Part shown: one piece after another, positions 1 to 64,000 of the stretch
How the letters are laid out: each line of letters starts with the position of its first letter
How positions within the stretch are numbered: position 1 is the first letter of the stretch
DNA from: Escherichia coli
GTDB taxonomy: Bacteria > Pseudomonadota > Gammaproteobacteria > Enterobacterales > Enterobacteriaceae
Length of the DNA stretch: 64,000 bases
NCBI RefSeq assembly: GCF_030013595.1
Contig: NZ_CP122768.1
Strand: one strand, 5' to 3'
Notes under the pieces: generated by a model
What the model was told of the DNA's origin: nothing
Seen by the model: the letters and a program-made list of their open reading frames with translations, nothing else
Database searches by the model: none
Program-made: the position numbers and the translations under genes

Positions 1-98
1 TTGTGCTGAGCAATGGCACACTTGTTCCGGGTTACCAGCCGCCGAAAGACATGAAAGAATTCCTCGACGAACACCAAAAAATGACCAGCGGTAAATAA
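1..98 (+). CDS. dsbC: Thiol:disulfide interchange protein DsbC, 3' end only (partial, in frame from position 3)
   Basis: Translation ends ...VLSNGTLVPGYQPPKDMKEFLDEHQKMTSGK then TAA at 96-98; lies immediately upstream of recJ as in E. coli. Confidence 0.6.
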   Translation, partial: VLSNGTLVPGYQPPKDMKEFLDEHQKMTSGK

Positions 99-103
99 TT
101 CGC

Positions 104-1837
104 GTGAAACAACAGATACAACTTCGTCGCCGTGAAGTCGATGAAACGGCAGACTTGCCCGCGGAATTGCCTCCCTTGCTGCACCGTTTATACGCCAGCC
201 GGGGAGTGCGCAGTGCGCAAGAACTGGAACGCAGTGTTAAAGGTATGCTGCCCTGGCAGCAACTGAGCGGCGTCGAAAAGGCCGTTGAGATCCTTTACAA
301 CGCTTTTCGCGAAGGAACGCGGATTATTGTGGTCGGTGATTTCGACGCCGACGGTGCCACCAGCACGGCTCTAAGCGTGCTGGCGATGCGCTCGCTTGGT
401 TGCAGCAATATCGACTACCTGGTTCCAAACCGTTTCGAAGACGGTTACGGTTTAAGTCCGGAAGTGGTCGATCAGGCCCATGCCCGTGGCGCGCAGTTAA
501 TTGTCACGGTGGATAACGGTATTTCCTCCCATACAGGGGTTGAACACGCTCGTTCGTTGGGCATTCCGGTTATTGTTACCGATCACCATTTGCCGGGCGA
601 AACATTACCCGCGGCGGAAGCGATCATTAACCCTAACTTGCGCGACTGCAATTTCCCGTCGAAATCACTGGCAGGTGTGGGGGTGGCGTTTTATCTGATG
701 CTGGCGCTGCGCACCTTTTTGCGCGATCGGGGCTGGTTTGATGAACGCTGCATCGCAATTCCTAACCTGGCAGAACTGCTGGATCTGGTGGCGCTGGGGA
801 CTGTGGCAGACGTGGTGCCGCTGGACGCTAATAACCGTATTCTGACCTGGCAGGGGATGAGCCGCATCCGCGCCGGGAAGTGCCGTCCAGGGATTAAAGC
901 GCTGCTTGAAGTGGCCAACCGTGATGCGCAAAAACTCGCCGCCAGCGATTTAGGTTTTGCGCTGGGGCCACGTCTCAATGCTGCCGGGCGACTGGATGAT
1001 ATGTCCGTTGGTGTGGCGCTGTTGCTGTGCGACAACATCGGTGAAGCGCGCGTGCTGGCAAATGAACTCGATGCGCTAAACCAGACGCGAAAAGAGATCG
1101 AACAGGGAATGCAGGCTGAAGCCCTGACCCTGTGCGAGAAACTGGAACGCAGCCGTGACACGCTACCCGGCGGGCTGGCAATGTATCACCCTGAATGGCA
1201 TCAGGGCGTTGTTGGCATTCTGGCATCGCGTATCAAAGAGCGTTTTCACCGTCCGGTTATCGCCTTTGCCCCTGCGGGCGACGGTACGCTGAAAGGTTCT
1301 GGTCGTTCCATTCAGGGGTTGCATATGCGCGATGCGCTGGAGCGGCTGGACACGCTCTACCCCGGCATGATGCTGAAGTTTGGCGGTCATGCGATGGCGG
1401 CGGGTTTGTCGCTGGAAGAGGATAAATTCGAACTCTTTCAACAACGGTTTGGCGAACTGGTGACTGAGTGGCTGGACCCTTCGCTATTGCAAGGCGAAGT
1501 GGTGTCAGACGGTCCGTTAAGTCCGGCCGAAATGACCATGGAAGTGGCGCAGCTGCTGCGCGATGCTGGCCCGTGGGGGCAGATGTTCCCGGAGCCGCTG
1601 TTTGACGGTCATTTCCGTCTGCTGCAACAGCGGCTGGTGGGCGAGCGTCATTTGAAAGTCATGGTCGAGCCGGTCGGCGGCGGTCCGCTGCTGGATGGTA
1701 TTGCTTTCAATGTCGATACCGCCCTCTGGCCGGATAACGGCGTGCGCGAAGTGCAACTGGCTTACAAGCTCGATATCAACGAGTTTCGCGGCAACCGAAG
1801 CCTGCAAATTATCATCGACAATATCTGGCCAATTTAG
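104..1837 (+). CDS. recJ: Single-stranded-DNA-specific exonuclease RecJ
   Basis: 577-aa ORF with GTG start; N-terminus MKQQIQLRRREVDETADLPAELPP and DHH motifs match recalled RecJ. Confidence 0.95.
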   Translation: MKQQIQLRRREVDETADLPAELPPLLHRLYASRGVRSAQELERSVKGMLPWQQLSGVEKAVEILYNAFREGTRIIVVGDFDADGATSTALSVLAMRSLGCSNIDYLVPNRFEDGYGLSPEVVDQAHARGAQLIVTVDNGISSHTGVEHARSLGIPVIVTDHHLPGETLPAAEAIINPNLRDCNFPSKSLAGVGVAFYLMLALRTFLRDRGWFDERCIAIPNLAELLDLVALGTVADVVPLDANNRILTWQGMSRIRAGKCRPGIKALLEVANRDAQKLAASDLGFALGPRLNAAGRLDDMSVGVALLLCDNIGEARVLANELDALNQTRKEIEQGMQAEALTLCEKLERSRDTLPGGLAMYHPEWHQGVVGILASRIKERFHRPVIAFAPAGDGTLKGSGRSIQGLHMRDALERLDTLYPGMMLKFGGHAMAAGLSLEEDKFELFQQRFGELVTEWLDPSLLQGEVVSDGPLSPAEMTMEVAQLLRDAGPWGQMFPEPLFDGHFRLLQQRLVGERHLKVMVEPVGGGPLLDGIAFNVDTALWPDNGVREVQLAYKLDINEFRGNRSLQIIIDNIWPI

Positions 1838-1927
1838 CGTCATATTCTCTATAAAAAAGAGCGTGGATTGGGTACAATCCCGCTCTTATCACCGCATTTT
1901 GACTAGCTCAATAAAAGAAATCAGACC

Positions 1928-3026
1928 ATGTTTGAAATTAATCCGGTAAATAATCGCATTCAGGACCTCACGGAACGCTCCGACGTTCTTAGGGGGTATC
2001 TTTGACTATGACGCCAAGAAAGAGCGTCTGGAAGAAGTAAACGCCGAGCTGGAACAGCCGGATGTCTGGAACGAACCCGAACGCGCACAGGCGCTGGGTA
2101 AAGAGCGTTCCTCCCTCGAAGCCGTTGTCGATACCCTCGACCAAATGAAACAGGGGCTGGAAGATGTTTCTGGTCTGCTGGAACTGGCTGTAGAAGCTGA
2201 CGACGAAGAAACCTTTAACGAAGCCGTTGCTGAACTCGACGCTCTGGAAGAAAAACTGGCGCAGCTTGAGTTCCGCCGTATGTTCTCTGGCGAATATGAC
2301 AGCGCCGACTGCTACCTCGATATTCAGGCTGGGTCTGGCGGTACGGAAGCACAGGACTGGGCGAGCATGCTTGAGCGTATGTATCTGCGCTGGGCAGAAT
2401 CGCGTGGTTTCAAAACTGAAATCATCGAAGAGTCGGAAGGTGAAGTGGCGGGTATTAAATCCGTAACGATCAAAATCTCCGGCGATTACGCTTACGGCTG
2501 GCTGCGTACAGAAACTGGCGTTCACCGCCTGGTGCGTAAGAGCCCGTTTGACTCCGGCGGTCGTCGCCACACGTCGTTCAGCTCCGCGTTTGTTTACCCG
2601 GAAGTTGATGACGATATCGATATCGAAATCAATCCGGCGGATCTGCGCATTGACGTTTATCGCGCGTCCGGCGCGGGCGGTCAGCACGTTAACCGTACCG
2701 AATCTGCGGTGCGTATTACTCACATCCCGACCGGGATCGTGACTCAGTGCCAGAACGACCGTTCCCAGCACAAGAACAAAGACCAGGCCATGAAGCAGAT
2801 GAAAGCGAAGCTTTATGAACTGGAGATGCAGAAGAAAAATGCCGAGAAACAGGCGATGGAAGACAATAAATCCGACATCGGCTGGGGCAGCCAGATTCGT
2901 TCTTATGTCCTTGATGACTCCCGCATTAAAGATCTGCGTACCGGGGTAGAAACCCGCAACACGCAGGCCGTGCTGGACGGCAGCCTGGATCAATTTATCG
3001 AAGCAAGTTTGAAAGCAGGGTTATGA
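1928..3026 (+). CDS. prfB: Peptide chain release factor 2, expressed by programmed +1 frameshift at 2000-2006
   Basis: Frame 0 gives [25 protein letters not shown] then in-frame TGA at 2003-2005; the +1 frame continues [12 protein letters not shown]... to the stop at 3026. Contains the SPF and GGQ motifs. Confidence 0.92.
1991..2006 (+). promoter_or_regulatory. prfB autoregulatory +1 frameshift site (internal Shine-Dalgarno AGGGGG, then CTT TGA C)
   Basis: Sequence AGGGGGTATCTTTGAC read directly; matches the classic RF2 recoding signal. Confidence 0.9.
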
Positions 3027-3035
3027 GGAACCAAC

Positions 3036-4553
3036 ATGTCTGAACAACACGCACAGGGCGCTGACGCGGTAGTCGATCTTAACAATGAACTGAAAACGCG
3101 TCGTGAGAAGCTGGCGAACCTGCGCGAGCAGGGGATTGCCTTCCCGAACGATTTCCGTCGCGATCATACCTCTGACCAATTGCACGCAGAATTCGACGGT
3201 AAAGAGAACGAAGAACTGGAAGCGCTGAACATCGAAGTCGCCGTTGCTGGCCGCATGATGACCCGTCGTATTATGGGTAAAGCGTCTTTCGTTACCCTGC
3301 AGGACGTTGGCGGTCGCATTCAGCTGTACGTTGCCCGTGACGATCTGCCGGAAGGCGTTTATAACGATCAATTCAAAAAATGGGACCTTGGCGATATCCT
3401 CGGTGCGAAAGGTAAGCTGTTCAAAACCAAAACCGGCGAATTGTCTATCCACTGCACCGAGCTGCGTCTGCTGACCAAAGCACTGCGTCCGCTGCCGGAC
3501 AAATTCCACGGCTTGCAGGATCAGGAAGCGCGCTATCGTCAGCGTTATTTGGATCTCATCTCTAACGATGAATCCCGCAACACCTTTAAAGTGCGCTCGC
3601 AGATCCTCTCTGGTATTCGCCAGTTCATGGTGAACCGCGGCTTTATGGAAGTTGAAACGCCGATGATGCAGGTGATCCCAGGCGGTGCCGCTGCGCGTCC
3701 GTTTATCACCCACCATAATGCGCTGGATCTCGACATGTACCTGCGTATCGCGCCGGAACTGTACCTCAAGCGTCTGGTGGTCGGTGGCTTCGAGCGTGTA
3801 TTCGAAATCAACCGTAACTTCCGTAACGAAGGTATTTCCGTACGTCATAACCCAGAGTTCACCATGATGGAACTCTATATGGCTTACGCAGATTACAAAG
3901 ATCTGATCGAGCTGACCGAATCGCTGTTCCGTACTCTGGCACAGGATATTCTCGGTAAGACGGAAGTGACCTACGGCGACGTGACGCTGGACTTCGGTAA
4001 ACCGTTCGAAAAACTGACCATGCGTGAAGCGATCAAGAAATATCGCCCGGAAACCGACATGGCAGATCTGGACAACTTCGACTCTGCGAAAGCGATTGCT
4101 GAATCTATCGGCATCCACGTTGAGAAGAGTTGGGGTCTGGGCCGTATCGTTACCGAGATCTTCGAAGAAGTGGCAGAAGCACATCTGATTCAGCCGACCT
4201 TCATTACTGAATATCCGGCAGAAGTTTCTCCGCTGGCGCGTCGTAACGACGTTAACCCGGAAATCACTGACCGCTTTGAGTTCTTTATCGGTGGTCGTGA
4301 AATCGGTAACGGCTTTAGCGAGCTGAATGACGCGGAAGATCAGGCGCAACGCTTCCTGGATCAGGTTGCCGCGAAAGACGCAGGCGACGACGAAGCGATG
4401 TTCTACGACGAAGATTATGTCACCGCACTGGAACATGGCTTACCGCCGACAGCAGGTCTGGGAATTGGTATCGACCGTATGGTAATGCTGTTCACCAACA
4501 GCCATACCATCCGCGACGTTATTCTGTTCCCGGCGATGCGTCCGGTGAAATAA
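3036..4553 (+). CDS. lysS: Lysine--tRNA ligase (constitutive)
   Basis: 505-aa ORF; class II aaRS motifs; N-terminus [33 protein letters not shown] matches recalled LysS. Confidence 0.95.
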
Positions 4554-4573
4554 GCATTACGTTATGCTCACAA

Positions 4574-4597
4574 CCCCGGCAAATGTCGGGGTTTTTT
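4574..4597 (+). terminator. Rho-independent terminator after lysS (overlaps the idi stop codon)
   Basis: Hairpin CCCCGGCAAATGTCGGGG followed by a T6 run. Confidence 0.7.
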
Positions 4598-5144
4598 AAT
4601 TGTGCTGCGCGAAAGCAGACAACAATTTTCTTGCTTCACTATTGGCTGCCTGCATCACCATCCACGGACTGAACGCCCACGGTGTGGCATCAATACCGTG
4701 TAATACATCTGCTAAATCACACCATTGATAATCCATCACTTCATCATCATTGATCTGTAACGCACTGGTCGTGCGTGCGGCAAATACCGGACACACTTCA
4801 TTTTCCACAATGCCATTCGGATCGGTGGCGCGGTAGCGAAAGTCAGGATAGATAGATTCAGGAGGCGTAATTTCCACGCCAAGCTCATAACGGCAACGGC
4901 GGATCACTGCGTCTTCGTTGCTTTCTCCCAGTTGTGGGTGCCCACAAACCGAGTTAGTCCACACGCCAGGCCATGCTTTTTTGCTCAGTGCGCGGCGGGT
5001 AACTAATAATTGCCCTTTGGCATTAAACAGCCAACTGGAGAACGCGAGATGTAAGAGAGTGTCTGCCGTGTGTGCGGCATACTTTTCCAGCGTACCCGTG
5101 GGAACTCCCTGTGCATTCAATAAAATGACGTGTTCCGTTTGCAT
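4596..5144 (-). CDS. idi: Isopentenyl-diphosphate delta-isomerase (Nudix fold)
   Basis: 182-aa [28 protein letters not shown]...; matches recalled Idi. Confidence 0.93.
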
Positions 5145-5266
5145 AATTTCTCACATGTAATTCTAATCACTCATCATTATAGATAATTGAAGAGTGAAAT
5201 GATTAACCAAGTGAGCGTTTATCGACAACCGCCCGTTTTGAGCGGATGTCGACAGGTAAAAACCAT

Positions 5267-5392
5267 TTAAAAAAGCAGCATCATATATTTGAAGCGACTT
5301 TCAATGGCCATTGCAACACAGTCAGAAATGACAGGAATAGAGAGAGTAAAAAGCAACAACAGACTGAATATAGCGCGCATTAAAAGATTCAT
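5267..5392 (-). CDS. yqfG: Small hydrophobic protein (41 aa), YqfG-like
   Basis: Hand-translated minus-strand ORF MNLLMRAIFSLLLLFTLSIPVISDCVAMAIESRFKYMMLLF; ATG sits 1 nt after the uacT stop (TAATATG). Below the ORF-track size cut-off. Confidence 0.4.
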   Translation of the reverse strand: MNLLMRAIFSLLLLFTLSIPVISDCVAMAIESRFKYMMLLF

Positions 5393-5393
5393 A

Positions 5394-6842
5394 TTATTCT
5401 CCATGCTCATTTTTCTTCAGCTTGCGCATCAGAAGCCACATACGTACTGTCCTGACTTTTAAATCTTTATCAGAGACGGATTCCTTCACCAGATCAGCAT
5501 GATGCTGATAGCCATTAAAGAAGACGTTCAGCACAACGGCGCTAAGGGTTGCGAGCATAATGCCGCTATGCAGCAACGGTTGCAGTACGGCCGGTAACTT
5601 AGAAAAGAAATCGTGAGAGAGCGTCGGAGTCATGCCAACGCCGAGACTGATCGCCACAATATAGAGGTTGTAACGGTTGGTGGTGTAGTTACAGCGCGAC
5701 AGAATTCGAATTCCTGTCGCCAGTACCATGCCGAACATCACCAGCCCAGCACCGCCCAGCACAAATTGCGGAATGGAGGCGACCAGCACCGCCATTTTTG
5801 GCACCATGCCAAACAGGATTAATATAATTCCCGAAGAAATACACACCCAGCGGCTATGAACGCGCGTCACGCTAACCAGGCCAACGTTTTGTGAAAATGA
5901 CGTGTGGGGGAAGCTGTTAAACGTTCCGCCTATCATTGTCCCTACGCCATCGACACGCAGCCCGCGAATAATATCGTGTGAAGAGAGTTTACGACCGACT
6001 ATTTCACCCAGTGCCAGGAACATCCCCATCGACTCGATAAACACGATGATTAACACGGCAGTCATGGTCAGAATGGAAACGGGATCGAAAATCGGCATAC
6101 CAAATGACATCGGCGTGACAATCGCAAACCATGAAGCATCATGTAGCCCGGATAAATTGACTTCATTCATCATCCACGAAAGTAAAAAGCCAAATACAAT
6201 CCCCAGTAATACGGCGACGTTGGACATAAATCCTTTCGCATAGCGAGTAATGAGCAAGATAAAAATTAAGACGGCAAAGGAGATACCTAAATAAACGGGA
6301 TTACCATATTGCGGATTCCCTTTACCTCCTGCGGCCCAGTCAATACCCACCTGAATGATGCTAAGTCCGATAGAAGTAATAACCACACCGGTAACCAGTG
6401 GTGGGAATAAAGGCATCAAGCGACCGATAAGTGGCGCTAATAATGTGGTGATAAAACCCGCGGCGATAGTGGCACCAAATATCCCCAGCAGGCCGATATC
6501 CGGGTTCATCCCAATGGCTATCATTGGTGTTACAGCGGCGAAGGTCACCGACATAATCACCGGCAGGCGGATCCCCATAAAGCGGCCGATACCGATACAT
6601 TGCAATAATGTGACGATCCCGCAGCAAAAGAGATCCGAGCTAATGAGCATCGCAATAGCTTCTTTTGAGAGGCCCAGTCGGTCAGCAATCATAAGAGGAA
6701 CAGCGACTGCACCTGCGTACATGACAAGGACGTGTTGCAGACCGAGTATGATCAGCTTTCCTGGTGATAATATGCGGTCAACCTCATCAGTTGGGCGGTC
6801 TTGCCCTGAAGATGAGGGAAGTTGGGAATCTATGGCGCTCAT
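5394..6842 (-). CDS. uacT: Uric acid / xanthine permease, NCS2 family
   Basis: Long ORF 5394-6971; start placed at MSAIDSQLPSSSG (ATG 6842-6840) behind an AGGAG Shine-Dalgarno, giving 482 aa; polytopic membrane protein. Confidence 0.88.
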   Translation of the reverse strand: MSAIDSQLPSSSGQDRPTDEVDRILSPGKLIILGLQHVLVMYAGAVAVPLMIADRLGLSKEAIAMLISSDLFCCGIVTLLQCIGIGRFMGIRLPVIMSVTFAAVTPMIAIGMNPDIGLLGIFGATIAAGFITTLLAPLIGRLMPLFPPLVTGVVITSIGLSIIQVGIDWAAGGKGNPQYGNPVYLGISFAVLIFILLITRYAKGFMSNVAVLLGIVFGFLLSWMMNEVNLSGLHDASWFAIVTPMSFGMPIFDPVSILTMTAVLIIVFIESMGMFLALGEIVGRKLSSHDIIRGLRVDGVGTMIGGTFNSFPHTSFSQNVGLVSVTRVHSRWVCISSGIILILFGMVPKMAVLVASIPQFVLGGAGLVMFGMVLATGIRILSRCNYTTNRYNLYIVAISLGVGMTPTLSHDFFSKLPAVLQPLLHSGIMLATLSAVVLNVFFNGYQHHADLVKESVSDKDLKVRTVRMWLLMRKLKKNEHGE

Positions 6843-7277
6843 CAGTGTTTCTCCTTTCGCCCGCCAGAGTAAAAAGCAACCGTTTACGTTAATGAAACTG
6901 TCTAAACACATGCTCGTGGAGTGCCAGTTTTTGCGAGGAAGGGGAGTTAGAGACAGGAATTGCGGAGGCAATCACATAATCGTGGTTAAACCACGAAAAT
7001 GAGAAGAGAACCTGACAATGGAATTATCTGTAATTTTCTCATATTGATATTTCATTAATCATTCTGGCATGTCGCACTCTCGCATTTAATCGTTTTTATC
7101 TGGATAGCGCTCTTTTGGTCGGCAATGTTGAAATAATGAAAGCGGCACAGATTGAGGGGCAATAATTTGAACTCAGTCGCAAAATTATAATTAAATCGGC
7201 CATGCTACCTAATATATGCCCATTTATTGCATCGCGAAATTTGAGAAGACATAACTCATTAAATGAAAGGGATGCAA

Positions 7278-9197
7278 ATGAATAAGTTTATCGCTGCTGA
7301 AGCTGCGGAATGTATAGGCTGTCATGCTTGTGAAATTGCCTGTGCGATGGCACATAATCAAGAAAACTGGCCGCTGAGTCACAGTGACTTTCGACCGCGT
7401 ATCCACGTTGTAGGGAAAGGCCAGGCTGCGAATCCGGTGGCCTGCCATCACTGCAACAATGCCCCTTGCGTTACGGCTTGTCCGGTTAATGCTCTGACTT
7501 TCCAGCCCGATAGCGTACAACTGGACGAGCAAAAATGTATTGGTTGTAAAAGATGCGCAATCGCTTGCCCCTTTGGCGTCGTTGAGATGGTCGATACGAT
7601 TGCGCAGAAATGCGACCTTTGTAACCAGCGCAGTTCCGGCACGCAAGCCTGTATTGAAGTCTGCTCAACACAGGCGTTACGGCTGATGGACGATAAAGGG
7701 TTGCAGCAGATAAAGGTGGCCCGCCAGCGCAAAACGGCAGCAGGAAAAGCGTCATCAGATGCTCAGCCATCTCGCAGGGCAGCGTTGCTCCCCGTTAACT
7801 CGCGTAAAGGCGCAGATAAAATTTCAGCGAGTGAACGGAAAACCCACTTTGGCGAAATTTATTGCGGGCTGGATCCACAACAAGCGACTTATGAGAGTGA
7901 CCGCTGTGTTTATTGCGCCGAAAAAGCTAACTGCAACTGGCATTGCCCGCTGCATAACGCTATTCCGGATTACATCCGTCTGGTACAGGAGGGAAAGATT
8001 ATTGAAGCGGCAGAACTTTGCCACCAGACCAGTTCCTTACCAGAAATCTGCGGAAGGGTATGCCCACAGGACCGTCTTTGTGAAGGCGCATGTACTTTGA
8101 AAGATCACTCTGGCGCAGTCTCTATCGGGAATCTGGAACGCTACATCACCGATACCGCGCTGGCGATGGGCTGGCGTCCCGATGTCAGCAAAGTTGTTCC
8201 CCGTAGCGAAAAAGTGGCGGTGATTGGCGCTGGGCCTGCAGGGTTAGGATGTGCTGATATTCTGGCGCGCGCAGGAGTTCAGGTTGATGTCTTTGATCGC
8301 CATCCAGAAATTGGCGGTATGCTGACTTTTGGCATTCCTCCTTTCAAACTCGATAAAACGGTATTAAGCCAGCGGCGAGAGATATTCACCGCAATGGGAA
8401 TCGACTTTCATCTTAACTGTGAAATTGGCCGCGATATTACCTTTAGCGATTTAACTTCTGAATATGATGCAGTTTTCATCGGCGTGGGGACTTACGGGAT
8501 GATGCGAGCAGATCTGCCGCATGAAGATGCGCCCGGTGTCATTCAGGCTCTACCGTTCCTGACTGCCCATACCCGCCAGCTCATGGGGTTGCCGGAGTCT
8601 GAAGAGTATCCGCTGACGGATGTGGAAGGTAAGCGAGTCGTGGTATTGGGCGGTGGCGATACGACCATGGATTGTTTGCGGACTTCCATCCGCCTCAATG
8701 CCGCCAGCGTGACCTGCGCGTATCGTCGTGATGAAGTCAGTATGCCGGGCTCGCGCAAAGAGGTGGTCAATGCGCGCGAGGAAGGTGTCGAGTTTCAGTT
8801 CAATGTTCAGCCGCAATATATCGCTTGTGACGAAGATGGGCGTTTAACTGCGGTGGGCCTGATTCGTACAGCCATGGGTGAGCCGGGGCCGGATGGTCGC
8901 CGTCGTCCTCGTCCGGTAGCGGGTTCAGAGTTTGAATTGCCCGCCGATGTTCTCATTATGGCCTTTGGTTTCCAGGCGCATGCCATGCCGTGGTTGCAGG
9001 GCAGCGGAATTAAACTCGATAAATGGGGCCTGATTCAAACCGGTGACGTCGGGTATTTACCTACCCAGACGCATCTGAAAAAAGTCTTTGCTGGTGGTGA
9101 TGCTGTTCATGGCGCGGATCTGGTTGTCACTGCAATGGCCGCAGGAAGGCAGGCGGCGCGCGATATGTTAACTCTGTTTGATACGAAGGCATCGTGA
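7278..9197 (+). CDS. ygfT: Putative oxidoreductase YgfT: N-terminal 4Fe-4S ferredoxin domain fused to a GltD-like NAD(P)H/FAD domain
   Basis: CxxCxxCxxxCP clusters at the N-terminus and the GAGPAGL dinucleotide motif; start chosen at MNKFIAAEA (alternative ATG at 7263). Confidence 0.88.
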
Positions 9198-9685
9198 TGA
9201 AATCGTTAATTATCGTTAATCCGGCTGACTGTATTGGCTGCCGTACTTGTGAAGTAGCCTGTGTGGTCGCTCACCCTTCAGAACAGGAGTTGAATGCCGA
9301 TGTCTTTTTACCCCGGCTGAAGGTACAGCGACTGGACAGCATCAGTGCGCCGGTGATGTGCCATCAGTGTGAAAACGCCCCTTGTGTTAGCGCTTGCCCC
9401 GTGGGGGCGCTGACGATGGGCGAGCAGGTGGTGCAGGCCAATTCTGCCCGTTGTATTGGCTGTCAGAGTTGCGTCAGTGCGTGCCCGTTTGGGATGATAA
9501 CCATTCAGTCGTTGCCGGGGGATACCCGGCAACAAATTGTGAAATGCGATCTCTGTGAACAGCGGGAAGAGGGGCCAGCCTGCGTTGAATCTTGCCCAAC
9601 ACAGGCGCTGCAGTTGCTTACTGAAAGAGAACTCAGGCGAGTCCGCCAGCAGCGTATTGTTGCCAGCGGTGAGAATCCTCTCTGA
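9194..9685 (+). CDS. ygfS: 4Fe-4S ferredoxin-type protein YgfS
   Basis: 163-aa ORF with four Cys clusters; ATGA start/stop overlap with ygfT implies translational coupling. Confidence 0.88.
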
Positions 9686-9691
9686 AAGAAA

Positions 9692-9715
9692 TCTCCGCGC
9701 TGAAAGGCGCGGAGA
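9692..9715. terminator. Bidirectional hairpin terminator between convergent ygfS and ghxQ
   Basis: Inverted repeat TCTCCGCGC-tgaaag-GCGCGGAGA (9-bp stem). Confidence 0.6.
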
Positions 9716-9720
9716 ATCTA

Positions 9721-11088
9721 TTAGATTGCCCAACCACCCGCGTAAAATGCGACCAGTGCGGCAGTAATGATCACCGTACCAATATTCAGCTTTTGCCATT
9801 CGCGGGCAAAGACGCGGCCTACGACCAGTGTCACAAAGCCCAGCATAATACCGGTAACGATATTACAAGTCAGAACGATGAACACGGCACACACCAGGCC
9901 AGCCATTGCGTCAATAAAATCATTGAAATCCAGCTTCGAGACGTTACTTAACATCAGCAAACCTACGTACATCAGAGCGGGTGCAGTGGCGTAACCAGGG
10001 ATCAAAAATGACAACGGTGATAAGAACAAAATCAGCAGGAATAACGCCCCCACTACGGTTGCGGTCAACCCTGTTTTACCCCCGGCGGCGGTTCCTGCCG
10101 CTGATTCGATATAAACCGCTGCGGGCGCTGCGCCCACCAGGCCGGAGAATATTGAACTTACTGAGTCACTGGTCAGGGCTTTGCCGCCGTTGATGATCTG
10201 GTTGTCTTTATCCAACAAATTCGCCTGACCGGCGACGGCACGGATGGTACCAGTGGCGTCGAACACTGCGGTCATCACCAATGCTAGTACACTCGGAAGT
10301 ACAGTTGGCTGGAGTGCGCCCATAATATCGAGGCTGAAAATCAGAGACTTACCATCTTCGCCAGTCAGGCTTGGCATCGCCACCAGACCGTGGTATTTCA
10401 CCGCTGGATCAAAGATTAAGCCGATGATCGAAATTGCAATAATCACCAACAAGATCCCGCCTGGTACGCGGCACTTTTCCAGACCGAAGATGACCGCCAG
10501 CCCCAGCAAGCTCATCATCACCGGGAAGGAGGTAAACGCACCGAGCGCCACTGGCAAGCCTTCAATCGGGTTTTTGATAACCATTCCCACACCGTTAGCA
10601 GCAATCAGCAGCAGAAACAGGCCGATACCGATACCTGTACCGTGAGCTATCCCCATCGGTAAATTACGTAAGATCCAGGTACGCACACCGGTTACGGAAA
10701 TGGCGGTGAAGATGACGCCCATCAGAAAGACCGCGCCCAGTGCGACAGGAACGCTAATTTGTTGCCCGAGAACCAGACTGAATGCGGTAAACGCCGTCAA
10801 GGAAATCGCGCAACCAATCGCCATTGGCAAATTGGCCCATAATCCCATCAGCAACGAGCCGAAGCCCGCGACCAGACAGGTGGCAACAAACACAGCTGCG
10901 GGAGGAAAACCTGCTTTGCCCAGCATTCCCGGAACGACGATAACGGAATAAACCATGGCCAGAAAGGTCGTTAAGCCAGCCAGTACTTCCTGACGAACGG
11001 TACTGCCACGAGCGGTAATTTTAAAATAATTATCCAGCGCGCCCTGTGGCTTTGGTGCGTCCGGTGTTTGTAGGATGTCTCCAGACAT
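9721..11088 (-). CDS. ghxQ: Guanine/hypoxanthine permease, NCS2/AzgA-like
   Basis: 455-aa membrane protein, [34 protein letters not shown]... Confidence 0.9.
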
Positions 11089-11123
11089 AATGATGTCCTC
11101 ACGAGGATGTTAAAGTTTTATTA

Positions 11124-12443
11124 TTAGTTGCGTTCGTACACCAGACGACCATCAACGTAGGTGCGGTAGATCGAACGGTCATCGCCCAACGTCATCATCA
11201 CGAACAATTTGTCGACTAAAGAAACAGAGTTGTCATAGCGCAGCTGCTGTAGCGGAGTGGCGGTGGGTTCCATCACCACGAAATCAGCCTCTTTGCCAGG
11301 TAAAAAGTTGCCAATCAAATCGTCAAGGCCCAGAGATTTCGCTCCGCCGAGCGTGGCCAGGTAAAATGCTTCATATGCCGAGAGGCGATAGCCTTGTAGT
11401 TGCAACACTTTGTAGGCTTCGTTTAGCGTTTGCAGCATGTTGAAAGTTGTTCCGGCACCGATATCCGTTCCCATGCCCACTTTGACTTTCTTCTGCCATG
11501 CTTTTTTCAAGTTGAATAAGCCGCTGCCCAGGTAAAGGTTGGAGGTCGGACAGAAAGCAATGCTGGATTTGGTTTCGCTGAGACGATCCCACTCTTTTTC
11601 TTCGAGATGGACGCAGTGAGCAAAGACACAGTTTTTACCTGTCAGGCCATACTGGTGATAAACATCCAGATAGCCATCATGTTCAGGATAAAGTTCTTTC
11701 ACCCAGGCAATTTCATCTTTGTTTTCACAGAGATGGGTATGTACCCACGTATCCGGATATTCTTCTTTCAGGCGTTGCGCCATCGCCATCTGTTCAGGAG
11801 ATGAGGTAGGGGCGAAGCGTGGCGTAATCGCATACAATAGACGACCATTTTTGTGCCAGCGCTCGATCAGTTCTTTGCTTTGGTGATAGCTGCTTTCGGC
11901 AGTGTCGAGCAGATAATCCGGTGCGTTGCGGTCCATCATCACCTTACCGGCAATCATACGCATATTGATATGGCTGGCGGCTTCAAACAGCGCATCAACG
12001 GATTGCGGATGAACAGTGCCAAACACCAGCGCCGTGGTGGTTCCGTTACGTAAAAGCTGCTTGATGAAGAACGCCGACATTTCGCGGGCGTACTCTAAAT
12101 CCTCATAACGACGTTCAGTAGGGAAGGTGTGTTTATTCAACCACTCCAGCAATTGCTCACCATAGGCTCCCACCATTTCACTTTGCGGATAATGGATATG
12201 TGTATCGACAAAGCCCGGTACTATCAGTTTGCCGCGATAGTCGCGCACGCGAATGGTGTCAGGAATTTGATGTTTTCCGTCTTCCCATTCGCCAAACCAT
12301 TCCACTTTTCCCTGTTTAATGAGTAATAAACCATCCTCAATAAACCGCAGCGCAGAGGCAATCTCTTCCGGGTTGTCGACCGTACGGGTGACATCAATAA
12401 AACTGCCTCGTACCGCTTTTAACGTGTGTTCTCCTGACATCAT
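11124..12443 (-). CDS. guaD: Guanine deaminase (amidohydrolase superfamily)
   Basis: Start placed at MMSGEHTLKAVRGSF (ATG 12443-12441) behind GGAGTCA; 439 aa; HxH metal-binding motif (VDTHIHYPQ). Confidence 0.9.
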   Translation of the reverse strand: MMSGEHTLKAVRGSFIDVTRTVDNPEEIASALRFIEDGLLLIKQGKVEWFGEWEDGKHQIPDTIRVRDYRGKLIVPGFVDTHIHYPQSEMVGAYGEQLLEWLNKHTFPTERRYEDLEYAREMSAFFIKQLLRNGTTTALVFGTVHPQSVDALFEAASHINMRMIAGKVMMDRNAPDYLLDTAESSYHQSKELIERWHKNGRLLYAITPRFAPTSSPEQMAMAQRLKEEYPDTWVHTHLCENKDEIAWVKELYPEHDGYLDVYHQYGLTGKNCVFAHCVHLEEKEWDRLSETKSSIAFCPTSNLYLGSGLFNLKKAWQKKVKVGMGTDIGAGTTFNMLQTLNEAYKVLQLQGYRLSAYEAFYLATLGGAKSLGLDDLIGNFLPGKEADFVVMEPTATPLQQLRYDNSVSLVDKLFVMMTLGDDRSIYRTYVDGRLVYERN

Positions 12444-12457
12444 TGACTCCTTTACTG

Positions 12458-13858
12458 TTAATCCATCTCTTCCGCTGAGGTAATACCAGGCAGAACGTTT
12501 TCCTGTCGGTAGCCACCAGGGAGGATAATATTTAATAAAATCGCAGTTAACCCGCCAGCACAAATAGGGTTTTCAACTAATACATAAATAGAGGCTGGCA
12601 ATATTTTAAAAATTTCGGGATCGTAGGAGACGCCAAGCCCTAAACCTAAAGAAGTGGCGACAATAAGTGTTTCACGGCGCTTTAATCCGTTGGTGATGAT
12701 GATGCGAATCCCTGCGATGGCAATCATGGAAAACATCAACGTCATTGCGCCTCCCAGAACTGCCGAGGGTATGGTTGTGAAGAAGCCGCCAATCATCGGA
12801 AACAAGCCGAGGATAACCAGCATTACCGCGATGGTTCGCCCGACATAACGTGAAGCGACGCCAGTCATCTGAATAACCCCATTATTTTGCGCAAACGTGG
12901 TTAAGGGTAATGAACCGACAGCGGAGGCGATAACAGAAACCAGACCATCTGCCAGCACGCCGCCTTTCAGTCGGGACTGATACTCTTCCCCCTGAATAGG
13001 GCGGCGGGAAACCATTGCCGTGGCGGTGATATCGCCGACAGCTTCCAGCACGCTAAGCAAATAAATCGTGCCAACCACCAGGAACTGATGGAAGCTGAAA
13101 CTAAACCCGTATTTGAACGGATGAGGGATGGTGATTAACGGCAAATTGCGCATACTGCTGAAATCCACCATACCCAGGCATAACGACACGATATAACCGA
13201 CGCAAAGGCCAATGGCGATCCCTCCCATGCGTAGCAACGGACTGCGACAGCAGTTAAAGCCGATCACCACAATCAAAACCAATAAACCAACGCCGAGATG
13301 TTCGTAATTGCCGAACGTACCGCTGCTTTTGGCCGCAAATCCTCCACCAAAATCAATAATGCCGACTTTAATCAGGCTTAAGCCGATCATCAGCACCACA
13401 ATGCCGCTGACGGTAGGCGTAATAACCCGACGTAAATAGGGCAGGATAAAAGAAGAGCCGACAACCAGAAATGCGCCAACGAAGGAGACGCCGAGGAGCG
13501 ACGACATGATTAACTCTTCGTGAAAACCGTCGCTTTTCATGCTGCTGCCCAGCGCAATCATGACCGTAACAAATGAAAAATTGACTGACTGAATTGAGAG
13601 AAGACCAGAACCGACGATGCCGTAGCGGTTTACTTGTAACCAGGTACCAATACCAGAGGCGATCATCGCCATAGAAACCAGATAAGCGGTTGTTTCAGCG
13701 GAAAGCTGTAAGGCCGCACCCACGATTAACGCGGGGGTTACCATCGGAACGAAAATTGCCAACAGATGGGTAATGGCACCAACGAGAGCCTGATGAAAGG
13801 GAGGGCGATCCTCCAGTTCAAATATAAGGTCAGAACCTGCATGGTTTATATCAGACAT
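12458..13858 (-). CDS. xanQ: Xanthine permease, NCS2 family
   Basis: Start placed at MSDINHAGSDLIFELEDRPPF (ATG 13858-13856) behind AGGAG; 466 aa. Confidence 0.9.
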   Translation of the reverse strand: MSDINHAGSDLIFELEDRPPFHQALVGAITHLLAIFVPMVTPALIVGAALQLSAETTAYLVSMAMIASGIGTWLQVNRYGIVGSGLLSIQSVNFSFVTVMIALGSSMKSDGFHEELIMSSLLGVSFVGAFLVVGSSFILPYLRRVITPTVSGIVVLMIGLSLIKVGIIDFGGGFAAKSSGTFGNYEHLGVGLLVLIVVIGFNCCRSPLLRMGGIAIGLCVGYIVSLCLGMVDFSSMRNLPLITIPHPFKYGFSFSFHQFLVVGTIYLLSVLEAVGDITATAMVSRRPIQGEEYQSRLKGGVLADGLVSVIASAVGSLPLTTFAQNNGVIQMTGVASRYVGRTIAVMLVILGLFPMIGGFFTTIPSAVLGGAMTLMFSMIAIAGIRIIITNGLKRRETLIVATSLGLGLGVSYDPEIFKILPASIYVLVENPICAGGLTAILLNIILPGGYRQENVLPGITSAEEMD

Positions 13859-14022
13859 CCCTTCACTCCTTTTAAAGTAAATTTGATCATCTGAATCAGT
13901 AAAATAAATTCCCACGAATTTGGGGCGCAGGACGCCTTGAGAACGGCTTATCTCATTTTCGCAGTCACTATTTAGTCGTCGTTCAAACAGAGAAACAGGC
14001 CGCCGAAGCGGCCATTTATTAT

Positions 14023-16893
14023 TTATATTTTTTCCAGCGCGGTGAGTATTTTCTCCGGTGTGAAATGCCATTCGCGTAACCAGATGCCGCATGCATCGTG
14101 AATTGCGGTAGCAATCGCCGGAGCTGCGCCATTTACACCGATTTCCGAGATTGATTTCGCCCCGAACGGGCCGACTTTATCGTCGCTCGGCACCAGCACA
14201 GCGCGGAAATCACGTGGAATGTCACCAATTTTCGGTGCGCCGTAACTGCGTAAATCACGCGTTAACGGGTGACCTTCGGCGTCATAAATGATTTCTTCGC
14301 TCATACTGTGGCCGATAGCACGTAGGGTAGCACCGTAGATTTGTCCCAACGCTAACTCTGGATTGACCGGTGTACCGCAGTCCAGCAAGGCGTAGAATTT
14401 ATCCAGGCGGATTTCACCCGTACGCGTGTTGACGGCAACTTCAGCGAAGTTTGCGCCATACGGGAAGGCGAAATCTGGCGTGATATAACTGCCAGTTCCC
14501 ACCAGTGAACCAAAGCCGGTGCCGGTTTCGCCTTTATGGGCAATATCCCCGAAGCTAACTTCGCCTTTCTTGCCGCGCACGACGCCCGGCGTTGCCAGTT
14601 GAACATCTGCCACTGGCTCACCCAACATTTGCGCACCGTGGAACAGAATTTTCTCCCGCAGATTTTCCGCTGCCATACGCGCCGCGTTACCAGAGAAGCA
14701 AGTACCGGACGAGGCATATGCGCCTTTATCAAACAACGCATGATCGGTATCACCGGAGATAACATGCACGTCCTGCGGTGGGCAGTGCAGCACTTCTGCT
14801 GCCAGTTTCGTCACCACAGTATCCAGACCAGTGCCAATATCCGCACCGCCAGAATGAACGATAAAGGTACCGTCTGATTCCAGTTTGATCATGCAGTTAG
14901 CCTGATCGATATCCGGGATCCCTGATTTCTGCATGATAATGGCGACGCCACGACCGATGTGCCAGTCACCGTTTTGTGGTTTTGGTGAAGACCATTGGAT
15001 CATCTCGCGACCCTGACGCAAGATCTCTTCCAGTGCGCAGCTGGCGGCGGAAGGAACGGAGGTCGGCGCTTTACCTTCACCGATTGCACCGAGAATTTTC
15101 AGCTCTTGCCCTTCGTGTACCCGGTTACGTTCGATAATTTCCAGTTGGTCGATCTGTAACTGTTCAGCCAGTTCCGCTAATGCCATGGTGATAGCGAAGT
15201 TACCTTTCGGTGCGCCATAACCCTGATAAGCACCATTTGGGCAAATGTTGCTGTAGTAGGTGGTGACCTGGAAATCGACGTTATCGCACGGATATAACGG
15301 CAGCGACAGCGCCGGTCCGTTACACGGTACGGTGAGTGAGTGGTTGCCGTAAGGGCCAGTGTTGGCGCGGAAATCCATCTTCACTGCCGTCAGGCGACCA
15401 TCTTTTTTCGCTCCCAGTTTGACGGTGACTTTCGCGACGTGACGAGAGGTGTTAGCAATAAACTCTTCTTCACGGGTGTAGCGGAACAGTACCGGACGCC
15501 CGGTCACGCAGGTTGCCCAAGCGCACACTTCTTCCAGCAGGATGTCCTGTTTAGACCCAAAACCGCCGCCAACTCGCTCTTTAATGACATGAACTTTATG
15601 TTGTTTCATGCCCACGAGGCGCGCGACCTGGCGGCGTAAGTGCCATGGTACCTGGGTGGAGGCGTGGATAACCAGACGATCGCCGTCCATACGGGTAAAG
15701 CAGATATGTGTTTCAGTCGGGCACTGCTGCGCCTGCGTTGAGTTATAGGTTCGCTCAATGATCACATCGGCATCGGCAAAGCCTTTGTCCATATCGCCAA
15801 TATGACCATGAATACTGGCGGCGATATTTTTACGGGGGCGAGAACCGATCGGGAAGTTGATGATCATATGCTCGCCGCGCTGGGCTGCATGGCTGTTATC
15901 GTCTTCCAGAGTATCTGGCGCACCAGCAACATACACCACCGGTTCATCGTGCACGACAGGTGCATCTTCCGCCATTGCTTCGTCAATCGACATTACCGGC
16001 TTAAGCACTTCATATTCAACGTCGATGAGCTTCAGTGCTTCGAGCGCAATTTCTTCACTTTCAGCGACGACCGCAGCAACGCGATCGCCGACGTGACGCA
16101 TTTTCTTGCCGAACATACGGCGGTCAAGCGGTGACGGTTCCGGTGCGCTCTGACCGCCCGGGGTATAGTAGATATCCGGGCAATTCAGGTGAGTAATAAC
16201 GTGAACAACGCCCGGTAAGGCTTCAGCTTTGCTGACATCCAGATGAGTAATCAGTGCGTGAGCGTGTGGGCTACGTAACATTTTAATGACGCAGGCGTCA
16301 GCCGTTACGCGGTCTTCAACATAGCAGGGTTTCGCCTGCACCATTTTCGCGGCATCAGTTTTAGGATAATGCTTACCAATGACTTCAAGGTCATCGCGGA
16401 AAGTTGGAGCGATATCAATGGTGGCCTGCGGATTATTTTTACGTGCAACCGCCAGTTCAATGACCTGATAGTATTGTTGCCAGCCTGCATCGCGGCTGAA
16501 CAAACCAGAAAGCGCGTCGTCGATCTCTTCGCGGGTCGGTGCGGCAATGCGATCGAGAAGATCGGTGATAATCAGAGCCGCAGCTGGATCGTTATAACCA
16601 GACTGCACCACGCCAACATCAACCATTGCCTGTTGAACCAGACTTAACTCGTTCCATTTGCCCAGAGACTCTGCGGTACGAATATCTGCCTTCTCTAACT
16701 GTGCGGCGATAAGCAAGGACGCGTTAACGATATTACCGTTAAAGATAATTGCGTCTGAACCGGCAAACCCGAATCCATCATCGCTGTTGCGTACAGAGTG
16801 CATTCCCATGTTAAACAACAGCTTTTGCACGTTTTCGCCTGGATTAACGGTTAGCTCCTGAGGCGCGCCATTTAAAGTAAAGTGGATGATCAT
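14023..16893 (-). CDS. xdhD: Molybdopterin-dependent hydroxylase, fused 2Fe-2S and Moco domains (xanthine-dehydrogenase family)
   Basis: 956-aa ORF, MIIHFTLNGAPQELTVNPGENVQKLL...; family assigned from domain organisation. Confidence 0.92.
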   Translation of the reverse strand: MIIHFTLNGAPQELTVNPGENVQKLLFNMGMHSVRNSDDGFGFAGSDAIIFNGNIVNASLLIAAQLEKADIRTAESLGKWNELSLVQQAMVDVGVVQSGYNDPAAALIITDLLDRIAAPTREEIDDALSGLFSRDAGWQQYYQVIELAVARKNNPQATIDIAPTFRDDLEVIGKHYPKTDAAKMVQAKPCYVEDRVTADACVIKMLRSPHAHALITHLDVSKAEALPGVVHVITHLNCPDIYYTPGGQSAPEPSPLDRRMFGKKMRHVGDRVAAVVAESEEIALEALKLIDVEYEVLKPVMSIDEAMAEDAPVVHDEPVVYVAGAPDTLEDDNSHAAQRGEHMIINFPIGSRPRKNIAASIHGHIGDMDKGFADADVIIERTYNSTQAQQCPTETHICFTRMDGDRLVIHASTQVPWHLRRQVARLVGMKQHKVHVIKERVGGGFGSKQDILLEEVCAWATCVTGRPVLFRYTREEEFIANTSRHVAKVTVKLGAKKDGRLTAVKMDFRANTGPYGNHSLTVPCNGPALSLPLYPCDNVDFQVTTYYSNICPNGAYQGYGAPKGNFAITMALAELAEQLQIDQLEIIERNRVHEGQELKILGAIGEGKAPTSVPSAASCALEEILRQGREMIQWSSPKPQNGDWHIGRGVAIIMQKSGIPDIDQANCMIKLESDGTFIVHSGGADIGTGLDTVVTKLAAEVLHCPPQDVHVISGDTDHALFDKGAYASSGTCFSGNAARMAAENLREKILFHGAQMLGEPVADVQLATPGVVRGKKGEVSFGDIAHKGETGTGFGSLVGTGSYITPDFAFPYGANFAEVAVNTRTGEIRLDKFYALLDCGTPVNPELALGQIYGATLRAIGHSMSEEIIYDAEGHPLTRDLRSYGAPKIGDIPRDFRAVLVPSDDKVGPFGAKSISEIGVNGAAPAIATAIHDACGIWLREWHFTPEKILTALEKI

Positions 16894-17669
16894 ACGGCTT
16901 CCTCCCCAGCCTGTTGGCAGTCGGCATACAGGTCGGCTACCAGAACTCCCGTGATATAGCGTTTATAGGCCACGCTGCCCCGCAAATCTTCCTGCGGGAA
17001 AATGGCGTTGGCGACAGCCTGTTCAAGTGCATTGCCTTCCAGATTTTGTTTTTCAACATCGTGCAGACGCAGGGCTTTACTGGCGACGCCATCCAGCGCA
17101 ATTCGCATACCGTCGTGGTCTGTCATTGCAACGGCTGCCGTCACGACGGTTAAACCTGCCTGAGAACGGCTAATTTTGCGGGTCGCACAGGTGCGATACG
17201 GATCTTTAATGATAATTTCGGTTAGCAGGCGATCGCATGGGCAGGCCAGGTACTCTTCGATTGACAGCGTTTCGCCGTTGCCAAAAACCAGTTCAGCATC
17301 CAGTGCCAGCAGGACGGGAAGCAGCACAGACTCTTCCTGCCGGGCGGCGATTTCACCACCAATGGTCGACTGATTACGAACATGGCGTGAGTAAACAAAA
17401 CCGAGGGCTTCACGCAGTGCTGCAGGAATAAATCGCGCATCACGCAGTGGCTGCAAGCGAGACATTGCGCCAATCCGCAGTGCACCGTTATCCCAGTCAA
17501 CCCAGTCCAGCTCCAGATCCTGTAAGGAAATGGCAATCTTTTTATCGGTACGGGTTGGTGTAGCGTTGAGTTTGCTGCCCCCGGCGAACCAGACGGCTTC
17601 ATCCTGGTAACGGCGCTTCAGTTCCAGCGCCTGTTCGACAGAGTCGGGCCTGAAAAATTGTTCAATCAT
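16890..17669 (-). CDS. ygfM: FAD-binding subunit of a molybdo-hydroxylase (CO dehydrogenase flavoprotein-like)
   Basis: 259-aa ORF; stop overlaps the xdhD start (ATGA). Confidence 0.88.
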   Translation of the reverse strand: MIEQFFRPDSVEQALELKRRYQDEAVWFAGGSKLNATPTRTDKKIAISLQDLELDWVDWDNGALRIGAMSRLQPLRDARFIPAALREALGFVYSRHVRNQSTIGGEIAARQEESVLLPVLLALDAELVFGNGETLSIEEYLACPCDRLLTEIIIKDPYRTCATRKISRSQAGLTVVTAAVAMTDHDGMRIALDGVASKALRLHDVEKQNLEGNALEQAVANAIFPQEDLRGSVAYKRYITGVLVADLYADCQQAGEEAV

Positions 17670-17719
17670 CTTCTTTCCTTATTTAACCCTCTTCCCAGCG
17701 GGAAGAGGGTATTTGTCAT

Positions 17720-19048
17720 TTATGCCAACGCATCCATCCGACGCCACATACTGGCAGCGGCTTTTCTGGCTTGCGCATAAATGGAATCGCAATCGAAGTT
17801 AAACTGACGGTCTTCATAGACCATCACGCCATTGACCATCACGCTATGAACGCTGCCTGAGCCCATACCGAAAGCGATATGCCCGGCGATATTGTCTGCC
17901 AGCAGCGGTGTCGGCGAGTTGTAATCGCAAATGGTTAAATCGGCTTTGTAACCGGCTTCCAGAAGGCCAAATTTCGCGCCAAAGTTGCGGCTCATCAGTT
18001 CGTTGCCGTTAGCCAGTGCTTTGGCAAAACTGTTAGGCCACAGCGGACCACCCGCATCGCGATGTTTAAAGAAGGCAAATTTCATCTCTTCAAACATGTC
18101 CGAACCAATGCCGTCAGTTCCCAACGCCAGATTGCGGATGTCGCTAAGGTGATGGTTGTAGCCGACATGGTTGTTCATGTTTGAACGGGCGTTATGCACC
18201 AGGAACGCATCGCGCTGATTGAGTAGGGCGATGTCATCTTTCGACAAGTACAGCCCATGAGCGACCAGCGTTTTGCTGTCGATGAGATCGAATTGCGCCA
18301 GTCGTGCCAGCAGGTCTTTGCCGTACCAGTGGTGACTGTAGGAAACGTCATAAAGGTCTTCCGCAGCGTGAATGTGCAAACCACGACCTGTGGCTTTCAC
18401 GGCTTCACGCAGCATCTCCAGACCGGCATCCGGCACGGTAAACGGCGCGTGAGCGCCGATATGAGCTTCCACCAGATACGGCTCGGTTGCTGCTTTCTTC
18501 GCCTCATCAATCTGACGGGCGAAGCGGATGTTTTCTTCTACACCTTCCTGCAACTCTTTGATGCTGTTGTTACGGTCAGTAGTTTCAAAACAGGTCATCG
18601 CGCGCAGGCCAACTTTTAAAAATGCGTTGCGCAATGTGGAGAGCGACCCGCCGATATACGCCGGAGAGGCATGGTGATCGATAACCGATGTACATCCGCT
18701 CTTAATCGCTTCCAGGGAACAAATCAGTCCGCTGTAATAGAGCGACTCTTCATCAAGGGCGCGATCGAGTCGCCACCAGAGATTTTTCAGCGTTGAGATG
18801 AAATCCGGGCAGGGGGCGATGTTTGCCATAATTCCGCGGGACAGCCCCGAGTAAAAATGGTTGTGCGAGCAGACAATTCCCGGCATCACAATCCGACCAT
18901 GCATCTCTTTGTAGCTGGCATCGGGGTAGCGTTGCGTCAGGGCATCGCCGATAGCAACAATCACATCATTTTCGATGGCGATATCAACGCCTTCCTGCAC
19001 TTTCGCCGGGTGTAACTGCACTGCGGTGACATTCTTCAGAATCAACAT
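17720..19048 (-). CDS. ssnA: Putative aminohydrolase SsnA (chlorohydrolase / amidohydrolase family)
   Basis: 442-aa ORF with the HNHF metal-binding motif near the N-terminus. Confidence 0.9.
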   Translation of the reverse strand: MLILKNVTAVQLHPAKVQEGVDIAIENDVIVAIGDALTQRYPDASYKEMHGRIVMPGIVCSHNHFYSGLSRGIMANIAPCPDFISTLKNLWWRLDRALDEESLYYSGLICSLEAIKSGCTSVIDHHASPAYIGGSLSTLRNAFLKVGLRAMTCFETTDRNNSIKELQEGVEENIRFARQIDEAKKAATEPYLVEAHIGAHAPFTVPDAGLEMLREAVKATGRGLHIHAAEDLYDVSYSHHWYGKDLLARLAQFDLIDSKTLVAHGLYLSKDDIALLNQRDAFLVHNARSNMNNHVGYNHHLSDIRNLALGTDGIGSDMFEEMKFAFFKHRDAGGPLWPNSFAKALANGNELMSRNFGAKFGLLEAGYKADLTICDYNSPTPLLADNIAGHIAFGMGSGSVHSVMVNGVMVYEDRQFNFDCDSIYAQARKAAASMWRRMDALA

Positions 19049-19050
19049 GA

Positions 19051-22000
19051 TTACACCTCCACGCGGCCCAGCAGATAATGATGATGCTGGTGGACATGGC
19101 TAATAATGCGGCACATATCGTTCAGCTCCGGTGGTACGTTGTTGAACTGACCTTCGCTGTCGATGCTTAACACCCAGCTTTGGTTATTCAGACGTACTCG
19201 TACCCGGCAATCTTCCACAAGGAAGCCAGGATTGCTGCTGTTATCAAAGTCTTGCGACAGGCTGAAGACGGTGATTTTGTCTTTGTACGGTTTACCGTTC
19301 CACGGGCAGAACTGAGCGCAGTTGCCGCATTCGTTACAGTAAGCGTCGAGGTGCAGCGTCTGGAAACGGTTCTGGAAGCCAGGGACCGCAATGGATACGT
19401 TGGCACGGTTCGGGCAGACATCCACACACTTGCTGCAAACGTAGTTACATTCAAGGCAGCGTGCGGCTTCCTGGGCGACAAACGCGTCACGATCGTCGCT
19501 ATCCACCAGGGTGATAGAGATATCGCCTTTGCGTTGATAGATTTCCGCCGGATTGACGTTGTTCCAGTATTTATCGTTCTGGTGGGAACGGATATTTTCC
19601 CGACTAAGGATGGCATCGGTCGCCCGACGCGCGGTTCCGACAGCAGCGACAATGGAGGATGGTCCGCGCTGTACGTCGCCGATCATAAAGACGTCAGTCA
19701 GACGAGTTTCGCCATTATGGTCGACGTCTGGCCAGCCGTTTTTGTCCAGCGGCACGCCCATCGCATTCAGGGCTTCAGTATCCTGCTGTTCACCAATGGC
19801 GGTGATCAGGCTGTCTACATGCAGTGTTACTGTTTCGTTGGTTTCAACCGGACGGCGACGACCTTTCTCATCAGGTTCGCCAAGCGACATAACGCGCAAG
19901 GTTAAGGTGCCATCAGCATCGAAACGTTCCGGATTATTCAGGAAACGGAACTCCACGCCGTCGTGCAACGCTTCTTCATACTCTTCGCGCCATGCTGGCA
20001 TCTCTTGCAGTGAACGACGGTAAACGACCGTTGCTTTTTCTACGCCTGGAACGCGTAACGCCGCACGAGCGCAGTCCATTGCCGTGTTACCCGCCCCGAC
20101 AACGACCACATGTTTGCCCAGCTTGAGCGCTGTGCCCTTGTTGTATTCACGCAGGAAGGGGAGTGATTTCCAGACATTTTGGTTGTCGCCCGCCAGTTTC
20201 ACACCGCTATTTTTATCAGTGCCGGTGGCAATCAGAACATAGTGGAAGCCCTGATTTTTTAACTGTTCAACGGTCAAATCGGGTGAGCAGCCATACTCAA
20301 ATTTCACGCCGTGAGCGGCAACAAAATCAATATCGTGCTGAATTAACTCTGCAGGAATACGGAACTGAGGAATGATATTTTTCACCACGCCGCCCGCATT
20401 GGCTTCGCGTTCAAACAGCGTAACCGGATGGCCCGCTCTGGCAAGGAAGTAACCTGCTGCCAGACCCGCCGGACCTGCACCAATCACGGCAACCGGATGG
20501 CGTGAACCAGAACCGGCGGGTTTGTGCCACCGTTGCTTATATTCATCCCAACCTTTTTCCAGCGCGACTTTTTTCAGTTCGCGGATATTCAGCGCACTGT
20601 CGTAATCCAGGCGGGTACAGTTGTATTGGCACTGGTGATCGCAAATATGACCGGTAATGGCGGGCAGGGCGTTGCGTTGGTAGATGAGTTCCAGCGCGTC
20701 AGCATAGCGGTGTTCGCCAAGCAAACGGATGTATTCCGGAATATCTTGCTTGATAGCGCAGGCAGTAACACAGGGGGCAACGTAGCAGTCGGTCAGCGGC
20801 AGGTCTTCTGCCACTTCAATACGCTCTTCTGGCTTCCAGTGTTTCTGGGTGTATTCCATGGTTAACGCGTCTGCTGCCAGTTTGTTCAGTCGTTCGACGT
20901 CAACATGGTCAAGCCCCCAGGCGTCGGAGCCTTCCAGCTCGCGCATGCAGGCACTTAAGCGCAGATAGCCGCCAGGTTTCAGCAGGTCGGTTGCCATAGT
21001 AATAGGGCGAATACCAGTATCAAAAATATCGCGGATAGTCAGCTGACTGGCACCACCGGAATAAGAAATGGGCAGTTTGCCGTCAAAGGCGCGAGAGAGA
21101 ACTGCTGCAACATTGATGGAGAGCGGGAACAGCGCACGGCCTGACATATACATCTCTTCACCAGGCAGTGCGCCTTTATTGTTGATGGTGCCGAGAGTGT
21201 TAGTCAATTTTACGCCAAAGCCGAGTGATTTTTCTTTTGCCAGTACCATCAGGCGTTCCAGCATTTCCAGCGCTTGCGTCAGCTTGAGGTCGTGATCAAA
21301 TGACTCTTCTTTTAAGCCTATGTAACCGAAACCGCAGACATCGAGGATCTCACGAACACGCGCGTACCCCAGTAAGGTCGGGTTGAGTTTCACAAAGGTA
21401 TTGAGCCCTTTTTCTTCCAGCATGTAGCGGCAAATGGCTTCGATTTCATGCGGAGGACAGCCGTGCATGGTGGAGAGGGTGACGCCCTGCACCATACTGG
21501 TGGGGATGCGAGCGGGTAAAGCTTGCAAGCTTTCGCGTTTTTCCTGCAATCCGTGGCGGGCTAAAAATGCGTCATCCTGGAGTAATTTATTCAGCGTATC
21601 GCGATATTGAGCGAATTTCGGATGGTCAGATGCATCCATCATATTGTCGATGAACTGTTGCATCGGAGGTTGCTTAATACCTTCGAGGTTATAACCGACG
21701 CTCATATTAAAGATGAACGATTTACCGGAATCAGAAGGTTGGAACATCGCTTCGAGAAGATGCAGGGCAAACCAGGCTTTGAGGTATTCATCCCAGGCTT
21801 TAAGCAGGGTAAATTCGGTAGACCATTCGGTGTTAAAGCACTCGTCTTCGGCATCGATACAGGGCTTTTCCAGTTCCAGGCGGTCAAGAATTTGGACGGT
21901 TTTTAGTTCGATGAAGCGCCCGCCAGTCAGCCAGGAAGTGACAATATTTTGCGCGAGCTGCGTGTGCGGGCCAGCGGCAGGGCCGACGGGAGTGGCACAG

Positions 22001-22149
22001 GTTTCACCGAAGACGCTAACAGTTTTACCTTTTACGGGTGAGTAAAACTGTTGCTCGGGAATACCAAAGATTGAGCGTTGTTGTTGGTATTCATCAAATA
22101 TGCGCGTCAAAAGTTCCTCAAACGGAATGGGACGCATAATATCCCCCAT
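19051..22149 (-). CDS. ygfK: Putative Fe-S / FAD-NAD(P) oxidoreductase YgfK (GltD-like)
   Basis: 1032-aa ORF, MGDIMRPIPFEELLTRIFDEYQQQRSIFG...; GAGPAGLAAG nucleotide motif and C-terminal Cys clusters. Confidence 0.92.
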   Translation of the reverse strand: MGDIMRPIPFEELLTRIFDEYQQQRSIFGIPEQQFYSPVKGKTVSVFGETCATPVGPAAGPHTQLAQNIVTSWLTGGRFIELKTVQILDRLELEKPCIDAEDECFNTEWSTEFTLLKAWDEYLKAWFALHLLEAMFQPSDSGKSFIFNMSVGYNLEGIKQPPMQQFIDNMMDASDHPKFAQYRDTLNKLLQDDAFLARHGLQEKRESLQALPARIPTSMVQGVTLSTMHGCPPHEIEAICRYMLEEKGLNTFVKLNPTLLGYARVREILDVCGFGYIGLKEESFDHDLKLTQALEMLERLMVLAKEKSLGFGVKLTNTLGTINNKGALPGEEMYMSGRALFPLSINVAAVLSRAFDGKLPISYSGGASQLTIRDIFDTGIRPITMATDLLKPGGYLRLSACMRELEGSDAWGLDHVDVERLNKLAADALTMEYTQKHWKPEERIEVAEDLPLTDCYVAPCVTACAIKQDIPEYIRLLGEHRYADALELIYQRNALPAITGHICDHQCQYNCTRLDYDSALNIRELKKVALEKGWDEYKQRWHKPAGSGSRHPVAVIGAGPAGLAAGYFLARAGHPVTLFEREANAGGVVKNIIPQFRIPAELIQHDIDFVAAHGVKFEYGCSPDLTVEQLKNQGFHYVLIATGTDKNSGVKLAGDNQNVWKSLPFLREYNKGTALKLGKHVVVVGAGNTAMDCARAALRVPGVEKATVVYRRSLQEMPAWREEYEEALHDGVEFRFLNNPERFDADGTLTLRVMSLGEPDEKGRRRPVETNETVTLHVDSLITAIGEQQDTEALNAMGVPLDKNGWPDVDHNGETRLTDVFMIGDVQRGPSSIVAAVGTARRATDAILSRENIRSHQNDKYWNNVNPAEIYQRKGDISITLVDSDDRDAFVAQEAARCLECNYVCSKCVDVCPNRANVSIAVPGFQNRFQTLHLDAYCNECGNCAQFCPWNGKPYKDKITVFSLSQDFDNSSNPGFLVEDCRVRVRLNNQSWVLSIDSEGQFNNVPPELNDMCRIISHVHQHHHYLLGRVEV

Positions 22150-22221
22150 AACCCTCTCCTTAGCTTATACAGATATCATTGAGTGACCGGTGTTGAGAAA
22201 TCCGGTGGTTTAGGGGGATAG

Positions 22222-22246
22222 AGCAACAATCGCACCACTCTTGCCA
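22222..22246 (-). promoter_or_regulatory. Candidate sigma-54 promoter (-24/-12) for ygfK
   Basis: Minus strand reads CTGGCAAGAGTGGTGCGATTGTTGCTC: two overlapping GG-N10-GC matches (TGGCAA-N5-GTGCG and TGGTGC-N5-TTGCT) about 75 bp upstream of the ygfK ATG. Confidence 0.3.
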
Positions 22247-22470
22247 GGTTTGGCGGGAAATATAAAAAAATGTGAGGCGGCTCGAAACTTAGGAGCTTTT
22301 TGTGAATGAACTCACAGGTGCCAAATGAGAATTAAAATCACTCCTGAAAATTATTATTGCCAGCCCATTTATCACTTTTTCTCTTTTCTCAAAATCAGTG
22401 ATTCCTTATCATTATGATAAAGAGTGCTGGAGGGATTAAATATTTGAACGCAATCGTTTAACTACATTTT

Positions 22471-23049
22471 CTAAATTTTAGTATACCTTTTTTGCGCTGT
22501 AATAAAGTCGTCCGGAGTATCAATATCTAAAATTATTTCTGCATTTTCTATTTCGACGGAATAATGATCTCCCATAAGGAGTGCCTGACGCATATTGGTG
22601 ATATTGGGACGCTGGATTGCCTGCATCAGGCATGGCTTTGACACTAAAATCGGATGGCCGGGAATGCCATTATGGAGTGGCAGTATTGCGCCATCATTTC
22701 GTAACGACCAGATTTTTCTAAAAATATCGATGGTGAGGGTAGGCATGTCACCGTGGGTGAGAAAACAATATTCTGTTTTTACCGCGGGTACTGCGGCCTT
22801 TACTGATGTTAGTAAACCCTGCGCATAATCTGGGTTGTGGATAATAGTGATATTGCTCTGGTTCGCATAACGCTCGTGCAGTTCATTACCACGATAGCCG
22901 GTGACTAAAATAATTCGGCTACAAAACTGCAACGCATTTTTGATACTTGTATCAAGAATTGTTCCCTGTTGCCAGGGTAACATCATTTTCCATTGCCCCA
23001 TTCTTGATGATAATCCGGCAGCGGTAATTATACAGTCGATGGCTGACAT
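22471..23049 (-). CDS. mocA: Molybdenum cofactor cytidylyltransferase
   Basis: 192-aa ORF, MSAIDCIITAAGLSSRMGQWKMMLPW...; nucleotidyltransferase fold. Confidence 0.9.
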   Translation of the reverse strand: MSAIDCIITAAGLSSRMGQWKMMLPWQQGTILDTSIKNALQFCSRIILVTGYRGNELHERYANQSNITIIHNPDYAQGLLTSVKAAVPAVKTEYCFLTHGDMPTLTIDIFRKIWSLRNDGAILPLHNGIPGHPILVSKPCLMQAIQRPNITNMRQALLMGDHYSVEIENAEIILDIDTPDDFITAQKRYTKI

Positions 23050-23151
23050 AGTGGTTCCATTATTTATAGGGGCTAATAACGCCTGATAATTGCGTTACTT
23101 CCTGATGGATTAAGTTGGGGATAATTTATCCCAGAGAGGTCATAAAGACTC

Positions 23152-23922
23152 GTGAAAAGTATAGTTGACCCATCGGCATTATTCATTGATTTAGGCGCGC
23201 AGAAACGTCCCATTGTGATTTCTGTTGTTGGGGCTGGGGGGAAAACCAGCTTGCTTTTTTGGCTGGCAGAACTGCTCCAGGCTAGCGGCAGGCGTGTGTT
23301 AATCACGACGACGACACATATGTTTATGCCAACGTCTCACTGGCCCGTGGTTTTCTGTCGTGATCCCGCCATGCTTCCTCATGCGTCTTTTATATCCCCC
23401 ATTTCATTTTGTTTTCACAGCTGGAAAGCGAACCAGGGAAAAGTGCAGGGATTTACGCCAGAAGCGATTGATGCACTGGTACAACGATCAGAGTGTGACG
23501 TAATTCTCATTGAGGCAGATGGCTCGCGTGGAATGCCGTTAAAAGCGCCTGATGATCACGAACCTTGCATACCTAAAAGCAGTTGCTGCGTGATTGCTGT
23601 GATGGGAGGACATATTTTGGGTGCAAAAGTGAGCACAGAAAATGTCCATCGCTGGTCGCAGTTTGCTGATATTACCGGGTTAACACCTGATGCACCCTTG
23701 CAACTGAGCGATCTCGTTGCGCTGGTTCGCCACCCTCAGGGCGCGTTTAAAAACGTACCGCAAGGTTGTCGGCGAGTCTGGTTCATTAACCGTTTTTCTC
23801 AATGTGAGAATGCGATTGCGCAAAGCGAGCTCCTTCAACCGCTGCAACAACACAACGTAGAGGCAATCTGGCTGGGCGATATACAAGAACATCCTGCAAT
23901 CGCGCGCAGATTTGTGAATTAG
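23152..23922 (+). CDS. yqeC: Putative selenium-dependent hydroxylase accessory protein YqeC
   Basis: 256-aa ORF, MKSIVDPSALFIDLGAQKRPIVISVVGAGGKTSLLFWLA (P-loop-like). Confidence 0.88.
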   Translation: MKSIVDPSALFIDLGAQKRPIVISVVGAGGKTSLLFWLAELLQASGRRVLITTTTHMFMPTSHWPVVFCRDPAMLPHASFISPISFCFHSWKANQGKVQGFTPEAIDALVQRSECDVILIEADGSRGMPLKAPDDHEPCIPKSSCCVIAVMGGHILGAKVSTENVHRWSQFADITGLTPDAPLQLSDLVALVRHPQGAFKNVPQGCRRVWFINRFSQCENAIAQSELLQPLQQHNVEAIWLGDIQEHPAIARRFVN

Positions 23923-23969
23923 CGGCCCGGGTATTCCGGGTTACTGAAAGGATATCCATTGAGGTTGGT

Positions 23970-25595
23970 ATGAATATTTTCACAGAGGCTGCAAAACTCG
24001 AAGAGCAAAATTGTCCGTTTGCGATGGCGCAAATTGTTGATAGCCGAGGCTCGACTCCCCGCCATTCTGCACAAATGTTAGTGCGCGCCGATGGCTCTAT
24101 CGTCGGTACAATTGGTGGCGGAATGGTTGAGCGGAAGGTGATTGAAGAGTCGCTTCAGGCATTGCAGGAACGTAAGCCGCGATTATTCCATGGACGTATG
24201 GCTCGTAACGGTGCGGATGCTGTCGGGTCAGATTGTGGAGGTGCAATGTCAGTATTTATCAGCGTCCATGGTATGCGTCCACGTCTGGTGTTGATTGGCG
24301 CGGGGCATGTCAACCGGGCGATAGCCCAGAGTGCGGCGCTATTAGGATTTGATATTGCCGTTGCTGATATTTATCGCGAAAGCCTCAATCCTGAACTATT
24401 CCCACCATCAACCACGCTTCTCCATGCTGAGTCGTTTGGTGCGGCAGTGGAAGCACTGGATATTCGCCCTGATAATTTTGTCCTGATTGCCACGAATAAT
24501 CAGGATCGTGAAGCCCTCGACAAACTCATTGAACAGCCCATTGCATGGTTGGGGTTGCTGGCAAGTCGTCGCAAGGTTCAGCTTTTCCTGCGTCAATTGC
24601 GTGAGAAAGGCGTGGCTGAAGAACATATTGCCCGTTTACATGCGCCTGTTGGTTACAACATAGGTGCGGAAACGCCGCAGGAGATCGCCATCAGCGTGCT
24701 GGCAGAAATATTACAGGTGAAAAATAACGCGCCGGGTGGGCTGATGATGAAACCTTCTCATCCTTCCGGACACCAGCTGGTGGTGATTCGCGGTGCGGGG
24801 GATATCGCCAGTGGTGTGGCGCTACGTCTGTATCATGCGGGTTTTAAAGTGATCATGTTGGAAGTGGAAAAACCGACAGTGATTCGTTGTACCGTGGCGT
24901 TTGCCCAGGCCGTGTTCGATGGCGAAATGACGGTCGAAGGCGTCACTGCCCGCCTGGCAACCAGCTCTGCGGAAGCGATGAAACTTACCGAACGCGGATT
25001 CATCCCTGTGATGGTAGATCCCGCCTGTTCATTGCTTGATGAACTGAAACCGCTTTGCGTGGTGGACGCTATTCTGGCGAAACAGAATTTGGGGACGCGG
25101 GCAGATATGGCACCAGTAACAATCGCGCTTGGGCCGGGCTTTATTGCAGGGAAGGATTGTCATGCGGTAATTGAAACAAATCGCGGGCACTGGCTCGGTC
25201 AGGTGATTTACTCTGGTTGTGCGCAGGAGAATACCGGTGTTCCTGGCAATATTATGGGGCATACCACCCGACGGGTGATCCGTGCTCCTGCTGCAGGCAT
25301 TATGCGATCCAACGTGAAATTAGGCGATCTGGTGAAAGAGGGCGATGTGATTGCCTGGATTGGTGAGCATGAAATTAAAGCACCGTTGACGGGGATGGTG
25401 CGTGGCTTGTTGAACGACGGACTAGCAGTGGTCGGTGGTTTTAAAATTGGTGATATCGATCCTCGTGGTGAAACGGCTGATTTCACCAGCGTTTCTGATA
25501 AAGCCCGGGCGATTGGCGGCGGCGTACTTGAGGCGTTAATGATGTTGATGCATCAGGGCGTGAAAGCGACAAAAGAAGTGCTGGAAGTGGCTTAA
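23970..25595 (+). CDS. yqeB: XdhC/CoxI-family molybdo-hydroxylase maturation protein YqeB
   Basis: 541-aa ORF, MNIFTEAAKLEEQNCPFAMAQIVDSRGSTPRH... Confidence 0.9.
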   Translation: MNIFTEAAKLEEQNCPFAMAQIVDSRGSTPRHSAQMLVRADGSIVGTIGGGMVERKVIEESLQALQERKPRLFHGRMARNGADAVGSDCGGAMSVFISVHGMRPRLVLIGAGHVNRAIAQSAALLGFDIAVADIYRESLNPELFPPSTTLLHAESFGAAVEALDIRPDNFVLIATNNQDREALDKLIEQPIAWLGLLASRRKVQLFLRQLREKGVAEEHIARLHAPVGYNIGAETPQEIAISVLAEILQVKNNAPGGLMMKPSHPSGHQLVVIRGAGDIASGVALRLYHAGFKVIMLEVEKPTVIRCTVAFAQAVFDGEMTVEGVTARLATSSAEAMKLTERGFIPVMVDPACSLLDELKPLCVVDAILAKQNLGTRADMAPVTIALGPGFIAGKDCHAVIETNRGHWLGQVIYSGCAQENTGVPGNIMGHTTRRVIRAPAAGIMRSNVKLGDLVKEGDVIAWIGEHEIKAPLTGMVRGLLNDGLAVVGGFKIGDIDPRGETADFTSVSDKARAIGGGVLEALMMLMHQGVKATKEVLEVA

Positions 25596-25603
25596 ATGAA
25601 AAT

Positions 25604-25632
25604 GGCCGGATGGTATTACCCACCCGGCCTTT
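25604..25632. terminator. Hairpin terminator between convergent yqeB and yqeA
   Basis: GGCCGGATGG-tatta-CCCACCCGGCC followed by TTT. Confidence 0.55.
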
Positions 25633-25635
25633 AAA

Positions 25636-26568
25636 TTACTGACAAATCACCGTTCCGGTTTTGCCTTCAATCCCTTCTTTCGCTTTGCTCAATACGGTAA
25701 TCAGTGCTTCACGACCTGCGCGAGAGCGAGCAAACGAGGCGGCAGCTTCCACTTTAGGCAGCATAGAACCTTTCGCAAAATGACCTTCTTCGATAAAGCG
25801 TTCAGCATCACTTAATGACAGGCGATCGAGCCACTGTTCATTCTCTTTACCGAAGTTAATGGCCACTTTTTCTACCGCAGTCAGAATGATCAGCATATCG
25901 GCATCAATCATTTCTGCTAAACGGGCGCTGGCCCAGTCTTTATCGATAACCGCACTGGCACCACGCAGGTGGTTACCTTCACGAATAACAGGGATACCAC
26001 CACCGCCAACGGTGATCACCACCTGGCCTGCATCTACCAACGCTTTAACCGTTTCTTTTTCAATGATATCAACCGGTTTTGGCGAGGCAACAACACGGCG
26101 ATAGCCGCGACCAGCATCTTCTTTCAGAGTGTAACCCTGTTTTGTCAGTTGCTCTGCTTCTTGCTCGGTAAAGAACGAACCGATCGGCTTGGTCGGGTTG
26201 AGGAATGCCGGGTCGTTAGCATCGACTTCGACCTGGGTAACCAGCGTTGCTACAGGTTTATTAATGCCACGAGAAAGCAGTTCTTCTCTTAATGCGTTTT
26301 GTAGATCGTAACCAATATAACCCTGGCTTAAGGCAACACAGACAGACATCGGCAGCATTGGCGAGTGCGCTTCAGTTTTTGCGGCAGCTTCAAAGGCCTG
26401 GTTAATCATGCCCACCTGTGGCCCGTTACCGTGAGTGACGATGACCTCATGTCCCTGGGCAATTAAATCAACAATTGCCTGAGAAGTAATTTTTACCGCT
26501 TTCATTTGTCCGGCCAGGTCATCGCCCAGCGCATTCCCGCCCAGGGCGAGAACAATTTTCTTACTCAT
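25636..26568 (-). CDS. yqeA: Carbamate kinase-like protein
   Basis: 310-aa ORF, MSKKIVLALGGNALGDDLAGQMKAVK... (amino-acid kinase family). Confidence 0.9.
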   Translation of the reverse strand: MSKKIVLALGGNALGDDLAGQMKAVKITSQAIVDLIAQGHEVIVTHGNGPQVGMINQAFEAAAKTEAHSPMLPMSVCVALSQGYIGYDLQNALREELLSRGINKPVATLVTQVEVDANDPAFLNPTKPIGSFFTEQEAEQLTKQGYTLKEDAGRGYRRVVASPKPVDIIEKETVKALVDAGQVVITVGGGGIPVIREGNHLRGASAVIDKDWASARLAEMIDADMLIILTAVEKVAINFGKENEQWLDRLSLSDAERFIEEGHFAKGSMLPKVEAAASFARSRAGREALITVLSKAKEGIEGKTGTVICQ

Positions 26569-26615
26569 TTTTCCTCACTCATCATTCTTGATTGTGTATA
26601 GATCCCTGGCAGTGG

Positions 26616-28001
26616 TTAGAGCACGGGAGGGACAAACGGTTTGCGTCGCAGGAAACGACCTCGCCCGGCTTTGCCTGTAAAGGTGCCGTCACAGAAAATC
26701 GTTTCACCACGGGATAAAGTTCTGACAATCGCGCCCTGACAGGTAAAACCCTCCCATGGCGAATAGTCAGCGTTGTCGTGGAGATGGCGATGCTGAATTT
26801 GTTGGCTCTGACGTGGGTCGATAATCACCACGTCGCCATCGGAACCGGGCGCTAATAATCCTTTTTGCGGCCACAGGCCAAACAGCCTGGCGGGCATCGC
26901 GCTGGTTAATTCAACAAAACGTTCCGGTGTTATACGTCCCGTCATTACGCCACTGGAAAACAGTAACTGCATGCGGTTTTCCACACCGGGTAAGCCATTT
27001 GGGCAGCGACTGAAATCGCCTTTAGAAATTTGCAGGCGTTGAGCCATCGAGAATGAGCAGTGATCGGTCGCTACCACGTCAATCGCACCATCGCTGATGC
27101 CACACCACAGTTTGTCCTGCTCGCGTACGTTACGCAGCGGTGGGCTAAGAATGAACTTCATGCCATCTTCTGTATCGTAACTGCGTTCGTCCAACAGGAG
27201 ATATTGTGGGCAGGTTTCAACCCAGACTGGCTGGTGATTCGCACGGGCAAGACGCAGATAATCCAGACCTAAGCCGTTAGACAGGTGCACGATATAGAGC
27301 GGGGCGTTACCGGCAATTTGTGCCAGGTTAATCATGCGGGCGATGGCTTCCGCTTCGCATTCCAGAGGGCGACTCAAGGCGTGATAGCGCGGCGCGGTTA
27401 ACCCTGCGGCAATAAACTCCGCCCGCTTGCTGGCGATAGCTGCATCATTTTCCGGGTGCACGGTGGTCAGCGCGCCGGACTCATGCAAGCGGCGTAACGC
27501 CTGCAAAACTTCGTCATCGTTGAGTTTGTATTGATAGGTTAAATAGAGTTTAAAACTGCTCAGTCCTTCTTCGACCATCATCGGAATTTCGTCGAGGATG
27601 GCGTGATTAATGTGCTGGATCACACCGTGAAAGCTGTAGTCGATGACCGCCTTATGGGCGGCATAACCACGATAAACCTCCAGTTGATGGCGTAACCGGC
27701 AGCCATTCGGGCCAAATCCCATATGGTCAATAATGGTTGTTGTACCGCCACACGCAGCTGCGCGGGTACCGGTAAAAAAATCATCACAACTGTGCGCGAT
27801 GCCGACATCAATATTGAAATGCGTATGGACATCCACGCCGCCAGGGAAAACGTAACAGCCAGTGGCATCAATTTCTTCATACGGGAGCTGTGGCGAAATA
27901 TTGTTGCCCAACTGGCGAACAATCCCGCTTTCAATCAGCAAATCCTGTTTGGCTTGTCCATCTGCGTTAACGACAGTGCCGTTTTTGATCAATACGCGCA
28001 T
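26616..28001 (-). CDS. hyuA: D-phenylhydantoinase / dihydropyrimidinase-family amidohydrolase
   Basis: Start placed at MRVLIKNGTVVNADG (ATG 28001-27999); 461 aa; VDVHTHF metal-binding motif. Confidence 0.9.
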   Translation of the reverse strand: MRVLIKNGTVVNADGQAKQDLLIESGIVRQLGNNISPQLPYEEIDATGCYVFPGGVDVHTHFNIDVGIAHSCDDFFTGTRAAACGGTTTIIDHMGFGPNGCRLRHQLEVYRGYAAHKAVIDYSFHGVIQHINHAILDEIPMMVEEGLSSFKLYLTYQYKLNDDEVLQALRRLHESGALTTVHPENDAAIASKRAEFIAAGLTAPRYHALSRPLECEAEAIARMINLAQIAGNAPLYIVHLSNGLGLDYLRLARANHQPVWVETCPQYLLLDERSYDTEDGMKFILSPPLRNVREQDKLWCGISDGAIDVVATDHCSFSMAQRLQISKGDFSRCPNGLPGVENRMQLLFSSGVMTGRITPERFVELTSAMPARLFGLWPQKGLLAPGSDGDVVIIDPRQSQQIQHRHLHDNADYSPWEGFTCQGAIVRTLSRGETIFCDGTFTGKAGRGRFLRRKPFVPPVL

Positions 28002-28053
28002 AGCAAACTCCAAAAACCCTCCGGCGAACCGGAGGGGAATAAGTGAAGAGTAA

Positions 28054-29265
28054 TTATTCGGTTGCCAGCCAGCTTAACGGGATTGCCGCGTACATCGCGG
28101 CACAGGTCACCAGGTGAGATTTCCAGGTTTTTTCGTTAGGTGCATGCGCTTCAGGTTCTTTACCTGGGCCAAAGCCGATCACCGGAATGCCGTGACGGCC
28201 CATGATAGATACGCCGTTAGTTGAGAAGGTCCACTTATCAACAACCGGCGCTTTGCCAAACAGACCTTCGTAGGCATTCACCAGTGCTTTAACGGTGAAG
28301 TGATCTTCTTCCACTTTCCAGGTCGGGAAGTAGCATTCGGTTGGGTAAACCAGGCCAGTCCAGGACGGACGGTCGTAGTTGTACATAGAAACAACCGCGT
28401 TAGCTTTCTGTACTGCAGGCAGGGCGCGGATTTCGTCCAGCGCGCCTTCCCAGGTTTCGCCCCAGGTCAGACGGCGGTCAATAGAGACGGCGCAGCTATC
28501 TGCTACAGCGCAACGGCTTGGGGATGTGAAGAAGATTTCAGAAACGGTGAGGGTGCCTTTGCCGAGGAATTCGTCATAACCCAGACGTTGGGAGAGTTCT
28601 TGTAATTCGCCAAGAATTGGACCCATTTTGAAAATGGCGTTGTCACCGCGTTCTGGCGCAGAACCGTGGCAGCTAACACCCTGAACATCAATACGAATTT
28701 CCATACGACCGCGCTGACCACGGTATACCTGGCAGTCGGTTGGTTCGGTACTGACCACAAATTCCGGGCGAATGCCGGATTGTTCAATAATGTACTGCCA
28801 GCACAGACCGTCGCAGTCTTCTTCCTGCACAGTACCGGTAACCAGCAGGGTATATTCATCTTCCAGACCGAGGTCTTTAATGATTTTACCGGCATAAACC
28901 ATAGATGCCATGCCGCCTTCCTGGTCGGAAGTACCGCGACCACCGATCAGCTCATCAGTTTCCATGCCTTCGTACGGATCGAAGTCCCAGTTTTTGATGT
29001 TGCCAATGCCGACGGTATCAATATGAGCGTCCATTGCCACCAGACGTGGGCCGTGGCCGATATAACCGAGAACGTTGCCCATCGGGTCGATTTCAACTTT
29101 ATCGAAGCCGACTTTTTCCATCTCTTCTTTAATACGATGTACTACGCGTTTTTCGTCGCAGCTTTCACTGGGAATAGCAACCATGTCGCGCAGGAAGCGA
29201 GTCATGTCCGCCTGGTAATCTTTTGCTTTTTCAAGAATCAGTTTGAATGGAATATTCTTAGCCAT
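28054..29265 (-). CDS. ygeY: M20-family peptidase / putative selenium-metabolism hydrolase YgeY
   Basis: 403-aa [38 protein letters not shown]... Confidence 0.9.
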
Positions 29266-29322
29266 TATTTTTCTCCAGATTTTTTACTCCCCGTTTTGCA
29301 GGGAGCAGTTCCAATAGGGTGA

Positions 29323-30519
29323 TTAAGGTGCTACAGCGTGTTTGCCTTCCCAGACAACTTCGCGGTAGTGCTTCACGTCTGTGTCGCCTTCAGTGCTGAT
29401 AACCAGCACTACGGCATCTTTGTTCAGCGCCAGTTTTTCCATCAGGCTTTGACGTTGCGGGTGATAATGAACCGCTGCGAGAACGCCCAAACCGACAGCG
29501 CCGGATTCACCGGAGATGATGCGCGGGTCATTGCCGTACGGATTACCCAGCACACGCATACCTAATGCGGCAACACTGTCCTGGCAGGAGATGAATTGGG
29601 TGGCGCAGTTACGTAGGATTTCCCAGCCCAGCGGGTTAGGTTCGCCGCAGGCCAGGCCCGCCATGATGGTGGCCATATCACCGCCAACGTTGACGATGTC
29701 GCCTTTGACGCCGGAGCGATAAATACAGTCAGCTTTGTCAGGTTCAACAATAATGCTGTGCAGATTTTGCGGGCTATAGACGTCGACCAGATAACCCAGC
29801 ACACCACCGGCCATTGCACCGACACCAGCTTGCAGCAGAACGTGCGTCGGGGTTACGCCCATTTCACGCATTTGCTCGACGGCTTCATCTGCCAGTGTTG
29901 CATAGCCCTGCATGATCCAGGTTGGGATTTTGGTGTAACCTTCCCAGGCGGTATCTTGCACCACTTCCCAGCCGTGCTGCTGCGCGTGTTGCATGGTCAG
30001 GCGAACGGTATCGTCATAGTTCATATCCGTGACGATGCACTCGGCACCGAGGTTCAGAATGGCGTCAACGCGTTCCTGAGCAGAACCTTTCGGCATGTAA
30101 ATCACCGCATTCTGTCCGAGTTGCTGTGCTGCCCATGCCACACCGCGCCCGTGGTTGCCGTCGGTGGTGGTCGCGAAGGTCATTTTTTCGCCGATGGCAT
30201 TTTTCAGATGCTCAAATGACAGCGTTTCGATATCAAGATGATATTTTTCACACAATAATTGAGCGATGGCGTACGCACCGCCGAGCATTTTGAAGGCGTT
30301 CAGACCGAATCGTTTTGATTCGTCTTTGACGAGAATTTTCTTCACACCAAAAAGGTTTGCGAGATCGTCCAGCGCACAAAGCGGTGTTGGGCGATAACCA
30401 GCAATTTTCTGGTGGAACTGGCGCGCCAGTTTGGCCTGGCTTTGCGAAAAGAGCGGTGATGTTTCGCCGTTGAAAAATTTGTTATCGGCGATATCAATCT
30501 TCAATGAGAAAACGGACAT
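29323..30519 (-). CDS. ygeX: 2,3-Diaminopropionate ammonia-lyase (PLP-dependent)
   Basis: 398-aa ORF with a tryptophan-synthase-beta-like PLP fold. Confidence 0.9.
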   Translation of the reverse strand: MSVFSLKIDIADNKFFNGETSPLFSQSQAKLARQFHQKIAGYRPTPLCALDDLANLFGVKKILVKDESKRFGLNAFKMLGGAYAIAQLLCEKYHLDIETLSFEHLKNAIGEKMTFATTTDGNHGRGVAWAAQQLGQNAVIYMPKGSAQERVDAILNLGAECIVTDMNYDDTVRLTMQHAQQHGWEVVQDTAWEGYTKIPTWIMQGYATLADEAVEQMREMGVTPTHVLLQAGVGAMAGGVLGYLVDVYSPQNLHSIIVEPDKADCIYRSGVKGDIVNVGGDMATIMAGLACGEPNPLGWEILRNCATQFISCQDSVAALGMRVLGNPYGNDPRIISGESGAVGLGVLAAVHYHPQRQSLMEKLALNKDAVVLVISTEGDTDVKHYREVVWEGKHAVAP

Positions 30520-30576
30520 ATCCTATCCTTTTGGCCTCTGGAAATAGAGGGCCGACCAGCTGATCGGCCCGAGGGG

Positions 30577-31767
30577 TTATTTCACGCGTTCTTGCGCTTC
30601 TTTCAGCAGTTGCTCGAGCAGTGCACCTGGTTTGGCGTATTTGCGGGACAGGATCATCGCGGCGATGATATAAGGCTTCCAGCTGGCTTCTTTGTAGGTC
30701 GCGATACGGTATTTTTCGAATACGCCTTCAGTCACTTCACCTTCTTTGCAGGATACGCCGCTGATATCAGCTGGCAGGCAGTGCATGTACAGGGCTTCGC
30801 CATCACGGGTCAGTTCCATCATCTCTTCAGTACAATGCCAGTCTTTGTGTTGCGCGTTCTGTGCCAGACACTGTTTTTCCAGTGCTTTTAAGCCTTCGTG
30901 ATCGTTCGCACGCAGCAATTCAGTACGCTCTTCCATCACTTTGTAAGGTGCCCATGACTTCGGATAAACGATGTCTGCGTCTTTGAAGGCTTCTTCCATG
31001 CTGGTGACCTGACGGAAGCTACCGCCGGAGGCTTTAGCATTGTTTTTAGCGACTTCAACGACATCCGGGATCAGGTCGTAGCCTTCCGGATGGGCCAGGG
31101 TGACATCCATACCGAAGCGAGTCATCAGACCGATGATGCCTTGTGGTACAGAGAGCGGTTTGCCATAGCTTGGGGAGTAGGCCCAGGTCATGGCGATTTT
31201 TTTACCTTTCAGGTTTTCCAGTGAACCAAAGTGTTCACGTAACCATGCCAGGTCAGCCATTGACTGAGTCGGGTGGTCAATATCGCATTGCAGGTTCACT
31301 AAAGCCGGACGTTGCGGCAGCACACCCTGCTTGTAACCGTCATCAAGTGCAGCGCCAACTTCACGCATATAGGCGTTGCCTGCGCCCAGATACATATCGT
31401 CACGAATACCGATGGCATCGGCGCAGAAGGAGATCATATTGGCGGTTTCACGCACTGTTTCGCCGTGAGCGATTTGTGATTTGCCTTCGTCGAGATCTTG
31501 CTGTGCAAGGCCGAGCAGGTTAAGCGCGGAAGCATAAGAGAAACGGGTACGGGTGGAGTTGTCGCGGAATACGGAAATACCTAATCCACTATTAAAGACT
31601 TTGGTTGAGATGTTTTCAGCACGCAGTGCTTTTAATGCTGCGGCAACGTCCAGTACTTGTTTCAGTTCATCTGGCGTCTGTTCCCACGTTAACAAAAAAT
31701 CTTTCTCGTGAAGGTGAGAGGTCAGCGAATTGATATCCTTAATCAGCTCATTAACAGTTTTCATCAT
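30577..31767 (-). CDS. ygeW: Putative carbamoyltransferase YgeW (transcarbamylase fold)
   Basis: 396-aa ORF, MMKTVNELIKDINSLTSHLHEKDFLLTWEQTPDELKQ... Confidence 0.9.
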   Translation of the reverse strand: MMKTVNELIKDINSLTSHLHEKDFLLTWEQTPDELKQVLDVAAALKALRAENISTKVFNSGLGISVFRDNSTRTRFSYASALNLLGLAQQDLDEGKSQIAHGETVRETANMISFCADAIGIRDDMYLGAGNAYMREVGAALDDGYKQGVLPQRPALVNLQCDIDHPTQSMADLAWLREHFGSLENLKGKKIAMTWAYSPSYGKPLSVPQGIIGLMTRFGMDVTLAHPEGYDLIPDVVEVAKNNAKASGGSFRQVTSMEEAFKDADIVYPKSWAPYKVMEERTELLRANDHEGLKALEKQCLAQNAQHKDWHCTEEMMELTRDGEALYMHCLPADISGVSCKEGEVTEGVFEKYRIATYKEASWKPYIIAAMILSRKYAKPGALLEQLLKEAQERVK

Positions 31768-32242
31768 AAAGTCCCGGTAGTGGAATGACAGGCAAAGAGG
31801 TTTATTTCACTGTGACTTGCCAAAGTGATTGGTGTTTTCACAGCTATACCTGGGACTAACAATAAGTGTGCCAGAATTATCCGCGCGGCTGCAAAAGACT
31901 AATTTGACGGATAATGTGTGGGGTTGATCACAAATTGATGCCAGCTTCTGGTTGTTTGTAAAATACGAAAACGTTTGGCTTTTTTTATCGCGTTATTTAT
32001 TTGCTGCTAAGTATCAGAAATAAGATAAAGGAACAGGCGCTCTCTCTTCAGTTTGATAAACTCACCGCCGTAATTCTCATATTGATATAGAAATGTGATA
32101 TCTCTTCCATAATTTCATTAGAAAGTGATAAAAATCTTATGTTTTTATCAAAGCCAATTTCGCCTGAGTTAATATCATCATGATCTGTGAACCATCAACG
32201 TCTTCAATGATCGACTTTTAAGTAAGTCTGGAAGGTAAAGCT

Positions 32243-34021
32243 ATGGAGCTTGCTACTACGCAGTCAGTATTGATGCAAATTCAACCGACAATTCAGCGTT
32301 TTGCCAGAATGCTTGCCAGCGTTTTGCAGCTTGAGGTTGAGATCGTTGATGAAAACTTGTGTCGCGTCGCCGGAACGGGCGCGTATGGGAAGTTTCTTGG
32401 TCGCCAGTTGAGCGGCAACTCACGCCTGCTCCGCCACGTCCTGGAAACGAAAACTGAAAAAGTTGTGACACAGTCTCGCTTCGATCCCCTTTGCGAAGGT
32501 TGCGATAGTAAAGAAAATTGCCGCGAAAAAGCATTTCTGGGTACGCCTGTCATTTTACAGGATCGTTGTGTTGGGGTGATAAGTTTGATTGCCGTTACCC
32601 ACGAGCAACAAGAGCATATTAGTGATAATTTACGCGAATTTTCTGATTACGTTCGCCATATATCCACCATTTTTGTTTCGAAACTTCTGGAGGATCAGGG
32701 ACCAGGAGATAACATCAGTAAAATATTCGCGACCATGATCGATAATATGGATCAGGGTGTATTAGTTGTTGATGACGATAATCGGATTCAGTTTGTTAAT
32801 CAGACTGCCTTAAAAACACTTGGTGTTGTACAAAATAATATTATTGGGAAACCTATCCGTTTCAGACCATTAACATTTGAGAGTAATTTTACCCATGGAC
32901 ATATGCAGCATATTGTTTCGTGGGACGATAAAAGTGAATTAATCATTGGTCAATTGCATAACATTCAGGGCCGACAATTATTTTTAATGGCGTTTCACCA
33001 ATCGCATACCAGTTTTTCTGTAGCAAATGCACCTGATGAACCGCATATTGAACAATTGGTTGGCGAGTGCCGTGTTATGCGGCAATTAAAACGACTCATT
33101 AGCCGTATTGCACCCAGCCCATCCAGCGTTATGGTGGTTGGTGAAAGCGGCACGGGTAAAGAAGTTGTCGCCCGTGCAATCCATAAGTTGAGCGGAAGAC
33201 GGAATAAACCCTTTATTGCTATCAACTGTGCCGCGATTCCGGAGCAGCTTCTGGAGAGCGAACTGTTCGGTTATGTTAAAGGCGCATTTACTGGCGCTTC
33301 TGCCAACGGTAAAACAGGGTTGATTCAGGCGGCGAATACGGGCACGCTGTTTCTCGATGAAATAGGTGATATGCCATTAATGTTGCAGGCTAAATTACTG
33401 CGCGCTATTGAGGCGCGTGAAATTCTGCCGATTGGTGCCAGTAGCCCAATACAAGTCGACATTCGCATCATTTCTGCAACTAACCAGAATTTGGCCCAGT
33501 TCATTGCCGAAGGTAAATTCCGCGAAGATCTCTTCTACCGACTTAATGTTATCCCGATAACTCTGCCACCGCTGCGTGAACGTCAGGAAGATATTGAACT
33601 ACTGGTGCATTACTTTTTACATCTGCATACCCGTCGTCTGGGATCGGTTTATCCGGGCATTGCTCCCGATGTCGTCGAAATATTGCGTAAGCATCGTTGG
33701 CCCGGAAACCTGCGCGAGTTAAGCAATTTGATGGAATATCTGGTTAACGTGGTTCCTTCAGGTGAAGTTATCGACAGCACGCTATTGCCGCCAAATCTGC
33801 TGAATAATGGCACAACGGAGCAAAGTGATGTAACAGAGGTCAACGAGGCGCACCTGGCACTCGATGATGCGGGCGGCACGGCGCTGGAGGAGATGGAAAA
33901 GCAAATGATCCGCGAGGCGCTTTCACGTCATAACAGCAAGAAGCAAGTTGCTGATGAACTGGGCATCGGCATTGCTACGCTCTATCGCAAGATTAAGAAA
34001 TATGAGTTGTTAAACACATAA
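32243..34021 (+). CDS. ygeV: Sigma-54-dependent transcriptional activator (bacterial enhancer-binding protein)
   Basis: 592-aa ORF with Walker A VVGESGTGKE, the GAFTGA motif and a C-terminal HTH (ADELGIGIATLYRKIKK). Confidence 0.92.
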   Translation: MELATTQSVLMQIQPTIQRFARMLASVLQLEVEIVDENLCRVAGTGAYGKFLGRQLSGNSRLLRHVLETKTEKVVTQSRFDPLCEGCDSKENCREKAFLGTPVILQDRCVGVISLIAVTHEQQEHISDNLREFSDYVRHISTIFVSKLLEDQGPGDNISKIFATMIDNMDQGVLVVDDDNRIQFVNQTALKTLGVVQNNIIGKPIRFRPLTFESNFTHGHMQHIVSWDDKSELIIGQLHNIQGRQLFLMAFHQSHTSFSVANAPDEPHIEQLVGECRVMRQLKRLISRIAPSPSSVMVVGESGTGKEVVARAIHKLSGRRNKPFIAINCAAIPEQLLESELFGYVKGAFTGASANGKTGLIQAANTGTLFLDEIGDMPLMLQAKLLRAIEAREILPIGASSPIQVDIRIISATNQNLAQFIAEGKFREDLFYRLNVIPITLPPLRERQEDIELLVHYFLHLHTRRLGSVYPGIAPDVVEILRKHRWPGNLRELSNLMEYLVNVVPSGEVIDSTLLPPNLLNNGTTEQSDVTEVNEAHLALDDAGGTALEEMEKQMIREALSRHNSKKQVADELGIGIATLYRKIKKYELLNT

Positions 34022-34030
34022 CCTCAGTGA

Positions 34031-34054
34031 ATCCGGCCTGAATTCAGGCCGGAT
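34031..34054. terminator. Perfect 24-bp palindrome, bidirectional terminator between ygeV and xdhC
   Basis: ATCCGGCCTGAATTCAGGCCGGAT followed by a T-rich run. Confidence 0.7.
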
Positions 34055-34060
34055 ATCCTT

Positions 34061-34540
34061 TTACTTCGTTTTCTCGCAATCCAGAACTGTATTTACAATC
34101 ATCTGATACCCCGTGCAGCGACAAAGATTTCCCGCCAGTCCGCGACGAATTTCCGTAATGGTTAATGGCTTCTCGCGTGGTTTCGCCAGCATTGCTGTGG
34201 TAGCCATAATCAGGCCAGGCGTACAAAACCCGCACTGCACCGCGCCGGATTTCGCATAAGCCTGCTGAATATGAGAAAGTTTTCCGCCTTTCGCTTCACC
34301 TTCCAGCGTGCGGATCTCTTTTCCTTCAGCCCAGGCGGCAAGGTATAAGCAACTGTCTATTGCTGTGCCGTCGACCAGCACCGTACAGGCACCACATTCA
34401 CCCACGCAGCACCCTTGTTTGACACTTAGCAGTCCTTGTTCGCGGAGTAATTCCGAGAGCGGCGTGCCTGGTGCGGCGTGAAGCTGAAAAGGGATCCCGT
34501 TAATGGCGCATTCGATGGTAATTGTTTCGCTGTGATTCAT
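34061..34540 (-). CDS. xdhC: Xanthine dehydrogenase 2Fe-2S subunit
   Basis: 159-aa ORF with 2Fe-2S Cys motifs ([17 protein letters not shown]). Confidence 0.92.
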
Positions 34541-35415
34541 TGCAATTTTCCCCCCGCCGCGGCGACGGCTTCGCTAATCACTTTTTTGGTCATCGTCTGG
34601 ATGAGATGCAGACGAAACTCTTTACTGGCCCGCCATGAAGAACGCGGGGCGACATCTTGCAGAACAGATTCGCTGATAGCTTCCAGCGTTTGCAGGTTTA
34701 ATGGCGCATTTTGTGCAGTCTGTTCGGCATGTTGGCAGCGAATCGGCGTTGGCGCGGCAACACCAAATGCCAGACGTAATTCGCTGAAATTGCCGTTATC
34801 CAGTCGGCAATGTGCGGCGCAGCCAATCGTTGAAATATCCATTGCGTCGCGCATGGCATATTTAAAATGCGCGCTGCCCGCGTGTTCTTTCGGCTGGGGC
34901 GGAAAATGAAAGGCGACAAGGATTTCGTCATGCTCAAGAGACACTTTGCCCGGCCCAGTGTGAAAGCCATTAATCGGGACGAAACGAACACCGCGCGGGG
35001 AGTGAATCTCCAGTTTCGCGTCATAAATTAGCGTTGGCGTGGCAGAATCTGCGCTGGTAGCACCGTTGCAAATATTTCCACCGTAGGTAGCGACGTTACG
35101 GATCTGCGGTCCGGCAATGGATGAGGCCGCAGCACATAACGCTGGGAGATGACGTTGAGTTACAGGATCTTCAATGAGCTGGGTAAATGTCGTTGCAGAG
35201 CCGATACGTAGTGAGCCATCTTCCGCCAGCGTAATTCCCCGCAGCTCCGCCAGATTATGAATATCAACAATATGGCGATAACGGTTATTGTGATGGTGGA
35301 GCTGAATCAGTACGTCAGTGCCACCGGCGAGCAGTTTGGCCTGCGGGTTGTCAGCCAGCAGGTTGATGGCATCAGCAAGGGTTGCTGCGCGATGGTAAGA
35401 AGCAAAATCAAACAT
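34537..35415 (-). CDS. xdhB: Xanthine dehydrogenase FAD-binding subunit
   Basis: 292-aa ORF; stop overlaps the xdhC start. Confidence 0.92.
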
Positions 35416-35425
35416 GATGTTATCC

Positions 35426-37684
35426 TCAAATCAATCCTGCCAGATGGAACTCTTCATATAACCGTTTTGGCGTCAGCGGCAGTGTATTGATTGCAACACC
35501 GGTAGCCATCTTCACCGCGTTACGAATAGCAGCGGCAACAGGAATTATGGGTGGCTCACCCAGTGACTTATGTCCGTATGCGGATTGCGGCTCATTGATT
35601 TCGACGAACGCGCTTTCCAGTTGTGGCAGATCCGGCATGGTCGGCATTTTGTAATCCAGCAGGTTGGGGTTACGGACCACGCCGCTTTTCGCATCAATGA
35701 TCATCTCTTCAAATAGCGCCCAGCCAATGCCCATTCCCATTCCGCCGTGTACCTGACCTTCTGCCAGTAGCGGATTAAGAATATGGCCCGAATCATGAAC
35801 GTTGAGGATGCGGTTGATGGTGATTTTGCACAGCGCAATATCGATCGTCAGATCAACAAAGGTACAGCCAAATGCCGGTGGGTTAGTGGTGGTTTTGATG
35901 GAGCTTTCAGCAGAGAGCTGCCCGCCGCGTTCAGGGTGGTAGAAAGCGTCCATCGCCAAATCTTTTAACGACATTAACGGCTCTTCCGGTCGTTCAATCA
36001 GCACGATATGGCCTTTTATCAGGGTCAGATTCATCGCTGACTGATGTAGCATGACAGCGGCGTGAGCGATGATTTTCTCTTTTAATAACAGTGCAGCACT
36101 GCGCAGCGCAGGCGCGGCAACATAGCTCTGGCGTGAGGCAAATGCGCCGGGATCGAACGGCGTAACGTCGGTATCTTGTGTTGAAATAACGCGAATGTCG
36201 CTGATCGGAACCCCCACGGTTTCTGCCACCATTTGCGAGAAGACAGTGTCGGCACCCTGACCGATTTCTGTCGCGCCGCTTTGCACGTTGATGGTTCCAT
36301 CCTGATTCATCAACAGGCGCGCGCCTGCTATTTCTACGCCGACAGGCCAGGTGTTAGAGGTGTAGCTAAAACAGGCGACGCCAACGCCGCGGCGTAAATT
36401 GCCTTGCTGGTTCTGGCACTCTGCACGGCGTTTTTCCCATTCAAAGATTTTCCGGCCTTTTTCAAGACACTCCGGCAACCCTGCGCTGTAAATACGTTTG
36501 CCTGTGAGCGGATTAGCATCTCCTTCGTGGGCGGCGTTGCGTAAACGAATTTCAACAGGATCAATACCTAACGCTGTCGCGGCGTCATCAAGCATAGACT
36601 CAACGGCAAATACGACTTGTGGCGCGCCATAACCACGCATCGCACCAGCCGAGGGGAGGTTGGTATAGCAGGTCTTTGAACTGTAAGCGTAGGCACAACG
36701 AGGATAAAGGTAAGCGACTTTATTTCCGCCCGCAGAAGCGATGGAGTGCCCGTGAGATGCATAAGCGCCGGTGTTAGACAGAACATCCAGACTATAACCT
36801 TTCAATGTTCCGTCGCGGTTCACGCCCATTTGCCCGTCAATAGTAAAAGCGTGGCGGGTACGGGTTGCGAGGAAACACTCTTCACGGCTAAGGGAAACTT
36901 TCACCGGAATGCCGCCAAGCTTGCTGGTCAGGAATGCCGCCATTGGCTCTTCCAGCACATCCTGTTTATTACCAAAACCGCCACCGACAAACGGTTTGAT
37001 AACTCGTACGCATGACCAGGGAATATCCAGCGCCTGACCAACTACGCGGCGAACAATGTGCGGGATCTGGGTGCTGGAAACGATGGTAATTCGAGAGTCA
37101 TCCTCCATCCATGCCAGCGATGTCACGCTTTCCATATGACAATGTTGAATAACGGGAGTCTGATAGTGCCCCTGCACCTGGTAATCGGCGGCATCGATTG
37201 TTTGTTGGACATTACCCGTCGACATCGAGCTTTGTTTTAGTAAATTGCCGCCGTTATGGATTGGTGCAGCGTCATCTGCCAGCGCCGCTTCTGGCGTGGT
37301 GATAACGGGTAATTCTTGCCACTCAATGCTGACCAATTGCGCCGCTTTTTCTGCCGTGAGTTCATCACGGGCCACGACGATGGCAACGGCGTCACCATGA
37401 TGACGAACATGGCGAGTTAGCAGTGCGCGATCGGCGGTATCGCGCTTGTTTTCATCAAGTGTCCAGGCGTGCCCAGCGGTAGCGAATGGGATATCAGGTA
37501 CATCTTCCCAGGTAAAAATCGCCAGTACGCCTGGTAAACTTCTGGCTTGTTCATCATTAATACTTACGGCATAACCATGTGCGATAGGGCTACGTACATA
37601 TTTCGCGTAACACATGCCCGCCATAACATAATCGTCAGTATATCGTGCCCGCCCGGTGACCTTAGCAATGGCATCTACGCGCAT
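35426..37684 (-). CDS. xdhA: Xanthine dehydrogenase molybdopterin-binding subunit
   Basis: Start placed at MRVDAIAKVTGRARYTDDY (ATG 37684-37682); 752 aa. Confidence 0.92.
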   Translation of the reverse strand: MRVDAIAKVTGRARYTDDYVMAGMCYAKYVRSPIAHGYAVSINDEQARSLPGVLAIFTWEDVPDIPFATAGHAWTLDENKRDTADRALLTRHVRHHGDAVAIVVARDELTAEKAAQLVSIEWQELPVITTPEAALADDAAPIHNGGNLLKQSSMSTGNVQQTIDAADYQVQGHYQTPVIQHCHMESVTSLAWMEDDSRITIVSSTQIPHIVRRVVGQALDIPWSCVRVIKPFVGGGFGNKQDVLEEPMAAFLTSKLGGIPVKVSLSREECFLATRTRHAFTIDGQMGVNRDGTLKGYSLDVLSNTGAYASHGHSIASAGGNKVAYLYPRCAYAYSSKTCYTNLPSAGAMRGYGAPQVVFAVESMLDDAATALGIDPVEIRLRNAAHEGDANPLTGKRIYSAGLPECLEKGRKIFEWEKRRAECQNQQGNLRRGVGVACFSYTSNTWPVGVEIAGARLLMNQDGTINVQSGATEIGQGADTVFSQMVAETVGVPISDIRVISTQDTDVTPFDPGAFASRQSYVAAPALRSAALLLKEKIIAHAAVMLHQSAMNLTLIKGHIVLIERPEEPLMSLKDLAMDAFYHPERGGQLSAESSIKTTTNPPAFGCTFVDLTIDIALCKITINRILNVHDSGHILNPLLAEGQVHGGMGMGIGWALFEEMIIDAKSGVVRNPNLLDYKMPTMPDLPQLESAFVEINEPQSAYGHKSLGEPPIIPVAAAIRNAVKMATGVAINTLPLTPKRLYEEFHLAGLI

Positions 37685-38138
37685 GCATGATTCACCTGTA
37701 GCGGTTGCTTCCCGCGCTTCCATAGAAATCCCCTCGATTTGAACATTTGGTTCTTATGGCAAAGATTTAGTCTAAGCAGGCAAGATTTACGCCAGAAACG
37801 ACGATAAGCGTTAAGGGAGGAAGGAAGTGTGATGATGTTAAAAAAACACAGATATGATACGAAACAGGACCCTGAATAGGGGCAGTGATACGTATCAATA
37901 TGAGTGGCGATAAAATCAATGTGATAAATTGGGATTATTACGCATCAGGATGGGAAATAGGGTAAATGAGTCAGGAAATTCGATACATCTACAGTGAATA
38001 TTTTGCTGATGATACTTCCCTTTGCCAAATGAAATTAACCTCTTTCTCTATTACCGCGTTTTTCCAGAAGCAAGAGATTGGGTATCAAGAGGCTGGCTGC
38101 TATGATATGGCGTCTTGTTTTTTAAGCGAGGAAAGATT

Positions 38139-38891
38139 TTGAGTGCGGGACGCCTGAATAAAAAATCTCTGGGTATCGTGATGTTGTTATCGGTTGGACT
38201 GCTTTTGGCGGGCTGCTCGGGTAGCAAATCATCCGATACAGGAACGTATTCCGGCTCCGTTTACACCGTGAAACGGGGGGATACGCTATATCGTATTTCG
38301 CGCACCACGGGAACCAGCGTAAAAGAGCTGGCGCGACTGAACGGCATTTCCCCCCCTTACACCATTGAAGTTGGTCAGAAACTAAAACTGGGTGGGGCGA
38401 AAAGTAGCAGTACACGTAAATCAACCGCCAAATCAACGACCAAAACCGCATCGGTTACACCGTCATCAGCAGTACCGAAATCTTCCTGGCCGCCAGTAGG
38501 GCAACGTTGTTGGTTATGGCCAACGACAGGGAAAGTTATCATGCCGTATTCGACAGCTGATGGCGGCAATAAAGGGATTGATATCTCAGCTCCACGGGGG
38601 ACTCCTATTTACGCCGCGGGTGCAGGAAAGGTGGTGTATGTGGGCAACCAGCTGCGTGGCTACGGTAATCTCATCATGATTAAACACAGTGAAGATTACA
38701 TTACGGCTTACGCCCATAATGACACGATGCTGGTAAATAATGGGCAAAGCGTGAAGGTTGGGCAAAAAATCGCCACTATGGGGAGCACTGATGCGGCATC
38801 TGTTCGCCTGCATTTCCAGATTCGTTACCGTGCTACGGCAATTGATCCGCTGCGTTACTTGCCGCCTCAGGGCAGCAAGCCAAAATGCTGA
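38139..38891 (+). CDS. ygeR: LysM / M23-peptidase (LytM-domain) lipoprotein YgeR
   Basis: Signal peptide with lipobox LLAGC; LysM motif (YTVKRGDTLYRISRTTG); TTG start behind AGGAAA (alternative ATG at 38115). Confidence 0.85.
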   Translation: MSAGRLNKKSLGIVMLLSVGLLLAGCSGSKSSDTGTYSGSVYTVKRGDTLYRISRTTGTSVKELARLNGISPPYTIEVGQKLKLGGAKSSSTRKSTAKSTTKTASVTPSSAVPKSSWPPVGQRCWLWPTTGKVIMPYSTADGGNKGIDISAPRGTPIYAAGAGKVVYVGNQLRGYGNLIMIKHSEDYITAYAHNDTMLVNNGQSVKVGQKIATMGSTDAASVRLHFQIRYRATAIDPLRYLPPQGSKPKC

Positions 38892-38969
38892 TGGCGAATT
38901 AATCAGCAGTCAGCAGCGCGGCACTTGCTAAGGAGAGCGTAAGGTTTATAATGCCTTACGCATCTCGAA

Positions 38970-39043
38970 GCGGGCGTAGTTCAATGGTAGAACGAGAGCT
39001 TCCCAAGCTCTATACGAGGGTTCGATTCCCTTCGCCCGCTCCA
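38970..39043 (+). tRNA. glyU: tRNA-Gly, anticodon CCC
   Basis: 74 nt GCGGGCGTAGTTCAATGGTAGAACGAGAGCTTCCCAAGCTCTATACGAGGGTTCGATTCCCTTCGCCCGCTCCA; cloverleaf, T-loop GGTTCGATTCC, encoded CCA. Confidence 0.95.
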
Positions 39044-39044
39044 A
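39026..39044. repeat. attL: 19-bp direct repeat (tRNA-Gly 3' end) at the left island junction
   Basis: TTCCCTTCGCCCGCTCCAA is identical to 53083-53101. Confidence 0.85.
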
Positions 39045-39207
39045 ACAAACATTTCTCAACGTCTACTAAAGTCCATCAAACCCACGAATATCAAGCCTTC
39101 CAGCCATTTTCATAGTTTATTAACGTCTACTCACAACCACCAGAATCTACACACAGAAGTGTATAGTAATGCGTATAGGACAAAATTTATTTTTTGGAGC
39201 TATACAC

Positions 39208-40422
39208 ATGCTGCTTTCAGACCTTGCCATCAGGCGCGCGAAGCCGAAAGAAAAGGCTTATACACTCAATGACGGTAACGGGCTTTCGTTGCTCATTGAG
39301 CCGAACGGTTCGAAAGGGTGGCGACTGCGCTACAGGTTTGCAGGAAAGCCCAAAATGTTGTCGTTGGGTGTGTACCCTGATGTGTCTCTGTCTGATGCCA
39401 GGGCGGCAAGGGATGAGGCTAAAAGGCTTCTTGCTGGTGGTATAAATCCAAGTGAGGCCAGAAAAGCCCAAAAGCGAGAACAGGCGAGCAAATTTGGCAA
39501 TACTTTTGAGGGTATTGCTCGCGAATGGTACGAAAAGCGGATCGACAGGTGGTCATCGTCATACGCCGAGGAAATGATCGAGACGTTTGAAAAAGATGTT
39601 TTTCCGTACATTGGCGGTAGGCCGATCGCAGAAATTAAGCCGATGGAATTGCTGGCGGTTCTTTCCCGTCTTAATGACCGTGGTGCGACTGAAAAATTGC
39701 GTAAGGTTCGCCAGCGATGCGGCGAGGTGTTCCGGTACGCAATCATCACCGGACGCGCCGAATATAATCCAGCCCCTGACCTGGTGAGCGCATTTGCTCC
39801 ACATAAAAAAGAGCATTACGCCTATTTGAAGGCCGACGAACTGCCGGAATTTTTCCGCGTTTTTAATACGTACACCGGAAGCCAGATCGTCAAACTGGCA
39901 ATGCGGCTATTAATTCTGACAGGTGTCAGACCCGGGGAATTACGGCAGGCAGAATGGCAGGAGATCGATTTTGATAATCGTTTGTGGGAAGTGCCTAAAG
40001 AACGAATGAAGATGCGCCGTCCGCATTGTGTGCCATTACCAGAACAGGCGATAAAAATACTGGAGCAGTTAAAAAACATGACAGGCCAGTATCAGTTTAT
40101 TTTCCCCGGTCGTATTCACCACAGTAAGCCAATGAGTGAAATGGCGATGAATGTGCTCATTCGTCGTATCGGCTATGCCGGGCGCGTTACTGGTCATGGA
40201 TTCCGGCACACCATGAGCACCATTTTGCATGAGCAGGGCTATAACACCGCGTGGATAGAGACGCAGCTCGCACACGTCGATAAAAACTCAATTCGTGGCA
40301 CATACAACCATGCGCAATATCTGGATGGTCGCCGGGAGATGCTCCAGTGGTATGCCGACTATATGGATTCGCTCGAGCATGGCGGTAACGTGGTGCATGG
40401 CAAGTTCGGAAAATGTGGATGA
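39208..40422 (+). CDS. int: Tyrosine recombinase, P4-type integrase
   Basis: N-terminus MLLSDLAIRRAKPKEKAYTLNDGNGLSL...WRLRYRFAGKPK and catalytic-region residues (HGFRHT, LAH...RGTY); start after GGAGC. Confidence 0.9.
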   Translation: MLLSDLAIRRAKPKEKAYTLNDGNGLSLLIEPNGSKGWRLRYRFAGKPKMLSLGVYPDVSLSDARAARDEAKRLLAGGINPSEARKAQKREQASKFGNTFEGIAREWYEKRIDRWSSSYAEEMIETFEKDVFPYIGGRPIAEIKPMELLAVLSRLNDRGATEKLRKVRQRCGEVFRYAIITGRAEYNPAPDLVSAFAPHKKEHYAYLKADELPEFFRVFNTYTGSQIVKLAMRLLILTGVRPGELRQAEWQEIDFDNRLWEVPKERMKMRRPHCVPLPEQAIKILEQLKNMTGQYQFIFPGRIHHSKPMSEMAMNVLIRRIGYAGRVTGHGFRHTMSTILHEQGYNTAWIETQLAHVDKNSIRGTYNHAQYLDGRREMLQWYADYMDSLEHGGNVVHGKFGKCG

Positions 40423-40550
40423 CTGGTTGCGTATACAGTAGTAGACTTTGAGCGACGAAAGAAAAGGCTGTGTCTAGGGTCGCTCCCGAAAATCCGTACA
40501 CCTCGACGGACTGGTACAGCCACTACAGTAGAGGACGCTGAGGTGTGCGT

Positions 40551-41348
40551 ATGATTGATATTCATGCCGAATTAAACGAATACAAAAAAGATTTTATTTC
40601 TTTACGTGAATTTCTTGAGGTCGTGCTTAAGGTCGCTGGTGATGATTATGATGTTTCAGATGTCATAACTTGGATACTCAGGAGAATAAGCGGAGAACAT
40701 ATCCGCCTGTACACAGTAAATGAATTTAAGCTGTTGGAATCTTTTTGTAACCCGTATCGGGATGAATTTGATTATGATGTTCTTTATAGAAATCTGAATG
40801 CGGTTCGGAAACGTGGTTGTTTACCTGGTGAGAGGGATGAAAATGGTTTTCTGGTGTCCGGTTATTGGGAAGATCCCGAATTTGAGAACATTGGATTTAT
40901 AAGGGGTGAAATTTTCGCAATTTTTCCCGATGTCCTTGACGCGTTAACGAAGCTGGAAGGCGCTAACTCTTCTGAAAATGACGAGGCACAAGGACGCGAT
41001 ATTGAAAAGAAAGAGTTGCGTACAGAGGATGATTTATTATCCCAAATCGCAATGCTGGAAAAAGAAAACGCAGAGTTAAGGGCAAGGATAGAGCAGTTAG
41101 AGCAAGAGCGCCCGATACACTTATATAAATACTGGGATAAAGACCCATTAGCTAAGGCTATTGAGATTAGAAACAGAGAGTGGGCCAATTACGATCCAGA
41201 AAATGATTTTGCCACCAGGGGAAATCAAGAAGCGATAACCAGGGAGCTTAAGCAGTGGGGGGCAAGTAATGCACTTGCAACGCTCATAGAGAGGACTGCC
41301 TGCCCTATTAACCGAGACAACAGCCAAAAGAACGCAAAGCCGGATTAA
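40551..41348 (+). CDS. Hypothetical protein, AT-rich orphan cargo gene next to the integrase
   Basis: 265-aa ORF behind a GAGG Shine-Dalgarno; central coiled-coil stretch (LSQIAMLEKENAELRARIEQLEQER); visibly lower GC than int; no motif I recognise. Confidence 0.6.
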   Translation: MIDIHAELNEYKKDFISLREFLEVVLKVAGDDYDVSDVITWILRRISGEHIRLYTVNEFKLLESFCNPYRDEFDYDVLYRNLNAVRKRGCLPGERDENGFLVSGYWEDPEFENIGFIRGEIFAIFPDVLDALTKLEGANSSENDEAQGRDIEKKELRTEDDLLSQIAMLEKENAELRARIEQLEQERPIHLYKYWDKDPLAKAIEIRNREWANYDPENDFATRGNQEAITRELKQWGASNALATLIERTACPINRDNSQKNAKPD

Positions 41349-41363
41349 CGCACCATACCGCAT

Positions 41364-41507
41364 ACCCTGAGGGTGATTTACTGTTACCCTGAGGGTATTT
41401 TTTTATCTTCCCCGTCAATTTTACCATCACCCTTAGGGTAGATTTCCTCCCGATTACCATCACCCTTAGGGTTAATTTCCTTCCGGTAACCATTAGGCCT
41501 GAGGGTA
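41364..41507. repeat. Five copies of the palindromic motif CCCT(G/T)AGGGT, including a ~33-bp tandem direct repeat; putative operator upstream of alpA
   Basis: Copies at about 41364, 41386, 41428, 41461 and 41494; unit TTACCATCACCCTTAGGGT(A/T)(G/A)ATTTCCT occurs twice. Confidence 0.6.
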
Positions 41508-41575
41508 TGAAAATATTCGTTATTTCTGTGCCAGGATTACCTCGTCAAATTGAGTAGACGTTATGAGGTAAATAT

Positions 41576-41773
41576 ATGTCAAATACGCTTATTCGTTTAA
41601 CAGAAGTTCAGCGTAGAACTGGATATAGCAAGGCATGGATTTATCGCCTTATGGGGCAAGGTAAATTTCCTGCATCAGTTAAAATTGGCTCGCGAGCTAT
41701 TGCTTTCGTTGAGAGTGAAATTGACGAGTGGATTAATCAGCGTATTGCGGAATCACGCGGAACAGCTACCTGA
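41576..41773 (+). CDS. alpA: AlpA-family phage transcriptional regulator / excisionase-like
   Basis: 65 aa, MSNTLIRLTEVQRRTGYSKAWIYRLMGQGKFPASVKIGSRAIAFVESEIDEWI, the canonical AlpA HTH. Confidence 0.8.
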   Translation: MSNTLIRLTEVQRRTGYSKAWIYRLMGQGKFPASVKIGSRAIAFVESEIDEWINQRIAESRGTAT

Positions 41774-41850
41774 TTAAATGGCTACGGGGCTATTGCCCCC
41801 AGCTATCCACCAGCAAATAAAAGTAACTTAATTCGATAGCAGGAGTTTTT

Positions 41851-42651
41851 ATGAAATTTCCAAAAACGCCCGTACAGGGGCGGGGCTTCGTTCGGCCTGA
41901 AAACCAGAATCTGCAAAATTTCGGCGAAATTATCCCGGTTATTTCCGGCGTTATTGGCGGGAGTGAAACCACTATTGTTAGCGCCAGAGCGTTACATAAG
42001 GCGTTAGGTGTAGGGCGCGTTTTCCGTTCGTGGATCAAGGGGCGCATTGAAGAATACGGGTTCACGGAAGGCGTGGATTATGAGGTTGTTGAATATTTGA
42101 GCCGACCCGATCCGGTGAGCGCAAAATCTCGCCAGCAAACCGCTCTTGAGTACATCATCACAGTGAACATGGCGAAAGAACTGGCGATGGTCGAGCGCAC
42201 CGAACAGGGCCGCGCCGTTCGTCAGTACTTCATCAAATGCGAGGAGGAGCTACACAAGGTTGCGCCTGTTCGTTCCGCAGCGTTACGCCGGGAACTGAAA
42301 GCCCGTATCACCGTTGCCAGTTACTTTAAGCCGATGTGCGCCGCGCTGGAGGCGTACCGGGCTGAACTGGGTAAAAACACGTTCCAGCACCACTACACCA
42401 CGGAAGCCAATATGCTGGCGCGTATCGTGCTGGGTGGCATGACTGCAAAACAGTGGGCGCAGGCGAACGGCATCACAGGCGAACCACGCGACCACATGAG
42501 CACGTTGCAGCTTGAGCACCTTTCTTACCTTGAGCAGAGCAATATCACGCTGATTGAGTTAGGCCAGGACTACCACCAGCGGAAAGCTGAATTAATTCGT
42601 CTTTCGCAGCGTTGGTTAGCCCGTCGCATGGAGGAAAACAGCCATGTGTAA
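41851..42651 (+). CDS. Phage antirepressor-like protein (AntA N-terminal / KilAC-like C-terminal)
   Basis: ARALHKALGVGRVFRSWIKGRIEEYGFTEGVDY and MAKELAMVERTEQGRAVRQYFIKCEE resemble Ant-type antirepressor domains; AGGAG Shine-Dalgarno. Confidence 0.65.
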   Translation: MKFPKTPVQGRGFVRPENQNLQNFGEIIPVISGVIGGSETTIVSARALHKALGVGRVFRSWIKGRIEEYGFTEGVDYEVVEYLSRPDPVSAKSRQQTALEYIITVNMAKELAMVERTEQGRAVRQYFIKCEEELHKVAPVRSAALRRELKARITVASYFKPMCAALEAYRAELGKNTFQHHYTTEANMLARIVLGGMTAKQWAQANGITGEPRDHMSTLQLEHLSYLEQSNITLIELGQDYHQRKAELIRLSQRWLARRMEENSHV

Positions 42652-43278
42652 CGCTCTGACCGTTACAAAAAGAGAAAGCGCCCCGTTGCCGGAGCGCCTT
42701 TGTGAACGAATAGCCTACTGCGCCATATTGCTTACTGTCTACGAGGCAGATTATAGCGTTGTGGTCGCACAGAGTGAAGGCGCTGATCACCGTTACTACA
42801 GCACGCCAGAAATGCAGAATATTTTGCTGCAAAATGCCGTTGGTCACGCCGTCCGGAAAGCAAAAAATTTTGCTGGTGGCGCGACTGATGCGATTTTGTC
42901 AGGTCGCCAGGTGCTGATCAATCTGATGTCTGATTTCGTTCTGGATAAAACAAAGGCGACCGCAGAGAGCCGCCAGTGGAAAAGCTACATACTTGAACGC
43001 ATCACCAACAATGCCACATTTGCGGCTGGTGGGCAATGTGATCAGTCAGATTTGGTTCGTTCCAAGGTTTGCAACGAGAGCTTTTTCCTGTGCTCTTTAA
43101 GGAATTTCTCAAGAGCAAACGAACAAGGTGCGAATCTTTCTGATTCATGTTCATGCGCTATATTTTTGCGTCGTTTCTTACGAGTTGGTGATGGTGTTTT
43201 GGTTGATTCTGTGTCGCTCATGGTGCTGTCCTGTAAAGCAATGCGCCTGCGTTCCTCAAACTATGGCGCTGATAGTGG

Positions 43279-43584
43279 CTATTCCTGCTCTTTGACCTTG
43301 CGTCGCTGGAGTTCTTCACGCGCGACGGTGACGAGTTGCCCGATCTCCTCGGCTGCTTTGACTCCGATTTTTTCCACCTGCGCCAGTGCATCGAGCGAAG
43401 AAACCAGGGGATTTTCTCCTCTTCCTTCTGCCTGGCGCCGGGCGATCTCCCCGCGCATGGCGGTTACTATGAATCCGGCGTTGCTTTCGCCGTCCAGTTT
43501 TACGGATTCCATGCCTTCAATAACATCATGCGGGATCCGAGCTGTCAGTGATTGTGATTTTGCGTTTTTTGAACCTGTAGCCAT
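43279..43584 (-). CDS. Putative small DNA-binding repressor (ribbon-helix-helix-like), divergent from the replication operon
   Basis: 101 aa from the ATG at 43584 behind GAGAGGA (track ORF extends to a TTG at 43599); faces a palindrome-containing intergenic region. Confidence 0.5.
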   Translation of the reverse strand: MATGSKNAKSQSLTARIPHDVIEGMESVKLDGESNAGFIVTAMRGEIARRQAEGRGENPLVSSLDALAQVEKIGVKAAEEIGQLVTVAREELQRRKVKEQE

Positions 43585-43780
43585 CTGTAATCCTCTCAAT
43601 GAAAGTGTAAGACAATATACACATAAAAAGTCTTACATAAAAGCATTGACATGTAAGCCACCCACAAATAAAGTTACTTACACCTTGTTAATGCAAGGTG
43701 CAGAAACGACGAAACCCGGCAGTGCGCGAACACTAACCGGGCTTCTAACCACCAACGATAGAGAGCTTATCGAGGTAGCT

Positions 43781-43984
43781 ATGTTAAATCATACCACACA
43801 CCCGCAAGGGCGGGACTCGCACAACCTGAATAAATACATCTGGCGTTTTATCGCCCTGAGTACGGCACAACCGCGCGTAATTCACATCGAGGCCACCAGC
43901 GAACAGGAAGCGCGTCAGCAATCTCCTGATGGCTGCGTGATGGTATTCGCTGCCCGTATTCGCCAGGAGGTGCACCATGCATAA
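43781..43984 (+). CDS. Hypothetical small protein (67 aa), first gene of the rightward operon
   Basis: ATG behind GAGGTAG; stop overlaps the start of the next gene; it is the C-terminal segment of track ORF 42644..43984. Confidence 0.4.
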   Translation: MLNHTTHPQGRDSHNLNKYIWRFIALSTAQPRVIHIEATSEQEARQQSPDGCVMVFAARIRQEVHHA

Positions 43985-44342
43985 CCTGTCAATTTCTGAC
44001 CTTAACAGCATTCAGTTTGACGAGAAATTTACCGGGCAGCTACTGGTCCATGTGGAGAACGGGCGCATAGTGCGTAATTACAACCTGCCGGATGGTGCAA
44101 TTGCCGGAAGCGTTGAAGCATTGCTGGAACTGGCAGAACGTGCGCGACTGATTAAGCCGTTAACGAGCCATCACGATGATGATCTGCATTTTACCGGACG
44201 CATGGTGAGTCACTACGAAAACGGTGTCGAGGTATCCCGCGAACGTCTGCGTGATGATTGCTGTTTCGGCACACTGCCGGAATTTATCGAATTGCTGACC
44301 GATTGCGGTTATCAGGTAATTCAGAGCAAGACGCAGGAGTAA
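43977..44342 (+). CDS. Hypothetical protein (121 aa)
   Basis: ORF coupled to the upstream and downstream genes; no recognisable motif. Confidence 0.5.
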   Translation: MHNLSISDLNSIQFDEKFTGQLLVHVENGRIVRNYNLPDGAIAGSVEALLELAERARLIKPLTSHHDDDLHFTGRMVSHYENGVEVSRERLRDDCCFGTLPEFIELLTDCGYQVIQSKTQE

Positions 44343-44348
44343 AAAACC

Positions 44349-44639
44349 ATGAAAAAGAAAAATTCTGGCTTTACTGCCAGCGGCCCCGCTCGGCCTGAAA
44401 TCAGACACGGCGATATTTACCGCGACACCAGACGCGGGGGACGAGTGGTTATTCGTCACGTTACGCCAGGCAATATCACCTACCGCCGCGAGGCTTACGA
44501 ATATGACTGCGTAATGCCGCGCCGTCAGTTTGAGCGTGATTTTATTCTGGTGGAAAACAAACAACAGGCGGTGGCGAGACGTGCAGCCACGAATATTAAA
44601 AAAATCCGGGCAATGTTGGTTGCGGGAGGTAAGAAGTGA
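44349..44639 (+). CDS. Hypothetical protein (96 aa)
   Basis: AGGAG Shine-Dalgarno; stop overlaps the GTG start of the primase gene. Confidence 0.5.
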   Translation: MKKKNSGFTASGPARPEIRHGDIYRDTRRGGRVVIRHVTPGNITYRREAYEYDCVMPRRQFERDFILVENKQQAVARRAATNIKKIRAMLVAGGKK

Positions 44640-46384
44640 AAAACGCACCGAATTTGAAATATCAGCCGAAGGATAAATTCACTGAGGTTATCATTTTTGC
44701 CGGGACGGATGCTTACGCCCATGCCCAACACTGGATTGAAAGCGAAGGACGAAAACATGGCGATAACGTGCCACCCGTTTATCTGGGGCCAAAGCAACTG
44801 GCAGACCTGGCGAATATCCGCATTGTCGACGATGAACGCCGCTTTGCGCGTGTTTATATCGCGGGGGAGATAGAGCCAATCCAGATCAACGCTATCGCTG
44901 AAAAACTGGCGCTGGCTGGCGTACAGGAGGCGAAATTATACAAAGGCATCACCGACCGGGAGCCGGAGAACTGGCGCGATTACCTGCAACGGTTACGCGA
45001 ACAGGCTGAGCGCGGAGAAATTCTGTCAGGAAGGACCGAGAAAAAACACAAAATATCTCTTTCCAGAATGGCGGACAGCCAAAGGGCAAAACTTTTAGCT
45101 GAACGATTTCAGGATGTAGCAATGAATCAGGAGAGTGAGGTTGTCCACGTCTGGCGCGATGATTTTTGGGTTCCGGTAAGCACACTGGATCTTAGTCGTG
45201 AAATGGTGGCTATTTACGAAGAAAACGGAACAGCGTTTAGCCGGAGAGCAATAAGCAATGCAGTGGATGCTTTAAAAGTTATGGCCAGGCCAATGGGGGA
45301 GCCGTCAGGTGATTTATTGCCGTTCGCTAATGGCGTGTTTGACCTGAAAACTGGCGAATTTTCCCCGCACTCGCTGGATAACTGGATCACCACGCATAAC
45401 GGCATTGAGTACACGCCACCAGCACCAGGGGAGAACATCCGCGACAACGCGCCAAACTTTCATAAATGGCTTGATCACGCTGCAGGAAAAGACCCGCGAA
45501 AGATGATGCGTATATGCGCTGCGCTGTACATGATTATGGCTAACCGGTACGACTGGCAAATGTTTATTGAGGCCACAGGAGACGGCGGGAGCGGCAAGAG
45601 CACATTTACGCACATAGCCACCCTTCTGGCAGGGAAACAGAACACGGTAAGCGCCGAAATGACATCGCTTGATGATGCTGGCGGGCGTGCACAGGTTGTC
45701 GGAAGTCGTCTTATTGTCCTGACAGACCAGCCGAAATATACAGGCGAAGGATCGGGAATCAAGAAAATAACTGGCGGCGACCCCGTGGAAATTAACCCGA
45801 AATATGAGAAGCGTTTCACAGCAATTATCAGGGCTGTCGTGCTGGCAACAAACAACGTGCCGATGATATTCACCGAACGGGCCGGAGGCGTTGCACGTCG
45901 ACGTGTAATTTTTCAGTTCGATAATATTGTAAGGGAGGCCGAAAAGGATAAAGAATTACCGCAAAAGATAGCGGCAGAAATACCTGTCATTATTCGTCGA
46001 CTGCTTACTAACTTTTCAGATCCAGAAAAAGCACGAGAATTATTGCTTGATCAGCGTGACGGTGCCGAAGCTCTGAAAATAAAACAGGAAACTGATCCTG
46101 TCATTGGGTTATGTGCGGCGCTTGCATTTCTTGACGAACCGCATGGAATGATGATGGGAGGCGGTAAGAGAACAGTTGACCTTAACCCACGTACAAGTCT
46201 GTACAGGCTTTATCTTGCCTTTATGGAGTACATAGGCAAAGAAGAAAAATTAAGTGTTAATGATTTTGGTAAGGCCATGAAGGCGGCTGCAAGAGAATAT
46301 GGAGCTGAATATCTGACCAGAGGTTTTAAAGGACGAACACAAACTAACGTTATAAGAACGGAGAGAACCGAGGAATTTTTATAA
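44636..46384 (+). CDS. Phage/plasmid primase-helicase (P4-alpha / PICI Pri-Rep type, SF3 P-loop)
   Basis: Walker A GDGGSGKST and Walker B-like LIVLTDQP; GTG start behind GGAGG; iterons immediately downstream. Confidence 0.85.
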   Translation: MKNAPNLKYQPKDKFTEVIIFAGTDAYAHAQHWIESEGRKHGDNVPPVYLGPKQLADLANIRIVDDERRFARVYIAGEIEPIQINAIAEKLALAGVQEAKLYKGITDREPENWRDYLQRLREQAERGEILSGRTEKKHKISLSRMADSQRAKLLAERFQDVAMNQESEVVHVWRDDFWVPVSTLDLSREMVAIYEENGTAFSRRAISNAVDALKVMARPMGEPSGDLLPFANGVFDLKTGEFSPHSLDNWITTHNGIEYTPPAPGENIRDNAPNFHKWLDHAAGKDPRKMMRICAALYMIMANRYDWQMFIEATGDGGSGKSTFTHIATLLAGKQNTVSAEMTSLDDAGGRAQVVGSRLIVLTDQPKYTGEGSGIKKITGGDPVEINPKYEKRFTAIIRAVVLATNNVPMIFTERAGGVARRRVIFQFDNIVREAEKDKELPQKIAAEIPVIIRRLLTNFSDPEKARELLLDQRDGAEALKIKQETDPVIGLCAALAFLDEPHGMMMGGGKRTVDLNPRTSLYRLYLAFMEYIGKEEKLSVNDFGKAMKAAAREYGAEYLTRGFKGRTQTNVIRTERTEEFL

Positions 46385-46401
46385 GAGTAATGCCTGCAAC
46401 A

Positions 46402-46691
46402 GGTAGACGGGTAGATATTGGGTAGATGCTAGTTTTATGGATGCCTACCCGCTGAATCCCTTGCGCCACAAGGGATTCAGCGAAATAGGTAGATAGGGTA
46501 GACAATATCTCGCTTAAAAACTTTTTTACGCAGCGAAAGGAAAATACAGGTTAGAGAATGGAGAGTTAAAAGAAAGTCACTTTTACTATCTACCCTATCT
46601 ACCTAATAGATAAAAGTTGTTTTTTATCATTGTGTTAAGTGGGTAGATAACCGTTTCTTTGTTGTCTACCTGTTATCTACCTTGTCTACCC
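46402..46691. repeat. Putative replication origin: at least 11 copies of the iteron GGGTAGA(T/C) in both orientations, an 11-bp-arm hairpin and an AT-rich stretch
   Basis: Iterons at 46402, 46409, 46420, 46488, 46496, 46588, 46597, 46641, 46664, 46675 and 46684; inverted repeat CTGAATCCCTT/AAGGGATTCAG at 46452-46480. Confidence 0.7.
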
Positions 46692-46760
46692 ATAAGATGA
46701 AAGTACCGGATACGCCGTGAAGGTGCAGGCAGTGAAGCCCTGGTTATCGCATGTACCAAG

Positions 46761-47108
46761 ATGAAGGATGCGGAGGAACTGAAAGAAATGGCTTGCGATT
46801 TGCGCGAGGTTGAGCTTTTCAAGGATGAAGGCGGGGAGTTAATCACGTCGTTGGTGCTGGAGGATAAGCCCCGCCCACCCGTTGAACTGGAGCGCATCGA
46901 GTACGCTGCTAACAAGACAGAGAATCACGACGCGCTATGGGGCTGTATCCGTTCACGCACACAGCGCGGCGATAAATGCACTATCCCGTTGTTGCGCGAT
47001 GACATGAAAAAGCTGGGGTATGAGATGAAACACTTCCGGCGCTGGCTGTACAAGCTGGAAAGCGACGGCGTAATCGCTATTGACGGTGATTATGTGCGCC
47101 CACTGTAA
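46761..47108 (+). CDS. Hypothetical protein (115 aa)
   Basis: ORF only; sits between the origin and the GTGAGGA array. Confidence 0.4.
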   Translation: MKDAEELKEMACDLREVELFKDEGGELITSLVLEDKPRPPVELERIEYAANKTENHDALWGCIRSRTQRGDKCTIPLLRDDMKKLGYEMKHFRRWLYKLESDGVIAIDGDYVRPL

Positions 47109-47495
47109 AAAGTGAGGAGCAAAAGTGAGGATGGCGGGTAATTTAACAAAAAATCAACGCCACTCCTCACTTTCTCACCTGTATATAGGTCAAAAAGTGA
47201 GGAGTTAAAAACACATTGCAAAACAACAGATTACAACAATAAAGAAAACGACTGAGGAGCAGAACAAGAATAATAAAAAGTGAGGAACAAAAGTGAGGAA
47301 TGGTGAGTTAATAGAAATGAGGTAATAAAAATAACAGGTAGGTTAAAAAACACACCATGCAAGATATTAACTAAAACTTAACTATTTACCTCACTTTTGC
47401 GTATATATAAGGATTAAAAAGTGAGTACTTAAAAATACATTTAAAATCATATTGTTATTAACTTCATAAATTTTCACTGTGCAGCAGGTGAGGAA
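47107..47495. repeat. AT-rich non-coding array of at least 8 copies of AAAGTGAGGA (both orientations)
   Basis: Copies at about 47107, 47121, 47161 (inverted), 47193, 47276, 47289, 47388 (inverted), 47417 and 47487; no ORF of 60 aa or more. Confidence 0.6.
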
Positions 47496-47574
47496 TTAAA
47501 AAATCAGGAATGTTAAAAATGAAAACAGAATGTTGTGTCAGTGCCGTTGGGCAACGTAGCAACCAGTAAAAACG

Positions 47575-48117
47575 ATGGGGCAAAGCATGACTAAGCTGAC
47601 CATTAACAGAAAACCGAAAGGCATTTACGGCACGCCGCAGAAAACGACGCAGGCGGCGCAGGAGCAGGATAAAACCACATCGGCGCATAAAGTGATGCCC
47701 GGTAACCAGAAAGCGCAGCAGAAGCCCACAGGGGCGACACCGTGGCGGCATATGACCAAACGCCAGCGCAAAAACCGCAGGCGCGTTAACCGCCTCACTG
47801 AGTTGTGGCCTGAATTATTCAGCCGGGAAGCACCGAAGCCGCTTAAGGTGGGGATATTCGACGACCTGATGCAGGATCTCGCCGTCAGGGGGCTGGCATT
47901 CGGTCCAGGGGCATTGCGTGCGACGCTGGCATCTTATGCGCAGTGTCCGCGCTATTACCGCGCCTTAATGGCTGGTGGGGTACGCTACGACCTGAAAGGC
48001 CAGCCGTGCGGCGAGGTGACACCACAGGAACAACAGGACGCCGAAACGCGGCTGGTGGCGCTGAATGAGAAGCGCAAACGTCAGCGCCGGGCAGCAAAGG
48101 AGAAAACAGGCGCATGA
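47575..48117 (+). CDS. ProQ/FinO-domain RNA-binding protein
   Basis: LTELWPELFSREAPKPLKVGIFDDLMQDL...RATLASYAQCPRYYRALMAGGVRYDLKGQPCGEV parallels the recalled ProQ N-terminal domain (RFPHCF...RPLKIGIFQDL...RVDLDGNPCGE). Confidence 0.7.
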   Translation: MGQSMTKLTINRKPKGIYGTPQKTTQAAQEQDKTTSAHKVMPGNQKAQQKPTGATPWRHMTKRQRKNRRRVNRLTELWPELFSREAPKPLKVGIFDDLMQDLAVRGLAFGPGALRATLASYAQCPRYYRALMAGGVRYDLKGQPCGEVTPQEQQDAETRLVALNEKRKRQRRAAKEKTGA

Positions 48118-48401
48118 TTCACGACAGCAAAGCGGAAGCACTGGAAGCGCGTGGTCTGTACCGGAGAGCGGCGGCGCGGTGGGCTGAGGTCATCATGCTG
48201 GCGAATGATGACAAGGCACGGGAACAGGCGGCAAAACGTCGCGCGGAATGTATCCGCAAGGCAGCACGCCCACCAGCAAGGCAGGATAATTTCGGGGAAA
48301 TGCGCGAAACCATCAGCCGGGCACATGCCGGGATGGGATTACATCAGCCCAATGGTAAGGCATTCAGGAAATACCCTGGATCGAAAAATTGCAGTCAGTG
48401 A
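48114..48401 (+). CDS. PerC-family transcriptional regulator (copy 1)
   Basis: MIHDSKAEALEARGLYRRAAARWAEVIM...RRAECIRKA matches the PerC/Pch family signature as I recall it; ATGA overlap with the ProQ/FinO gene. Confidence 0.7.
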   Translation: MIHDSKAEALEARGLYRRAAARWAEVIMLANDDKAREQAAKRRAECIRKAARPPARQDNFGEMRETISRAHAGMGLHQPNGKAFRKYPGSKNCSQ

Positions 48402-48405
48402 CAGA

Positions 48406-48430
48406 AGCCGGGATTTTTCCCGGCTTTTTT
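48406..48430 (+). terminator. Rho-independent terminator after the PerC-like gene
   Basis: AGCCGGG-attttt-CCCGGCT followed by a T6 run. Confidence 0.75.
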
Positions 48431-48442
48431 GTGCCAGTAAAA

Positions 48443-48477
48443 AGCCCGCAGCCAGAAGTGTTGCGGGCTTTGTTTTT
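48443..48477 (+). terminator. Second tandem rho-independent terminator
   Basis: AGCCCGCA...TGCGGGCT followed by TTGTTTTT. Confidence 0.65.
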
Positions 48478-48596
48478 CAGGTGATTGAAGTCAATGGGAA
48501 GAACGCGATCATCATGCGTTATCGCTTCATAAATTGCAACGATGTAGATCGTTATTTCAGTTTGTGCAATCATAATCATTGTTTTGTTCAGGAGAT

Positions 48597-48776
48597 ATGA
48601 CTATGAGAAAAGCCAGCGTGAAACCCGTTTTACTCGCTCGTGATCAGATTGAAGCATTACAGCGCATCCAGGACGAGGAACGCCGCAATTCTCCGCTGGG
48701 GATTGCTCCGAGCATTCATGAGGTCGCCCGGCGTTTAATGCAGCGGGCGCTTTATCCCGTAGAACGTCCGGCCTGA
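48597..48776 (+). CDS. Hypothetical small protein (59 aa)
   Basis: ATG behind CAGGAG; MTMRKASVKPVLLARDQIEALQRIQDEE... Confidence 0.4.
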   Translation: MTMRKASVKPVLLARDQIEALQRIQDEERRNSPLGIAPSIHEVARRLMQRALYPVERPA

Positions 48777-48815
48777 TGGTCGTGATTTTTTGGTGAAAAA
48801 AGAGAGGTGGTAAAA

Positions 48816-49400
48816 ATGCCAGCAAGCAAAGAAGATTTGCGATTAAAACTGATGGAGGTGGTTAACGCTCTGTCAGAGTCGCAGGGCAGCACTCCGCAGG
48901 AGATTATCGAAATTCTGAATGCGATCCCCGCACAGGATTTCACAAAAGCGGACGAGGATGACGCGAATAAAAACATCGTCGCGTCAGTCGAAGATGAATC
49001 CTCACTGGCAGAAGCCCAGGCTAAAGCGGATTCCGCATACAGCAATATGGGCCGTCGCGCTCCAGCCCCGTTTGCTGGTGAAAAGTCGATGGATTACCGC
49101 AAGCGTGCATTAATTGGTGCACAGAAGCTGGCTAAAAAATTCAGTGATGTGGATATTCGTTCCGTTTCAGATTCTGCAACGCTGGCGGTGCTGGAAGATC
49201 AGATTTACCAGGCTGCAAAAGACAGTGTTCAGTGGGCTGTGGAAAATACGCCGGGCTATTTGCGTAAAACCGTAAGAATGGATGAAGCCGGACGGCGGAT
49301 TACTGAATATCAGGGGGATCCGAATAACTGGCTTAGTGCTTTCAAAATCCCTCCCCGTCGCCTGGTTAAAATTAACGTTGCAAGCCTCGCGGGGGCATGA
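48816..49400 (+). CDS. Hypothetical protein (194 aa)
   Basis: ATG behind GAGGTGG; acidic, with predicted helical regions; no recognisable motif. Confidence 0.5.
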   Translation: MPASKEDLRLKLMEVVNALSESQGSTPQEIIEILNAIPAQDFTKADEDDANKNIVASVEDESSLAEAQAKADSAYSNMGRRAPAPFAGEKSMDYRKRALIGAQKLAKKFSDVDIRSVSDSATLAVLEDQIYQAAKDSVQWAVENTPGYLRKTVRMDEAGRRITEYQGDPNNWLSAFKIPPRRLVKINVASLAGA

Positions 49401-49464
49401 AAAACGTGCTGATTTCAGCCCTGCCGGATTTGGTGGGGCTTATTGCTTATAACCGGGGGACATT

Positions 49465-50118
49465 ATGCTTTTAACAGAAATTGAGGCGGCAAAGCAGATT
49501 CGGGACGGTCAGCTACCGTCGCCTTATCAGTTTTCCAACATGTGGCTGATTAACCTGCGTATCACAGGAACCGGAATGGCCTATCGCGCCGAAGAAAAAG
49601 AATTTGTCTGGCGTTCACCGCAAACTTATCTCAATCCGCAGTTCCTGGAACGTTGCGCCGGAGTACCCGTCATTATCGACCATCCCGAAAGCAAAACCCT
49701 TGAAGACGTGGGCGAACGGTCGCGCATTATTGGCACCGTTATGTTGCCGTATATTCGCGGTGACGAGGTGTGGGGCGTATGCCGGATTTACGGGCAGGAA
49801 ATCATCGATTACATCCAGAAAGCACGGGGGGAGGTATCCACCAGCCCGTCGGTTGTGTTTTGTGGTGCGTCCGGTGGGGCAGAAGTTCCTGATGTAATGG
49901 GCGAGGACAATTTTTTCATTGAGGGTACGCCATTTCTTATCGATCACGTTGCGCTCGTACCGTTGGGCGTATGGGATAAGGGCGGGAAACCATCAGGTGT
50001 GGAAGTAACAACGCCGACAGAAGAAGAACAGCTCGCCGGAATGGTCCGTGAAGTTATTGATGCGGCCTGCAAGCCAGCCCTGGAAAAACTGGAAGAAATA
50101 TCCGGGCGCTGGCTATGA
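49465..50118 (+). CDS. Hypothetical protein (217 aa)
   Basis: ORF behind a GGGGGA Shine-Dalgarno; no recognisable motif. Confidence 0.5.
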   Translation: MLLTEIEAAKQIRDGQLPSPYQFSNMWLINLRITGTGMAYRAEEKEFVWRSPQTYLNPQFLERCAGVPVIIDHPESKTLEDVGERSRIIGTVMLPYIRGDEVWGVCRIYGQEIIDYIQKARGEVSTSPSVVFCGASGGAEVPDVMGEDNFFIEGTPFLIDHVALVPLGVWDKGGKPSGVEVTTPTEEEQLAGMVREVIDAACKPALEKLEEISGRWL

Positions 50119-50288
50119 ATCGTGGGATTGTCCCTGCAGCAGGAAACAATGATCAGAACGTTAAGTTGGAAATTGTTCGGAACGCTGGTGCCGATTACTT
50201 CGCGCAACTAATTGGTGCTCAACGGTTCCTGGGATGATTTAAATACACGCGCTTTCCGGCGCATTAATACAGTCTGAGGGGAAGTGTC

Positions 50289-50813
50289 ATGTTTATGAGC
50301 AAGGCAGAATATGCCAAACACAAAGGCGTAAGCCGCCAGACAGTTTACGACTGGATCGAGAAAGGCGAAGTGGTCATGTCCGGTAAAAAAATCGATGTGG
50401 AAGCGACAGAGCAGCGGAACAGCCCACCAGCACAGGGAAAAGATACCGTTTCTGAAATGTGGCCAGAGAGAACGCTGGAAATGACGTGGGGCGAGTTCTG
50501 GAAAGCAGTTAAGGCCAGAGACGGTAAAATCCCTGCACCAGTAACGGACGATGACATACAGCAGCGTGTGCAGGATGCAGCCGGGGAACTATGCTGTGAA
50601 GTGCAATTTCTTGATGATGGTGCTATCTGCCTTGAGGATTATGCTGGGCAATATTACTTTGAGCAGTATGATTTTCGGGAAAATGCCAGGCTGGCAATTC
50701 GTATGCTGCGTTGTGAGCTCTGCTATGTTGCAGGTGATTGTCCCGATGAGCTGGATAACTGGAGTGAAGCCGGACTAAACGCCCTGGCTGAGTGGGAAAA
50801 ATCATCCCATTAA
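50289..50813 (+). CDS. HTH-domain protein (small-terminase / Rpp-like N-terminus)
   Basis: N-terminus SKAEYAKHKGVSRQTVYDWIEKGEV is a typical HTH as seen in phage small terminase subunits; followed by a repeat array. Confidence 0.5.
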   Translation: MFMSKAEYAKHKGVSRQTVYDWIEKGEVVMSGKKIDVEATEQRNSPPAQGKDTVSEMWPERTLEMTWGEFWKAVKARDGKIPAPVTDDDIQQRVQDAAGELCCEVQFLDDGAICLEDYAGQYYFEQYDFRENARLAIRMLRCELCYVAGDCPDELDNWSEAGLNALAEWEKSSH

Positions 50814-50826
50814 TGACCGTAAAATT

Positions 50827-51110
50827 CGCGAAAAGTGTCAAGTCAGGCCGTCTGCCGGGTTGACACTTTACACTCTGAACGCGAAAAAGTGTCAACCTCG
50901 CTGTAAGCCCCGCCATTACTGGCCTTTCGCCAGATTTACCACGTCAAAAAGCCGAAAAAATCGCGAAAAGTGTCAAGTTGCCATGCTTAGAAATGCTAAG
51001 GTTTGATAAGGTTTTTCGCGAAAAAGTGTCAAGTGTGTCAACCTGCGATGTTAAGATTTGTTAAGGTCTTAAGCCGGAAAGTGTCAACCAGCCCCTAAGA
51101 TTTCCTAAGG
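50827..51110. repeat. Array of at least 6 copies of CGCGAAAAGTGTCAA plus three TAAG(A/G)TTT doublets
   Basis: Copies at about 50827, 50861 (inverted), 50880, 50960, 51016 and 51078; non-coding. Confidence 0.6.
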
Positions 51111-51118
51111 TGTAAATC

Positions 51119-51409
51119 ATGACCATCACCGAAGCCGATATGCTGGAGATGATCCGCAGCATTGCCGGAATCAGACCACCAGCAGGCAAACAGGAGGCCA
51201 CGCAGCCGGACAGCGTTATCGCTGAGAACTATGCGCGTGTGGTGGCTGAGGTGATGCGCCGTGACGGTATTGAGCTTAACGGAGTGGATATGCGCGACAT
51301 ACGCACCAGGGTACTCGAGTTATTGGCCTACCGTCGCCGCGTGCAGATGTACCGGGAGAGCGAGAAAAAGACTTACCAGTGGAAGAAGCCGGAGCGGTTA
51401 CGGCGGTAA
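51119..51409 (+). CDS. Hypothetical protein (96 aa)
   Basis: ORF behind an AAGGTG Shine-Dalgarno. Confidence 0.45.
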   Translation: MTITEADMLEMIRSIAGIRPPAGKQEATQPDSVIAENYARVVAEVMRRDGIELNGVDMRDIRTRVLELLAYRRRVQMYRESEKKTYQWKKPERLRR

Positions 51410-51459
51410 CCAGTTGATAAAAAGGCTCCTCAATTTTGAGGAGGGTAGCTGGTGGCTGG

Positions 51460-51481
51460 CAGAATGTAAATTTACATTCTG
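51460..51481. terminator. Perfect 22-bp palindrome between convergent genes (bidirectional terminator or protein site)
   Basis: CAGAATGTAAATTTACATTCTG, preceded by a second hairpin CTCCTCA-attt-TGAGGAG at 51426-51443. Confidence 0.5.
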
Positions 51482-51511
51482 GTGATTTAATCATCTGATT
51501 TACCCGATGGC

Positions 51512-51802
51512 TTACCTTACCAGGCCATAGCGGATTACCGTGCAATGCGCACCATCGCCACCAATACGCACATCAAAACGTGGCTCACGGACTTTCACAC
51601 GCTCCAGCAACTTATCACGAACCATAGCGTTTAGCGTCCTTCGTGTTGCCTCTATGTGATATCGCTGATATTCGGAACCATAGAGCAGCACTGTAACACC
51701 ACGAACATCAAAAGGTGGATCTCCAGCCTCCACCCGCACCCAATCGCGATACTCAGGTTTGTAGAGTTCAAGGATCTGTTTTTTGTGCCTGGTCATTCTC
51801 AT
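51512..51802 (-). CDS. Hypothetical protein (96 aa)
   Basis: Minus-strand ORF with a protein-like composition; palindromic operator upstream. Confidence 0.45.
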   Translation of the reverse strand: MRMTRHKKQILELYKPEYRDWVRVEAGDPPFDVRGVTVLLYGSEYQRYHIEATRRTLNAMVRDKLLERVKVREPRFDVRIGGDGAHCTVIRYGLVR

Positions 51803-51916
51803 GCGTGCAACTCCTTATTGTGGGACAGTACTGTCATACAATAAGCTATACGGAAAATTATCAAAAGAACAGAAACCAACCATTCAGATTTAACAGGTAT
51901 CAATGGGATTATGCTT

Positions 51917-52219
51917 ATGGTGCATGATGACAAAGCGGAAGAACTGGAAGCGAAAGGCTTATGGCGACGGGCGGCTAATCGCTGGGGTGAGTTACTGAAA
52001 CAGGCGGCAAGTGATGAAGCGCGTCAGTATGTAACGGAACGACGAACGGCATGCATCCGGAAGGCAACCATAACCCGGGAACCGGAAAGAGACCTGATTT
52101 GTGCCATAAGAACCGCCGCCACAAAAACACTAACGGATATGGGGATCGACCTGAAAAAAGAAGATCCACTGCGGGGCATTCAGCACGGACATACAAAGCA
52201 GGATAAACGCAGGAAGTAA
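51917..52219 (+). CDS. PerC-family transcriptional regulator (copy 2)
   Basis: MVHDDKAEELEAKGLWRRAANRWGELL...RRTACIRKA parallels copy 1 at 48114 (clear paralogue); alternative ATG at 51911. Confidence 0.7.
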   Translation: MVHDDKAEELEAKGLWRRAANRWGELLKQAASDEARQYVTERRTACIRKATITREPERDLICAIRTAATKTLTDMGIDLKKEDPLRGIQHGHTKQDKRRK

Positions 52220-53082
52220 ATTTTTTCGTGTAACCAGGCAACCGACTATCTGAAAGATAGTCACACCCTACCGGGATCACGCTAGTAACGCACAACAGAG
52301 TGACCCATAGCCACCCTGTTTAACCGTTCCGGCTGGCTGGGCAGATTTTGCGCGGGTCTTATAGTCCCTCACAACAGAGTAAATAAAATTGACTTGGTTA
52401 CAGAGTAACCAAACCGGAGATTCCCGGTTTGCTCAAAAAATGACAATGAGTTACGCCCCTAACCTAAGTAATCCTTACATTCACTGCATCATCACCATGA
52501 TGGTGACGCAGCCCACCAGCAACCATAACGATTTCCGTTACAGTTGATGTGCTTTTTTGCTGGTAAGGCGTAACCCGTTGATTGTTCCAGAATCCACCAT
52601 CGGTGGAAGTTGAAAAACTCACCCGCCAGATTCTGAATGGTGAAAATCACCGGGGATCTGAATAGGCATTTCCTCTATGGAGGTCGCACCGTTTTCGGGA
52701 GAAGGTGCGATCATGTTCGTCATACCTGTTCCGTTGAAACGGAATACCCCATTCCGGCGTAGCTGGTGGACGCACAGCCACATACGAAAAATTGCATTCA
52801 GGAGGGGGGATCGAAATCCCTACCCCCCATTGCTTATGGGACCGCCCGCCCCGTCAAATTTTTACACCCGCGAAATTAAAAAAATGCGTCGCGCTGGTGG
52901 GCCTGATGCCGATATGGGGATTCCCATAACGGGTTATCCATGATCATCCACCAGCTTGATAACGGATAACAGGGGATGCGAAATCCTCAAGCGAGTGATA
53001 AACGTGTATAGAAATGTGTATAGAATCTATTTTAGAACTCGAGAATGTGCCTTTATTACTGGTCTTGTTGCTTGTTGTATTG

Positions 53083-53101
53083 TTCCCTTCGCCCGCTCCA
53101 A
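53083..53101. repeat. attR: 19-bp direct repeat of the tRNA-Gly 3' end at the right island junction
   Basis: TTCCCTTCGCCCGCTCCAA is identical to 39026-39044. Confidence 0.85.
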
Positions 53102-53333
53102 TTTATCTTCACCTCATCAACCTGTCATTTTTGTTGTATCTGATTTTCTATATTATCTTAATTCAATCGCTTCAGACTTTTCGCAATCGCCGAAATACTT
53201 CCCCATTTTGTTGTAAATAAAAAGCGTTTACGCAATGCAATCCTTTTGTAACAACCCAGGTAAAATACCTTATTTTCAAGTTGTTAAATAAGTGGTTATC
53301 TACGCTTTTAACAAACGATTGATGGAATATTTT

Positions 53334-54944
53334 ATGAAAGGGAAATCTGCATTAACGCTTCTGCTTGCTGGTATATTTTCGTGCTGCACATGCCAGGCGA
53401 CATGGGCAGAAGTGACGAGTGACTCCGTATTTAACATTCTTAATTCCAGGGGGGAAGCAATAGATAAAAGTTATTTATCGTTAAATCCAGATAAGTATCC
53501 TAATTATCGTCTTCTGATTCACTCAGCCAAATTACAAAATGAAATAAAGAGCCACTATACCAAAGACGAAATTCAAGGATTGTTTACATTAACAGAAAAC
53601 ACACGAAAGTTAGCGTTGACGGAGAAACCCTGGGGAACGTTTATTCTTGCTTCTACTTTCGAAGATGACAAAACAGCGACAGAAACCCACTATGATGCTG
53701 TCTGGCTGAGGGATAGTTTATGGGGCTATATGGCATTAGTATCAGATCAGGAAAATAGGGTAGCTGCAAAAAAGATTCTGCTCACCCTGTGGGATTATAT
53801 GTCTACGCCCGACCAGATTAAGCGGATGCAGGATGTCATTAGCAACCCAAAACGACTGGATGGAATTCCCGGGCAAATGAATGCTGTGCATATCCGATTT
53901 GACAGCAACTCCCCCGTGATGGCAGATGTGCAGGAAGAAGGCAAGCCGCAGCTGTGGAACCATAAACAAAATGATGCTTTAGGTCTTTATCTTGATCTCC
54001 TTATACAAGCCATCGACACTGGTACTATTAACGCTGAAGACTGGGAAAAAGGTGACCGATTAAAATCGATTGCGCTGTTGGTTGCTTATCTGGATAAATC
54101 CAATTTCTATATTATGGAAGATTCTGGAGCGTGGGAAGAAGATGCCCGATTAAACACATCTTCCGTTGCACTGGTGACCTCGGGACTGGAACGTTTGTCG
54201 AACTTACTCTCGAAGAAAGACTCTGTTTTTATTTCTGATTTACTACGCGAAGCTAAAGCCAATGAACTGGATGAAACTTTTTCAACAACGAGGTTGAACC
54301 ATCTCATAGATAAAGGGTATGAAAGAATAACGCTACAGCTTGATTTAGGGGGAGAATCCCCTGGTTATCTGGAAAAAGATAAACATTACAGAGAAGCTGA
54401 TGCGGCCTTACTTAATGTTATTTATCCTGCAAATCTTTCAAAGATAAACACCAGAAGAAAAGAGCAAGTTCTAAAAATAGTTAAAAAACTAGCAGGTCCG
54501 TATGGTATAAAAAGATACGAGAAGGATAATTATCAGTCGGCAAATTTTTGGTTCAATGATATTAAAACTGATACTGATGAAAATTCACATGCGAAAAGAG
54601 AAATGAGCTTCATTCCATCAACAGAAGCAGAATGGTTTTTTGACTCATGGTATGCAAAATCAGCAGCAATTGTTTATAAAGAATCAAGAAAAGAAGAGTA
54701 TTTGAATGACTCAGTGCAATTTATGAATAGATCATTGGCCCAAATAACAGGCGAGAATATGATTGGTGCAAATGGCAGGAGCGTACCAGAAATGGCACTT
54801 CCCGAAAGCTATAACTATATCCACAAGTCGGGAACTTTGCATGAAGCGCCAAGCCCTATCATTCCGCTAAATTGGTCGAAAGCTTCAATGACTCTCATGT
54901 TGAAAGAGATGTCCAACCTTATCAATGATGAGGGAATTAAATAG
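53334..54944 (+). CDS. Secreted hypothetical protein flanking ETT2 (possibly glycoside-hydrolase-like)
   Basis: Signal peptide MKGKSALTLLLAGIFSCCTCQATWA; AT-rich; DAVWLRDSLWG motif is weakly reminiscent of (alpha/alpha)6 glycosidases; sits where ygeP/ygeQ lie in K-12 as I recall. Confidence 0.55.
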   Translation: MKGKSALTLLLAGIFSCCTCQATWAEVTSDSVFNILNSRGEAIDKSYLSLNPDKYPNYRLLIHSAKLQNEIKSHYTKDEIQGLFTLTENTRKLALTEKPWGTFILASTFEDDKTATETHYDAVWLRDSLWGYMALVSDQENRVAAKKILLTLWDYMSTPDQIKRMQDVISNPKRLDGIPGQMNAVHIRFDSNSPVMADVQEEGKPQLWNHKQNDALGLYLDLLIQAIDTGTINAEDWEKGDRLKSIALLVAYLDKSNFYIMEDSGAWEEDARLNTSSVALVTSGLERLSNLLSKKDSVFISDLLREAKANELDETFSTTRLNHLIDKGYERITLQLDLGGESPGYLEKDKHYREADAALLNVIYPANLSKINTRRKEQVLKIVKKLAGPYGIKRYEKDNYQSANFWFNDIKTDTDENSHAKREMSFIPSTEAEWFFDSWYAKSAAIVYKESRKEEYLNDSVQFMNRSLAQITGENMIGANGRSVPEMALPESYNYIHKSGTLHEAPSPIIPLNWSKASMTLMLKEMSNLINDEGIK

Positions 54945-55233
54945 TTTTCATAATGAGGCGGTCCTGGATTAAAAGGACCGCTCAAAGAGAAATCGTAAGG
55001 GAGGTAAAAGTGATCAATAAATTACTGTTAGCTTACCTGATAGGTCTGGTTGTAACATCGACCTTAATATTTATCTTCTCGGAAGAAAAAGTAACATATC
55101 GGTTGTTTGCTGCAGTAATTACAGGGTTGACCTGGCCGCTTAGCCTCATTCCATCCATCATAAGTCTCATAATTCGTAAATCCGACTAACAAGAAATTTA
55201 TATGAACGATTAAGAAAAATAGTGGATTTGCCC

Positions 55234-56139
55234 CTATATTTCCAGACATCTGTTATCACTTAACCCATTACAGGCCCGCTGCCGCAGATATTCCCGTGGC
55301 GAGCGATAACCCAGCGCACTATGCGGATGCCATTCGTTATAATGCTCGAACGCCTCTGCAAGGTTCTTTGCTGCCGTTAACCCGTCTGGTTTGGGCATGA
55401 TACTGATGTAGTCACGCTTTATCGTTTTCACGAAGCTCTCTGCTATTCCGTTACTCTCCGGACTCCGCACCGCCGTGTTCTTCGGTTCAAGTCCCAACAT
55501 CCGGGCGAACTGGCGTGTTTCATTAGCCCGGTAGCATGAACCATTATCCGTCAGCCACTCCACTGGAGACGACGGAAGATCGTTGCCGAAGCGGCGTTCC
55601 ACCGCTCCCAGCATGACGTCCTGTACTGTTTCACTGTTGAAGCCGCCGGTAGTCACCGCCCAGTGCAGTGCCTCACGATCACAGCAGTCCAGCGCGAACG
55701 TGACACGCAGTCTCTCTCCGTTATCACAGCAGAACTCGAACCCGTCAGAGCACCATCGCTGATTGCTTTCTTTCACGGCCACTCTGCCTGTATGTGCCCG
55801 TTTCGATGGCGGTACAGCAGGTTTTCGCTCAAGCAACAGCGCATTCTGGCGCATGATCCGGTAAACACGTTTGGCATTGATCGCAGGCATACCATCAAGT
55901 TCTGCCTGTCTGCGAAGCAGCGCCCATACCCGACGATAACCATACGTGGGCAGCTCTCCGATAACATGGTGTATACGGAGAAGCACATCCGTATCATCAG
56001 TGTGACGACTGCGGCGGCCATCCATCCAGTCATCGGTTCGTCTGAGAATGACGTGCAACTGCGCACGCGACACCCGGAGACAACGGCTGACTAAGCTTAC
56101 TCCCCATCCCCGGGCAATAAGGGCGCGTGCGCTATCCAC
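55234..56139 (-). CDS. insD: IS2 transposase OrfB (DDE integrase core)
   Basis: 301-aa ORF matching IS2 InsD as recalled. Confidence 0.9.
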
Positions 56140-56462
56140 TTTTTTGCCCGTCCATATTCAACGGCTTCTTTGAGGAGTTCATTTTCCATCGTTTTCTTGC
56201 CGAGCAGGCGCTGGAGTTCTTTAATCTGCTTCATGGCGGCAGCAAGTTCAGAGGCAGGAACAACCTGTTCTCCGGCGGCGACAGCAGTAAGACTTCCTTC
56301 CTGGTATTGCTTACGCCAGAGAAATAACTGGCTGGCTGCTACACCATGTTGCCGGGCAACGAGGGAGACCGTCATCCCCGGTTCAAAGCTCTGCTGAACA
56401 ATTGCGATCTTTTCCTGTGTGGTACGCCGTCTGCGTTTCTCCGGCCCTAAGACATCAATCAT
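56097..56462 (-). CDS. insC: IS2 transposase OrfA
   Basis: [52 protein letters not shown]...; HTH; overlaps insD for -1 frameshift fusion. Confidence 0.9.
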
Positions 56463-56870
56463 CTGTTCTCCAATGACTAGTCTAAAAACTAGTATTAAGA
56501 CTATCACTTATTTAAGTGATACTGGTTGTCTGGAGATTCAGGGGGCCAGTCTAAATAGAATCGAAAAAGAGAATAAAATATATGCAGGGAGTAACAAAAC
56601 ACTCGCAGTGCGTTAATGTGTAACTAACAAATATGATTTTTATTGAAAATAGTCACCAAATAAGTGTTATAAGAAATACGGGGTATGTTTAAGTAAAACA
56701 TATCAACAGTTGCAATTCTGTATATGGACAGGATGACTTACTACTGTAAGTGGCTGATAGCTATTCGCTCATAACAAAATCATTATTTTATAAATAGGAA
56801 TCATCACTTTTTAATCATGTTTTTATTGCAAGTTTATGGAGAATGAGAATATGGAATAAGGAGATGAAAC

Positions 56871-57620
56871 ATGATTGAAGAAGGGCTGTTACTTCCAATG
56901 AATGTTTTGCTTCAAGGACAGAAGTTAACCCTACTGGATCCTGAAATGTGGTTCTTACGGGGAAATGAAAACAAGGATGTAACCCTTGTTATTACGATTG
57001 GTAATAACCACCAAAAATTAATGGTAGTGGAAGACATATTACTGCTCATTGACCGAAGCCAAATTGAGGTAACTGCAGGGAAAGTAATTTATCATCCACT
57101 TCGCATTGATATCCTGAGTAAATTATTAGCTTTTATAGATGAATCAACGGGGAGTGTGGAAAGGGAACACCATGAGTTGTTTGCTGATGCCTTGCCCTTT
57201 GCATCAGAAGTTGTGCTATTCAGTAAAGTTGCAAGTGAAGCCTGGTTTTTAGCCACTTATCTGAGCAGCGATAATATTAATGCAATTCTGTTTCAGCATC
57301 TAAGAAAAACAGAATGCTATAAACTGGTTCGCTATTTATTATCGCAATCGCTCATACAGACTTCACTCTATGATCTTGGTGAGCTTTACGGCGTATCGTA
57401 TTCACATTTTCGCCGTTTATGTAGTTATGCATTGGGTGGTAAAGTTAAAACGGAATTATGTGGCTGGAGAGTTGCCAGAGCAGTGTTGGAAATCATTGAA
57501 GGAAACAGTGATATGACAACTATTGCGCATAAATATGGCTACTCATCCTCATCACACTTTTCAGCCGAAGTAAAAAGCCGGTTAGGAAAAACACCGAGAG
57601 AACTATGTAAAAAGTTATGA
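56871..57620 (+). CDS. eivF: AraC-family T3SS transcriptional regulator (InvF-like)
   Basis: C-terminal AraC HTH (YGYSSSSHFSAEVKSRLGKTPRE); AAGGAG Shine-Dalgarno; first gene of the inv-like operon. Confidence 0.8.
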   Translation: MIEEGLLLPMNVLLQGQKLTLLDPEMWFLRGNENKDVTLVITIGNNHQKLMVVEDILLLIDRSQIEVTAGKVIYHPLRIDILSKLLAFIDESTGSVEREHHELFADALPFASEVVLFSKVASEAWFLATYLSSDNINAILFQHLRKTECYKLVRYLLSQSLIQTSLYDLGELYGVSYSHFRRLCSYALGGKVKTELCGWRVARAVLEIIEGNSDMTTIAHKYGYSSSSHFSAEVKSRLGKTPRELCKKL

Positions 57621-59320
57621 AAATAAAATTACGTATTACTATTATATTAATTTCAGCCTTATGCATTTTTAATGGATTATTGACTCCTGGTGCATATGCC
57701 GCAACAGCGAATGGATACGTAGCAAATAAAGAAAATCTACGTAGTTTTTTTGAAACGGTTTCATCATATGCGGGTAAGCCTACAATAGTAAGTAAGCTTG
57801 CCATGAAGAAACAGATCAGCGGAAATTTTGATTTAACCGAACCCTATGCCTTGATTGAACGCCTGTCGGCGCAGATGGGACTTATTTGGTACGATGATGG
57901 CAAAGCTATTTATATCTATGACTCATCAGAGATGCGTAATGCGCTGATTAATCTGAGAAAGGTATCGACGAATGAGTTTAATAAATTTTTAAAAAAATCG
58001 GGTCTGTATAACTCTCGTTATGAAATTAAAGGGGGCGGCAATGGTACTTTCTATGTTTCGGGGCCACCGGTTTATGTTGACCTGGTCGTTAATGCTGCGA
58101 AATTAATGGAGCAAAACAGCGATGGCATCGAGATCGGACGCAATAAAGTAGGGATTATTCACCTGGTCAACACATTCGTTAATGATCGGACTTATGAATT
58201 ACGTGGCGAAAAGATAGTTATTCCTGGCATGGCAAAAGTACTATCGACGTTGTTAAATAATAACATTAAGCAAAGCACTGGGGTTAACGTACTTTCTGAA
58301 ATTTCAAGTCGTCAACAACTAAAAAACGTATCACGTATGCCTCCTTTTCCTGGTGCTGAAGAAGATGATGATCTACAAGTAGAGAAAATAATATCGACAG
58401 CTGGAGCGCCAGAGACTGACGATATACAAATTATTGCATATCCTGATACCAACAGTTTACTTGTTAAAGGAACAGTATCTCAGGTTGATTTTATCGAGAA
58501 GTTAGTAGCTACACTCGATATTCCAAAGCGACACATTGAATTATCTTTATGGATAATAGATATTGATAAGACTGATTTAGAACAGTTAGGAGCTGACTGG
58601 TCGGGCACGATAAAAATTGGATCCAGCCTAAGTGCATCATTTAATAATTCAGGTTCAATTAGTACCCTGGATGGGACACAGTTTATTGCAACAATACAGG
58701 CACTTGCGCAAAAAAGAAGAGCCGCCGTTGTTGCTCGTCCTGTCGTTTTAACACAGGAGAATATTCCTGCTATATTTGATAATAACCGTACTTTCTATAC
58801 TAAATTAGTCGGCGAGCGTACTGCGGAGTTGGATGAAGTAACTTATGGTACGATGATTAGCGTGCTACCACGATTTGCTTCGCGAAATCAAATTGAATTA
58901 CTCTTGAATATTGAAGATGGCAATGAAATCAATTCTGACAAGACCAATGTTGATGATCTGCCTCAGGTTGGTAGAACGCTTATAAGTACTATTGCGCGCG
59001 TGCCTCAAGGGAAAAGTCTTTTGATTGGTGGATATACACGAGATACGAATACCTATGAAAGTCGCAAGATCCCAATATTAGGCAGTATTCCATTTATTGG
59101 TAAATTATTTGGATATGAAGGAACAAATGCGAATAACATCGTTCGTGTCTTTCTTATTGAGCCAAGAGAGATCGATGAGCGCATGATGAATAATGCGAAT
59201 GAGGCTGCGGTTGACGCCAGAGCAATAACACAGCAAATGGCAAAAAATAAAGAAATCAACGATGAATTACTGCAGAAATGGATAAAAACTTACCTGAATC
59301 GTGAAGTCGTCGGAGGATAG
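57617..59320 (+). CDS. eivG: Type III secretion outer-membrane secretin (InvG/SctC-like)
   Basis: 567 aa with signal peptide and conserved secretin C-domain; ATGA overlap with eivF. Confidence 0.85.
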   Translation: MKIKLRITIILISALCIFNGLLTPGAYAATANGYVANKENLRSFFETVSSYAGKPTIVSKLAMKKQISGNFDLTEPYALIERLSAQMGLIWYDDGKAIYIYDSSEMRNALINLRKVSTNEFNKFLKKSGLYNSRYEIKGGGNGTFYVSGPPVYVDLVVNAAKLMEQNSDGIEIGRNKVGIIHLVNTFVNDRTYELRGEKIVIPGMAKVLSTLLNNNIKQSTGVNVLSEISSRQQLKNVSRMPPFPGAEEDDDLQVEKIISTAGAPETDDIQIIAYPDTNSLLVKGTVSQVDFIEKLVATLDIPKRHIELSLWIIDIDKTDLEQLGADWSGTIKIGSSLSASFNNSGSISTLDGTQFIATIQALAQKRRAAVVARPVVLTQENIPAIFDNNRTFYTKLVGERTAELDEVTYGTMISVLPRFASRNQIELLLNIEDGNEINSDKTNVDDLPQVGRTLISTIARVPQGKSLLIGGYTRDTNTYESRKIPILGSIPFIGKLFGYEGTNANNIVRVFLIEPREIDERMMNNANEAAVDARAITQQMAKNKEINDELLQKWIKTYLNREVVGG

Positions 59321-59324
59321 TGAA

Positions 59325-60437
59325 ATGGCGATTCATGTAGAACATGTCGGTGTATTAGAAAGAGCCAGAGAAGTTTCTCGCTTAGAGGACATTATCACAG
59401 AAGATAATGAAGATATTGAAGCTGAAATGCCTAAAATGGGAGATGATCCCGCCGGTAAAGAAGCTCGATTCTTACAAGCTACTGACGAGATGTCAGCAGC
59501 GTTAACGCAGTTTATGAAGAAAAAAATCTACGAAGAACAACTGGCCAACTTTCTGGACGGAGAAGAATATGTCCTGGAAGATCAGCCAATAGAAAAAACC
59601 GATAAAGTCATGGAGGCGCTTAAGGCAGCAACTACCCATGACTATGAAGTGTATAGCTTTGCTAAAAAATTATTTCCAGATGAAAGCGATCTGGTGGTTG
59701 TATTACGTGCAATTTTACGTAAAAAACAAATATCTGAAAATGTGCGGCTAAACGCTGAAGCATTACTTAAAAAAGTTAATCAAGAGACTACTAAAAAATT
59801 CATTAATAGCGGTATTAACTCGGCATTAAAAGCAAAGTTATTTGGCCAGGCATTGTCATTAAATCCAAAATTACTAAGGGCAAGTTATCGACAGTTTTTA
59901 ATGGCAGAAGACGATGCTGTAGATACTTATGTCGAATGGATTGGTAGTTATGGCTATCAAAATAGAATACTGGTGACAAAATTTATCAAAGAGACGCTTT
60001 TCTCAGATATAAATGCACTTGATGCGAGCTGTTCATCATTGGAATTTGGTATGTTTCTCAATAAGTTGTCACAACTATTGTCTCTTCAGTCAGCAGAGGC
60101 TTTATTTCTGAAAACTTTAATAAATAACCCAATAATTAAAAAATTTATTAGCGCAGAAGATTATTGGATATTTTTTCTGATATCGTTAATAAAATTTCCT
60201 GAGACAGCAGAGGAACTCCTGAAAAATGCACTGGTAACCCTACCCGCAGATGCTAATTATAAAGACAAAACGTTACTCCTGAAGGCGATTTACAGCGGAT
60301 GTACAAATCTTCCATTTTCACTTTTTATTAATAATGAACAATTATTAGAGATTAGGGAGTGTTGTAAACAGGCAATAAAAGTAACATTTGCAGCAGAGCT
60401 CTTTGATACACAAAACAGTAATAAAAAAACAAAATAA
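59325..60437 (+). CDS. eivE: Type III secretion gatekeeper (InvE/SctW-like)
   Basis: ATG behind GGAGGA; 370 aa; synteny between the secretin and SctV. Confidence 0.75.
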   Translation: MAIHVEHVGVLERAREVSRLEDIITEDNEDIEAEMPKMGDDPAGKEARFLQATDEMSAALTQFMKKKIYEEQLANFLDGEEYVLEDQPIEKTDKVMEALKAATTHDYEVYSFAKKLFPDESDLVVVLRAILRKKQISENVRLNAEALLKKVNQETTKKFINSGINSALKAKLFGQALSLNPKLLRASYRQFLMAEDDAVDTYVEWIGSYGYQNRILVTKFIKETLFSDINALDASCSSLEFGMFLNKLSQLLSLQSAEALFLKTLINNPIIKKFISAEDYWIFFLISLIKFPETAEELLKNALVTLPADANYKDKTLLLKAIYSGCTNLPFSLFINNEQLLEIRECCKQAIKVTFAAELFDTQNSNKKTK

Positions 60438-60463
60438 AAAACCATGGAAGAAGGTAATGTTCA

Positions 60464-64000: not shown

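Follow-up and report, generated by a model that had tools for sequence, protein, structure and literature searches.

In a 64,000-nucleotide stretch of Escherichia coli DNA (contig NZ_CP122768.1, called the window below), a 41-codon open reading frame (ORF) directly behind the urate permease gene uacT proved to be yqfG, a real and previously annotated E. coli gene. Its recovery is a rediscovery and adds nothing to the gene list. What is new here is the definition of a protein family around its product and the conserved pairing of uacT and yqfG. The family consists of proteins of 38-41 amino acids and is unmodelled, having no Pfam, NCBIfam or PDB counterpart. Judged from sequence, the peptide that the gene encodes is under purifying selection, and the family extends over Escherichia, Citrobacter, Kluyvera, Enterobacter, the Klebsiella oxytoca group and Apirhabdus/Erwinia. 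We regard YqfG as a single-pass membrane protein that is turned over by the protease RseP and that is, as we infer, made together with UacT.

Identity of yqfG and its junction with uacT

The yqfG coding sequence occupies positions 5267..5392 on the minus strand and comprises 41 codons followed by a TAA stop codon. It begins ATG AAT CTT TTA, ends CTT TTT TAA, and is translated as MNLLMRAIFSLLLLFTLSIPVISDCVAMAIESRFKYMMLLF. Besides the sequence and its translation, this assignment draws on the RefSeq annotation, purifying selection, a family HMM and an AF2 model. The upstream cistron, and the proposed partner, is uacT (also called ygfU; 5394..6842, minus strand), which is annotated as encoding an NCS2-family urate/H+ symporter.

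The junction between the two genes (5393..5402, minus strand) can be read directly from the sequence. The 3′ end of uacT is GGA GAA TAA, with the stop codon at 5394..5396, and a single T at 5393 separates it from the yqfG ATG at 5390..5392. A GGAG Shine-Dalgarno (SD) sequence (5399..5402) lies within the final two uacT codons, 6 nt 5′ of that ATG. The TAATATG junction claimed by the first-pass annotation is thus exact, and the tight coupling of the ORF to the uacT stop codon that it described is borne out; further genera have an almost identical junction. The ORF had also been called unlisted, which holds for the ORF track, where it is missing solely owing to a length cut-off, but not for RefSeq, where it is annotated. 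The position of the SD sequence inside uacT, together with an ATG that is only 1 nt past the stop codon, suggests coupled initiation and hence co-production of the two proteins. A promoter scan found no promoter-like site on the minus strand, with counts equal to the level of shuffled controls.

An in-frame ATG at 5410, present in the ORF list, would yield a 47-aa form of YqfG. We rejected this start because the extension is unconserved and because relatives have a blocking in-frame stop codon. A chance ORF was likewise excluded, since an unbroken frame occupies the corresponding position in E. albertii, in Citrobacter sp. R56 and in ten more contexts.

The DNA of the window matches, at 100% identity, RefSeq DNA that carries the annotation ‘yqfG: protein YqfG’ (WP_001050745.1), and in a tblastn comparison the window ORF and the WP_001050745.1 locus showed 100% identity over 41 aa. 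In the RefSeq record, as among the window ORFs, the gene has uacT upstream and idi downstream, with all three on one strand. The name YqfG, which the first-pass annotation had offered, is thus right, and we consider the identification as good as certain. It is also very probable that yqfG is a genuine coding gene co-expressed with uacT.

A 501-bp region around the ORF has a match in 5392 of 5426 complete E. coli genomes. We sampled full-length rows evenly along the ranking of E. coli matches to this 501-bp query, and in 14/14 such rows the features beneath the match were uacT, yqfG, yqfH (or a hypothetical protein) and idi. The YqfG of the window differs in one residue (L3 versus F3) from the K-12 allele WP_001010156.1, which begins MNFLMR and is the protein of the RseP studies discussed below. 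Natural E. coli alleles also include in-frame duplications and deletions in the transmembrane (TM) helix, giving proteins of 43, 45, 38 and 37 aa, while stop-loss or frameshifted alleles reach 57 or 62 aa (variants of both kinds are represented by proteins P0018, P0024, P0039, P0040, P0001 and P0005). The occurrence of TM-helix indel alleles within E. coli suggests some tolerance to changes in TM length.

The pattern of substitution in yqfG is that of a gene conserved for its peptide. Between E. coli and E. albertii, the gene has eight differences in 126 nt, of which seven are synonymous and one is nonsynonymous (dN/dS 0.03). Given 27 synonymous and 96 nonsynonymous sites, the binomial probability that at least seven of eight changes would be synonymous is approximately 2e-4. 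Over the same comparison, divergence is 0.063 per site in yqfG, versus 0.221 per site in the adjoining yqfG-idi spacer. The gene of Citrobacter sp. R56 retains the same 41 codons with no indels, at a dN/dS of 0.31 relative to E. coli, and values across all comparisons range from 0.03 to 0.33. Variable sites are concentrated at third codon positions, followed by first and then second positions: among seven 41-aa genes, 23, 11 and 35 of 40 codons vary at positions 1, 2 and 3, respectively, and among five 38-aa genes the corresponding counts are 25, 19 and 36 of 37. ORF length is exactly kept inside each of these two length types. The first-pass annotation had made its case depend on conservation of the frame in related species, and tblastn, dN/dS and codon-position counts all find the frame conserved.

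A family of small proteins paired with NCS2 permeases

A scan for UacT in 100,044 species genomes yielded 80 loci. With tblastn and inspection of ORFs, we found a YqfG-like ORF right behind the permease gene in three of these loci besides E. coli: in E. albertii (98% identity to the E. coli protein), in Citrobacter sp. R56 (54% identity, 41 aa, with a TAA-A-ATG junction) and in Kluyvera (31% identity, 38 aa, with its own SD sequence and 66 nt 3′ of the permease gene). An exhaustive profile search, run over 1.84 billion representatives, then retrieved 27 proteins with E-values of at most 1e-3, comprising about a dozen new clusters of 38-41 aa. By source name, the new clusters come from Citrobacter, Enterobacter cloacae, Enterobacter sp., Klebsiella michiganensis/oxytoca/pasteurii and Apirhabdus/Erwinia, and all are labelled hypothetical. 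A word-indexed protein search had found the protein in Escherichia, Shigella and cryptic Escherichia clades only, which suggested a genus-restricted orphan; the profile search and tblastn overturned this view.

The family is well separated from other sequences. In a search of 11,754 stop-to-stop pieces, an HMM built from 15 sequences gave its members E-values of at most 8e-16, versus at least 0.7 for all else, and the sole match of this HMM in the window was yqfG (E=1.5e-19). The peptide has an N-terminal Arg, a 24-residue hydrophobic stretch, an invariant Pro, a conserved xSRFx[FYW] motif and a short hydrophobic tail, most often with Phe as its last residue. In an alignment of 18 sequences, which is free of internal indels, the invariant residues are R6, L14, P20, R33 and F34, and the hydrophobic segment that separates the Arg from the xSRF motif has a constant length of 24 residues in all six genera. 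AF2 models YqfG as one helix (residues 3-40, pLDDT 85), and the charge bias weakly favours an N-in orientation. Scans of YqfG, YqfH and the 47-aa form against Pfam and NCBIfam gave no match other than a chance hit to ComGG (E=0.2), a comparison of eighteen YqfG family members with Pfam gave only scattered noise confined to single members, and a profile search of the PDB with the family gave no match.

Furthermore, the genes of this family occupy a consistent place. We compared 13 distinct contexts, namely nine looked-up representatives as well as E. coli, E. albertii, Citrobacter R56 and Kluyvera (a tenth representative looked up, L095, was left out because its upstream sequence is too short to judge). 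In all 13, a gene of the PF00860 (Xan_ur_permease) family encoding 481-490 aa lies directly upstream of the yqfG relative, on the same strand. On the other hand, the gene 3′ of yqfG differs, and may be idi, a convergent sigma-54 activator gene, a gene for an FdhF-like molybdoenzyme or a tyrosine-phosphatase-like gene. The distance from permease stop codon to yqfG start codon is between -1 and +3 nt in 8 of the 13 contexts, and 51-88 nt in the other five. The tight class includes six contexts with a gap of +1 nt, one with +3 nt and two with -1 nt (a TAATG overlap), and every tight junction has a G-rich, SD-like run 5-10 nt 5′ of the ATG. The wide class consists of four contexts with gaps of 51-88 nt, in addition to Kluyvera at 66 nt, in which an intercistronic hairpin precedes a yqfG with its own SD sequence. 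The hairpin is a GC-rich inverted repeat and the separate SD sequence follows it (L005, 4450..4515; L090, 2950..3000; L091, 1865..1952; L096, 2920..3000). This layout is a different and possibly regulated mode of expressing the small gene.

The associated permeases fall into two clades. Members of the first, which includes UacT, are 82-98% identical to each other, and those of the second (Enterobacter, Klebsiella and Apirhabdus) are 74-89% identical to each other but only 40-43% identical to the first; both clades occur in a purine-catabolic gene context with YgfT-like or FdhF-like genes. Distances among YqfG proteins and among their permeases are weakly correlated (r=0.20), and 445 of 5000 Mantel permutations gave a value at least as high. 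Neither the YqfG subtypes (41 aa with SIPAISE versus 38 aa with LPAVQQ) nor YqfG identities track the two-clade split of the permeases, when L085, L086/L087 and L093/L094 are compared with L002-L096. Replacement of the permease in situ and sequence saturation are both possible explanations of this mismatch.

The pairing is not reciprocal. There is no yqfG beside the UacT orthologues of C. freundii, Serratia oryzae, Pluralibacter, Morganella, Hafnia, Edwardsiella and Aeromonas, nor beside those of any non-enterobacterial relative that was inspected, and by the family HMM the xanQ-like permease gene elsewhere in the window has no yqfG-like companion. In C. freundii (L003, 4456..4790), yqfG and idi are both missing; behind uacT there is a terminator-like hairpin, and immediately after it comes the 3′ end of lysS, which is encoded on the opposite strand. 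The joint absence of yqfG and idi implies that the idi-yqfG segment beside uacT varies between species as a unit. In Serratia oryzae (L004, 4443..4547), an FdhF-like gene follows the uacT orthologue after only 55 nt. An ORF with an ATGA overlap there starts with MIRFWFAAALL, which faintly resembles the YqfG N terminus, and diverges afterwards; it may be the remnant of a deleted yqfG or simply a product of chance. Two metagenomic contigs also carry small divergent genes upstream of the permease gene (L091, 41..318, minus strand; L092, 1089..1366, minus strand), whose products of 41 aa and 33 aa do not match the YqfG HMM. We note that conserved adjacency of yqfG and the permease gene within the related Enterobacterales could in part be inherited synteny.

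The region downstream of yqfG

A conserved RNA stem-loop, recognized by folding and compensatory changes, lies 13 nt 3′ of the yqfG stop codon (5220..5254, minus strand). The folded stretch (5190..5275) has a minimum free energy of -26.7 kcal/mol, with z=-5.3 relative to shuffled controls. The stem-loop has 15 pairs, four of which carry compensatory double changes among four sequences from E. coli, E. albertii and Citrobacter R56. This element probably forms the 3′ end of the uacT-yqfG transcript or stabilises it. The lack of a U-run behind the stem sets it apart from canonical intrinsic terminators, and a terminator scan 3′ of yqfG also detected no canonical terminator, with counts at the level of shuffled controls. 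A search of positions 5000..5600 against Rfam gave only a chance match to an Enterococcus sRNA, with 20 bits versus a gathering score of 100.

Two further elements overlap this stem-loop. One is yqfH, a convergent small ORF of 23 aa (5199..5270, plus strand), which is known from RefSeq annotation and a sequence match to VanOrsdel 2018. It spans the stem-loop, and its stop codon overlaps that of yqfG by 4 nt. The peptide is poorly conserved: its E. albertii counterpart is 61% identical, and E. coli SCPM-O-B-8794 has a stop codon within the frame (the window ORF at 5199..5270 was compared with L073, 3586..3636, and L002, 1937..2005). As this weakly conserved ORF spans a conserved stem-loop, conservation in the region may act on the RNA and not on the YqfH peptide. 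The other element is a predicted constitutive sigma-70 promoter for idi (TTGTCG-18-AATCAT; 5199..5228, minus strand), which the table of Shimada 2014 assigns to the spacer ‘yqfG > idi’. When its hexamers are located in the window sequence, the -35 element falls within the 3′ arm of the stem-loop.

Candidate roles of YqfG

Hemm and colleagues (2008) reportedly listed YqfG among small membrane proteins, and its original detection with a chromosomal tag is credited to that study. With a literature score of 0.12, yqfG nonetheless counts as an essentially unstudied, ‘dark’ E. coli gene (PMC9976479), and cleavage by RseP is so far the only known property of its product. Akiyama's group showed that a fusion protein, HA-MBP-YqfG, is integrally membrane associated and is cut by RseP but not by the RseP E23Q mutant, and that proline substitutions in the YqfG TM segment suppress RseP loop mutants (PMC4597795). 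A second study from this group lists YqfG as a Class I RseP substrate that was positive in all four assays (PMC10470546, Table 1), with cleavage by plasmid-borne, chromosomal and purified RseP. The RseP experiments employed N-terminally tagged YqfG expressed from plasmids. In the supplement of PMC10470546, TMHMM divides the K-12 protein into MNFLMR, the TM segment AIFSLLLLFTLSIPVISDCVAMA and the tail IESRFKYMMLLF, with a predicted N-in/C-out topology. Our literature search found no paper that assigns YqfG a function or ties it to UacT and no physical or genetic interaction of the two, and yqfG does not appear in the main text of the Weaver 2019 preprint.

We propose the following working model. 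The yqfG gene would be the second cistron of the uacT transcript, and ribosomes that end synthesis of UacT would initiate on yqfG by means of the SD sequence within uacT and the ATG 1 nt past its stop codon, so that both proteins are made together. The 24-residue YqfG helix, kinked at the invariant Pro, would insert N-in/C-out, as predicted, and associate with the permease in the membrane, modulating its stability, assembly or activity. Intramembrane cleavage by RseP, a site-2 protease (S2P), limits the level of YqfG in published work with tagged constructs and would set its lifetime. The parts of this model differ in strength. Co-expression of yqfG with uacT is likely. The proposal of a permease-binding modulator derives from comparative analysis, in that the relatives always lie directly behind a UacT-type NCS2 permease gene, whatever lies downstream; that YqfG binds or modulates such a permease is a serious possibility, though one we hold at somewhat less than even chances. 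More tentatively still, YqfG might be the founding member of a group of small single-pass subunits or regulators that are dedicated to UacT-type NCS2 purine permeases and removed by RseP. YqfG is in any case not an obligate subunit, because many UacT orthologues occur without yqfG and because plasmid-borne ygfU, cloned alone, increases urate uptake (PMC9067508). Finally, and speculatively, the periplasmic tail, with ends such as LLF, FYF and LFF, might be read by a PDZ protease that binds C termini (DegS, RseP or Prc).

Other readings of the locus do not require a permease partner. YqfG could be a pre-peptide, in which signal peptidase I cuts off residues 1-23 as a signal peptide and the 18-aa DCVAMAIESRFKYMMLLF is released into the periplasm; RseP would then merely clear the leftover signal peptide. 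Like Sec signal peptides, YqfG is positively charged at its N terminus and has a hydrophobic core as well as a Pro that precedes small residues, and specifically it shows an n-h-c layout with an N-terminal Arg, 13 hydrophobic residues and the invariant Pro 3-4 residues before a small one. The RseP authors selected YqfG for its likeness to signal peptides, which are known RseP substrates, and remarked on that likeness (PMC4597795). By a rule-of-thumb reading, the 41-aa type obeys the -3/-1 rule (cleavage after V-I-S before D, or after A-I-S or A-V-S before E), as do some 38-aa members (after VQA or VRA), and the most conserved motif, SRFx[FYW], falls in the would-be mature part. However, the rule is broken in most 38/39-aa members, which have Q at -3 (QQA, QQG, QYA or QTA) and so fit signal peptidase I poorly. 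Unlike in Sec signal peptides, moreover, hydrophobicity continues past the putative site for a constant 24-residue span that is typical of a TM anchor, and AF2 gives one unbroken helix. Full-length tagged YqfG also builds up in cells without RseP (PMC4597795, PMC10470546). We therefore judge a released peptide to be improbable.

Two alternatives are weaker still. If the act of translating yqfG mattered and not its peptide, coupled ribosomes reaching within 13 nt of the stem-loop could shield the mRNA 3′ end from Rho or RNases, or could tune read-through into idi. The tight uacT/yqfG junction, the conserved and covarying stem-loop just 3′ of yqfG and the overlap of the idi promoter with the stem would all suit such an effect. 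It is nevertheless very unlikely, as it does not account for constraint on the amino acids (dN/dS of 0.03-0.33, five residues that never vary, and spacing that stays fixed at approximately 30% identity), and as the family persists both where the downstream gene and spacer are wholly different and where a gap of 51-88 nt and a separate SD sequence uncouple yqfG from the permease stop codon. Least credible, in our view, is a Hok-like type I toxin that is restrained by RseP and by convergent antisense RNA from yqfH. A yqfG that always follows a permease gene as its second cistron, usually with stop/start coupling, is unlike autonomous toxin-antitoxin loci, and the annotated overlap with yqfH, the sole overlapping element, amounts to only 4 nt, even though YqfG is a small hydrophobic type II peptide and a convergent transcript or ORF does overlap the 3′ end of its gene. 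RseP also cleaves HokB and HokE (PMC10470546), but toxicity is reported for the Hok proteins and, in the portions of PMC4597795 and PMC10470546 consulted, not mentioned for YqfG.

Returning to YqfG as a possible partner of the permease, the comparative result gives a protein known only for its cleavage a concrete context: it occurs in at least six enterobacterial genera, is labelled ‘hypothetical’ outside Escherichia, and gains the permease-partner hypothesis from its invariable position after a urate-type permease gene within purine-catabolic clusters. Probiotic strains are being engineered with UacT to lower uric acid (PMC9067508), so a modulator such as YqfG would carry practical as well as basic interest. 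If the hypothesis is true, the nucleobase-cation symporter family would have in YqfG its first known accessory protein, and its coupled synthesis and removal by RseP would link urate uptake to envelope proteolysis. We know of no NCS2 transporter with an accessory subunit.

Small proteins that act on membrane partners include KdpF, CydX, AcrZ and MgtS. Of these, CydX and KdpF have a single TM segment and are co-transcribed and co-conserved with their partners. YqfG is similar in having a single TM helix within a size range of 29-41 aa, and in that its gene adjoins, and is co-conserved with, the gene for a polytopic membrane protein. However, it has no sequence similarity to CydX or KdpF, many UacT orthologues do without it, and UacT is active alone. 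YqfG also resembles the other Class I RseP substrates that are described, namely YkgR, HokB, HokE, Blr and YshB, in its predicted type II topology with a short periplasmic tail and in the helix-destabilising residues of its TM segment (Pro20 and Ser). Membership of this class is set by the protease rather than by homology or function, and thus tells how YqfG is removed, not what its role is.

Follow-up and report, generated by a model that had tools for sequence, protein, structure and literature searches.

The region is very probably the gene cluster with which Escherichia coli degrades uric acid reductively and independently of O2, by the route known as the 2,8-dioxopurine or 'yanthine' pathway, combined with genes for molybdenum cofactor maturation. 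It lies in a window of 64,000 nucleotides, the whole stretch of DNA analysed, and comprises the twelve genes from xdhD to ygeW (Table 1), which a preliminary description had presented as a complete molybdenum-hydroxylase neighbourhood; a molybdenum hydroxylase and its accessory genes are indeed all present, and each of the twelve products exceeds the curated threshold of the NCBIfam family dedicated to it. In 2025, two groups reconstituted the pathway with enzymes of E. coli K-12 (Li et al., PMC12507026; Liu et al., bioRxiv 10.1101/2025.04.24.650524), and the K-12 proteins used in this work are 98-100% identical to those of the cluster described here. The earlier remark that several of the products are uncharacterised is outdated after this reconstitution; only YqeB and YqeC are without an assigned biochemical role.

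As assayed with the K-12 proteins, XdhD and the co-purifying YgfM (Li et al.) would convert uric acid to 2,8-dioxopurine by loss of the 6-oxo group; XdhD retains E606 and the conserved GAKxxSE glutamate E917. YgfK, which carries four [4Fe-4S]-type cysteine motifs, would use NAD(P)H to reduce the pyrimidine ring, which SsnA, studied in a coupled YgfK-SsnA assay (Li et al.), would then open to ureidomethyl-hydantoin. HyuA (assayed by both groups) would open the hydantoin to 2,3-diureidopropionate; YgeW (likewise assayed by both) would release one ureido group by phosphorolysis as carbamoyl phosphate, from which carbamate kinase YqeA would generate ATP, and ATP formation by YgeW and YqeA together has been reported (Liu et al.). 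YgeY would remove the second ureido group (assay in Li et al.), and YgeX, with a demonstrated cellular role (Liu et al.), would convert 2,3-diaminopropionate to pyruvate and ammonia. In vivo, a delta-xdhD mutant accumulates uric acid while 2,8-dioxopurine is absent, and a delta-ygfK mutant forms no ureidomethyl-hydantoin.

Two older interpretations of these genes have to be weighed against this enzymology. The product name 'putative selenate reductase subunit YgfK' persists in RefSeq and NCBIfam, and ygfK, ygfM and ygfN were listed as subunits of such an enzyme after earlier genetics (Haft and Self, 2008); that YgfK, YgfM and XdhD (YgfN) reduce selenate is nevertheless very unlikely and already largely refuted, since purified E. 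coli YgfK requires NADPH and is specific for 2,8-dioxopurine, with selenate neither required nor stimulatory (Liu et al.), XdhD-YgfM turns uric acid into 2,8-dioxopurine (Li et al.), and a selenate reductase leaves no place for the other nine genes. Scarcely credible, and already contradicted by the 2025 enzymology, is the reading of XdhD as a conventional xanthine/hypoxanthine oxidase next to a separate hydantoin or D-amino-acid route formed by HyuA, YgeY and YgeX. [quoted passage not shown]

The uric acid cluster is intact in this strain. Its twelve products have the same lengths as in K-12, with no gaps, no internal stops and 96.4-100% amino-acid identity, and the comparison with these reference proteins revealed no frameshifts, in keeping with the earlier description of the genes as full-length; YqeA, YgeY, YgeX and YgeW are each 100% identical to K-12, XdhD differs at one residue, and the RefSeq annotation of a near-identical strain shows the same twelve genes. 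The cluster of K-12 MG1655 (b2870-b2881) has the same gene set, order and strands at approximately 2% nucleotide divergence; it differs by a REP-like insert of approximately 180 nt between yqeB and yqeA, where a single hairpin is found here, and by the absence of a G>T substitution in the yqeC-internal promoter that is private to this strain. The tight spacing noted previously was borne out: xdhD and ygfM overlap by 4 nt at ATGA (minus strand 16893-16890, ...CCGTATGATC...), and the distances within transcription units are -4, 2, 47, 47, 50, 52, 57 and 57 nt. Four larger gaps are regulatory: ygfK-mocA (321 nt), the divergent mocA-yqeC (102 nt), the convergent yqeB-yqeA (40 nt), and ygeW-ygeV (475 nt). 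Relative to K-12, the enzymes have dN/dS values of 0-0.08, which reflects strong purifying selection; the values are 0.16 for mocA, 0.02 for yqeB and 0.29 for yqeC, the weakest constraint in the cluster. Among 5426 complete E. coli genomes, 5193 contain the region, and in 5148 of the 5426 a single location covers 80% or more of it; the complete cluster is the norm in E. coli, and the cluster itself is ordinary and already well described.

Table 1. Features of the uric acid cluster and its surroundings in E. coli GCF_030013595.1, contig NZ_CP122768.1; bit scores are followed by family cut-offs.
Feature	Position	Strand	Description
uacT, ygfT-ygfS, ghxQ, guaD, xanQ	5394-13858		Annotation; all intact relative to K-12
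PygfT	7215-7231		Sigma-54 site; one spacer substitution relative to K-12
xdhD	14023-16893	-	TIGR03313, 2122 (1102); Fer2_2, a/b hammerhead, MoCoBD_1, MoCoBD_2; Mo subunit, uric acid 6-dehydroxylase
XdhD N-terminal ferredoxin-like domain	16399-16893	-	Codons 1-165; 0 of 8 [2Fe-2S] cysteine ligands
ygfM	16890-17669	-	TIGR03312, 488 (241.5); FAD_binding_5, CO_deh_flav_C; FAD-binding subunit
ssnA	17720-19048	-	TIGR03314, 738 (455.5); amidohydrolase
ygfK	19051-22149	-	TIGR03315, 1781 (835); Fer4_20, Pyr_redox_2; NAD(P)H:2,8-dioxopurine oxidoreductase, Fe-S flavoenzyme
PygfK	22222-22238	-	Sigma-54 promoter GTGGTGCGATTGTTGCT; ChIP-seq site OS31 (Bonocora, 2015), independently found by motif scan
CRP box upstream of ygfK	22301-22316		TGTGAATGAACTCACA; perfect consensus
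Candidate upstream activator element	22318-22335	+	GTGCCAAATGAGAATTAA; related to TATCAATATGAGAATTAC
mocA	22471-23049	-	TIGR03310 equivalog, 210 (186); NTP_transf_3; molybdenum cofactor cytidylyltransferase (MCD form)
yqeC	23152-23922	+	Putative SIMIBI-class NTPase
Candidate upstream activator element	23500-23517	-	TGCCTCAATGAGAATTAC
Promoter within yqeC, drives yqeB	23553-23569	+	Sigma-54; K-12 site IS34
yqeB	23970-25595	+	XdhC_CoxI and XdhC_C (chaperone part, residues 12-247); TIGR03309, 415 (220) (selenium-linked part, residues 271-526)
yqeB/yqeA hairpin	25604-25629		Single, GC-rich, terminator-like; 10 pairs, 8 G-C, then T-run
yqeA	25636-26568	-	TIGR00746, 386 (358); carbamate kinase
hyuA	26616-28001	-	TIGR02033, 674 (393); hydantoinase; mechanical ORF extends to TTG at 28013
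ygeY	28054-29265	-	TIGR03526, 722 (321.5); M20 hydrolase
ygeX (dpaL)	29323-30519	-	TIGR03528, 651 (532); diaminopropionate ammonia-lyase
ygeW	30577-31767	-	NF005538, 825 (453); carbamoyltransferase
PygeW	31858-31874	-	Sigma-54 promoter CTGGCACACTTATTGTT; ChIP-seq site OS30
CRP-like box upstream of ygeW	31917-31932		One mismatch
Candidate upstream activator element	32070-32087	-	TATCAATATGAGAATTAC
ygeV	32243-34021	+	Sigma-54 enhancer-binding activator; Sigma54_activat, AAA_lid_14, HTH_8, PAS; outside the twelve genes
xdhABC	34061-37684	-	Three-subunit xanthine dehydrogenase; intact relative to K-12
PxdhA	37779-37795	-	Sigma-54 promoter; ChIP-seq site OS29

The working unit is broader than these twelve genes and extends from uacT to xdhA, with ygeV in the middle; the extent given previously holds for the twelve intact genes and is too narrow in omitting uacT, ygfTS, ghxQ, guaD and xanQ on one side and ygeV and xdhABC on the other. 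The former group encodes urate/purine transporters, guanine deaminase and formate-dependent Fe-S oxidoreductases; XdhABC, the enzyme missing in the mutant that does not consume xanthine, would supply uric acid to the pathway. All five sigma-54 sites mapped by ChIP-seq in this region of K-12 (Bonocora, 2015) are present here, three of them identical to K-12, and the window's only match to TGGCAC-N5-TTGCW with a single mismatch lies in PygeW (31858-31873). The sigma-54 units are ygeWXY-hyuA-yqeA, ygfK-ssnA-ygfM-xdhD and yqeB, with the neighbouring xdhABC and ygfTS also equipped with such promoters, and their predicted activator is YgeV; the YgeV iModulon includes xdhABC, ygeWXY, hyuA, ygfK, ssnA, ygfM, xdhD, ygfT and uacT. 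Behind the candidate activator elements at 22318-22335 and 32070-32087 are two repeated words: AATGAGAATTA, for the former, has two copies in the window where shuffling gives 0.03 on average, and the 12-mer TATCAATATGAG, for the latter, has four against none in 30 shuffles. The intragenic site IS34, validated by mutation in K-12 (Bonocora, 2015), reads TGATCAC... here, with one substitution in the -24 element (G>T at 23556) that also gives YqeC E135D; the T allele occurs in 0 of 5426 E. coli genomes and the G-allele control in 5134. The CRP box of ygfK is the sole perfect TGTGA-N6-TCACA match in the 64-kb window, and a native Crp site in the intergenic region upstream of ygeW is mentioned in the literature; these boxes would account for the reported glucose repression of the pathway.

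For the maturation genes, family membership suggests that MocA would make the cytosine-dinucleotide form of the cofactor and that the XdhC-like half of YqeB would load it into XdhD, with XdhA a probable second recipient. By analogy with orthologues, YqeC, a putative NTPase, would assist the TIGR03309 half of YqeB in placing labile selenium on the molybdenum, using selenophosphate made by SelD; the earlier view of yqeB and yqeC as markers of labile-selenium molybdenum enzymes agrees with the published trait assignment (Haft and Self, 2008). Selenium dependence has been demonstrated for the Clostridium enzyme, and orthology suggests it for E. coli XdhD: purification from a selD mutant of C. sporogenes yielded inactive DOPDH, and in C. 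difficile a delta-yqeB mutant phenocopied selD mutants, while deletion of yqeC had no phenotype there (Johnstone and Self). Directly beside xdhD (TIGR03313), ygfM and ssnA, a Holophaga-like contig carries an xdhC-like gene, yqeC, yqeB, a cysteine desulfurase-family gene, selD, a Se/S-carrier gene and tusA. A real possibility, if a somewhat doubtful one, is that the E. coli enzyme depends on sulfur and not on selenium, that YqeB acts on XdhD and XdhA as an XdhC-type chaperone and nothing more, and that YqeC and the TIGR03309 domain either stand idle or serve another purpose. YqeB is the only XdhC-type chaperone of E. coli for XdhABC and XdhD; active E. coli XdhD-YgfM was obtained with selenium not addressed (Li et al.); E. 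coli 'likely does not make SDMHs' (Johnstone and Self); and the weak constraint on yqeC points the same way. The near-universal presence of selD (5425 of 5426 genomes) proves nothing, since E. coli needs this gene for other selenium uses. Against this reading stand the extreme conservation of the YqeB C-domain (E. coli and Moorella sequences are 55-60% identical), the low dN/dS of yqeB, the SelD requirement of the orthologous Clostridium enzyme, and the clustering of selD with an xdhD orthologue, yqeB and yqeC in the Holophaga-like contig. In its predicted structure (pLDDT 94), this conserved C-domain pairs a Rossmann fold with a fold of the biotinyl-carrier type (barrel-sandwich hybrid). YqeC, a putative NTPase, has the fold of the SIMIBI P-loop class; a sequence search detected no relative of solved structure. 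The metallocentre-assembly NTPases UreG, HypB, CooC, MeaB and ApbC may be its functional analogues, but at 10-18% identity none is a close structural relative, and YqeC is set apart by an invariant H-E-P-C motif of its own.

The uric acid clusters of C. sporogenes and C. difficile (DOPDH/XdhAC, YgfK or UacX, SsnA, HyuA, YgeY, YgeX) share their chemistry and core enzyme families with the E. coli pathway. The Clostridium pathway is selenium- and SelD-dependent, and its molybdenum enzyme, to which Fe-S domains are ascribed, lacks a YgfM subunit and makes no use of NAD(P)H, whereas in E. coli-type XdhD YgfM is present and the Fe-S ligand cysteines are absent; C. difficile has UacX in place of YgfK and the hydrolase UacY in place of YgeW/YqeA. 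Ring reduction followed by hydrolysis in the Pyd pathway (PydA, PydB) parallels YgfK, SsnA and HyuA, and ATP formation from carbamoyl phosphate by ornithine carbamoyltransferase and carbamate kinase in the arginine deiminase pathway resembles YgeW and YqeA; in contrast to both, the substrates here are purine-derived and molybdenum-dependent dehydroxylation comes first. With E. coli XdhABC and the xanthine dehydrogenase of R. capsulatus (PDB 1JRO), XdhD-YgfM shares the Mo-binding domains, the catalytic glutamate, a homologous FAD subunit and a ferredoxin-like domain homologous to the Fe-S subunit; XdhD differs from these canonical enzymes in acting reductively at C6 instead of oxidizing C2 or C8, and in having lost every one of the eight cysteine ligands of the two [2Fe-2S] clusters.

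This loss, together with the folds of YqeC and of the YqeB C-domain, is new in the present analysis; the literature examined on the pathway does not mention it. XdhD has no cysteine within residues 1-160, the first being residue 190; its N-domain aligns with XdhC (32% identity, E = 2e-21) with each ligand cysteine substituted, whereas XdhC in the same window retains eight of eight. Ligand loss defines a conserved clade, while all eight ligands are kept in 32 of 36 fused relatives with an alignable N-domain; the N-domain codons show 12 synonymous and no non-synonymous differences from K-12. Since XdhD lacks the eight [2Fe-2S] ligands, the reported NADH to FAD to molybdenum electron route has no obvious wire, and the route reported for XdhD-YgfM may not be the physiological one.

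At the gene level, the identification of the 17.7-kb stretch from ygeW to xdhD (14023-31767) is correct; it is the cluster already known from E. coli K-12, most of whose biochemistry has been published, in another strain. A mechanical ORF list and the RefSeq annotation of a near-identical strain agree on the twelve genes and on the positions assigned to them in the preliminary description. The alignment that it had proposed for detecting frameshifts was run against the proteins of K-12 MG1655; all twelve products have the same length as their counterparts, with no gaps, no internal stops and 96.4-100% identity. Neither an in-frame UGA nor any other stop codon occurs inside any of the 12 genes, and therefore no selenocysteine is encoded. 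For each of the 12 products the score exceeds the curated cut-off of the corresponding NCBIfam profile (see table), and the Pfam domain architectures are as expected. Relative to K-12, the enzymes show a dN/dS of 0-0.08, mocA one of 0.16 and yqeC one of 0.29; XdhD shares 99.9% identity with the K-12 protein that was assayed, and four of the five proteins HyuA, YgeW, carbamate kinase, YgeY and YgeX are 100% identical to theirs. The ATGA overlap of ygfM and xdhD is present (16893-16890), and spacing inside the transcription units is -4 to 57 nt (2 nt between ygfK and ssnA); the longer gaps measure 321, 102 and 475 nt, and the convergent genes yqeB and yqeA are 40 nt apart.

Profile matches of the cluster products (NCBIfam, with family cut-offs), and predicted regulatory and RNA features of the window
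Feature	Model or sequence	Position	Strand	Score or remark
XdhD	TIGR03313			2122.6 bits (cut-off 1101.9)
YgfM	TIGR03312			488 bits (241.5); FAD_binding_5 (Pfam)
SsnA	TIGR03314			737.8 bits (455.5)
YgfK	TIGR03315			1780.6 bits (835.3)
MocA	TIGR03310			210 bits (186)
YqeC	TIGR03172			237.5 bits (73)
YqeB	TIGR03309	residues 271-526		415.2 bits (220)
YqeA	TIGR00746, carbamate kinase			386 bits (358)
HyuA	TIGR02033, D-hydantoinase			674 bits (393)
YgeY	TIGR03526			722 bits (321.5)
YgeX	TIGR03528, diaminopropionate ammonia-lyase			651 bits (532)
YgeW	NF005538			825 bits (453)
PxdhA	sigma-54 promoter	37795-37779	-	identical to K-12
PygeW	sigma-54 promoter	31874-31858	-	identical to K-12; OS30
PygfK	sigma-54 promoter	22238-22222	-	identical to K-12; OS31
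PygfT	sigma-54 promoter	7215-7231	+	one spacer substitution vs K-12
PyqeC (inside yqeC)	sigma-54 promoter	23553-23569	+	one substitution vs K-12
Candidate activator element, PygeW	TATCAATATGAGAATTAC	32087-32070		
Candidate activator element, PygfT	TATCAATATGAGAAAATT	7049-7032		
Candidate activator element, PxdhA	TATCAATATGAGTGGCGA	37893-37910		
Candidate activator element, PygfK	GTGCCAAATGAGAATTAA	22318-22335		
Candidate activator element, PyqeC	TGCCTCAATGAGAATTAC	23517-23500		
CRP box	perfect	22301-22316		upstream of ygfK
CRP box	one mismatch	31917-31932		upstream of ygeW
GC-rich hairpin		30549-30570		after ygeW
GC-rich hairpin		28017-28036		after ygeY
GC-rich hairpin		17686-17710		ssnA/ygfM gap
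GC-rich hairpin		13998-14013		after xdhD
Strong terminator-like hairpin		25604-25629		
tRNA-Gly	Rfam	38970-39040		outside the cluster
int-alpA RNA	Rfam	40467-40534		outside the cluster

The window is E. coli chromosome. Of 5426 complete E. coli genomes, 5193 contain a match to the cluster, and 5148 carry 80% or more of it in one place; its complete state is the norm for the species, and one more strain with an intact copy is nothing new in itself. The flanking genes uacT, ygfT, ygfS, ghxQ, guaD, xanQ, ygeV and xdhABC are likewise all intact when compared to K-12. An apparent overlap of xanQ with xdhD, in which an ORF of 544 aa (12458-14092) enters the 3' end of xdhD by 70 nt, was discarded as an ORF-calling artefact; from its annotated start, which is also that of K-12, xanQ encodes 466 aa and is separated from xdhD by 164 nt. 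The best-matching strain, HCP5S3_I2, is not identical to the window; it differs by 7 SNPs inside the cluster and diverges completely beyond tRNA-Gly (from about 39,045). Past this tRNA gene (39045-64000), the window no longer matches its nearest relative and consists of a mosaic island, in which genes for glycoside hydrolase 15 and for type III secretion (ETT2-type) come after the int-alpA RNA; at least 80% of this island in one place was found in none of the complete E. coli genomes, and the counterpart region in K-12 holds pseudogenes and IS2. The tRNA and the int-alpA RNA are the sole Rfam matches in the window; within the cluster the scan detected neither riboswitches nor any other RNA family.

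The preliminary description regarded several of the products as biochemically uncharacterised; this is still true for YqeB and YqeC only, since the pathway enzymes were solved in 2025. The E. coli cluster has been characterised as a "reductive pathway" in which YgfK and SsnA make ureidomethyl-hydantoin with NAD(P)H, HyuA opens its ring, YgeW forms albizziin (3-ureido-2-aminopropionate) with phosphate, and YgeY and YgeX yield pyruvate (Li et al., Life Metab 2025, PMC12507026); ATP is produced by YgeW together with YqeA (Liu et al., bioRxiv 10.1101/2025.04.24.650524). Anaerobic consumption of uric acid via 2,8-dioxopurine has been reported for K-12 and Nissle. Deletion of ygeW, ygeX, ygeY, hyuA, ygfK or ssnA in MG1655 abolished the formation of labelled acetate from uric acid; in the xdhD deletion mutant uric acid builds up from xanthine and no yanthine appears, and the ygfK deletion mutant forms no ureidomethyl-hydantoin. 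The reading of YgfK as a selenate reductase, which survives in RefSeq names, is contradicted, as the purified enzyme neither requires selenate nor is stimulated by it.

Against this background, the molybdenum subunit XdhD has an unusual N-terminus. Its residues 1-165 show homology to the 2x[2Fe-2S] subunit (Pfam Fer2_2, 47 bits) and share 32% identity (E = 2e-21) with XdhC, the separate Fe-S subunit of XdhABC in the window; yet this domain is devoid of cysteine, and the first cysteine of XdhD is residue 190. In the alignment, the eight ligand cysteines of XdhC correspond to D, A, D, S and S, N, S, D in XdhD, and none of the eight is kept. The wider family was sampled through 150 representatives of 50%-identity clusters, among which 36 fused relatives had an aligned N-domain; 32 of these 36 keep all eight cysteines, as do two truncated representatives with 49-52% identity. 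Ligand cysteines are entirely absent from E. coli XdhD and from the three representatives closest to it, and one relative (P0246) has lost cluster I alone; ligand loss is thus not a family-wide trait. The cysteine-less form occurs in Vescimonas fastidiosa, a gut member of the Oscillospiraceae, where its sequence cluster comprises 1913 sequences, and in every one of the 61 N-domain relatives, whose identities are 47-100%, including named Citrobacter, Vibrio and Photobacterium; the homologue search behind the latter count yielded mostly gene fragments, which are informative for the ligand columns and not for gene context.

To judge from its sequence, the cysteine-less domain is not decaying. Compared to K-12, it shows 12 synonymous and no non-synonymous codon differences; the E. 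coli and Vescimonas domains share 46-47% identity, as against 25-37% with cysteine-retaining relatives, and the replacement motifs S-D-D-x-x-G-F-[AT]-G-S-D, Q-S-[GA]-Y-N and [SI]-R-[DSA] are conserved. The molybdenum site is intact (Pfam MoCoBD_1 and MoCoBD_2), with E606 and the glutamate E917 of a GAKSISE motif that aligns with GAKEASE of 4-hydroxybenzoyl-CoA reductase. YgfM accompanies cysteine-less and cysteine-retaining XdhD alike, and YgfK contains four [4Fe-4S] motifs. Measured against the canonical xanthine oxidase wire (Mo - 2x[2Fe-2S] - FAD), XdhD has the molybdenum domains, the glutamate and an FAD subunit, YgfM, but not one of the Fe-S ligands. We tentatively propose, at somewhat less than even confidence, that the E. 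coli-type XdhD is a xanthine oxidase family member that naturally lacks Fe-S clusters and has kept its ferredoxin-like domain; its cysteine-less clade would include Enterobacterales, Vibrionaceae and gut Oscillospiraceae, while syntenic orthologues of similar identity keep all eight cysteines.

In the xanthine oxidase family, electron transfer between molybdenum and FAD runs via two [2Fe-2S] clusters. Without these clusters the two centers would probably be too far apart for efficient transfer; if the proposed reading of XdhD is true, the accepted route from NADH via the FAD of YgfM to molybdenum would have no electron wire. Electrons might then reach molybdenum through another Fe-S partner, either YgfK or the formate-linked YgfT/YgfS/AegA, or, alternatively, by slow long-range transfer. 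The molybdenum site could also work in a ping-pong mode, oxidizing one purine and dehydroxylating uric acid, so that external electrons would not be needed; the net reaction would be a transhydroxylation of xanthine to 2,8-dioxopurine.

The loss of the ligands is not remarked upon in the 2025 pathway papers, in a 2025 commentary, in Haft and Self (2008) or in a 2010 review of the chaperones, in a survey that extended to literature outside subscription-only sources; the commentary names YgfM "the electron-transfer module." In current annotation XdhD is a 'Mo/Fe-S-binding subunit', and P0416, P0430, P0455 and P0460, fragments of the cysteine-less N-domain, are each a '2Fe-2S iron-sulfur cluster-binding protein'; these Fe-S names seem to derive from fold homology alone and are probably wrong for this clade. 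In the Vescimonas locus (L004, 5065-12880), the cysteine-less xdhD comes directly after a mocA-like gene, a three-subunit xanthine dehydrogenase set (Mo, 160-aa Fe-S and FAD subunits) and a second short FAD-binding gene, a gene order that raises the question whether the separate Fe-S subunit is shared by both molybdenum enzymes. A general rule that such a subunit lies beside a cysteine-less xdhD is not supported; the arrangement occurs in Vescimonas and was not seen within 10 kb in a further locus (L006).

The statement that yqeB and yqeC are regarded as markers of labile-selenium molybdenum enzymes is an accurate account of the literature (Haft and Self, 2008), and both trait markers, the YqeB-family domain TIGR03309 and the YqeC family TIGR03172, are present above their cut-offs. 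The co-occurrence with selD that had been suggested as a check holds within E. coli, where 5425 of 5426 complete genomes carry the gene, but is uninformative there because E. coli uses selD also for selenocysteine and selenouridine; by the same occurrence selD, which lies outside the window, is near-certain in this genome. Across phyla, co-occurrence is borne out directly by a Holophaga-like contig (L005). Its XdhD orthologue (TIGR03313, 1197.6 bits vs. cut-off 1101.9) is preceded by a YgfM-like gene, and the two overlap by 4 nt as in E. coli; genes for a dihydropyrimidine-dehydrogenase-like reductase, SsnA and 8-oxoguanine deaminase lie 5' of it, and directly 3' of it lie genes for an XdhC-like protein, YqeC, a stand-alone YqeB domain, a cysteine desulfurase-family protein (best match the EF2568 type, slightly under cut-off), SelD (364.6 bits vs. 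125), a Se/S carrier and TusA.

This physical clustering of selD with xdhD, yqeB and yqeC orthologues speaks against a selenium-free E. coli enzyme, as does the selD-dependent activity of the Clostridium orthologue: a C. sporogenes selD mutant yielded inactive DOPDH on purification. On xanthine and uric acid, a C. difficile yqeB deletion mutant behaves like selD mutants; the yqeC deletion has no phenotype. [quoted passage not shown] (PMC12507026), in which selenium is not mentioned; on balance, we consider this alternative somewhat doubtful. Selenium dependence is supported for the family and unproven for E. coli XdhD.

YqeB is a fusion of an XdhC-type chaperone half (residues 12-247) with the TIGR03309 domain, which usually stands alone with about 270 residues and retains 55-60% identity between E. 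coli and Moorella. The predicted structure of this domain (pLDDT 94) combines a Rossmann-type nucleotide-binding subdomain with a barrel-sandwich subdomain of the biotinyl/lipoyl-carrier type; the model superimposes on biotin carboxyl carrier protein with 1.0 A over 63 residues at 32% identity, and the domain has no invariant cysteine, but K225, D228 and D230 (domain numbering) are invariant in it. In a sequence search of solved structures, YqeC found no match and YqeB matched in its XdhC-like half only. We infer that YqeC may be an NTP-driven cofactor-maturation factor resembling UreG, HypB and CooC, and that YqeB may couple the handling of molybdenum cofactor with a nucleotide-dependent step. 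Even without selenium use yqeB belongs in this cluster, because its product is the sole XdhC-type chaperone available to XdhABC and XdhD in E. coli.

A consensus scan located sigma-54-like sites in the right orientation in both long gaps, upstream of ygeW (31873-31858) and of ygfK (22237-22222); as the generic consensus count in the window is not above chance (37 vs. 41.8 expected), these two matches are meaningful because of their position and their identity to ChIP-mapped sites. ChIP-seq in K-12 had identified sites for ygeW (OS30), ygfK (OS31), xdhA and ygfT, and an intragenic promoter in yqeC whose mutation made YqeB undetectable (Bonocora et al., 2015). All five sites are in the expected places here, three of them identical and two with one substitution each. 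The substitution in the yqeB-driving promoter, G>T at 23556, changes TGAGCAC... of K-12 to TGATCAC... and removes the only remaining G of the -24 'GG'; it also changes YqeC by E135D. The 41-mer with T occurs in none of 5426 complete E. coli genomes and the G version in 5134; either the substitution is found in this strain alone or it arose from an error in sequencing.

The gene for the putative cognate activator YgeV, with sigma-54 interaction, AAA lid and HTH_8 domains (Pfam), is located between ygeW and xdhC (32243-34021, + strand); in enterohaemorrhagic E. coli it has been renamed IsrR, 'indole sensing regulator', and linked to virulence-gene expression, and in baeR and cpxR knockouts its regulon has been connected, in an iModulon study, with ethanol stress. 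The YgeV iModulon comprises xdhABC, ygeWXY, hyuA, ygfK, ssnA, ygfM, xdhD, ygfT and uacT; from the extent of this regulon and the intact flanking genes, the functional neighborhood extends from about 5394 to about 37795 and is wider than the twelve-gene cluster. One copy of a related element lies, in either orientation, upstream of each of the five sigma-54 promoters. The exact 12-mer TATCAATATGAG has four copies in 64 kb, the fourth within ygeY (29016-29027), and none in 30 shuffles; a loose search (up to 6 mismatches in 18) is unspecific, with 58 matches vs. 22-43 in shuffles, and enrichment is limited to exact 9-12-mers. On this sequence evidence, the TATCAATATGAGAATTAC-like element is a candidate YgeV binding site; no published site was found in the literature on YgeV and its iModulon. 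Two CRP boxes agree with the glucose repression and with the Crp site in the ygeV/ygeW gap that have been reported. A generic scan for sigma-70 promoter-like sites gave 17 in the window vs. 18.7 expected.

Terminator-like sites number 30 in the window vs. 22 expected, and only the strong hairpin in the yqeB/yqeA gap (25596-25635) was used. Here this hairpin is single; in the K-12 locus (L002, 17394-17615) about 180 nt of REP-like sequence are inserted between the two convergent genes and bordered by a duplicate copy of the hairpin. The four GC-rich intercistronic hairpins could be partial terminators or mRNA stabilizers, in a scan that is not clearly above shuffles.

The cluster provides gut bacteria, E. 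coli included, with a route of uric acid disposal that is relevant to human health, and efforts are under way to build it into probiotics for use against hyperuricaemia and gout. The electron source of an XdhD without Fe-S ligands would bear on the flux-limiting reductant in such engineered strains; as E. coli is genetically easy to work with, the questions of selenium, of the roles of YqeB and YqeC, of the electrons of XdhD and of the signal and DNA site of YgeV are directly testable in this organism.

Follow-up and report, generated by a model that had tools for sequence, protein, structure and literature searches.

A minus-strand 17-mer in the spacer between mocA and ygfK, GTGGTGCGATTGTTGCT, is probably the sigma-54 promoter of the ygfK-ssnA-ygfM-xdhD operon, opened by the enhancer-binding protein YgeV from a tandem upstream enhancer through a DNA loop that is shaped by CRP. 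The promoter itself is already known—it corresponds to site OS31 of a ChIP-seq catalogue (Bonocora et al. 2015, PMC4591121) and by virtue of that entry adds nothing new. The part that is possibly new is confined to the enhancer motif, its helical phasing and the phased CRP sites, of which we found no description in the searchable literature.

The window (the whole stretch of DNA that was analysed, 64 kb in length) covers the purine/uric-acid cluster of the E. coli chromosome, in reversed orientation relative to K-12. The mocA-ygfK spacer measures 321 bp, is 100% identical to that of strain 50579417 and was found in 5171 of 5426 complete genomes. The four genes of the ygfK operon, separated by 2, 50 and -4 nt, act in the anaerobic degradation of uric acid/2,8-dioxopurine. 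The genes relevant here are as follows:

22149-19051, minus strand: ygfK, with its ATG at 22149
14023..22149, minus strand: ygfK-ssnA-ygfM-xdhD, the genes served by the promoter (open reading frames and RefSeq annotation)
23049-22471, minus strand: mocA
31767-30577, minus strand: ygeW
37723-35426, minus strand: xdhA
7291-9210, plus strand: ygfT
32243..34021, plus strand: ygeV, predicted enhancer-binding protein with PAS, sigma-54 AAA+ and HTH_8 domains (Pfam)

An earlier note on this DNA had pointed to two overlapping minus-strand GG-N10-GC matches about 75 bp before ygfK. Both are present—TGGTGCGATTGTTGC at 22237-22223 and TGGCAAGAGTGGTGC at 22246-22232 (GG 22245-22244, GC 22233-22232)—and the sites begin 73-98 nt upstream of the ATG. 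The respective 17-mers and the predicted start lie at:

22222..22238, minus strand: sigma-54 (-24/-12) promoter of ygfK, GTGGTGCGATTGTTGCT; GG 22236-22235, GC 22224-22223
22231..22247, minus strand: overlapping upstream match CTGGCAAGAGTGGTGCG, 9 bp out of register
22211, minus strand: predicted transcription start, 12 nt 3' of the -12 C, leaving a 62-nt leader

The GG-N10-GC pattern occurred twice in the 321-bp spacer against ~0.4 expected, and TGG-N9-TGC 57 times over the 64-kb window against 42 expected. By itself, the bare pattern is weak, indeed nearly worthless, evidence for a promoter, and we therefore built a weight matrix from 38 ChIP-verified intergenic sigma-54 sites (Table 1 of Bonocora et al. 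2015), a set that excludes the cluster's own four. The scan, which the note had suggested as a check, assigned scores of 12.04 to the downstream and 11.33 to the upstream 17-mer, ranking them 3-4 (tied) and 10 among the ~128,000 window positions, with further top scores at ygeW (15.85) and xdhA (12.04). A previously unreported match (12.68) lies in the interior of ssnA. In shuffled spacers, a score ≥12.04 arose with P = 0.007-0.009 and two sites ≥11.3 with P = 0.00005-0.00015. The downstream 17-mer carries its GG and GC doublets 10 nt apart within a sequence resembling YTGGCACGrNNNTTGCW. Its score is low among validated sites, with just 2 of the 38 falling below it; in E. coli, its -24 element reads TGGTGC and departs from the consensus.

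In K-12, sigma-54 holoenzyme was shown by ChIP-seq to occupy this site in vivo (PMC4591121). OS31 has the motif GTGGTGCGATTGTTGCT and a fold-above-threshold of 26, the ninth strongest among 42 intergenic sense sites; its predicted start precedes ygfK by 62 nt, and EcoCyc lists it as a predicted promoter (PMC4591121). The K-12 sequence equals the window over both registers, and the OS31 geometry fits 22238-22222 exactly: the motif centre falls at 22230, 81 nt before the ATG, and the start, under the rule of Bonocora et al. 2015 (19 bp 3' of the motif centre), at 22211, corresponding to about 3015998 in K-12 NC_000913.3. Sharing 17-mer, position and orientation without any difference, OS31 and the site described here are one object; the prediction of a sigma-54 promoter before ygfK was correct and already on record. 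The OS31 paper assigned no activator, enhancer or measured start to the site, and our search of the literature returned no measured ygfK transcription start, rpoN dependence or YgeV binding. An earlier microarray study cited in PMC4591121 places ygfK among the sigma-54-dependent genes. RNA-seq upon sigma-54 overexpression saw no induction of ygfK (Bonocora et al. 2015, PMC4591121), as would be expected if the activator was inactive. A gSELEX survey of RNA polymerase-sigma-54 in vitro lists the ygeV/ygeW spacer; ygfK is absent from it.

To compare the two registers, we took 80 loci with a gene for a YgfK relative (one genome per species) and searched the 400 nt that precede ygfK. A homologue of the downstream site was the best matrix match in 74 of them, with orientation and distance to the gene (75-170 nt before the ATG) kept across Enterobacterales, Aeromonas, Vibrionaceae, Shewanella and two betaproteobacteria. 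The conserved form, xTGGnnnGAT(T/A)GTTGCT, is represented by CTGGTG(C/T)GA(T/A)TGTTGCT in Citrobacter, Klebsiella, Trabulsiella and Kluyvera, by CTGGC(G/C)TGATTGTTGCT in Edwardsiella, Serratia and Aeromonas, and by TTGGCGCAGTAGTTGCT in Photobacterium, Vibrio and Shewanella. The site was absent from the 400 nt scanned in four Spirochaete loci and Ideonella, while the sixth locus without it (L049) extends just 53 nt beyond the start of ygfK, too little for a verdict. The upstream register, on the other hand, is restricted to Escherichia, variable even there (CTGGCAATAG..., CTGGTAAGAG...; scores 8.7 and 7.4), and absent from Citrobacter onwards among the 80 loci. Of the two candidate matches, the downstream one thus stands as conserved and the upstream one falls as degenerate, and we therefore take the former as the promoter.

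It is highly improbable that CTGGCAAGAGTGGTGCG (22247-22231) functions in E. coli, alone or by sharing the role. Its -24 half, CTGGCAAG, is nearer to the consensus than GTGGTGCG, its matrix score is nearly equal, a 9-bp shift is below ChIP-seq resolution, and a ChIP signal of 26 is high for a modest motif score. However, beyond its poor conservation, the upstream register has a -12 element without TT, the ChIP peak centre is located 3' of both motifs and so farther from the upstream one, and the 9-bp shift would turn it away from the side of the helix that fits the phasing of the enhancer and CRP sites described below. The overlap of the two registers is most likely a fortuitous, Escherichia-specific coincidence, judging from the alignments; the out-of-phase register could also act as a decoy that tunes sigma-54 occupancy.

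With the predicted start at 22211, a 62-nt leader would precede ygfK. It has no Rfam match (positions 5000-40000 were scanned, a single tRNA being the sole hit) and its fold is not significantly better than that of shuffles (z = 0.86), which led us to reject a riboswitch or leader RNA. A conserved CCGG...CCGG within the leader forms merely a 5-bp hairpin.

Anchoring all promoters on the 17-mer exposed conserved blocks further upstream:

22407..22419, no strand assigned: candidate enhancer site 1, the perfect palindrome TATCATAATGATA, centre -202; proposed YgeV site
22387..22399, no strand assigned: candidate enhancer site 2, ACTGATTTTGAGA, centre -182, 20 bp from site 1
22323..22340, minus strand: conserved block TGATTTTAATTCTCATTT, -129 to -112, near-invariant in the Enterobacterales alignment

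The last of these blocks is unique in the window, and neither TGATTTTAATTCTCATTT nor AAACGATTGCGTTCA has a second copy elsewhere in the cluster. Site 1 reads TATCA-N3-TGATA, lies ~200 bp before the predicted ygfK start and has half-sites that are invariant in an eight-sequence alignment. In site 2, the right half is conserved (TTTTGAGAA or TTTGATA); Vibrionaceae have a second site, TATTAAATTGATA, 19 bp after site 1, and similar, weaker second sites 19-21 bp after the first are also found at xdhA (+21) and ygfT (+20). The promoter thus has candidate upstream activator sequences at looping distance, at -202 and -182. Allowing ≤1 mismatch, the 64-kb window contains eight TATCA-N3-TGATA palindromes (1.8 expected), five of which fall into the four spacers holding sigma-54 ChIP sites, with centres at -202 (ygfK), -234 and -332 (ygeW), -152 (xdhA) and -199 (ygfT). 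An extra copy at xdhA (-131) has two mismatches.

Comparative data revealed the spacing of the palindrome to be constrained. Among orthologous ygfK promoters, 69 have it at 0 or 1 mismatch, with distances to the 17-mer of 133 (1 locus), 154-156 (21), 167 (2), 174-177 (28), 187-189 (13) and 198-200 nt (2); three loci are off-phase (160, 179). The distances advance in steps of ~10.7 bp (resultant length 0.79 for a 10.5-11 bp period); the underlying counts are inflated by common descent and represent just about five independent distance classes. In ygeW orthologues, the palindrome precedes the 17-mer by 207-211, or by 197 or 187, nt. The 1.5 Mb of loci contain 262 palindromes, 144 of which are followed at 80-360 bp by a sigma-54 matrix match (~10% expected), and the pairing recurs at ygeW and urate-permease promoters of other genera. 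Being phased and paired with sigma-54 sites, the palindrome bears the signature of an enhancer, as would be bound by a dimeric activator facing the polymerase.

Which protein might bind it? The earlier note had identified ygeV, at 32243, as encoding an enhancer-binding protein, and a sigma-54 interaction domain, a PAS domain and an HTH_8 domain were indeed found. The gene is the divergent neighbour of ygeW wherever it is within range of the loci; for most of the 80, its position is just past the 10-kb flank. The YgeV iModulon (Lamoureux et al. 2023, PMC10602906) includes ygfK, ssnA, ygfM and xdhD, with YgeV as the proposed activator. Expression of ygfT is reported to be lower in a ygeV mutant, and ygeV to be required for formate-dependent uric acid use. 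The promoters near ygeV share the palindrome as a common cis-element (ygfK, ygeW twice, xdhA and ygfT), and co-location and co-regulation suggest that it is the YgeV operator. As to the note's proposal that the ygfK operon is under YgeV/sigma-54 control, the sigma-54 half is borne out by OS31 and the YgeV half draws support from palindrome, phasing and iModulon; the latter is a published hypothesis that the comparative data strengthen and that appears well supported.

The helix-turn-helix of YgeV, ELGIG(I/V/L)ATLYRKIKKY, is common to E. coli and ten orthologues with one variable position, and the recognition helix ATLYRKIKKY is unchanged down to 52% overall identity, which is at most consistent with an invariant target. 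Erwinia and Pantoea have a variant palindrome, TCTCA/TGAGA, with an unchanged helix, and covariation between the two was rejected: with the helix constant and E. coli ygeW and ygfT themselves using TCTCA half-sites, the variant conveys no specificity signal.

Alternatively, the sigma-54 site may be real and the palindrome bound by a different regulator—NtrC-like, purine- or iron-responsive—which we consider unlikely. The E. coli ygfK palindrome has 10 nt (ATAATGATAA) in common with the Fur-box consensus, but the centre triplet varies freely (TAA, AAG, TTG, ATA) and breaks the Fur-like stretch in most genera, leading us to reject a Fur box as its identity. NtrC-type palindromes follow the consensus TGCACC-N5-GGTGCA, and none was seen in full when the ygfK spacer was read by eye. 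A regulator other than YgeV would accommodate the fact that Aeromonas and Vibrionaceae keep the palindrome with no activator gene within 10 kb of ygfK, as well as the induction of the yqeC-internal promoter under nitrogen limitation (Bonocora et al., PMC4591121); nor did the searchable literature yield ChIP, SELEX, footprint or other DNA-binding data for YgeV. Against it, YgeV is the cluster's own activator, being reportedly needed for uric acid use and ygfT expression, and the pairing of the palindrome is specific to sigma-54 sites, with looping distance and helical phase preserved.

Between the putative YgeV sites and the promoter, the ygfK spacer contains two CRP-type sites:

22301..22316, no strand assigned: perfect CRP consensus TGTGAGTTCATTCACA, centre -98.5, conserved in Enterobacterales
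22271..22286, no strand assigned: CRP-type site TTCGAGCCGCCTCACA, centre -68.5, 32 nt from the 17-mer

The former is the sole perfect CRP consensus of the 64-kb window and, 62 nt from the 17-mer, falls within the phased series; the latter is kept as TTnGA-N6-TCACR, in a fixed column, in every genus having the promoter. Over 117 palindrome-associated promoters, the gaps between CRP 16-mer and 17-mer clustered at 32-33 (35 cases), 42-44 (18), 53 (2) and 62-64 nt (32). An equivalent promoter design precedes a urate-permease-like gene in Klebsiella, Cedecea and Kluyvera, with a perfect CRP site, TGTGATTTATTTCACA, at gap 32 in Cedecea. In the cluster, all five sigma-54 sites have CRP-type sites at phased positions: -68.5 (ygfK, xdhA), -68.5 to -69.5 (ygfT), -78.5 (ygeW) and -79.5 (yqeC). 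The IHF consensus WATCARNNNNTTR (≤1 mismatch, either strand) is missing from 22239-22420, setting ygfK apart from IHF-assisted sigma-54 promoters.

In wild-type E. coli, glucose represses the degradation of uric acid; for the spacer of ygeV and ygeW, a native Crp site is mentioned in a 2025 preprint. Given the phased CRP-type sites and the glucose repression, we infer that CRP bends the loop productively, that is, acts positively at the ygfK sigma-54 promoter and links it to catabolite control. Published effects of CRP on sigma-54 promoters (dctA, glnAp2, Pu, nif) are inhibitory, and we found no positive one in the searchable literature.

A perfect CRP consensus at -98.5 also invites the reading that ygfK is transcribed mainly by sigma-70 RNA polymerase, in a CRP-dependent manner or by read-through from mocA, and that sigma-54 holoenzyme is poised there in an unproductive or modulatory state. 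Bonocora et al. (PMC4591121) stress that sigma-54 binding sites need not be promoters, and the co-directional mocA ends 321 nt before ygfK, with no terminator-like hairpin found in between. Yet a scan of the ygfK strand 3' of the CRP consensus found no sigma-70-like -35/-10 pair, and the best -10-like hexamer, TATATT at -53 to -48, would place CRP at about -57.5, which fits neither a class I nor a class II CRP-dependent sigma-70 promoter. A sigma-54 element and a phased enhancer conserved over several orders would moreover be hard to explain if they were non-productive, and we regard this possibility as quite improbable.

Other promoters of the cluster have sigma-54 sites as well. The ChIP sites OS29, OS30, OS32 and IS34 are all located in the 64-kb window:

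31858..31874, minus strand: ygeW sigma-54 promoter CTGGCACACTTATTGTT (ChIP OS30, gSELEX peak, matrix 15.85)
32075-32087 and 32173-32185: ygeW palindromes, centres -234 and -332
31917-31932: ygeW CRP-type site, centre -78.5
37779..37795, minus strand: xdhA sigma-54 promoter CTGGCGTAAATCTTGCC (ChIP OS29, 'confirmed' in EcoCyc)
37914-37926 and 37893-37905: xdhA palindromes, centres -152 and -131
37828-37843: xdhA CRP-type site, centre -68.5
7215..7231, plus strand: ygfT sigma-54 site TATGCCCATTTATTGCA (ChIP OS32; one base differs from K-12)
7037-7049: ygfT palindrome, centre -199
7166-7181: ygfT CRP-type site, -68.5 to -69.5
23553..23569, plus strand: sigma-54 site in yqeC serving yqeB, TGATCACGAACCTTGCA (ChIP IS34)
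23494-23509: yqeC-internal CRP-type site, 43 nt upstream of TGATCACGAACCTTGCA

The ygeW site had been noticed before at 31859-31875 on the minus strand, one position off its actual coordinates (31874-31858), and had been called weaker. No position of the window scores higher in the matrix scan, which speaks against that label, but its ChIP signal is lower (fold-above-threshold 3). Its -12 element is non-canonical, as had been pointed out, and 31 of 34 orthologues keep this feature (TTGTT or TTGAT). IS34 has been proposed as the promoter of yqeB mRNA (Bonocora et al. 2015, PMC4591121); no palindrome was found at this yqeC-internal site. With palindrome, phased CRP-type site and -24/-12 element combined at ygfK, xdhA, ygeW and ygfT, the cluster would behave as one YgeV/sigma-54/CRP regulon.

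For ygfK, this would translate into the following course of events. RNA polymerase-sigma-54, shown by ChIP to occupy 22238-22222 in K-12, waits there as a closed complex, and YgeV, encoded 10 kb away, would assemble at -202 and -182 upon a purine-derived signal and contact the polymerase through DNA looping. cAMP-CRP at -98.5 and -68.5 would shape this loop, where many sigma-54 promoters have IHF, and would tie expression to catabolite control. ATP hydrolysis would then open the promoter, and transcription would start near 22211 and proceed through ygfK-ssnA-ygfM-xdhD. Generalizing further, we tentatively suggest—as an idea with somewhat less than even chances of holding—a single YgeV regulon whose promoters combine a tandem enhancer with helically locked CRP and no IHF, and in which CRP is a positive architectural co-activator. 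If true, the role of CRP would be the opposite of its inhibition of glnAp2, dctA and Pu, and would explain why glucose represses urate degradation.

Gut bacteria dispose of urate by the anaerobic uric-acid (2,8-dioxopurine) pathway, key steps of which are encoded by the ygfK operon, and the regulation of this pathway was called poorly understood in a 2025 preprint. The cis-regulatory map presented here offers a concrete candidate for the YgeV operator and a regulon-wide promoter design, from E. coli to Vibrio, and indicates CRP as the link to glucose repression of urate degradation. It reduces the question of how the cluster is switched on to a few simple mutational and footprinting experiments, and is relevant to engineered uricolytic probiotics.

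Viewed against known systems, the proposed grouping is that of the YgeV iModulon (PMC10602906), in which xdhABC, ygeWXY, hyuA, ygfK-ssnA-ygfM-xdhD, ygfT and uacT co-vary. That work relied on expression statistics, gave no binding motif and cited sigma-54 promoters for xdhABC and ygeWXY only, whereas the palindrome and CRP-type sites add a candidate cis-element basis with ygfK included. A counterpart from a different phylum is the DioR regulon of Clostridiales (Nie et al. 2019, PMC6615313), where a sigma-54 activator is predicted to control the same gene set (ygeW-ygfK-ssnA-ygeY, dpaL, yqeB, xdhC, pbuX), with a sigma-54 promoter before yqeB and not before yqeC; it is by this gene set that DioR is likened to YgeV. 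Regarding the core elements, the ygeW site resembles the functional pspA and pspG promoters (-12 TTGTA; PMC4591121) in having a consensus -24 TGGCA and a T for C at -12, while the ygfK site shows the opposite pattern, a consensus -12 and a weak -24. In overall architecture, ygfK is similar to glnAp2/NtrC and Pu/XylR, sharing with them the -24/-12 element, a dependence on helix face and, 100-250 bp upstream, tandem sites for dimers. Like IHF-assisted promoters such as Pu/XylR, it would have a site for an architectural protein between enhancer and promoter, but unlike them its spacer contains CRP-type sites and no IHF consensus; and unlike at glnAp2, dctA and Pu, where CRP was reported to be inhibitory, glucose repression suggests a positive role of CRP here.

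The three-part promoter design was also seen at a further operon. In Klebsiella, Cedecea and Kluyvera, the ygfK operon is followed by a UacT-like permease gene whose product is ~50% identical to UacT over aligned segments. Its promoters occupy the following positions in three fetched loci of this set:

L012, ~17140-17335: permease promoter
L022, ~17205-17400: permease promoter
L016, ~17130-17260: permease promoter

Upstream of the gene stand TCTCAATGTGATA, then a CRP site that is perfect or nearly so, and then TTGGCACAGCTTACGCA, a set of elements that shows the same design recurring at another operon.

The spacer and leader of ygfK, together with the ygfT-uacT spacer, hold further elements:

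Window 22445-22462, minus strand: box TTAAACGATTGCGTTCAA, directly past the mocA stop
Window 22323-22340, minus strand: block TGATTTTAATTCTCATTT, -129 to -112 from the predicted ygfK start
Window 22157-22211, minus strand: ygfK leader with CCGG...CCGG (ACCGGatttctcaacaCCGGT)
Window 6874-6892, plus strand: GCAACCGTTTACGTTAA, directly upstream of uacT

Near-invariant throughout Enterobacterales and still discernible in Aeromonas and Morganella as TGATA-N5-TCTCA, TGATTTTAATTCTCATTT occurs once in the 64-kb window and may be a third activator site in an everted arrangement. The leader CCGG...CCGG is likewise kept across Enterobacterales; it folds into a 5-bp hairpin only, for which the fold test of the ygfK leader gave no statistical support.

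TTAAACGATTGCGTTCAA precedes the enhancer palindrome (TATCA-N3-TGATA) by ~45 nt. Its conservation extends over Escherichia, Citrobacter, Edwardsiella, Serratia and Buttiauxella and holds even in genomes with a neighbour other than mocA. The core of the PurR operator is GCAAnCGTTT, and the box resembles this operator. Searching the 64-kb window returned no second copy; GCAACCGTTTACGTTAA emerged as a three-mismatch match and is also PurR-operator-like.

The region is wholly missing from ~255 of 5426 genomes. In the swine strain E. coli QL57EC (NZ_CP172108.1), the ygfK promoter spacer is replaced or deleted, because only the final 60 nt of the query sequence, the ygfK start, find a match.

Three further sigma-54-type sequences and one CRP-type site were located in the window:

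Window 18294-18310, minus strand: CTGGCACGACTGGCGCA, inside ssnA in sense orientation
Window 31858-31874, minus strand: ygeW sigma-54 site with a non-canonical -12 element
Window 23553-23569, plus strand: intragenic sigma-54 ChIP site in yqeC
Window 23494-23509, plus strand: CRP-type site TGTGACGTAATTCTCA in yqeC

CTGGCACGACTGGCGCA, which has a perfect -24 half, ranks second in the window by sigma-54 matrix score (12.68); it is absent from the high-stringency table of Bonocora et al. (PMC4591121).

At ygeW, the -12 element reads TTGTT; Erwinia and some Serratia have TTGAT instead, and neither version carries C at -12. Since this non-canonical element and a perfect TGGCAC are kept together in 31 of 34 orthologous promoters (L002-L071, loci encoding YgfK relatives), it is, judging by conservation, a selected variant and not a decayed sigma-54 site. 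The -12 variants of pspA and pspG are of like kind.

Within yqeC, the CRP-type site lies 43 nt from the sigma-54 site, the phased gap also found at ygeW, and no TATCA-N3-TGATA palindrome occurs within 420 bp of this yqeC sigma-54 site. Bonocora et al. linked this sigma-54 site to the yqeB mRNA (PMC4591121). The C. difficile system is alike in this respect, as its sigma-54 promoter was reported ahead of yqeB, not of yqeC (PMC6615313).

Follow-up and report, generated by a model that had tools for sequence, protein, structure and literature searches.

What kind of mobile element occupies the 14 kb downstream of the tRNA-Gly gene glyU on Escherichia coli contig NZ_CP122768.1 (assembly GCF_030013595.1), and with what parts could it exploit a phage? 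A first-pass annotation of the 64,000-nucleotide stretch analysed here (the window) had proposed that a phage satellite, bounded by an integrase and specific to certain strains, lies between glyU and the ETT2 locus, and this core reading is supported. The glyU island is a PICI-type, phage-parasitic satellite of a known family that is present in only some E. coli strains.

Boundaries and Integrase of the glyU Island

The only tRNA gene in the window is tRNA-Gly(CCC), glyU (38970–39043; ARAGORN; Rfam tRNA, 71.6 bits), whose 3′ end is the integration target (features lie on the plus strand unless stated otherwise). As first noticed, the end of this gene recurs exactly, as a 19-bp direct repeat (TTCCCTTCGCCCGCTCCAA) that forms the attL core at 39026–39044 and the attR core at 53083–53101. 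The window holds exactly two copies even when two mismatches are allowed, a number reached in 0 of 100 shuffles, and the unit between the repeats is 14,057 bp. Tandem GTGTATAG half-sites, candidate arm-type sites for the integrase, adjoin attL (39159–39178) and attR (53004–53023); GTGTATAGNAATGYGTATAG is present at these two places only, against a chance expectation of 0. The predicted strain specificity holds across complete E. coli genomes: 3379 of 5426 have a contiguous empty glyU junction, 78 have the integrase allele of the island, and none carries at least 80% of the island in one place.

The gene next to attL (39208–40422) encodes a full-length P4/CP4-type tyrosine integrase (PRK09692, 1.3e-96), in agreement with the first-pass annotation. 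Its reading frame is open from 39169, while homologues begin at 39208; the Arm-DNA-bind_3, Phage_int_M and Phage_integrase domains are each complete, and the R...K...HxxR...H...Y residues are in place. An Rfam int-alpA RNA motif follows (RF02996, 40467–40534; 45.5 bits against a gathering threshold of 35.8, E 1e-6, whole model covered), directly 5′ of a 265-aa orphan gene in the int-alpA accessory slot (40551–41348). The orphan is fast-diverging and combines a variable N-terminal domain, a coiled coil and a conserved C-terminal domain. The expected alpA and Ant-like genes were confirmed as an AlpA-family regulator/excisionase (41576–41773; phrog_2790 and phrog_66, 1.5e-11; 37% identity to EcCICFT073 AlpA) and an AntA/AntB-type antirepressor (41851–42651; phrog_5817, 8.7e-42; so named by PGAP in relatives).

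An EcCICFT073-Type Backbone with Mosaic Replication Modules

The layout had been likened to both P4-like satellites and Gram-negative PICIs. Only the second comparison stands: its genes place the island among the Gram-negative PICIs, in the EcCICFT073 lineage, and not among the P4-like satellites, the integrase alone being P4-type. It shares with EcCICFT073, the prototype Gram-negative PICI (Fillol-Salom 2018, 2019), the core order int, alpA, leftward YlcI, Icd-like, small ORFs, DUF4222 and Pri-Rep, followed by an iteron origin, PerC, a hijack module and a small last gene. Both elements span 11–14 kb and lack tail and lysis genes. They differ at the insertion site, since EcCICFT073 occupies ycfD-phoQ whereas the glyU island targets a tRNA with an integrase of 26% identity to EcCICFT073 Int. 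The glyU site is absent from the 2018 PICI catalogue.

Similarity to EcCICFT073 in tblastn extends through most of the central genes. On the minus strand lie a small hypothetical gene (43042–43221; 72% identity to its counterpart, annotated in cq9) and a YlcI/YnfO family gene (43279–43599; NF041551, 6.8e-20; 60% identity), which corresponds to the leftward repressor-like gene of the first reading and which we infer to be a candidate repressor. A sigma-70-like promoter, a consensus match only (43646–43674; TTGACA-17-TAAAGT, 10 of 12 matches), faces the rightward Icd-to-primase operon. This comprises genes for an Icd-like protein (43781–43984; 95% identity), a 121-aa hypothetical protein (43977–44342; phrog_340, 8.5e-30), a DUF4222 protein (44349–44639; phrog_285; 52% identity) and the Pri-Rep replication initiator/SF3 helicase (44636–46384; TIGR01613, 7.3e-32; Pfam D5_N, DUF5906 and Pox_D5), 71% identical over its full length to EcCICFT073 Pri-Rep. 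An operon ending in a primase-helicase had been predicted; the operon and its P4-family "primase" are there, but Pfam recognises no primase catalytic domain in the protein.

Iterons directly after this gene, also predicted, are present as ori1 (46398–46692), in which two opposed GGTAGA(C/T) sets surround a 66% A+T spacer (46508–46586), the layout described for PICI origins (PMC6092414). Eleven of the 17 GGTAGAY heptamers in the window fall within 46402–46690. Downstream lies a relic of a RepA-helicase-type gene (46761–47108), a C-terminal fragment that matches positions 347–465 only of phrog_2850, is annotated as a pseudogene in cq9 and has a full-length allele in L7_E1373. To this relic module belongs ori2 (47105–47502), a second iteron set (AAGTGAGGA) that holds six of the eight copies of AGTGAGGA in the window. 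Together with a transglycosylase remnant described below, the RepA fragment and its iterons show that the island has a mosaic history.

Regulatory Cargo

Beyond the EcCICFT073 gene set, the island carries the intact Ant gene, a gene for a ProQ/FinO-domain protein (47575–48117; NF010317, 9.6e-18, and NF003434, 1.4e-15, both under the curated cut-offs) and a second PerC-family regulator. The two PerC copies (48114–48401, phrog_994, 8.2e-36; 51911–52219, phrog_994, 1.6e-25, called PerC in relatives) are 53% and 49% identical to EcCICFT073 PerC (tblastn). Between them lie the counterpart of the last EcCICFT073 gene (51119–51409; 96 aa, 69% identity; phrog_1561, 3e-47) and, on the minus strand, a 96-aa orphan with no match in any library (51512–51802), whose module is found in 26 genomes, where the protein is annotated as "hypothetical". 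Virulence genes of the host are known targets of PICI PerC regulators (PMC6092414; PMC11773190). A further tRNA-integrated PICI, EcCIMP1 (Pick et al., 2025), likewise combines AlpA and PerC with an antirepressor and a DNA primase, and LEE expression is a target of its PerC-type cargo. EcCIMP1 differs in its size of 20 kb, its tRNA-Thr site and its P22-like helper (Kapi1); it has been called phylogenetically distant from the EcCICFT073 group and is set beside the glyU island by description only.

The variable anti-phage cargo expected of such an element was not recognised in the glyU copy, in which PADLOC finds no known defence system, but it does occur in relatives, whose equivalent slots hold Abi and SieB, DUF4747, an SDH Clp-fold protease, or an AAA ATPase with DUF4435. 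The accessory load of the glyU island (two PerC, ProQ/FinO and Ant) is regulatory and not a recognisable defence system.

Phage-Hijacking Parts

In EcCICFT073, two exact lambda cosN sites enclose RppA and the genes for a capsid-like and a decoration-like protein. The glyU island, in which none of these was found, has instead split protease/scaffold homologues, a phiP27-type cos site and a winged-helix protein of another kind with its own array of boxes. The first-pass statement that capsid and tail genes are missing is correct for major capsid, portal, terminase, tail and lysis genes, none of which was detected in the island by PHROG scans, but two genes are homologues of a head protease/scaffold-position protein. 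In the first, a 197-aa protein (48807–49400), residues 63–191 resemble the C-terminal domain of the 430-aa protein of phage Rac-SA53 (64% identity, E 2.5e-53; phrog_6216 positions 405–544). The second, a DUF2213 protein (49465–50118; Pfam DUF2213, 4e-6; weak match to the head-maturation protease phrog_530), resembles its N-terminal half (54.5% identity). The Rac-SA53 protein is represented by two island genes in swapped order, with the long coiled-coil linker gone; the TUM9812 and ETEC4077 islands have the split too. More speculatively, the two halves may act as decoys that perturb capsid assembly of the helper or a competitor, in the manner of SaPI CpmB; capsid-redirecting satellite proteins such as CpmB and P4 Sid likewise share a domain with an internal head-assembly protein of the helper, although the island proteins have no sequence relationship to either. 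Next to them, a lytic-transglycosylase-domain gene is reduced to its final 45 codons (50100–50234), identical to the C-terminus of a 679-aa protein of the ETEC4077 island; this scar marks a deletion of ~2.6 kb in the hijack module.

The positional slot of Rpp is occupied by a satellite-specific winged-helix protein of 174 aa (50289–50813), whose sequence relationship to Rpp is limited to 25 residues. Its fold resembles the DNA-binding domains of TerS, RppC and Xis, a match too broad to tell Xis, TerS and Rpp apart. The gene is also kept in Pantoea and Enterobacter satellites, where it is the last of the core genes. Directly downstream (50826–51118), six AAGTGTCAA boxes are interleaved with TAAG-N-TAAGG boxes; the motif occurs seven times in the window, a count reached in 0 of 100 shuffles, and was not found in the sampled Rac-SA53 region 20279–38932. 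The same composite array follows a 35%-identical homologue in Enterobacter. We regard it as a set of candidate binding sites for the winged-helix protein, whose role, more speculatively, might be to bias packaging or to control the late region.

Close to attR, a 45-nt block (52838–52882) is identical to the cos region of Shiga-toxin phage phiP27, including the annotated 10-nt cos CGCCCGCCCC at 52843–52852. Megablast of the island against the phage collection gave no other match. Two further islands that have the same module carry the block at their 3′ end, and genomes of Burkholderia cos phages have the cos core at their physical left ends. In phiP27 the region sits between the HNH endonuclease gene and terS, which is the packaging class exploited by SaPIbov5 (bioRxiv 10.1101/2022.09.08.507074). 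The clues to the helper are in conflict. The cos suggests a phiP27-type phage, yet the packaging/head region of phiP27 encodes no homologue of any island protein; the capsid-related genes suggest a phage of the Rac-SA53 type, yet the cos block has no match in the Rac-SA53 genome (megablast, blastn). The 1:3 size ratio to phiP27 is a weak clue, because relatives span 12.6 to 17.5 kb.

Proposed Life Cycle and Alternative Readings

We consider it probable that the 14,057-bp unit is an EcCICFT073-lineage PICI that acquired a P4-family integrase for the glyU 3′ end. By sequence, the parts for a satellite life cycle are present: an intact integrase, att repeats, alpA, Pri-Rep with a PICI-style origin, and a phage cos. 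By analogy with EcCICFT073 and EcCIMP1, lytic growth of a helper would switch on alpA; AlpA would activate the rightward operon, Int would excise the island through the 19-bp core, and Pri-Rep would fire ori1 to yield concatemers. The HNH, TerS and TerL proteins of the helper would then cut these at the phiP27-type cos and package them. Such use would amount to the strategy of carrying the helper's cos seen in P4 (P2 cos) and SaPIbov5 (HNH-type cos), which likewise have a short stand-alone phage cos and no terminase of their own. Those elements differ in belonging to other bacteria or having other gene sets, and they lack the winged-helix gene and array; cos use by the island is predicted. Both the helper's identity and the island's mobility are points that we infer, and since the same mosaic is in no complete genome, the glyU copy could be inactive.

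That last observation, the RepA fragment with its orphan iterons and the deletion scar would also suit a decayed, immobile remnant, retained by drift or for its PerC and ProQ/FinO regulators, as the action of PICI PerC on virulence genes might suggest. We think this unlikely, because the integrase with its catalytic residues, the perfect att cores, alpA, pri-rep, ori1 and cos all look intact, and cq9 and U90 carry the deletion form, 99% conserved, at two att sites that differ, indicating spread after the deletion. Distinctly less probable is a mainly anti-phage island, acting against Rac-SA53-like or other phages with mobility secondary, in which the protease/scaffold halves and orphan genes would be abortive or assembly-blocking defences. 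In its favour are the head protease/scaffold-position homologues without any capsid shell gene, the fast-diverging orphan with its variable N-terminus in the int-alpA slot, and the Abi/SieB, DUF4747 or PARIS-like pairs in the 3′ slot of relatives, accessory slots of PICIs being known defence hotspots (PMC11364771). PADLOC, however, finds no system here, and satellites normally interfere with their helpers, which makes this reading overlap with the PICI explanation without excluding it. A P4-like satellite dependent on a P2-like helper is scarcely credible despite the P4/CP4-family integrase at a tRNA 3′ end, the AlpA gene and the P4-family primase C-terminal domain, components that SatelliteFinder treats as common to P4-like elements and PICIs (PMC10085698), because neither the psu, delta, sid and epsilon families (PHROG, NCBIfam) nor a P2/P4 cos with three mismatches allowed was found in the island, and its backbone consists of EcCICFT073 genes.

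Read as an EcCICFT073-lineage PICI, the glyU island differs from the described E. coli PICIs in its P4-family integrase at glyU, its phiP27 cos block in the absence of lambda cosN and Rpp, its winged-helix protein with six adjacent boxes, and its genes for a split Rac-SA53 protein. The family is known, but the phage-hijacking parts of this member form an uncharacterised set.

Island boundaries and distribution

The only tRNA gene in the window is tRNA-Gly(CCC) at 38970-39043, called by ARAGORN with Rfam in agreement, and the 19-mer TTCCCTTCGCCCGCTCCAA from the end of this gene (glyU) has exactly two copies, at 39026-39044 (attL) and 53083-53101 (attR), when up to two mismatches are allowed, a count reached in none of 100 shuffles. 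The repeats lie 14,057 bp apart. To the left is xdhA-actS-glyU and to the right an intact glycoside hydrolase family 15 gene followed by ETT2, and the same order is found at 99.8% identity in an empty-site genome. The hydrolase gene adjoining attR (53292-54944) encodes 550 aa; in some genomes only a ygeQ remnant is annotated. G+C content is 40.4% to the right of the island, on the ETT2 side, and 50.9% to the left, which fits an earlier insertion of ETT2 at this same tRNA gene.

The integrase lies at one end of the island, within the flanking att direct repeats, an arrangement typical of Gram-negative PICIs. It is a P4/CP4-family tyrosine recombinase whose arm-binding, core-binding, and catalytic domains are all full length by Pfam, it matches CP4-like integrase domains in the PDB, and the R-K-HxxR-H-Y residues can be read off its sequence (TGVRPGEL, KMRRPH, HGFRHT, LAHVD, and GTYNH). 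Tandem GTGTATAG half-sites adjoin attL and are repeated beside attR, and are candidate arm-type sites.

The distribution of the element was assessed with a synthetic empty junction joining the 600 bp that end at attL to the 600 bp from just after attR. Of 5426 complete E. coli genomes, 3379 have this junction as one contiguous match, and many more match across it without the downstream DNA. The observation in the first-pass annotation of a strain-specific island bounded by an exact repeat of the glyU end is thus borne out. The integrase allele occurs in 78 genomes at a coverage of at least 80%. The element is a mosaic, because none of the 5426 complete genomes carries at least 80% of the island in one place. 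The segment 41866-51190 is 99.2% identical to an island at abgR-smrA in the pig strain cq9, which has a different integrase, the segment from the integrase to the orphan gene beside it is 96% identical to the glyU island of strain U90, and 51190-52570 is present in RM9088 and 25 other genomes. At the occupied glyU sites of the few genomes inspected, only islands of this type were seen.

Backbone and family assignment

From the left, the island comprises attL, the GTGTATAG half-sites, the integrase gene, an int-alpA RNA, a 265-aa orphan, alpA, and an AntA/AntB antirepressor gene, followed by two small leftward genes (one YlcI/YnfO), a promoter-like site, an Icd-like gene, a 121-aa gene, DUF4222, Pri-Rep, and the origin ori1. 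Beyond ori1 are a C-terminal fragment of RepA-helicase type with AAGTGAGGA iterons, ProQ/FinO, PerC, and genes for a 197-aa and a DUF2213 protein. Next come a transglycosylase remnant of 45 codons, the gene for a 174-aa winged-helix protein with a box array behind it, and three small genes, one of which encodes a second PerC. The right end carries a cos site, the other candidate arm-type site, and attR. Transcription is mostly rightward, with all assigned genes on the plus strand except three small ones.

The AlpA-family regulator downstream of int matches phrog_2790 and phrog_66 (1.5e-11) and is 37% identical to AlpA of EcCICFT073, the prototype Gram-negative PICI. Pri-Rep contains D5_N, DUF5906, and Pox_D5 domains and no recognizable primase catalytic domain. 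On its 3′ side, ori1 consists of 11 GGTAGAY iterons, arranged as two opposed sets with an AT-rich spacer (66% A+T) between them, which is the PICI origin layout described by the PICI authors (PMC6092414).

Lambda-type packaging, as in EcCICFT073, is ruled out by the absence of cosN and of an Rpp homologue: EcCICFT073 has capsid-like, decoration-like, and RppA genes between two exact lambda cosN sites, whereas the island has no lambda cosN, phmmer against the PDB found no RppC, and BLASTP to RppA aligns only 25 residues of a helix-turn-helix. The P4-like classification is rejected on the absence of psu, delta, sid, and epsilon, for which the PHROG and NCBIfam scans returned no matching family, and of the P2/P4 cos site, which has no match with up to three mismatches. 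Capsid-forming PICIs are approached in a single respect, since the cos site is the only HNH-phage-type likeness of the island; PHROG scans found none of the capsid-forming set (major capsid, portal, protease, connectors, HNH, terS, and terL), and none of the scanned ORFs fell into a tail, holin, portal, or head-tail connector family.

The backbone order, by comparison, is that of EcCICFT073 in the CFT073 genome. By tblastn, Pri-Rep is 71% identical over its full length, and the Icd-like (95%), YlcI (60%), DUF4222 (52%), both PerC (53% and 49%), and last small (69%) proteins also match, with AlpA at 37% and Int at only 26%. As far as can be read from sequence, the island therefore has the integrase, regulatory, replication, and transcriptional features of a Gram-negative PICI as set out by Fillol-Salom 2018 and in the SatelliteFinder PICI model, because the EcCICFT073 backbone and the PICI origin are present and the hallmarks of P4 and of capsid-forming PICIs are missing. 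The first-pass annotation was right that this is a satellite and imprecise in leaving P4-like elements as a possible family and in what it suggested about cargo. The site glyU was found neither in the 2018 PICI catalogue nor in the E. coli defence-island paper, and the 2018 list gives eight E. coli PICI attachment sites, none described as a tRNA gene. Within this known and populous family of PICIs the element counts as a new variant, and is otherwise an ordinary member.

Several details of the regulatory and replication regions deserve mention. The Rfam int-alpA RNA motif RF02996 scores above the gathering threshold at 40467-40534 (+), 45 nt past the int stop codon; because its 3′ tail (AGAGG) lies just upstream of the 265-aa orphan start, the RNA may be a 5′ leader of the orphan rather than of alpA. 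A 446-aa ORF (42644-43984, +) spans the regulatory region and is partly annotated by PGAP in some relatives as a long "Icd-like" protein. The extension is most probably spurious, since the ORF overlaps the leftward genes and its last 67 codons alone match the real Icd-like gene. An antisense RNA of the C4/CI type that confers immunity in P1 and P4 was sought upstream of the Icd-like gene and rejected, Rfam giving only a sub-threshold SymR match (43708-43780). Directly 3′ of the active-looking Pri-Rep/ori1 module, a relic replication module (46761-47502) retains the final 115 codons of a gene for a RepA-helicase-type initiator, with AAGTGAGGA iterons of its own behind them. Over its first ~140 residues, Pri-Rep matches the N-terminal part of RepA-type proteins (phrog_2850), which suggests allele replacement by recombination inside an N-terminal domain shared by the two initiators.

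Cos site and helper phage

Megablast of the whole island against 50,697 phage records gave a single match, of 82 bp, which lies in the cos region annotated for the Stx2e phage phiP27, between its HNH endonuclease and terS genes. Within it, a 45-nt block (52838-52882) is identical to phiP27 and contains the 10-nt sequence annotated there as cos, CGCCCGCCCC (52843-52852). The core of this block also coincides with the far left ends of linear Burkholderia cos-phage genomes, and one record begins at the base equivalent to 52841, so that a physical DNA end can be located at the cos motif. The block occurs in 74 E. coli genomes, nearly always in unannotated DNA, and also ends two further islands with the same module on their 3′ side, those of cq9 and of ETEC4077 (at yejM/tRNA-Pro). 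Across the E. coli Stx2e phage, the E. coli satellites, and the Burkholderia siphovirus genome ends, the cos core is 89% identical, which for a packaging site is unusually deep conservation of nucleotides.

The two clues to the helper disagree: the cos site suggests a phiP27-type phage, and the capsid-related genes suggest one of the Rac-SA53 type. Island proteins have no homology to the phiP27 head and packaging genes. Three island lengths (3 x 14,057 bp) equal 99% of the phiP27 genome, a weak coincidence. Rac-SA53 itself was rejected as a source of the box array, whose motif is absent from the sampled region 20279-38932, and of the cos block, for which neither megablast nor blastn hit this phage; Rac-SA53 cannot decide the origin of either, because its terS is a deletion fusion.

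Split protease/scaffold homologues

The capsid-related content of the island, which bears on the capsid-morphogenesis component expected of PICIs, consists of homologues of one Rac-SA53 protein of 430 aa. The DUF2213 protein (49465-50118, +) is 54.5% identical to its N-terminal half, and residues 63-191 of the 197-aa protein (48807-49400, +) are 64% identical to its C-terminal domain. In the satellite the halves are separate genes, in swapped order relative to the Rac-SA53 protein and without its coiled-coil linker. The Rac-SA53 gene has the portal and MuF-like genes on one side and the major head gene on the other, which is the position of a head protease/scaffold, and its product gives a weak protease match.

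This split arrangement is kept in the islands of TUM9812 and ETEC4077. The ETEC4077 island also has homologues of two more Rac-SA53 genes (82% and 51% identity), and of one of these genes the window island retains just the final 45 codons. The window island is a deletion derivative, because only these 45 codons are left of a gene that is whole in the ETEC4077 island. At 50100-50234, they agree fully (100% identity) with the C-terminus of the ETEC4077 679-aa lytic-transglycosylase-domain protein (10395-12434 of the extracted ETEC4077 locus, L015). The remnant marks a deletion of ~2.6 kb, in which a homologue of the Rac-SA53 gene rac52 was lost too.

Winged-helix protein and box array

The 174-aa winged-helix protein (50289-50813, +) is conserved in Pantoea and Enterobacter satellites, where its gene comes last in the core, and has homologues in several other Enterobacterales genera; no phage homologue was found by tblastn. 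Its AF2 model has a pLDDT of 88.8, and a fold search with the C-terminal domain gave nothing convincing. Directly 3′ of the gene, at 50826-51118, six AAGTGTCAA boxes are interleaved with TAAG-type boxes. The same composite array follows a 35%-identical homologue in Enterobacter, a weaker version is present in Pantoea, and gene and array travel together in 166 E. coli genomes.

Cargo

The expectation of anti-phage cargo fared differently in the window island and in its relatives. PADLOC found no defence system among 20 ORFs and nothing above noise, the discarded matches being a partial PDC-S22 hit in the C-terminal part of Ant and weak mad1 helix-turn-helix hits. The 3′ slot of the window island holds the PerC-type module and the cos site. 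Among related islands, that of TUM9812 carries Abi and SieB, and that of L7_E1373 carries DUF4747 with a partner and an SDH Clp-fold protease 3′ of the origin. A closely related PICI at another site in the O104:H4 2011 outbreak strain C227-11 (NZ_CP011331 3425506-3452308) has the 265-aa orphan allele of U90, the same winged-helix gene and array unit, and, in its 3′ cargo slot, an AAA ATPase and DUF4435 pair annotated as PARIS-like.

The 265-aa orphan (40551-41348, +) occupies the int-alpA slot and ranges from 100% down to 34% identity within E. coli; fold searches gave no informative match. Across the family the N-terminal ~130 residues are hypervariable and the C-terminal ~70 residues nearly invariant (ERPILL...ACPIKR), a pattern that fits a protein with a putative swappable recognition domain.

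Proposed mechanism and implications

The best-supported reading is that AlpA would activate the PICI, the P4-type integrase would excise it, Pri-Rep would replicate it from ori1, and packaging would proceed via a borrowed phiP27-type cos. We further hypothesize that the winged-helix protein and its array could act as a packaging or late-gene specificity device, and that the two protease/scaffold halves could serve as assembly decoys. That the winged-helix gene with its AAGTGTCAA array, the lone phiP27-type cos, and the split, order-swapped protease/scaffold copy together form one undescribed hijack strategy is a speculative proposal that we consider rather unlikely; a capsid-less PICI would then exploit phages of the HNH-cos type, for example the Stx2e phage phiP27, and would disrupt their head assembly by means of decoys made from the two halves of the phage's own assembly protein.

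PICIs carry virulence regulators and defence genes among enterobacteria at high frequency, and few mechanisms by which E. coli PICIs exploit their helpers have been worked out, namely Rpp with lambda-type cos, capsid-forming PICIs, and EcCIMP1 with Kapi1. The present island combines a known PICI regulatory and replication backbone with a different integrase, a different target (glyU, beside ETT2), and a different hijack module, and a Shiga-toxin-converting phage of pig strains has a matching cos site. If this cos is functional, phiP27-like Stx phages could spread PerC-carrying islands among livestock E. coli, and the split protease/scaffold genes would represent a testable new form of capsid interference.
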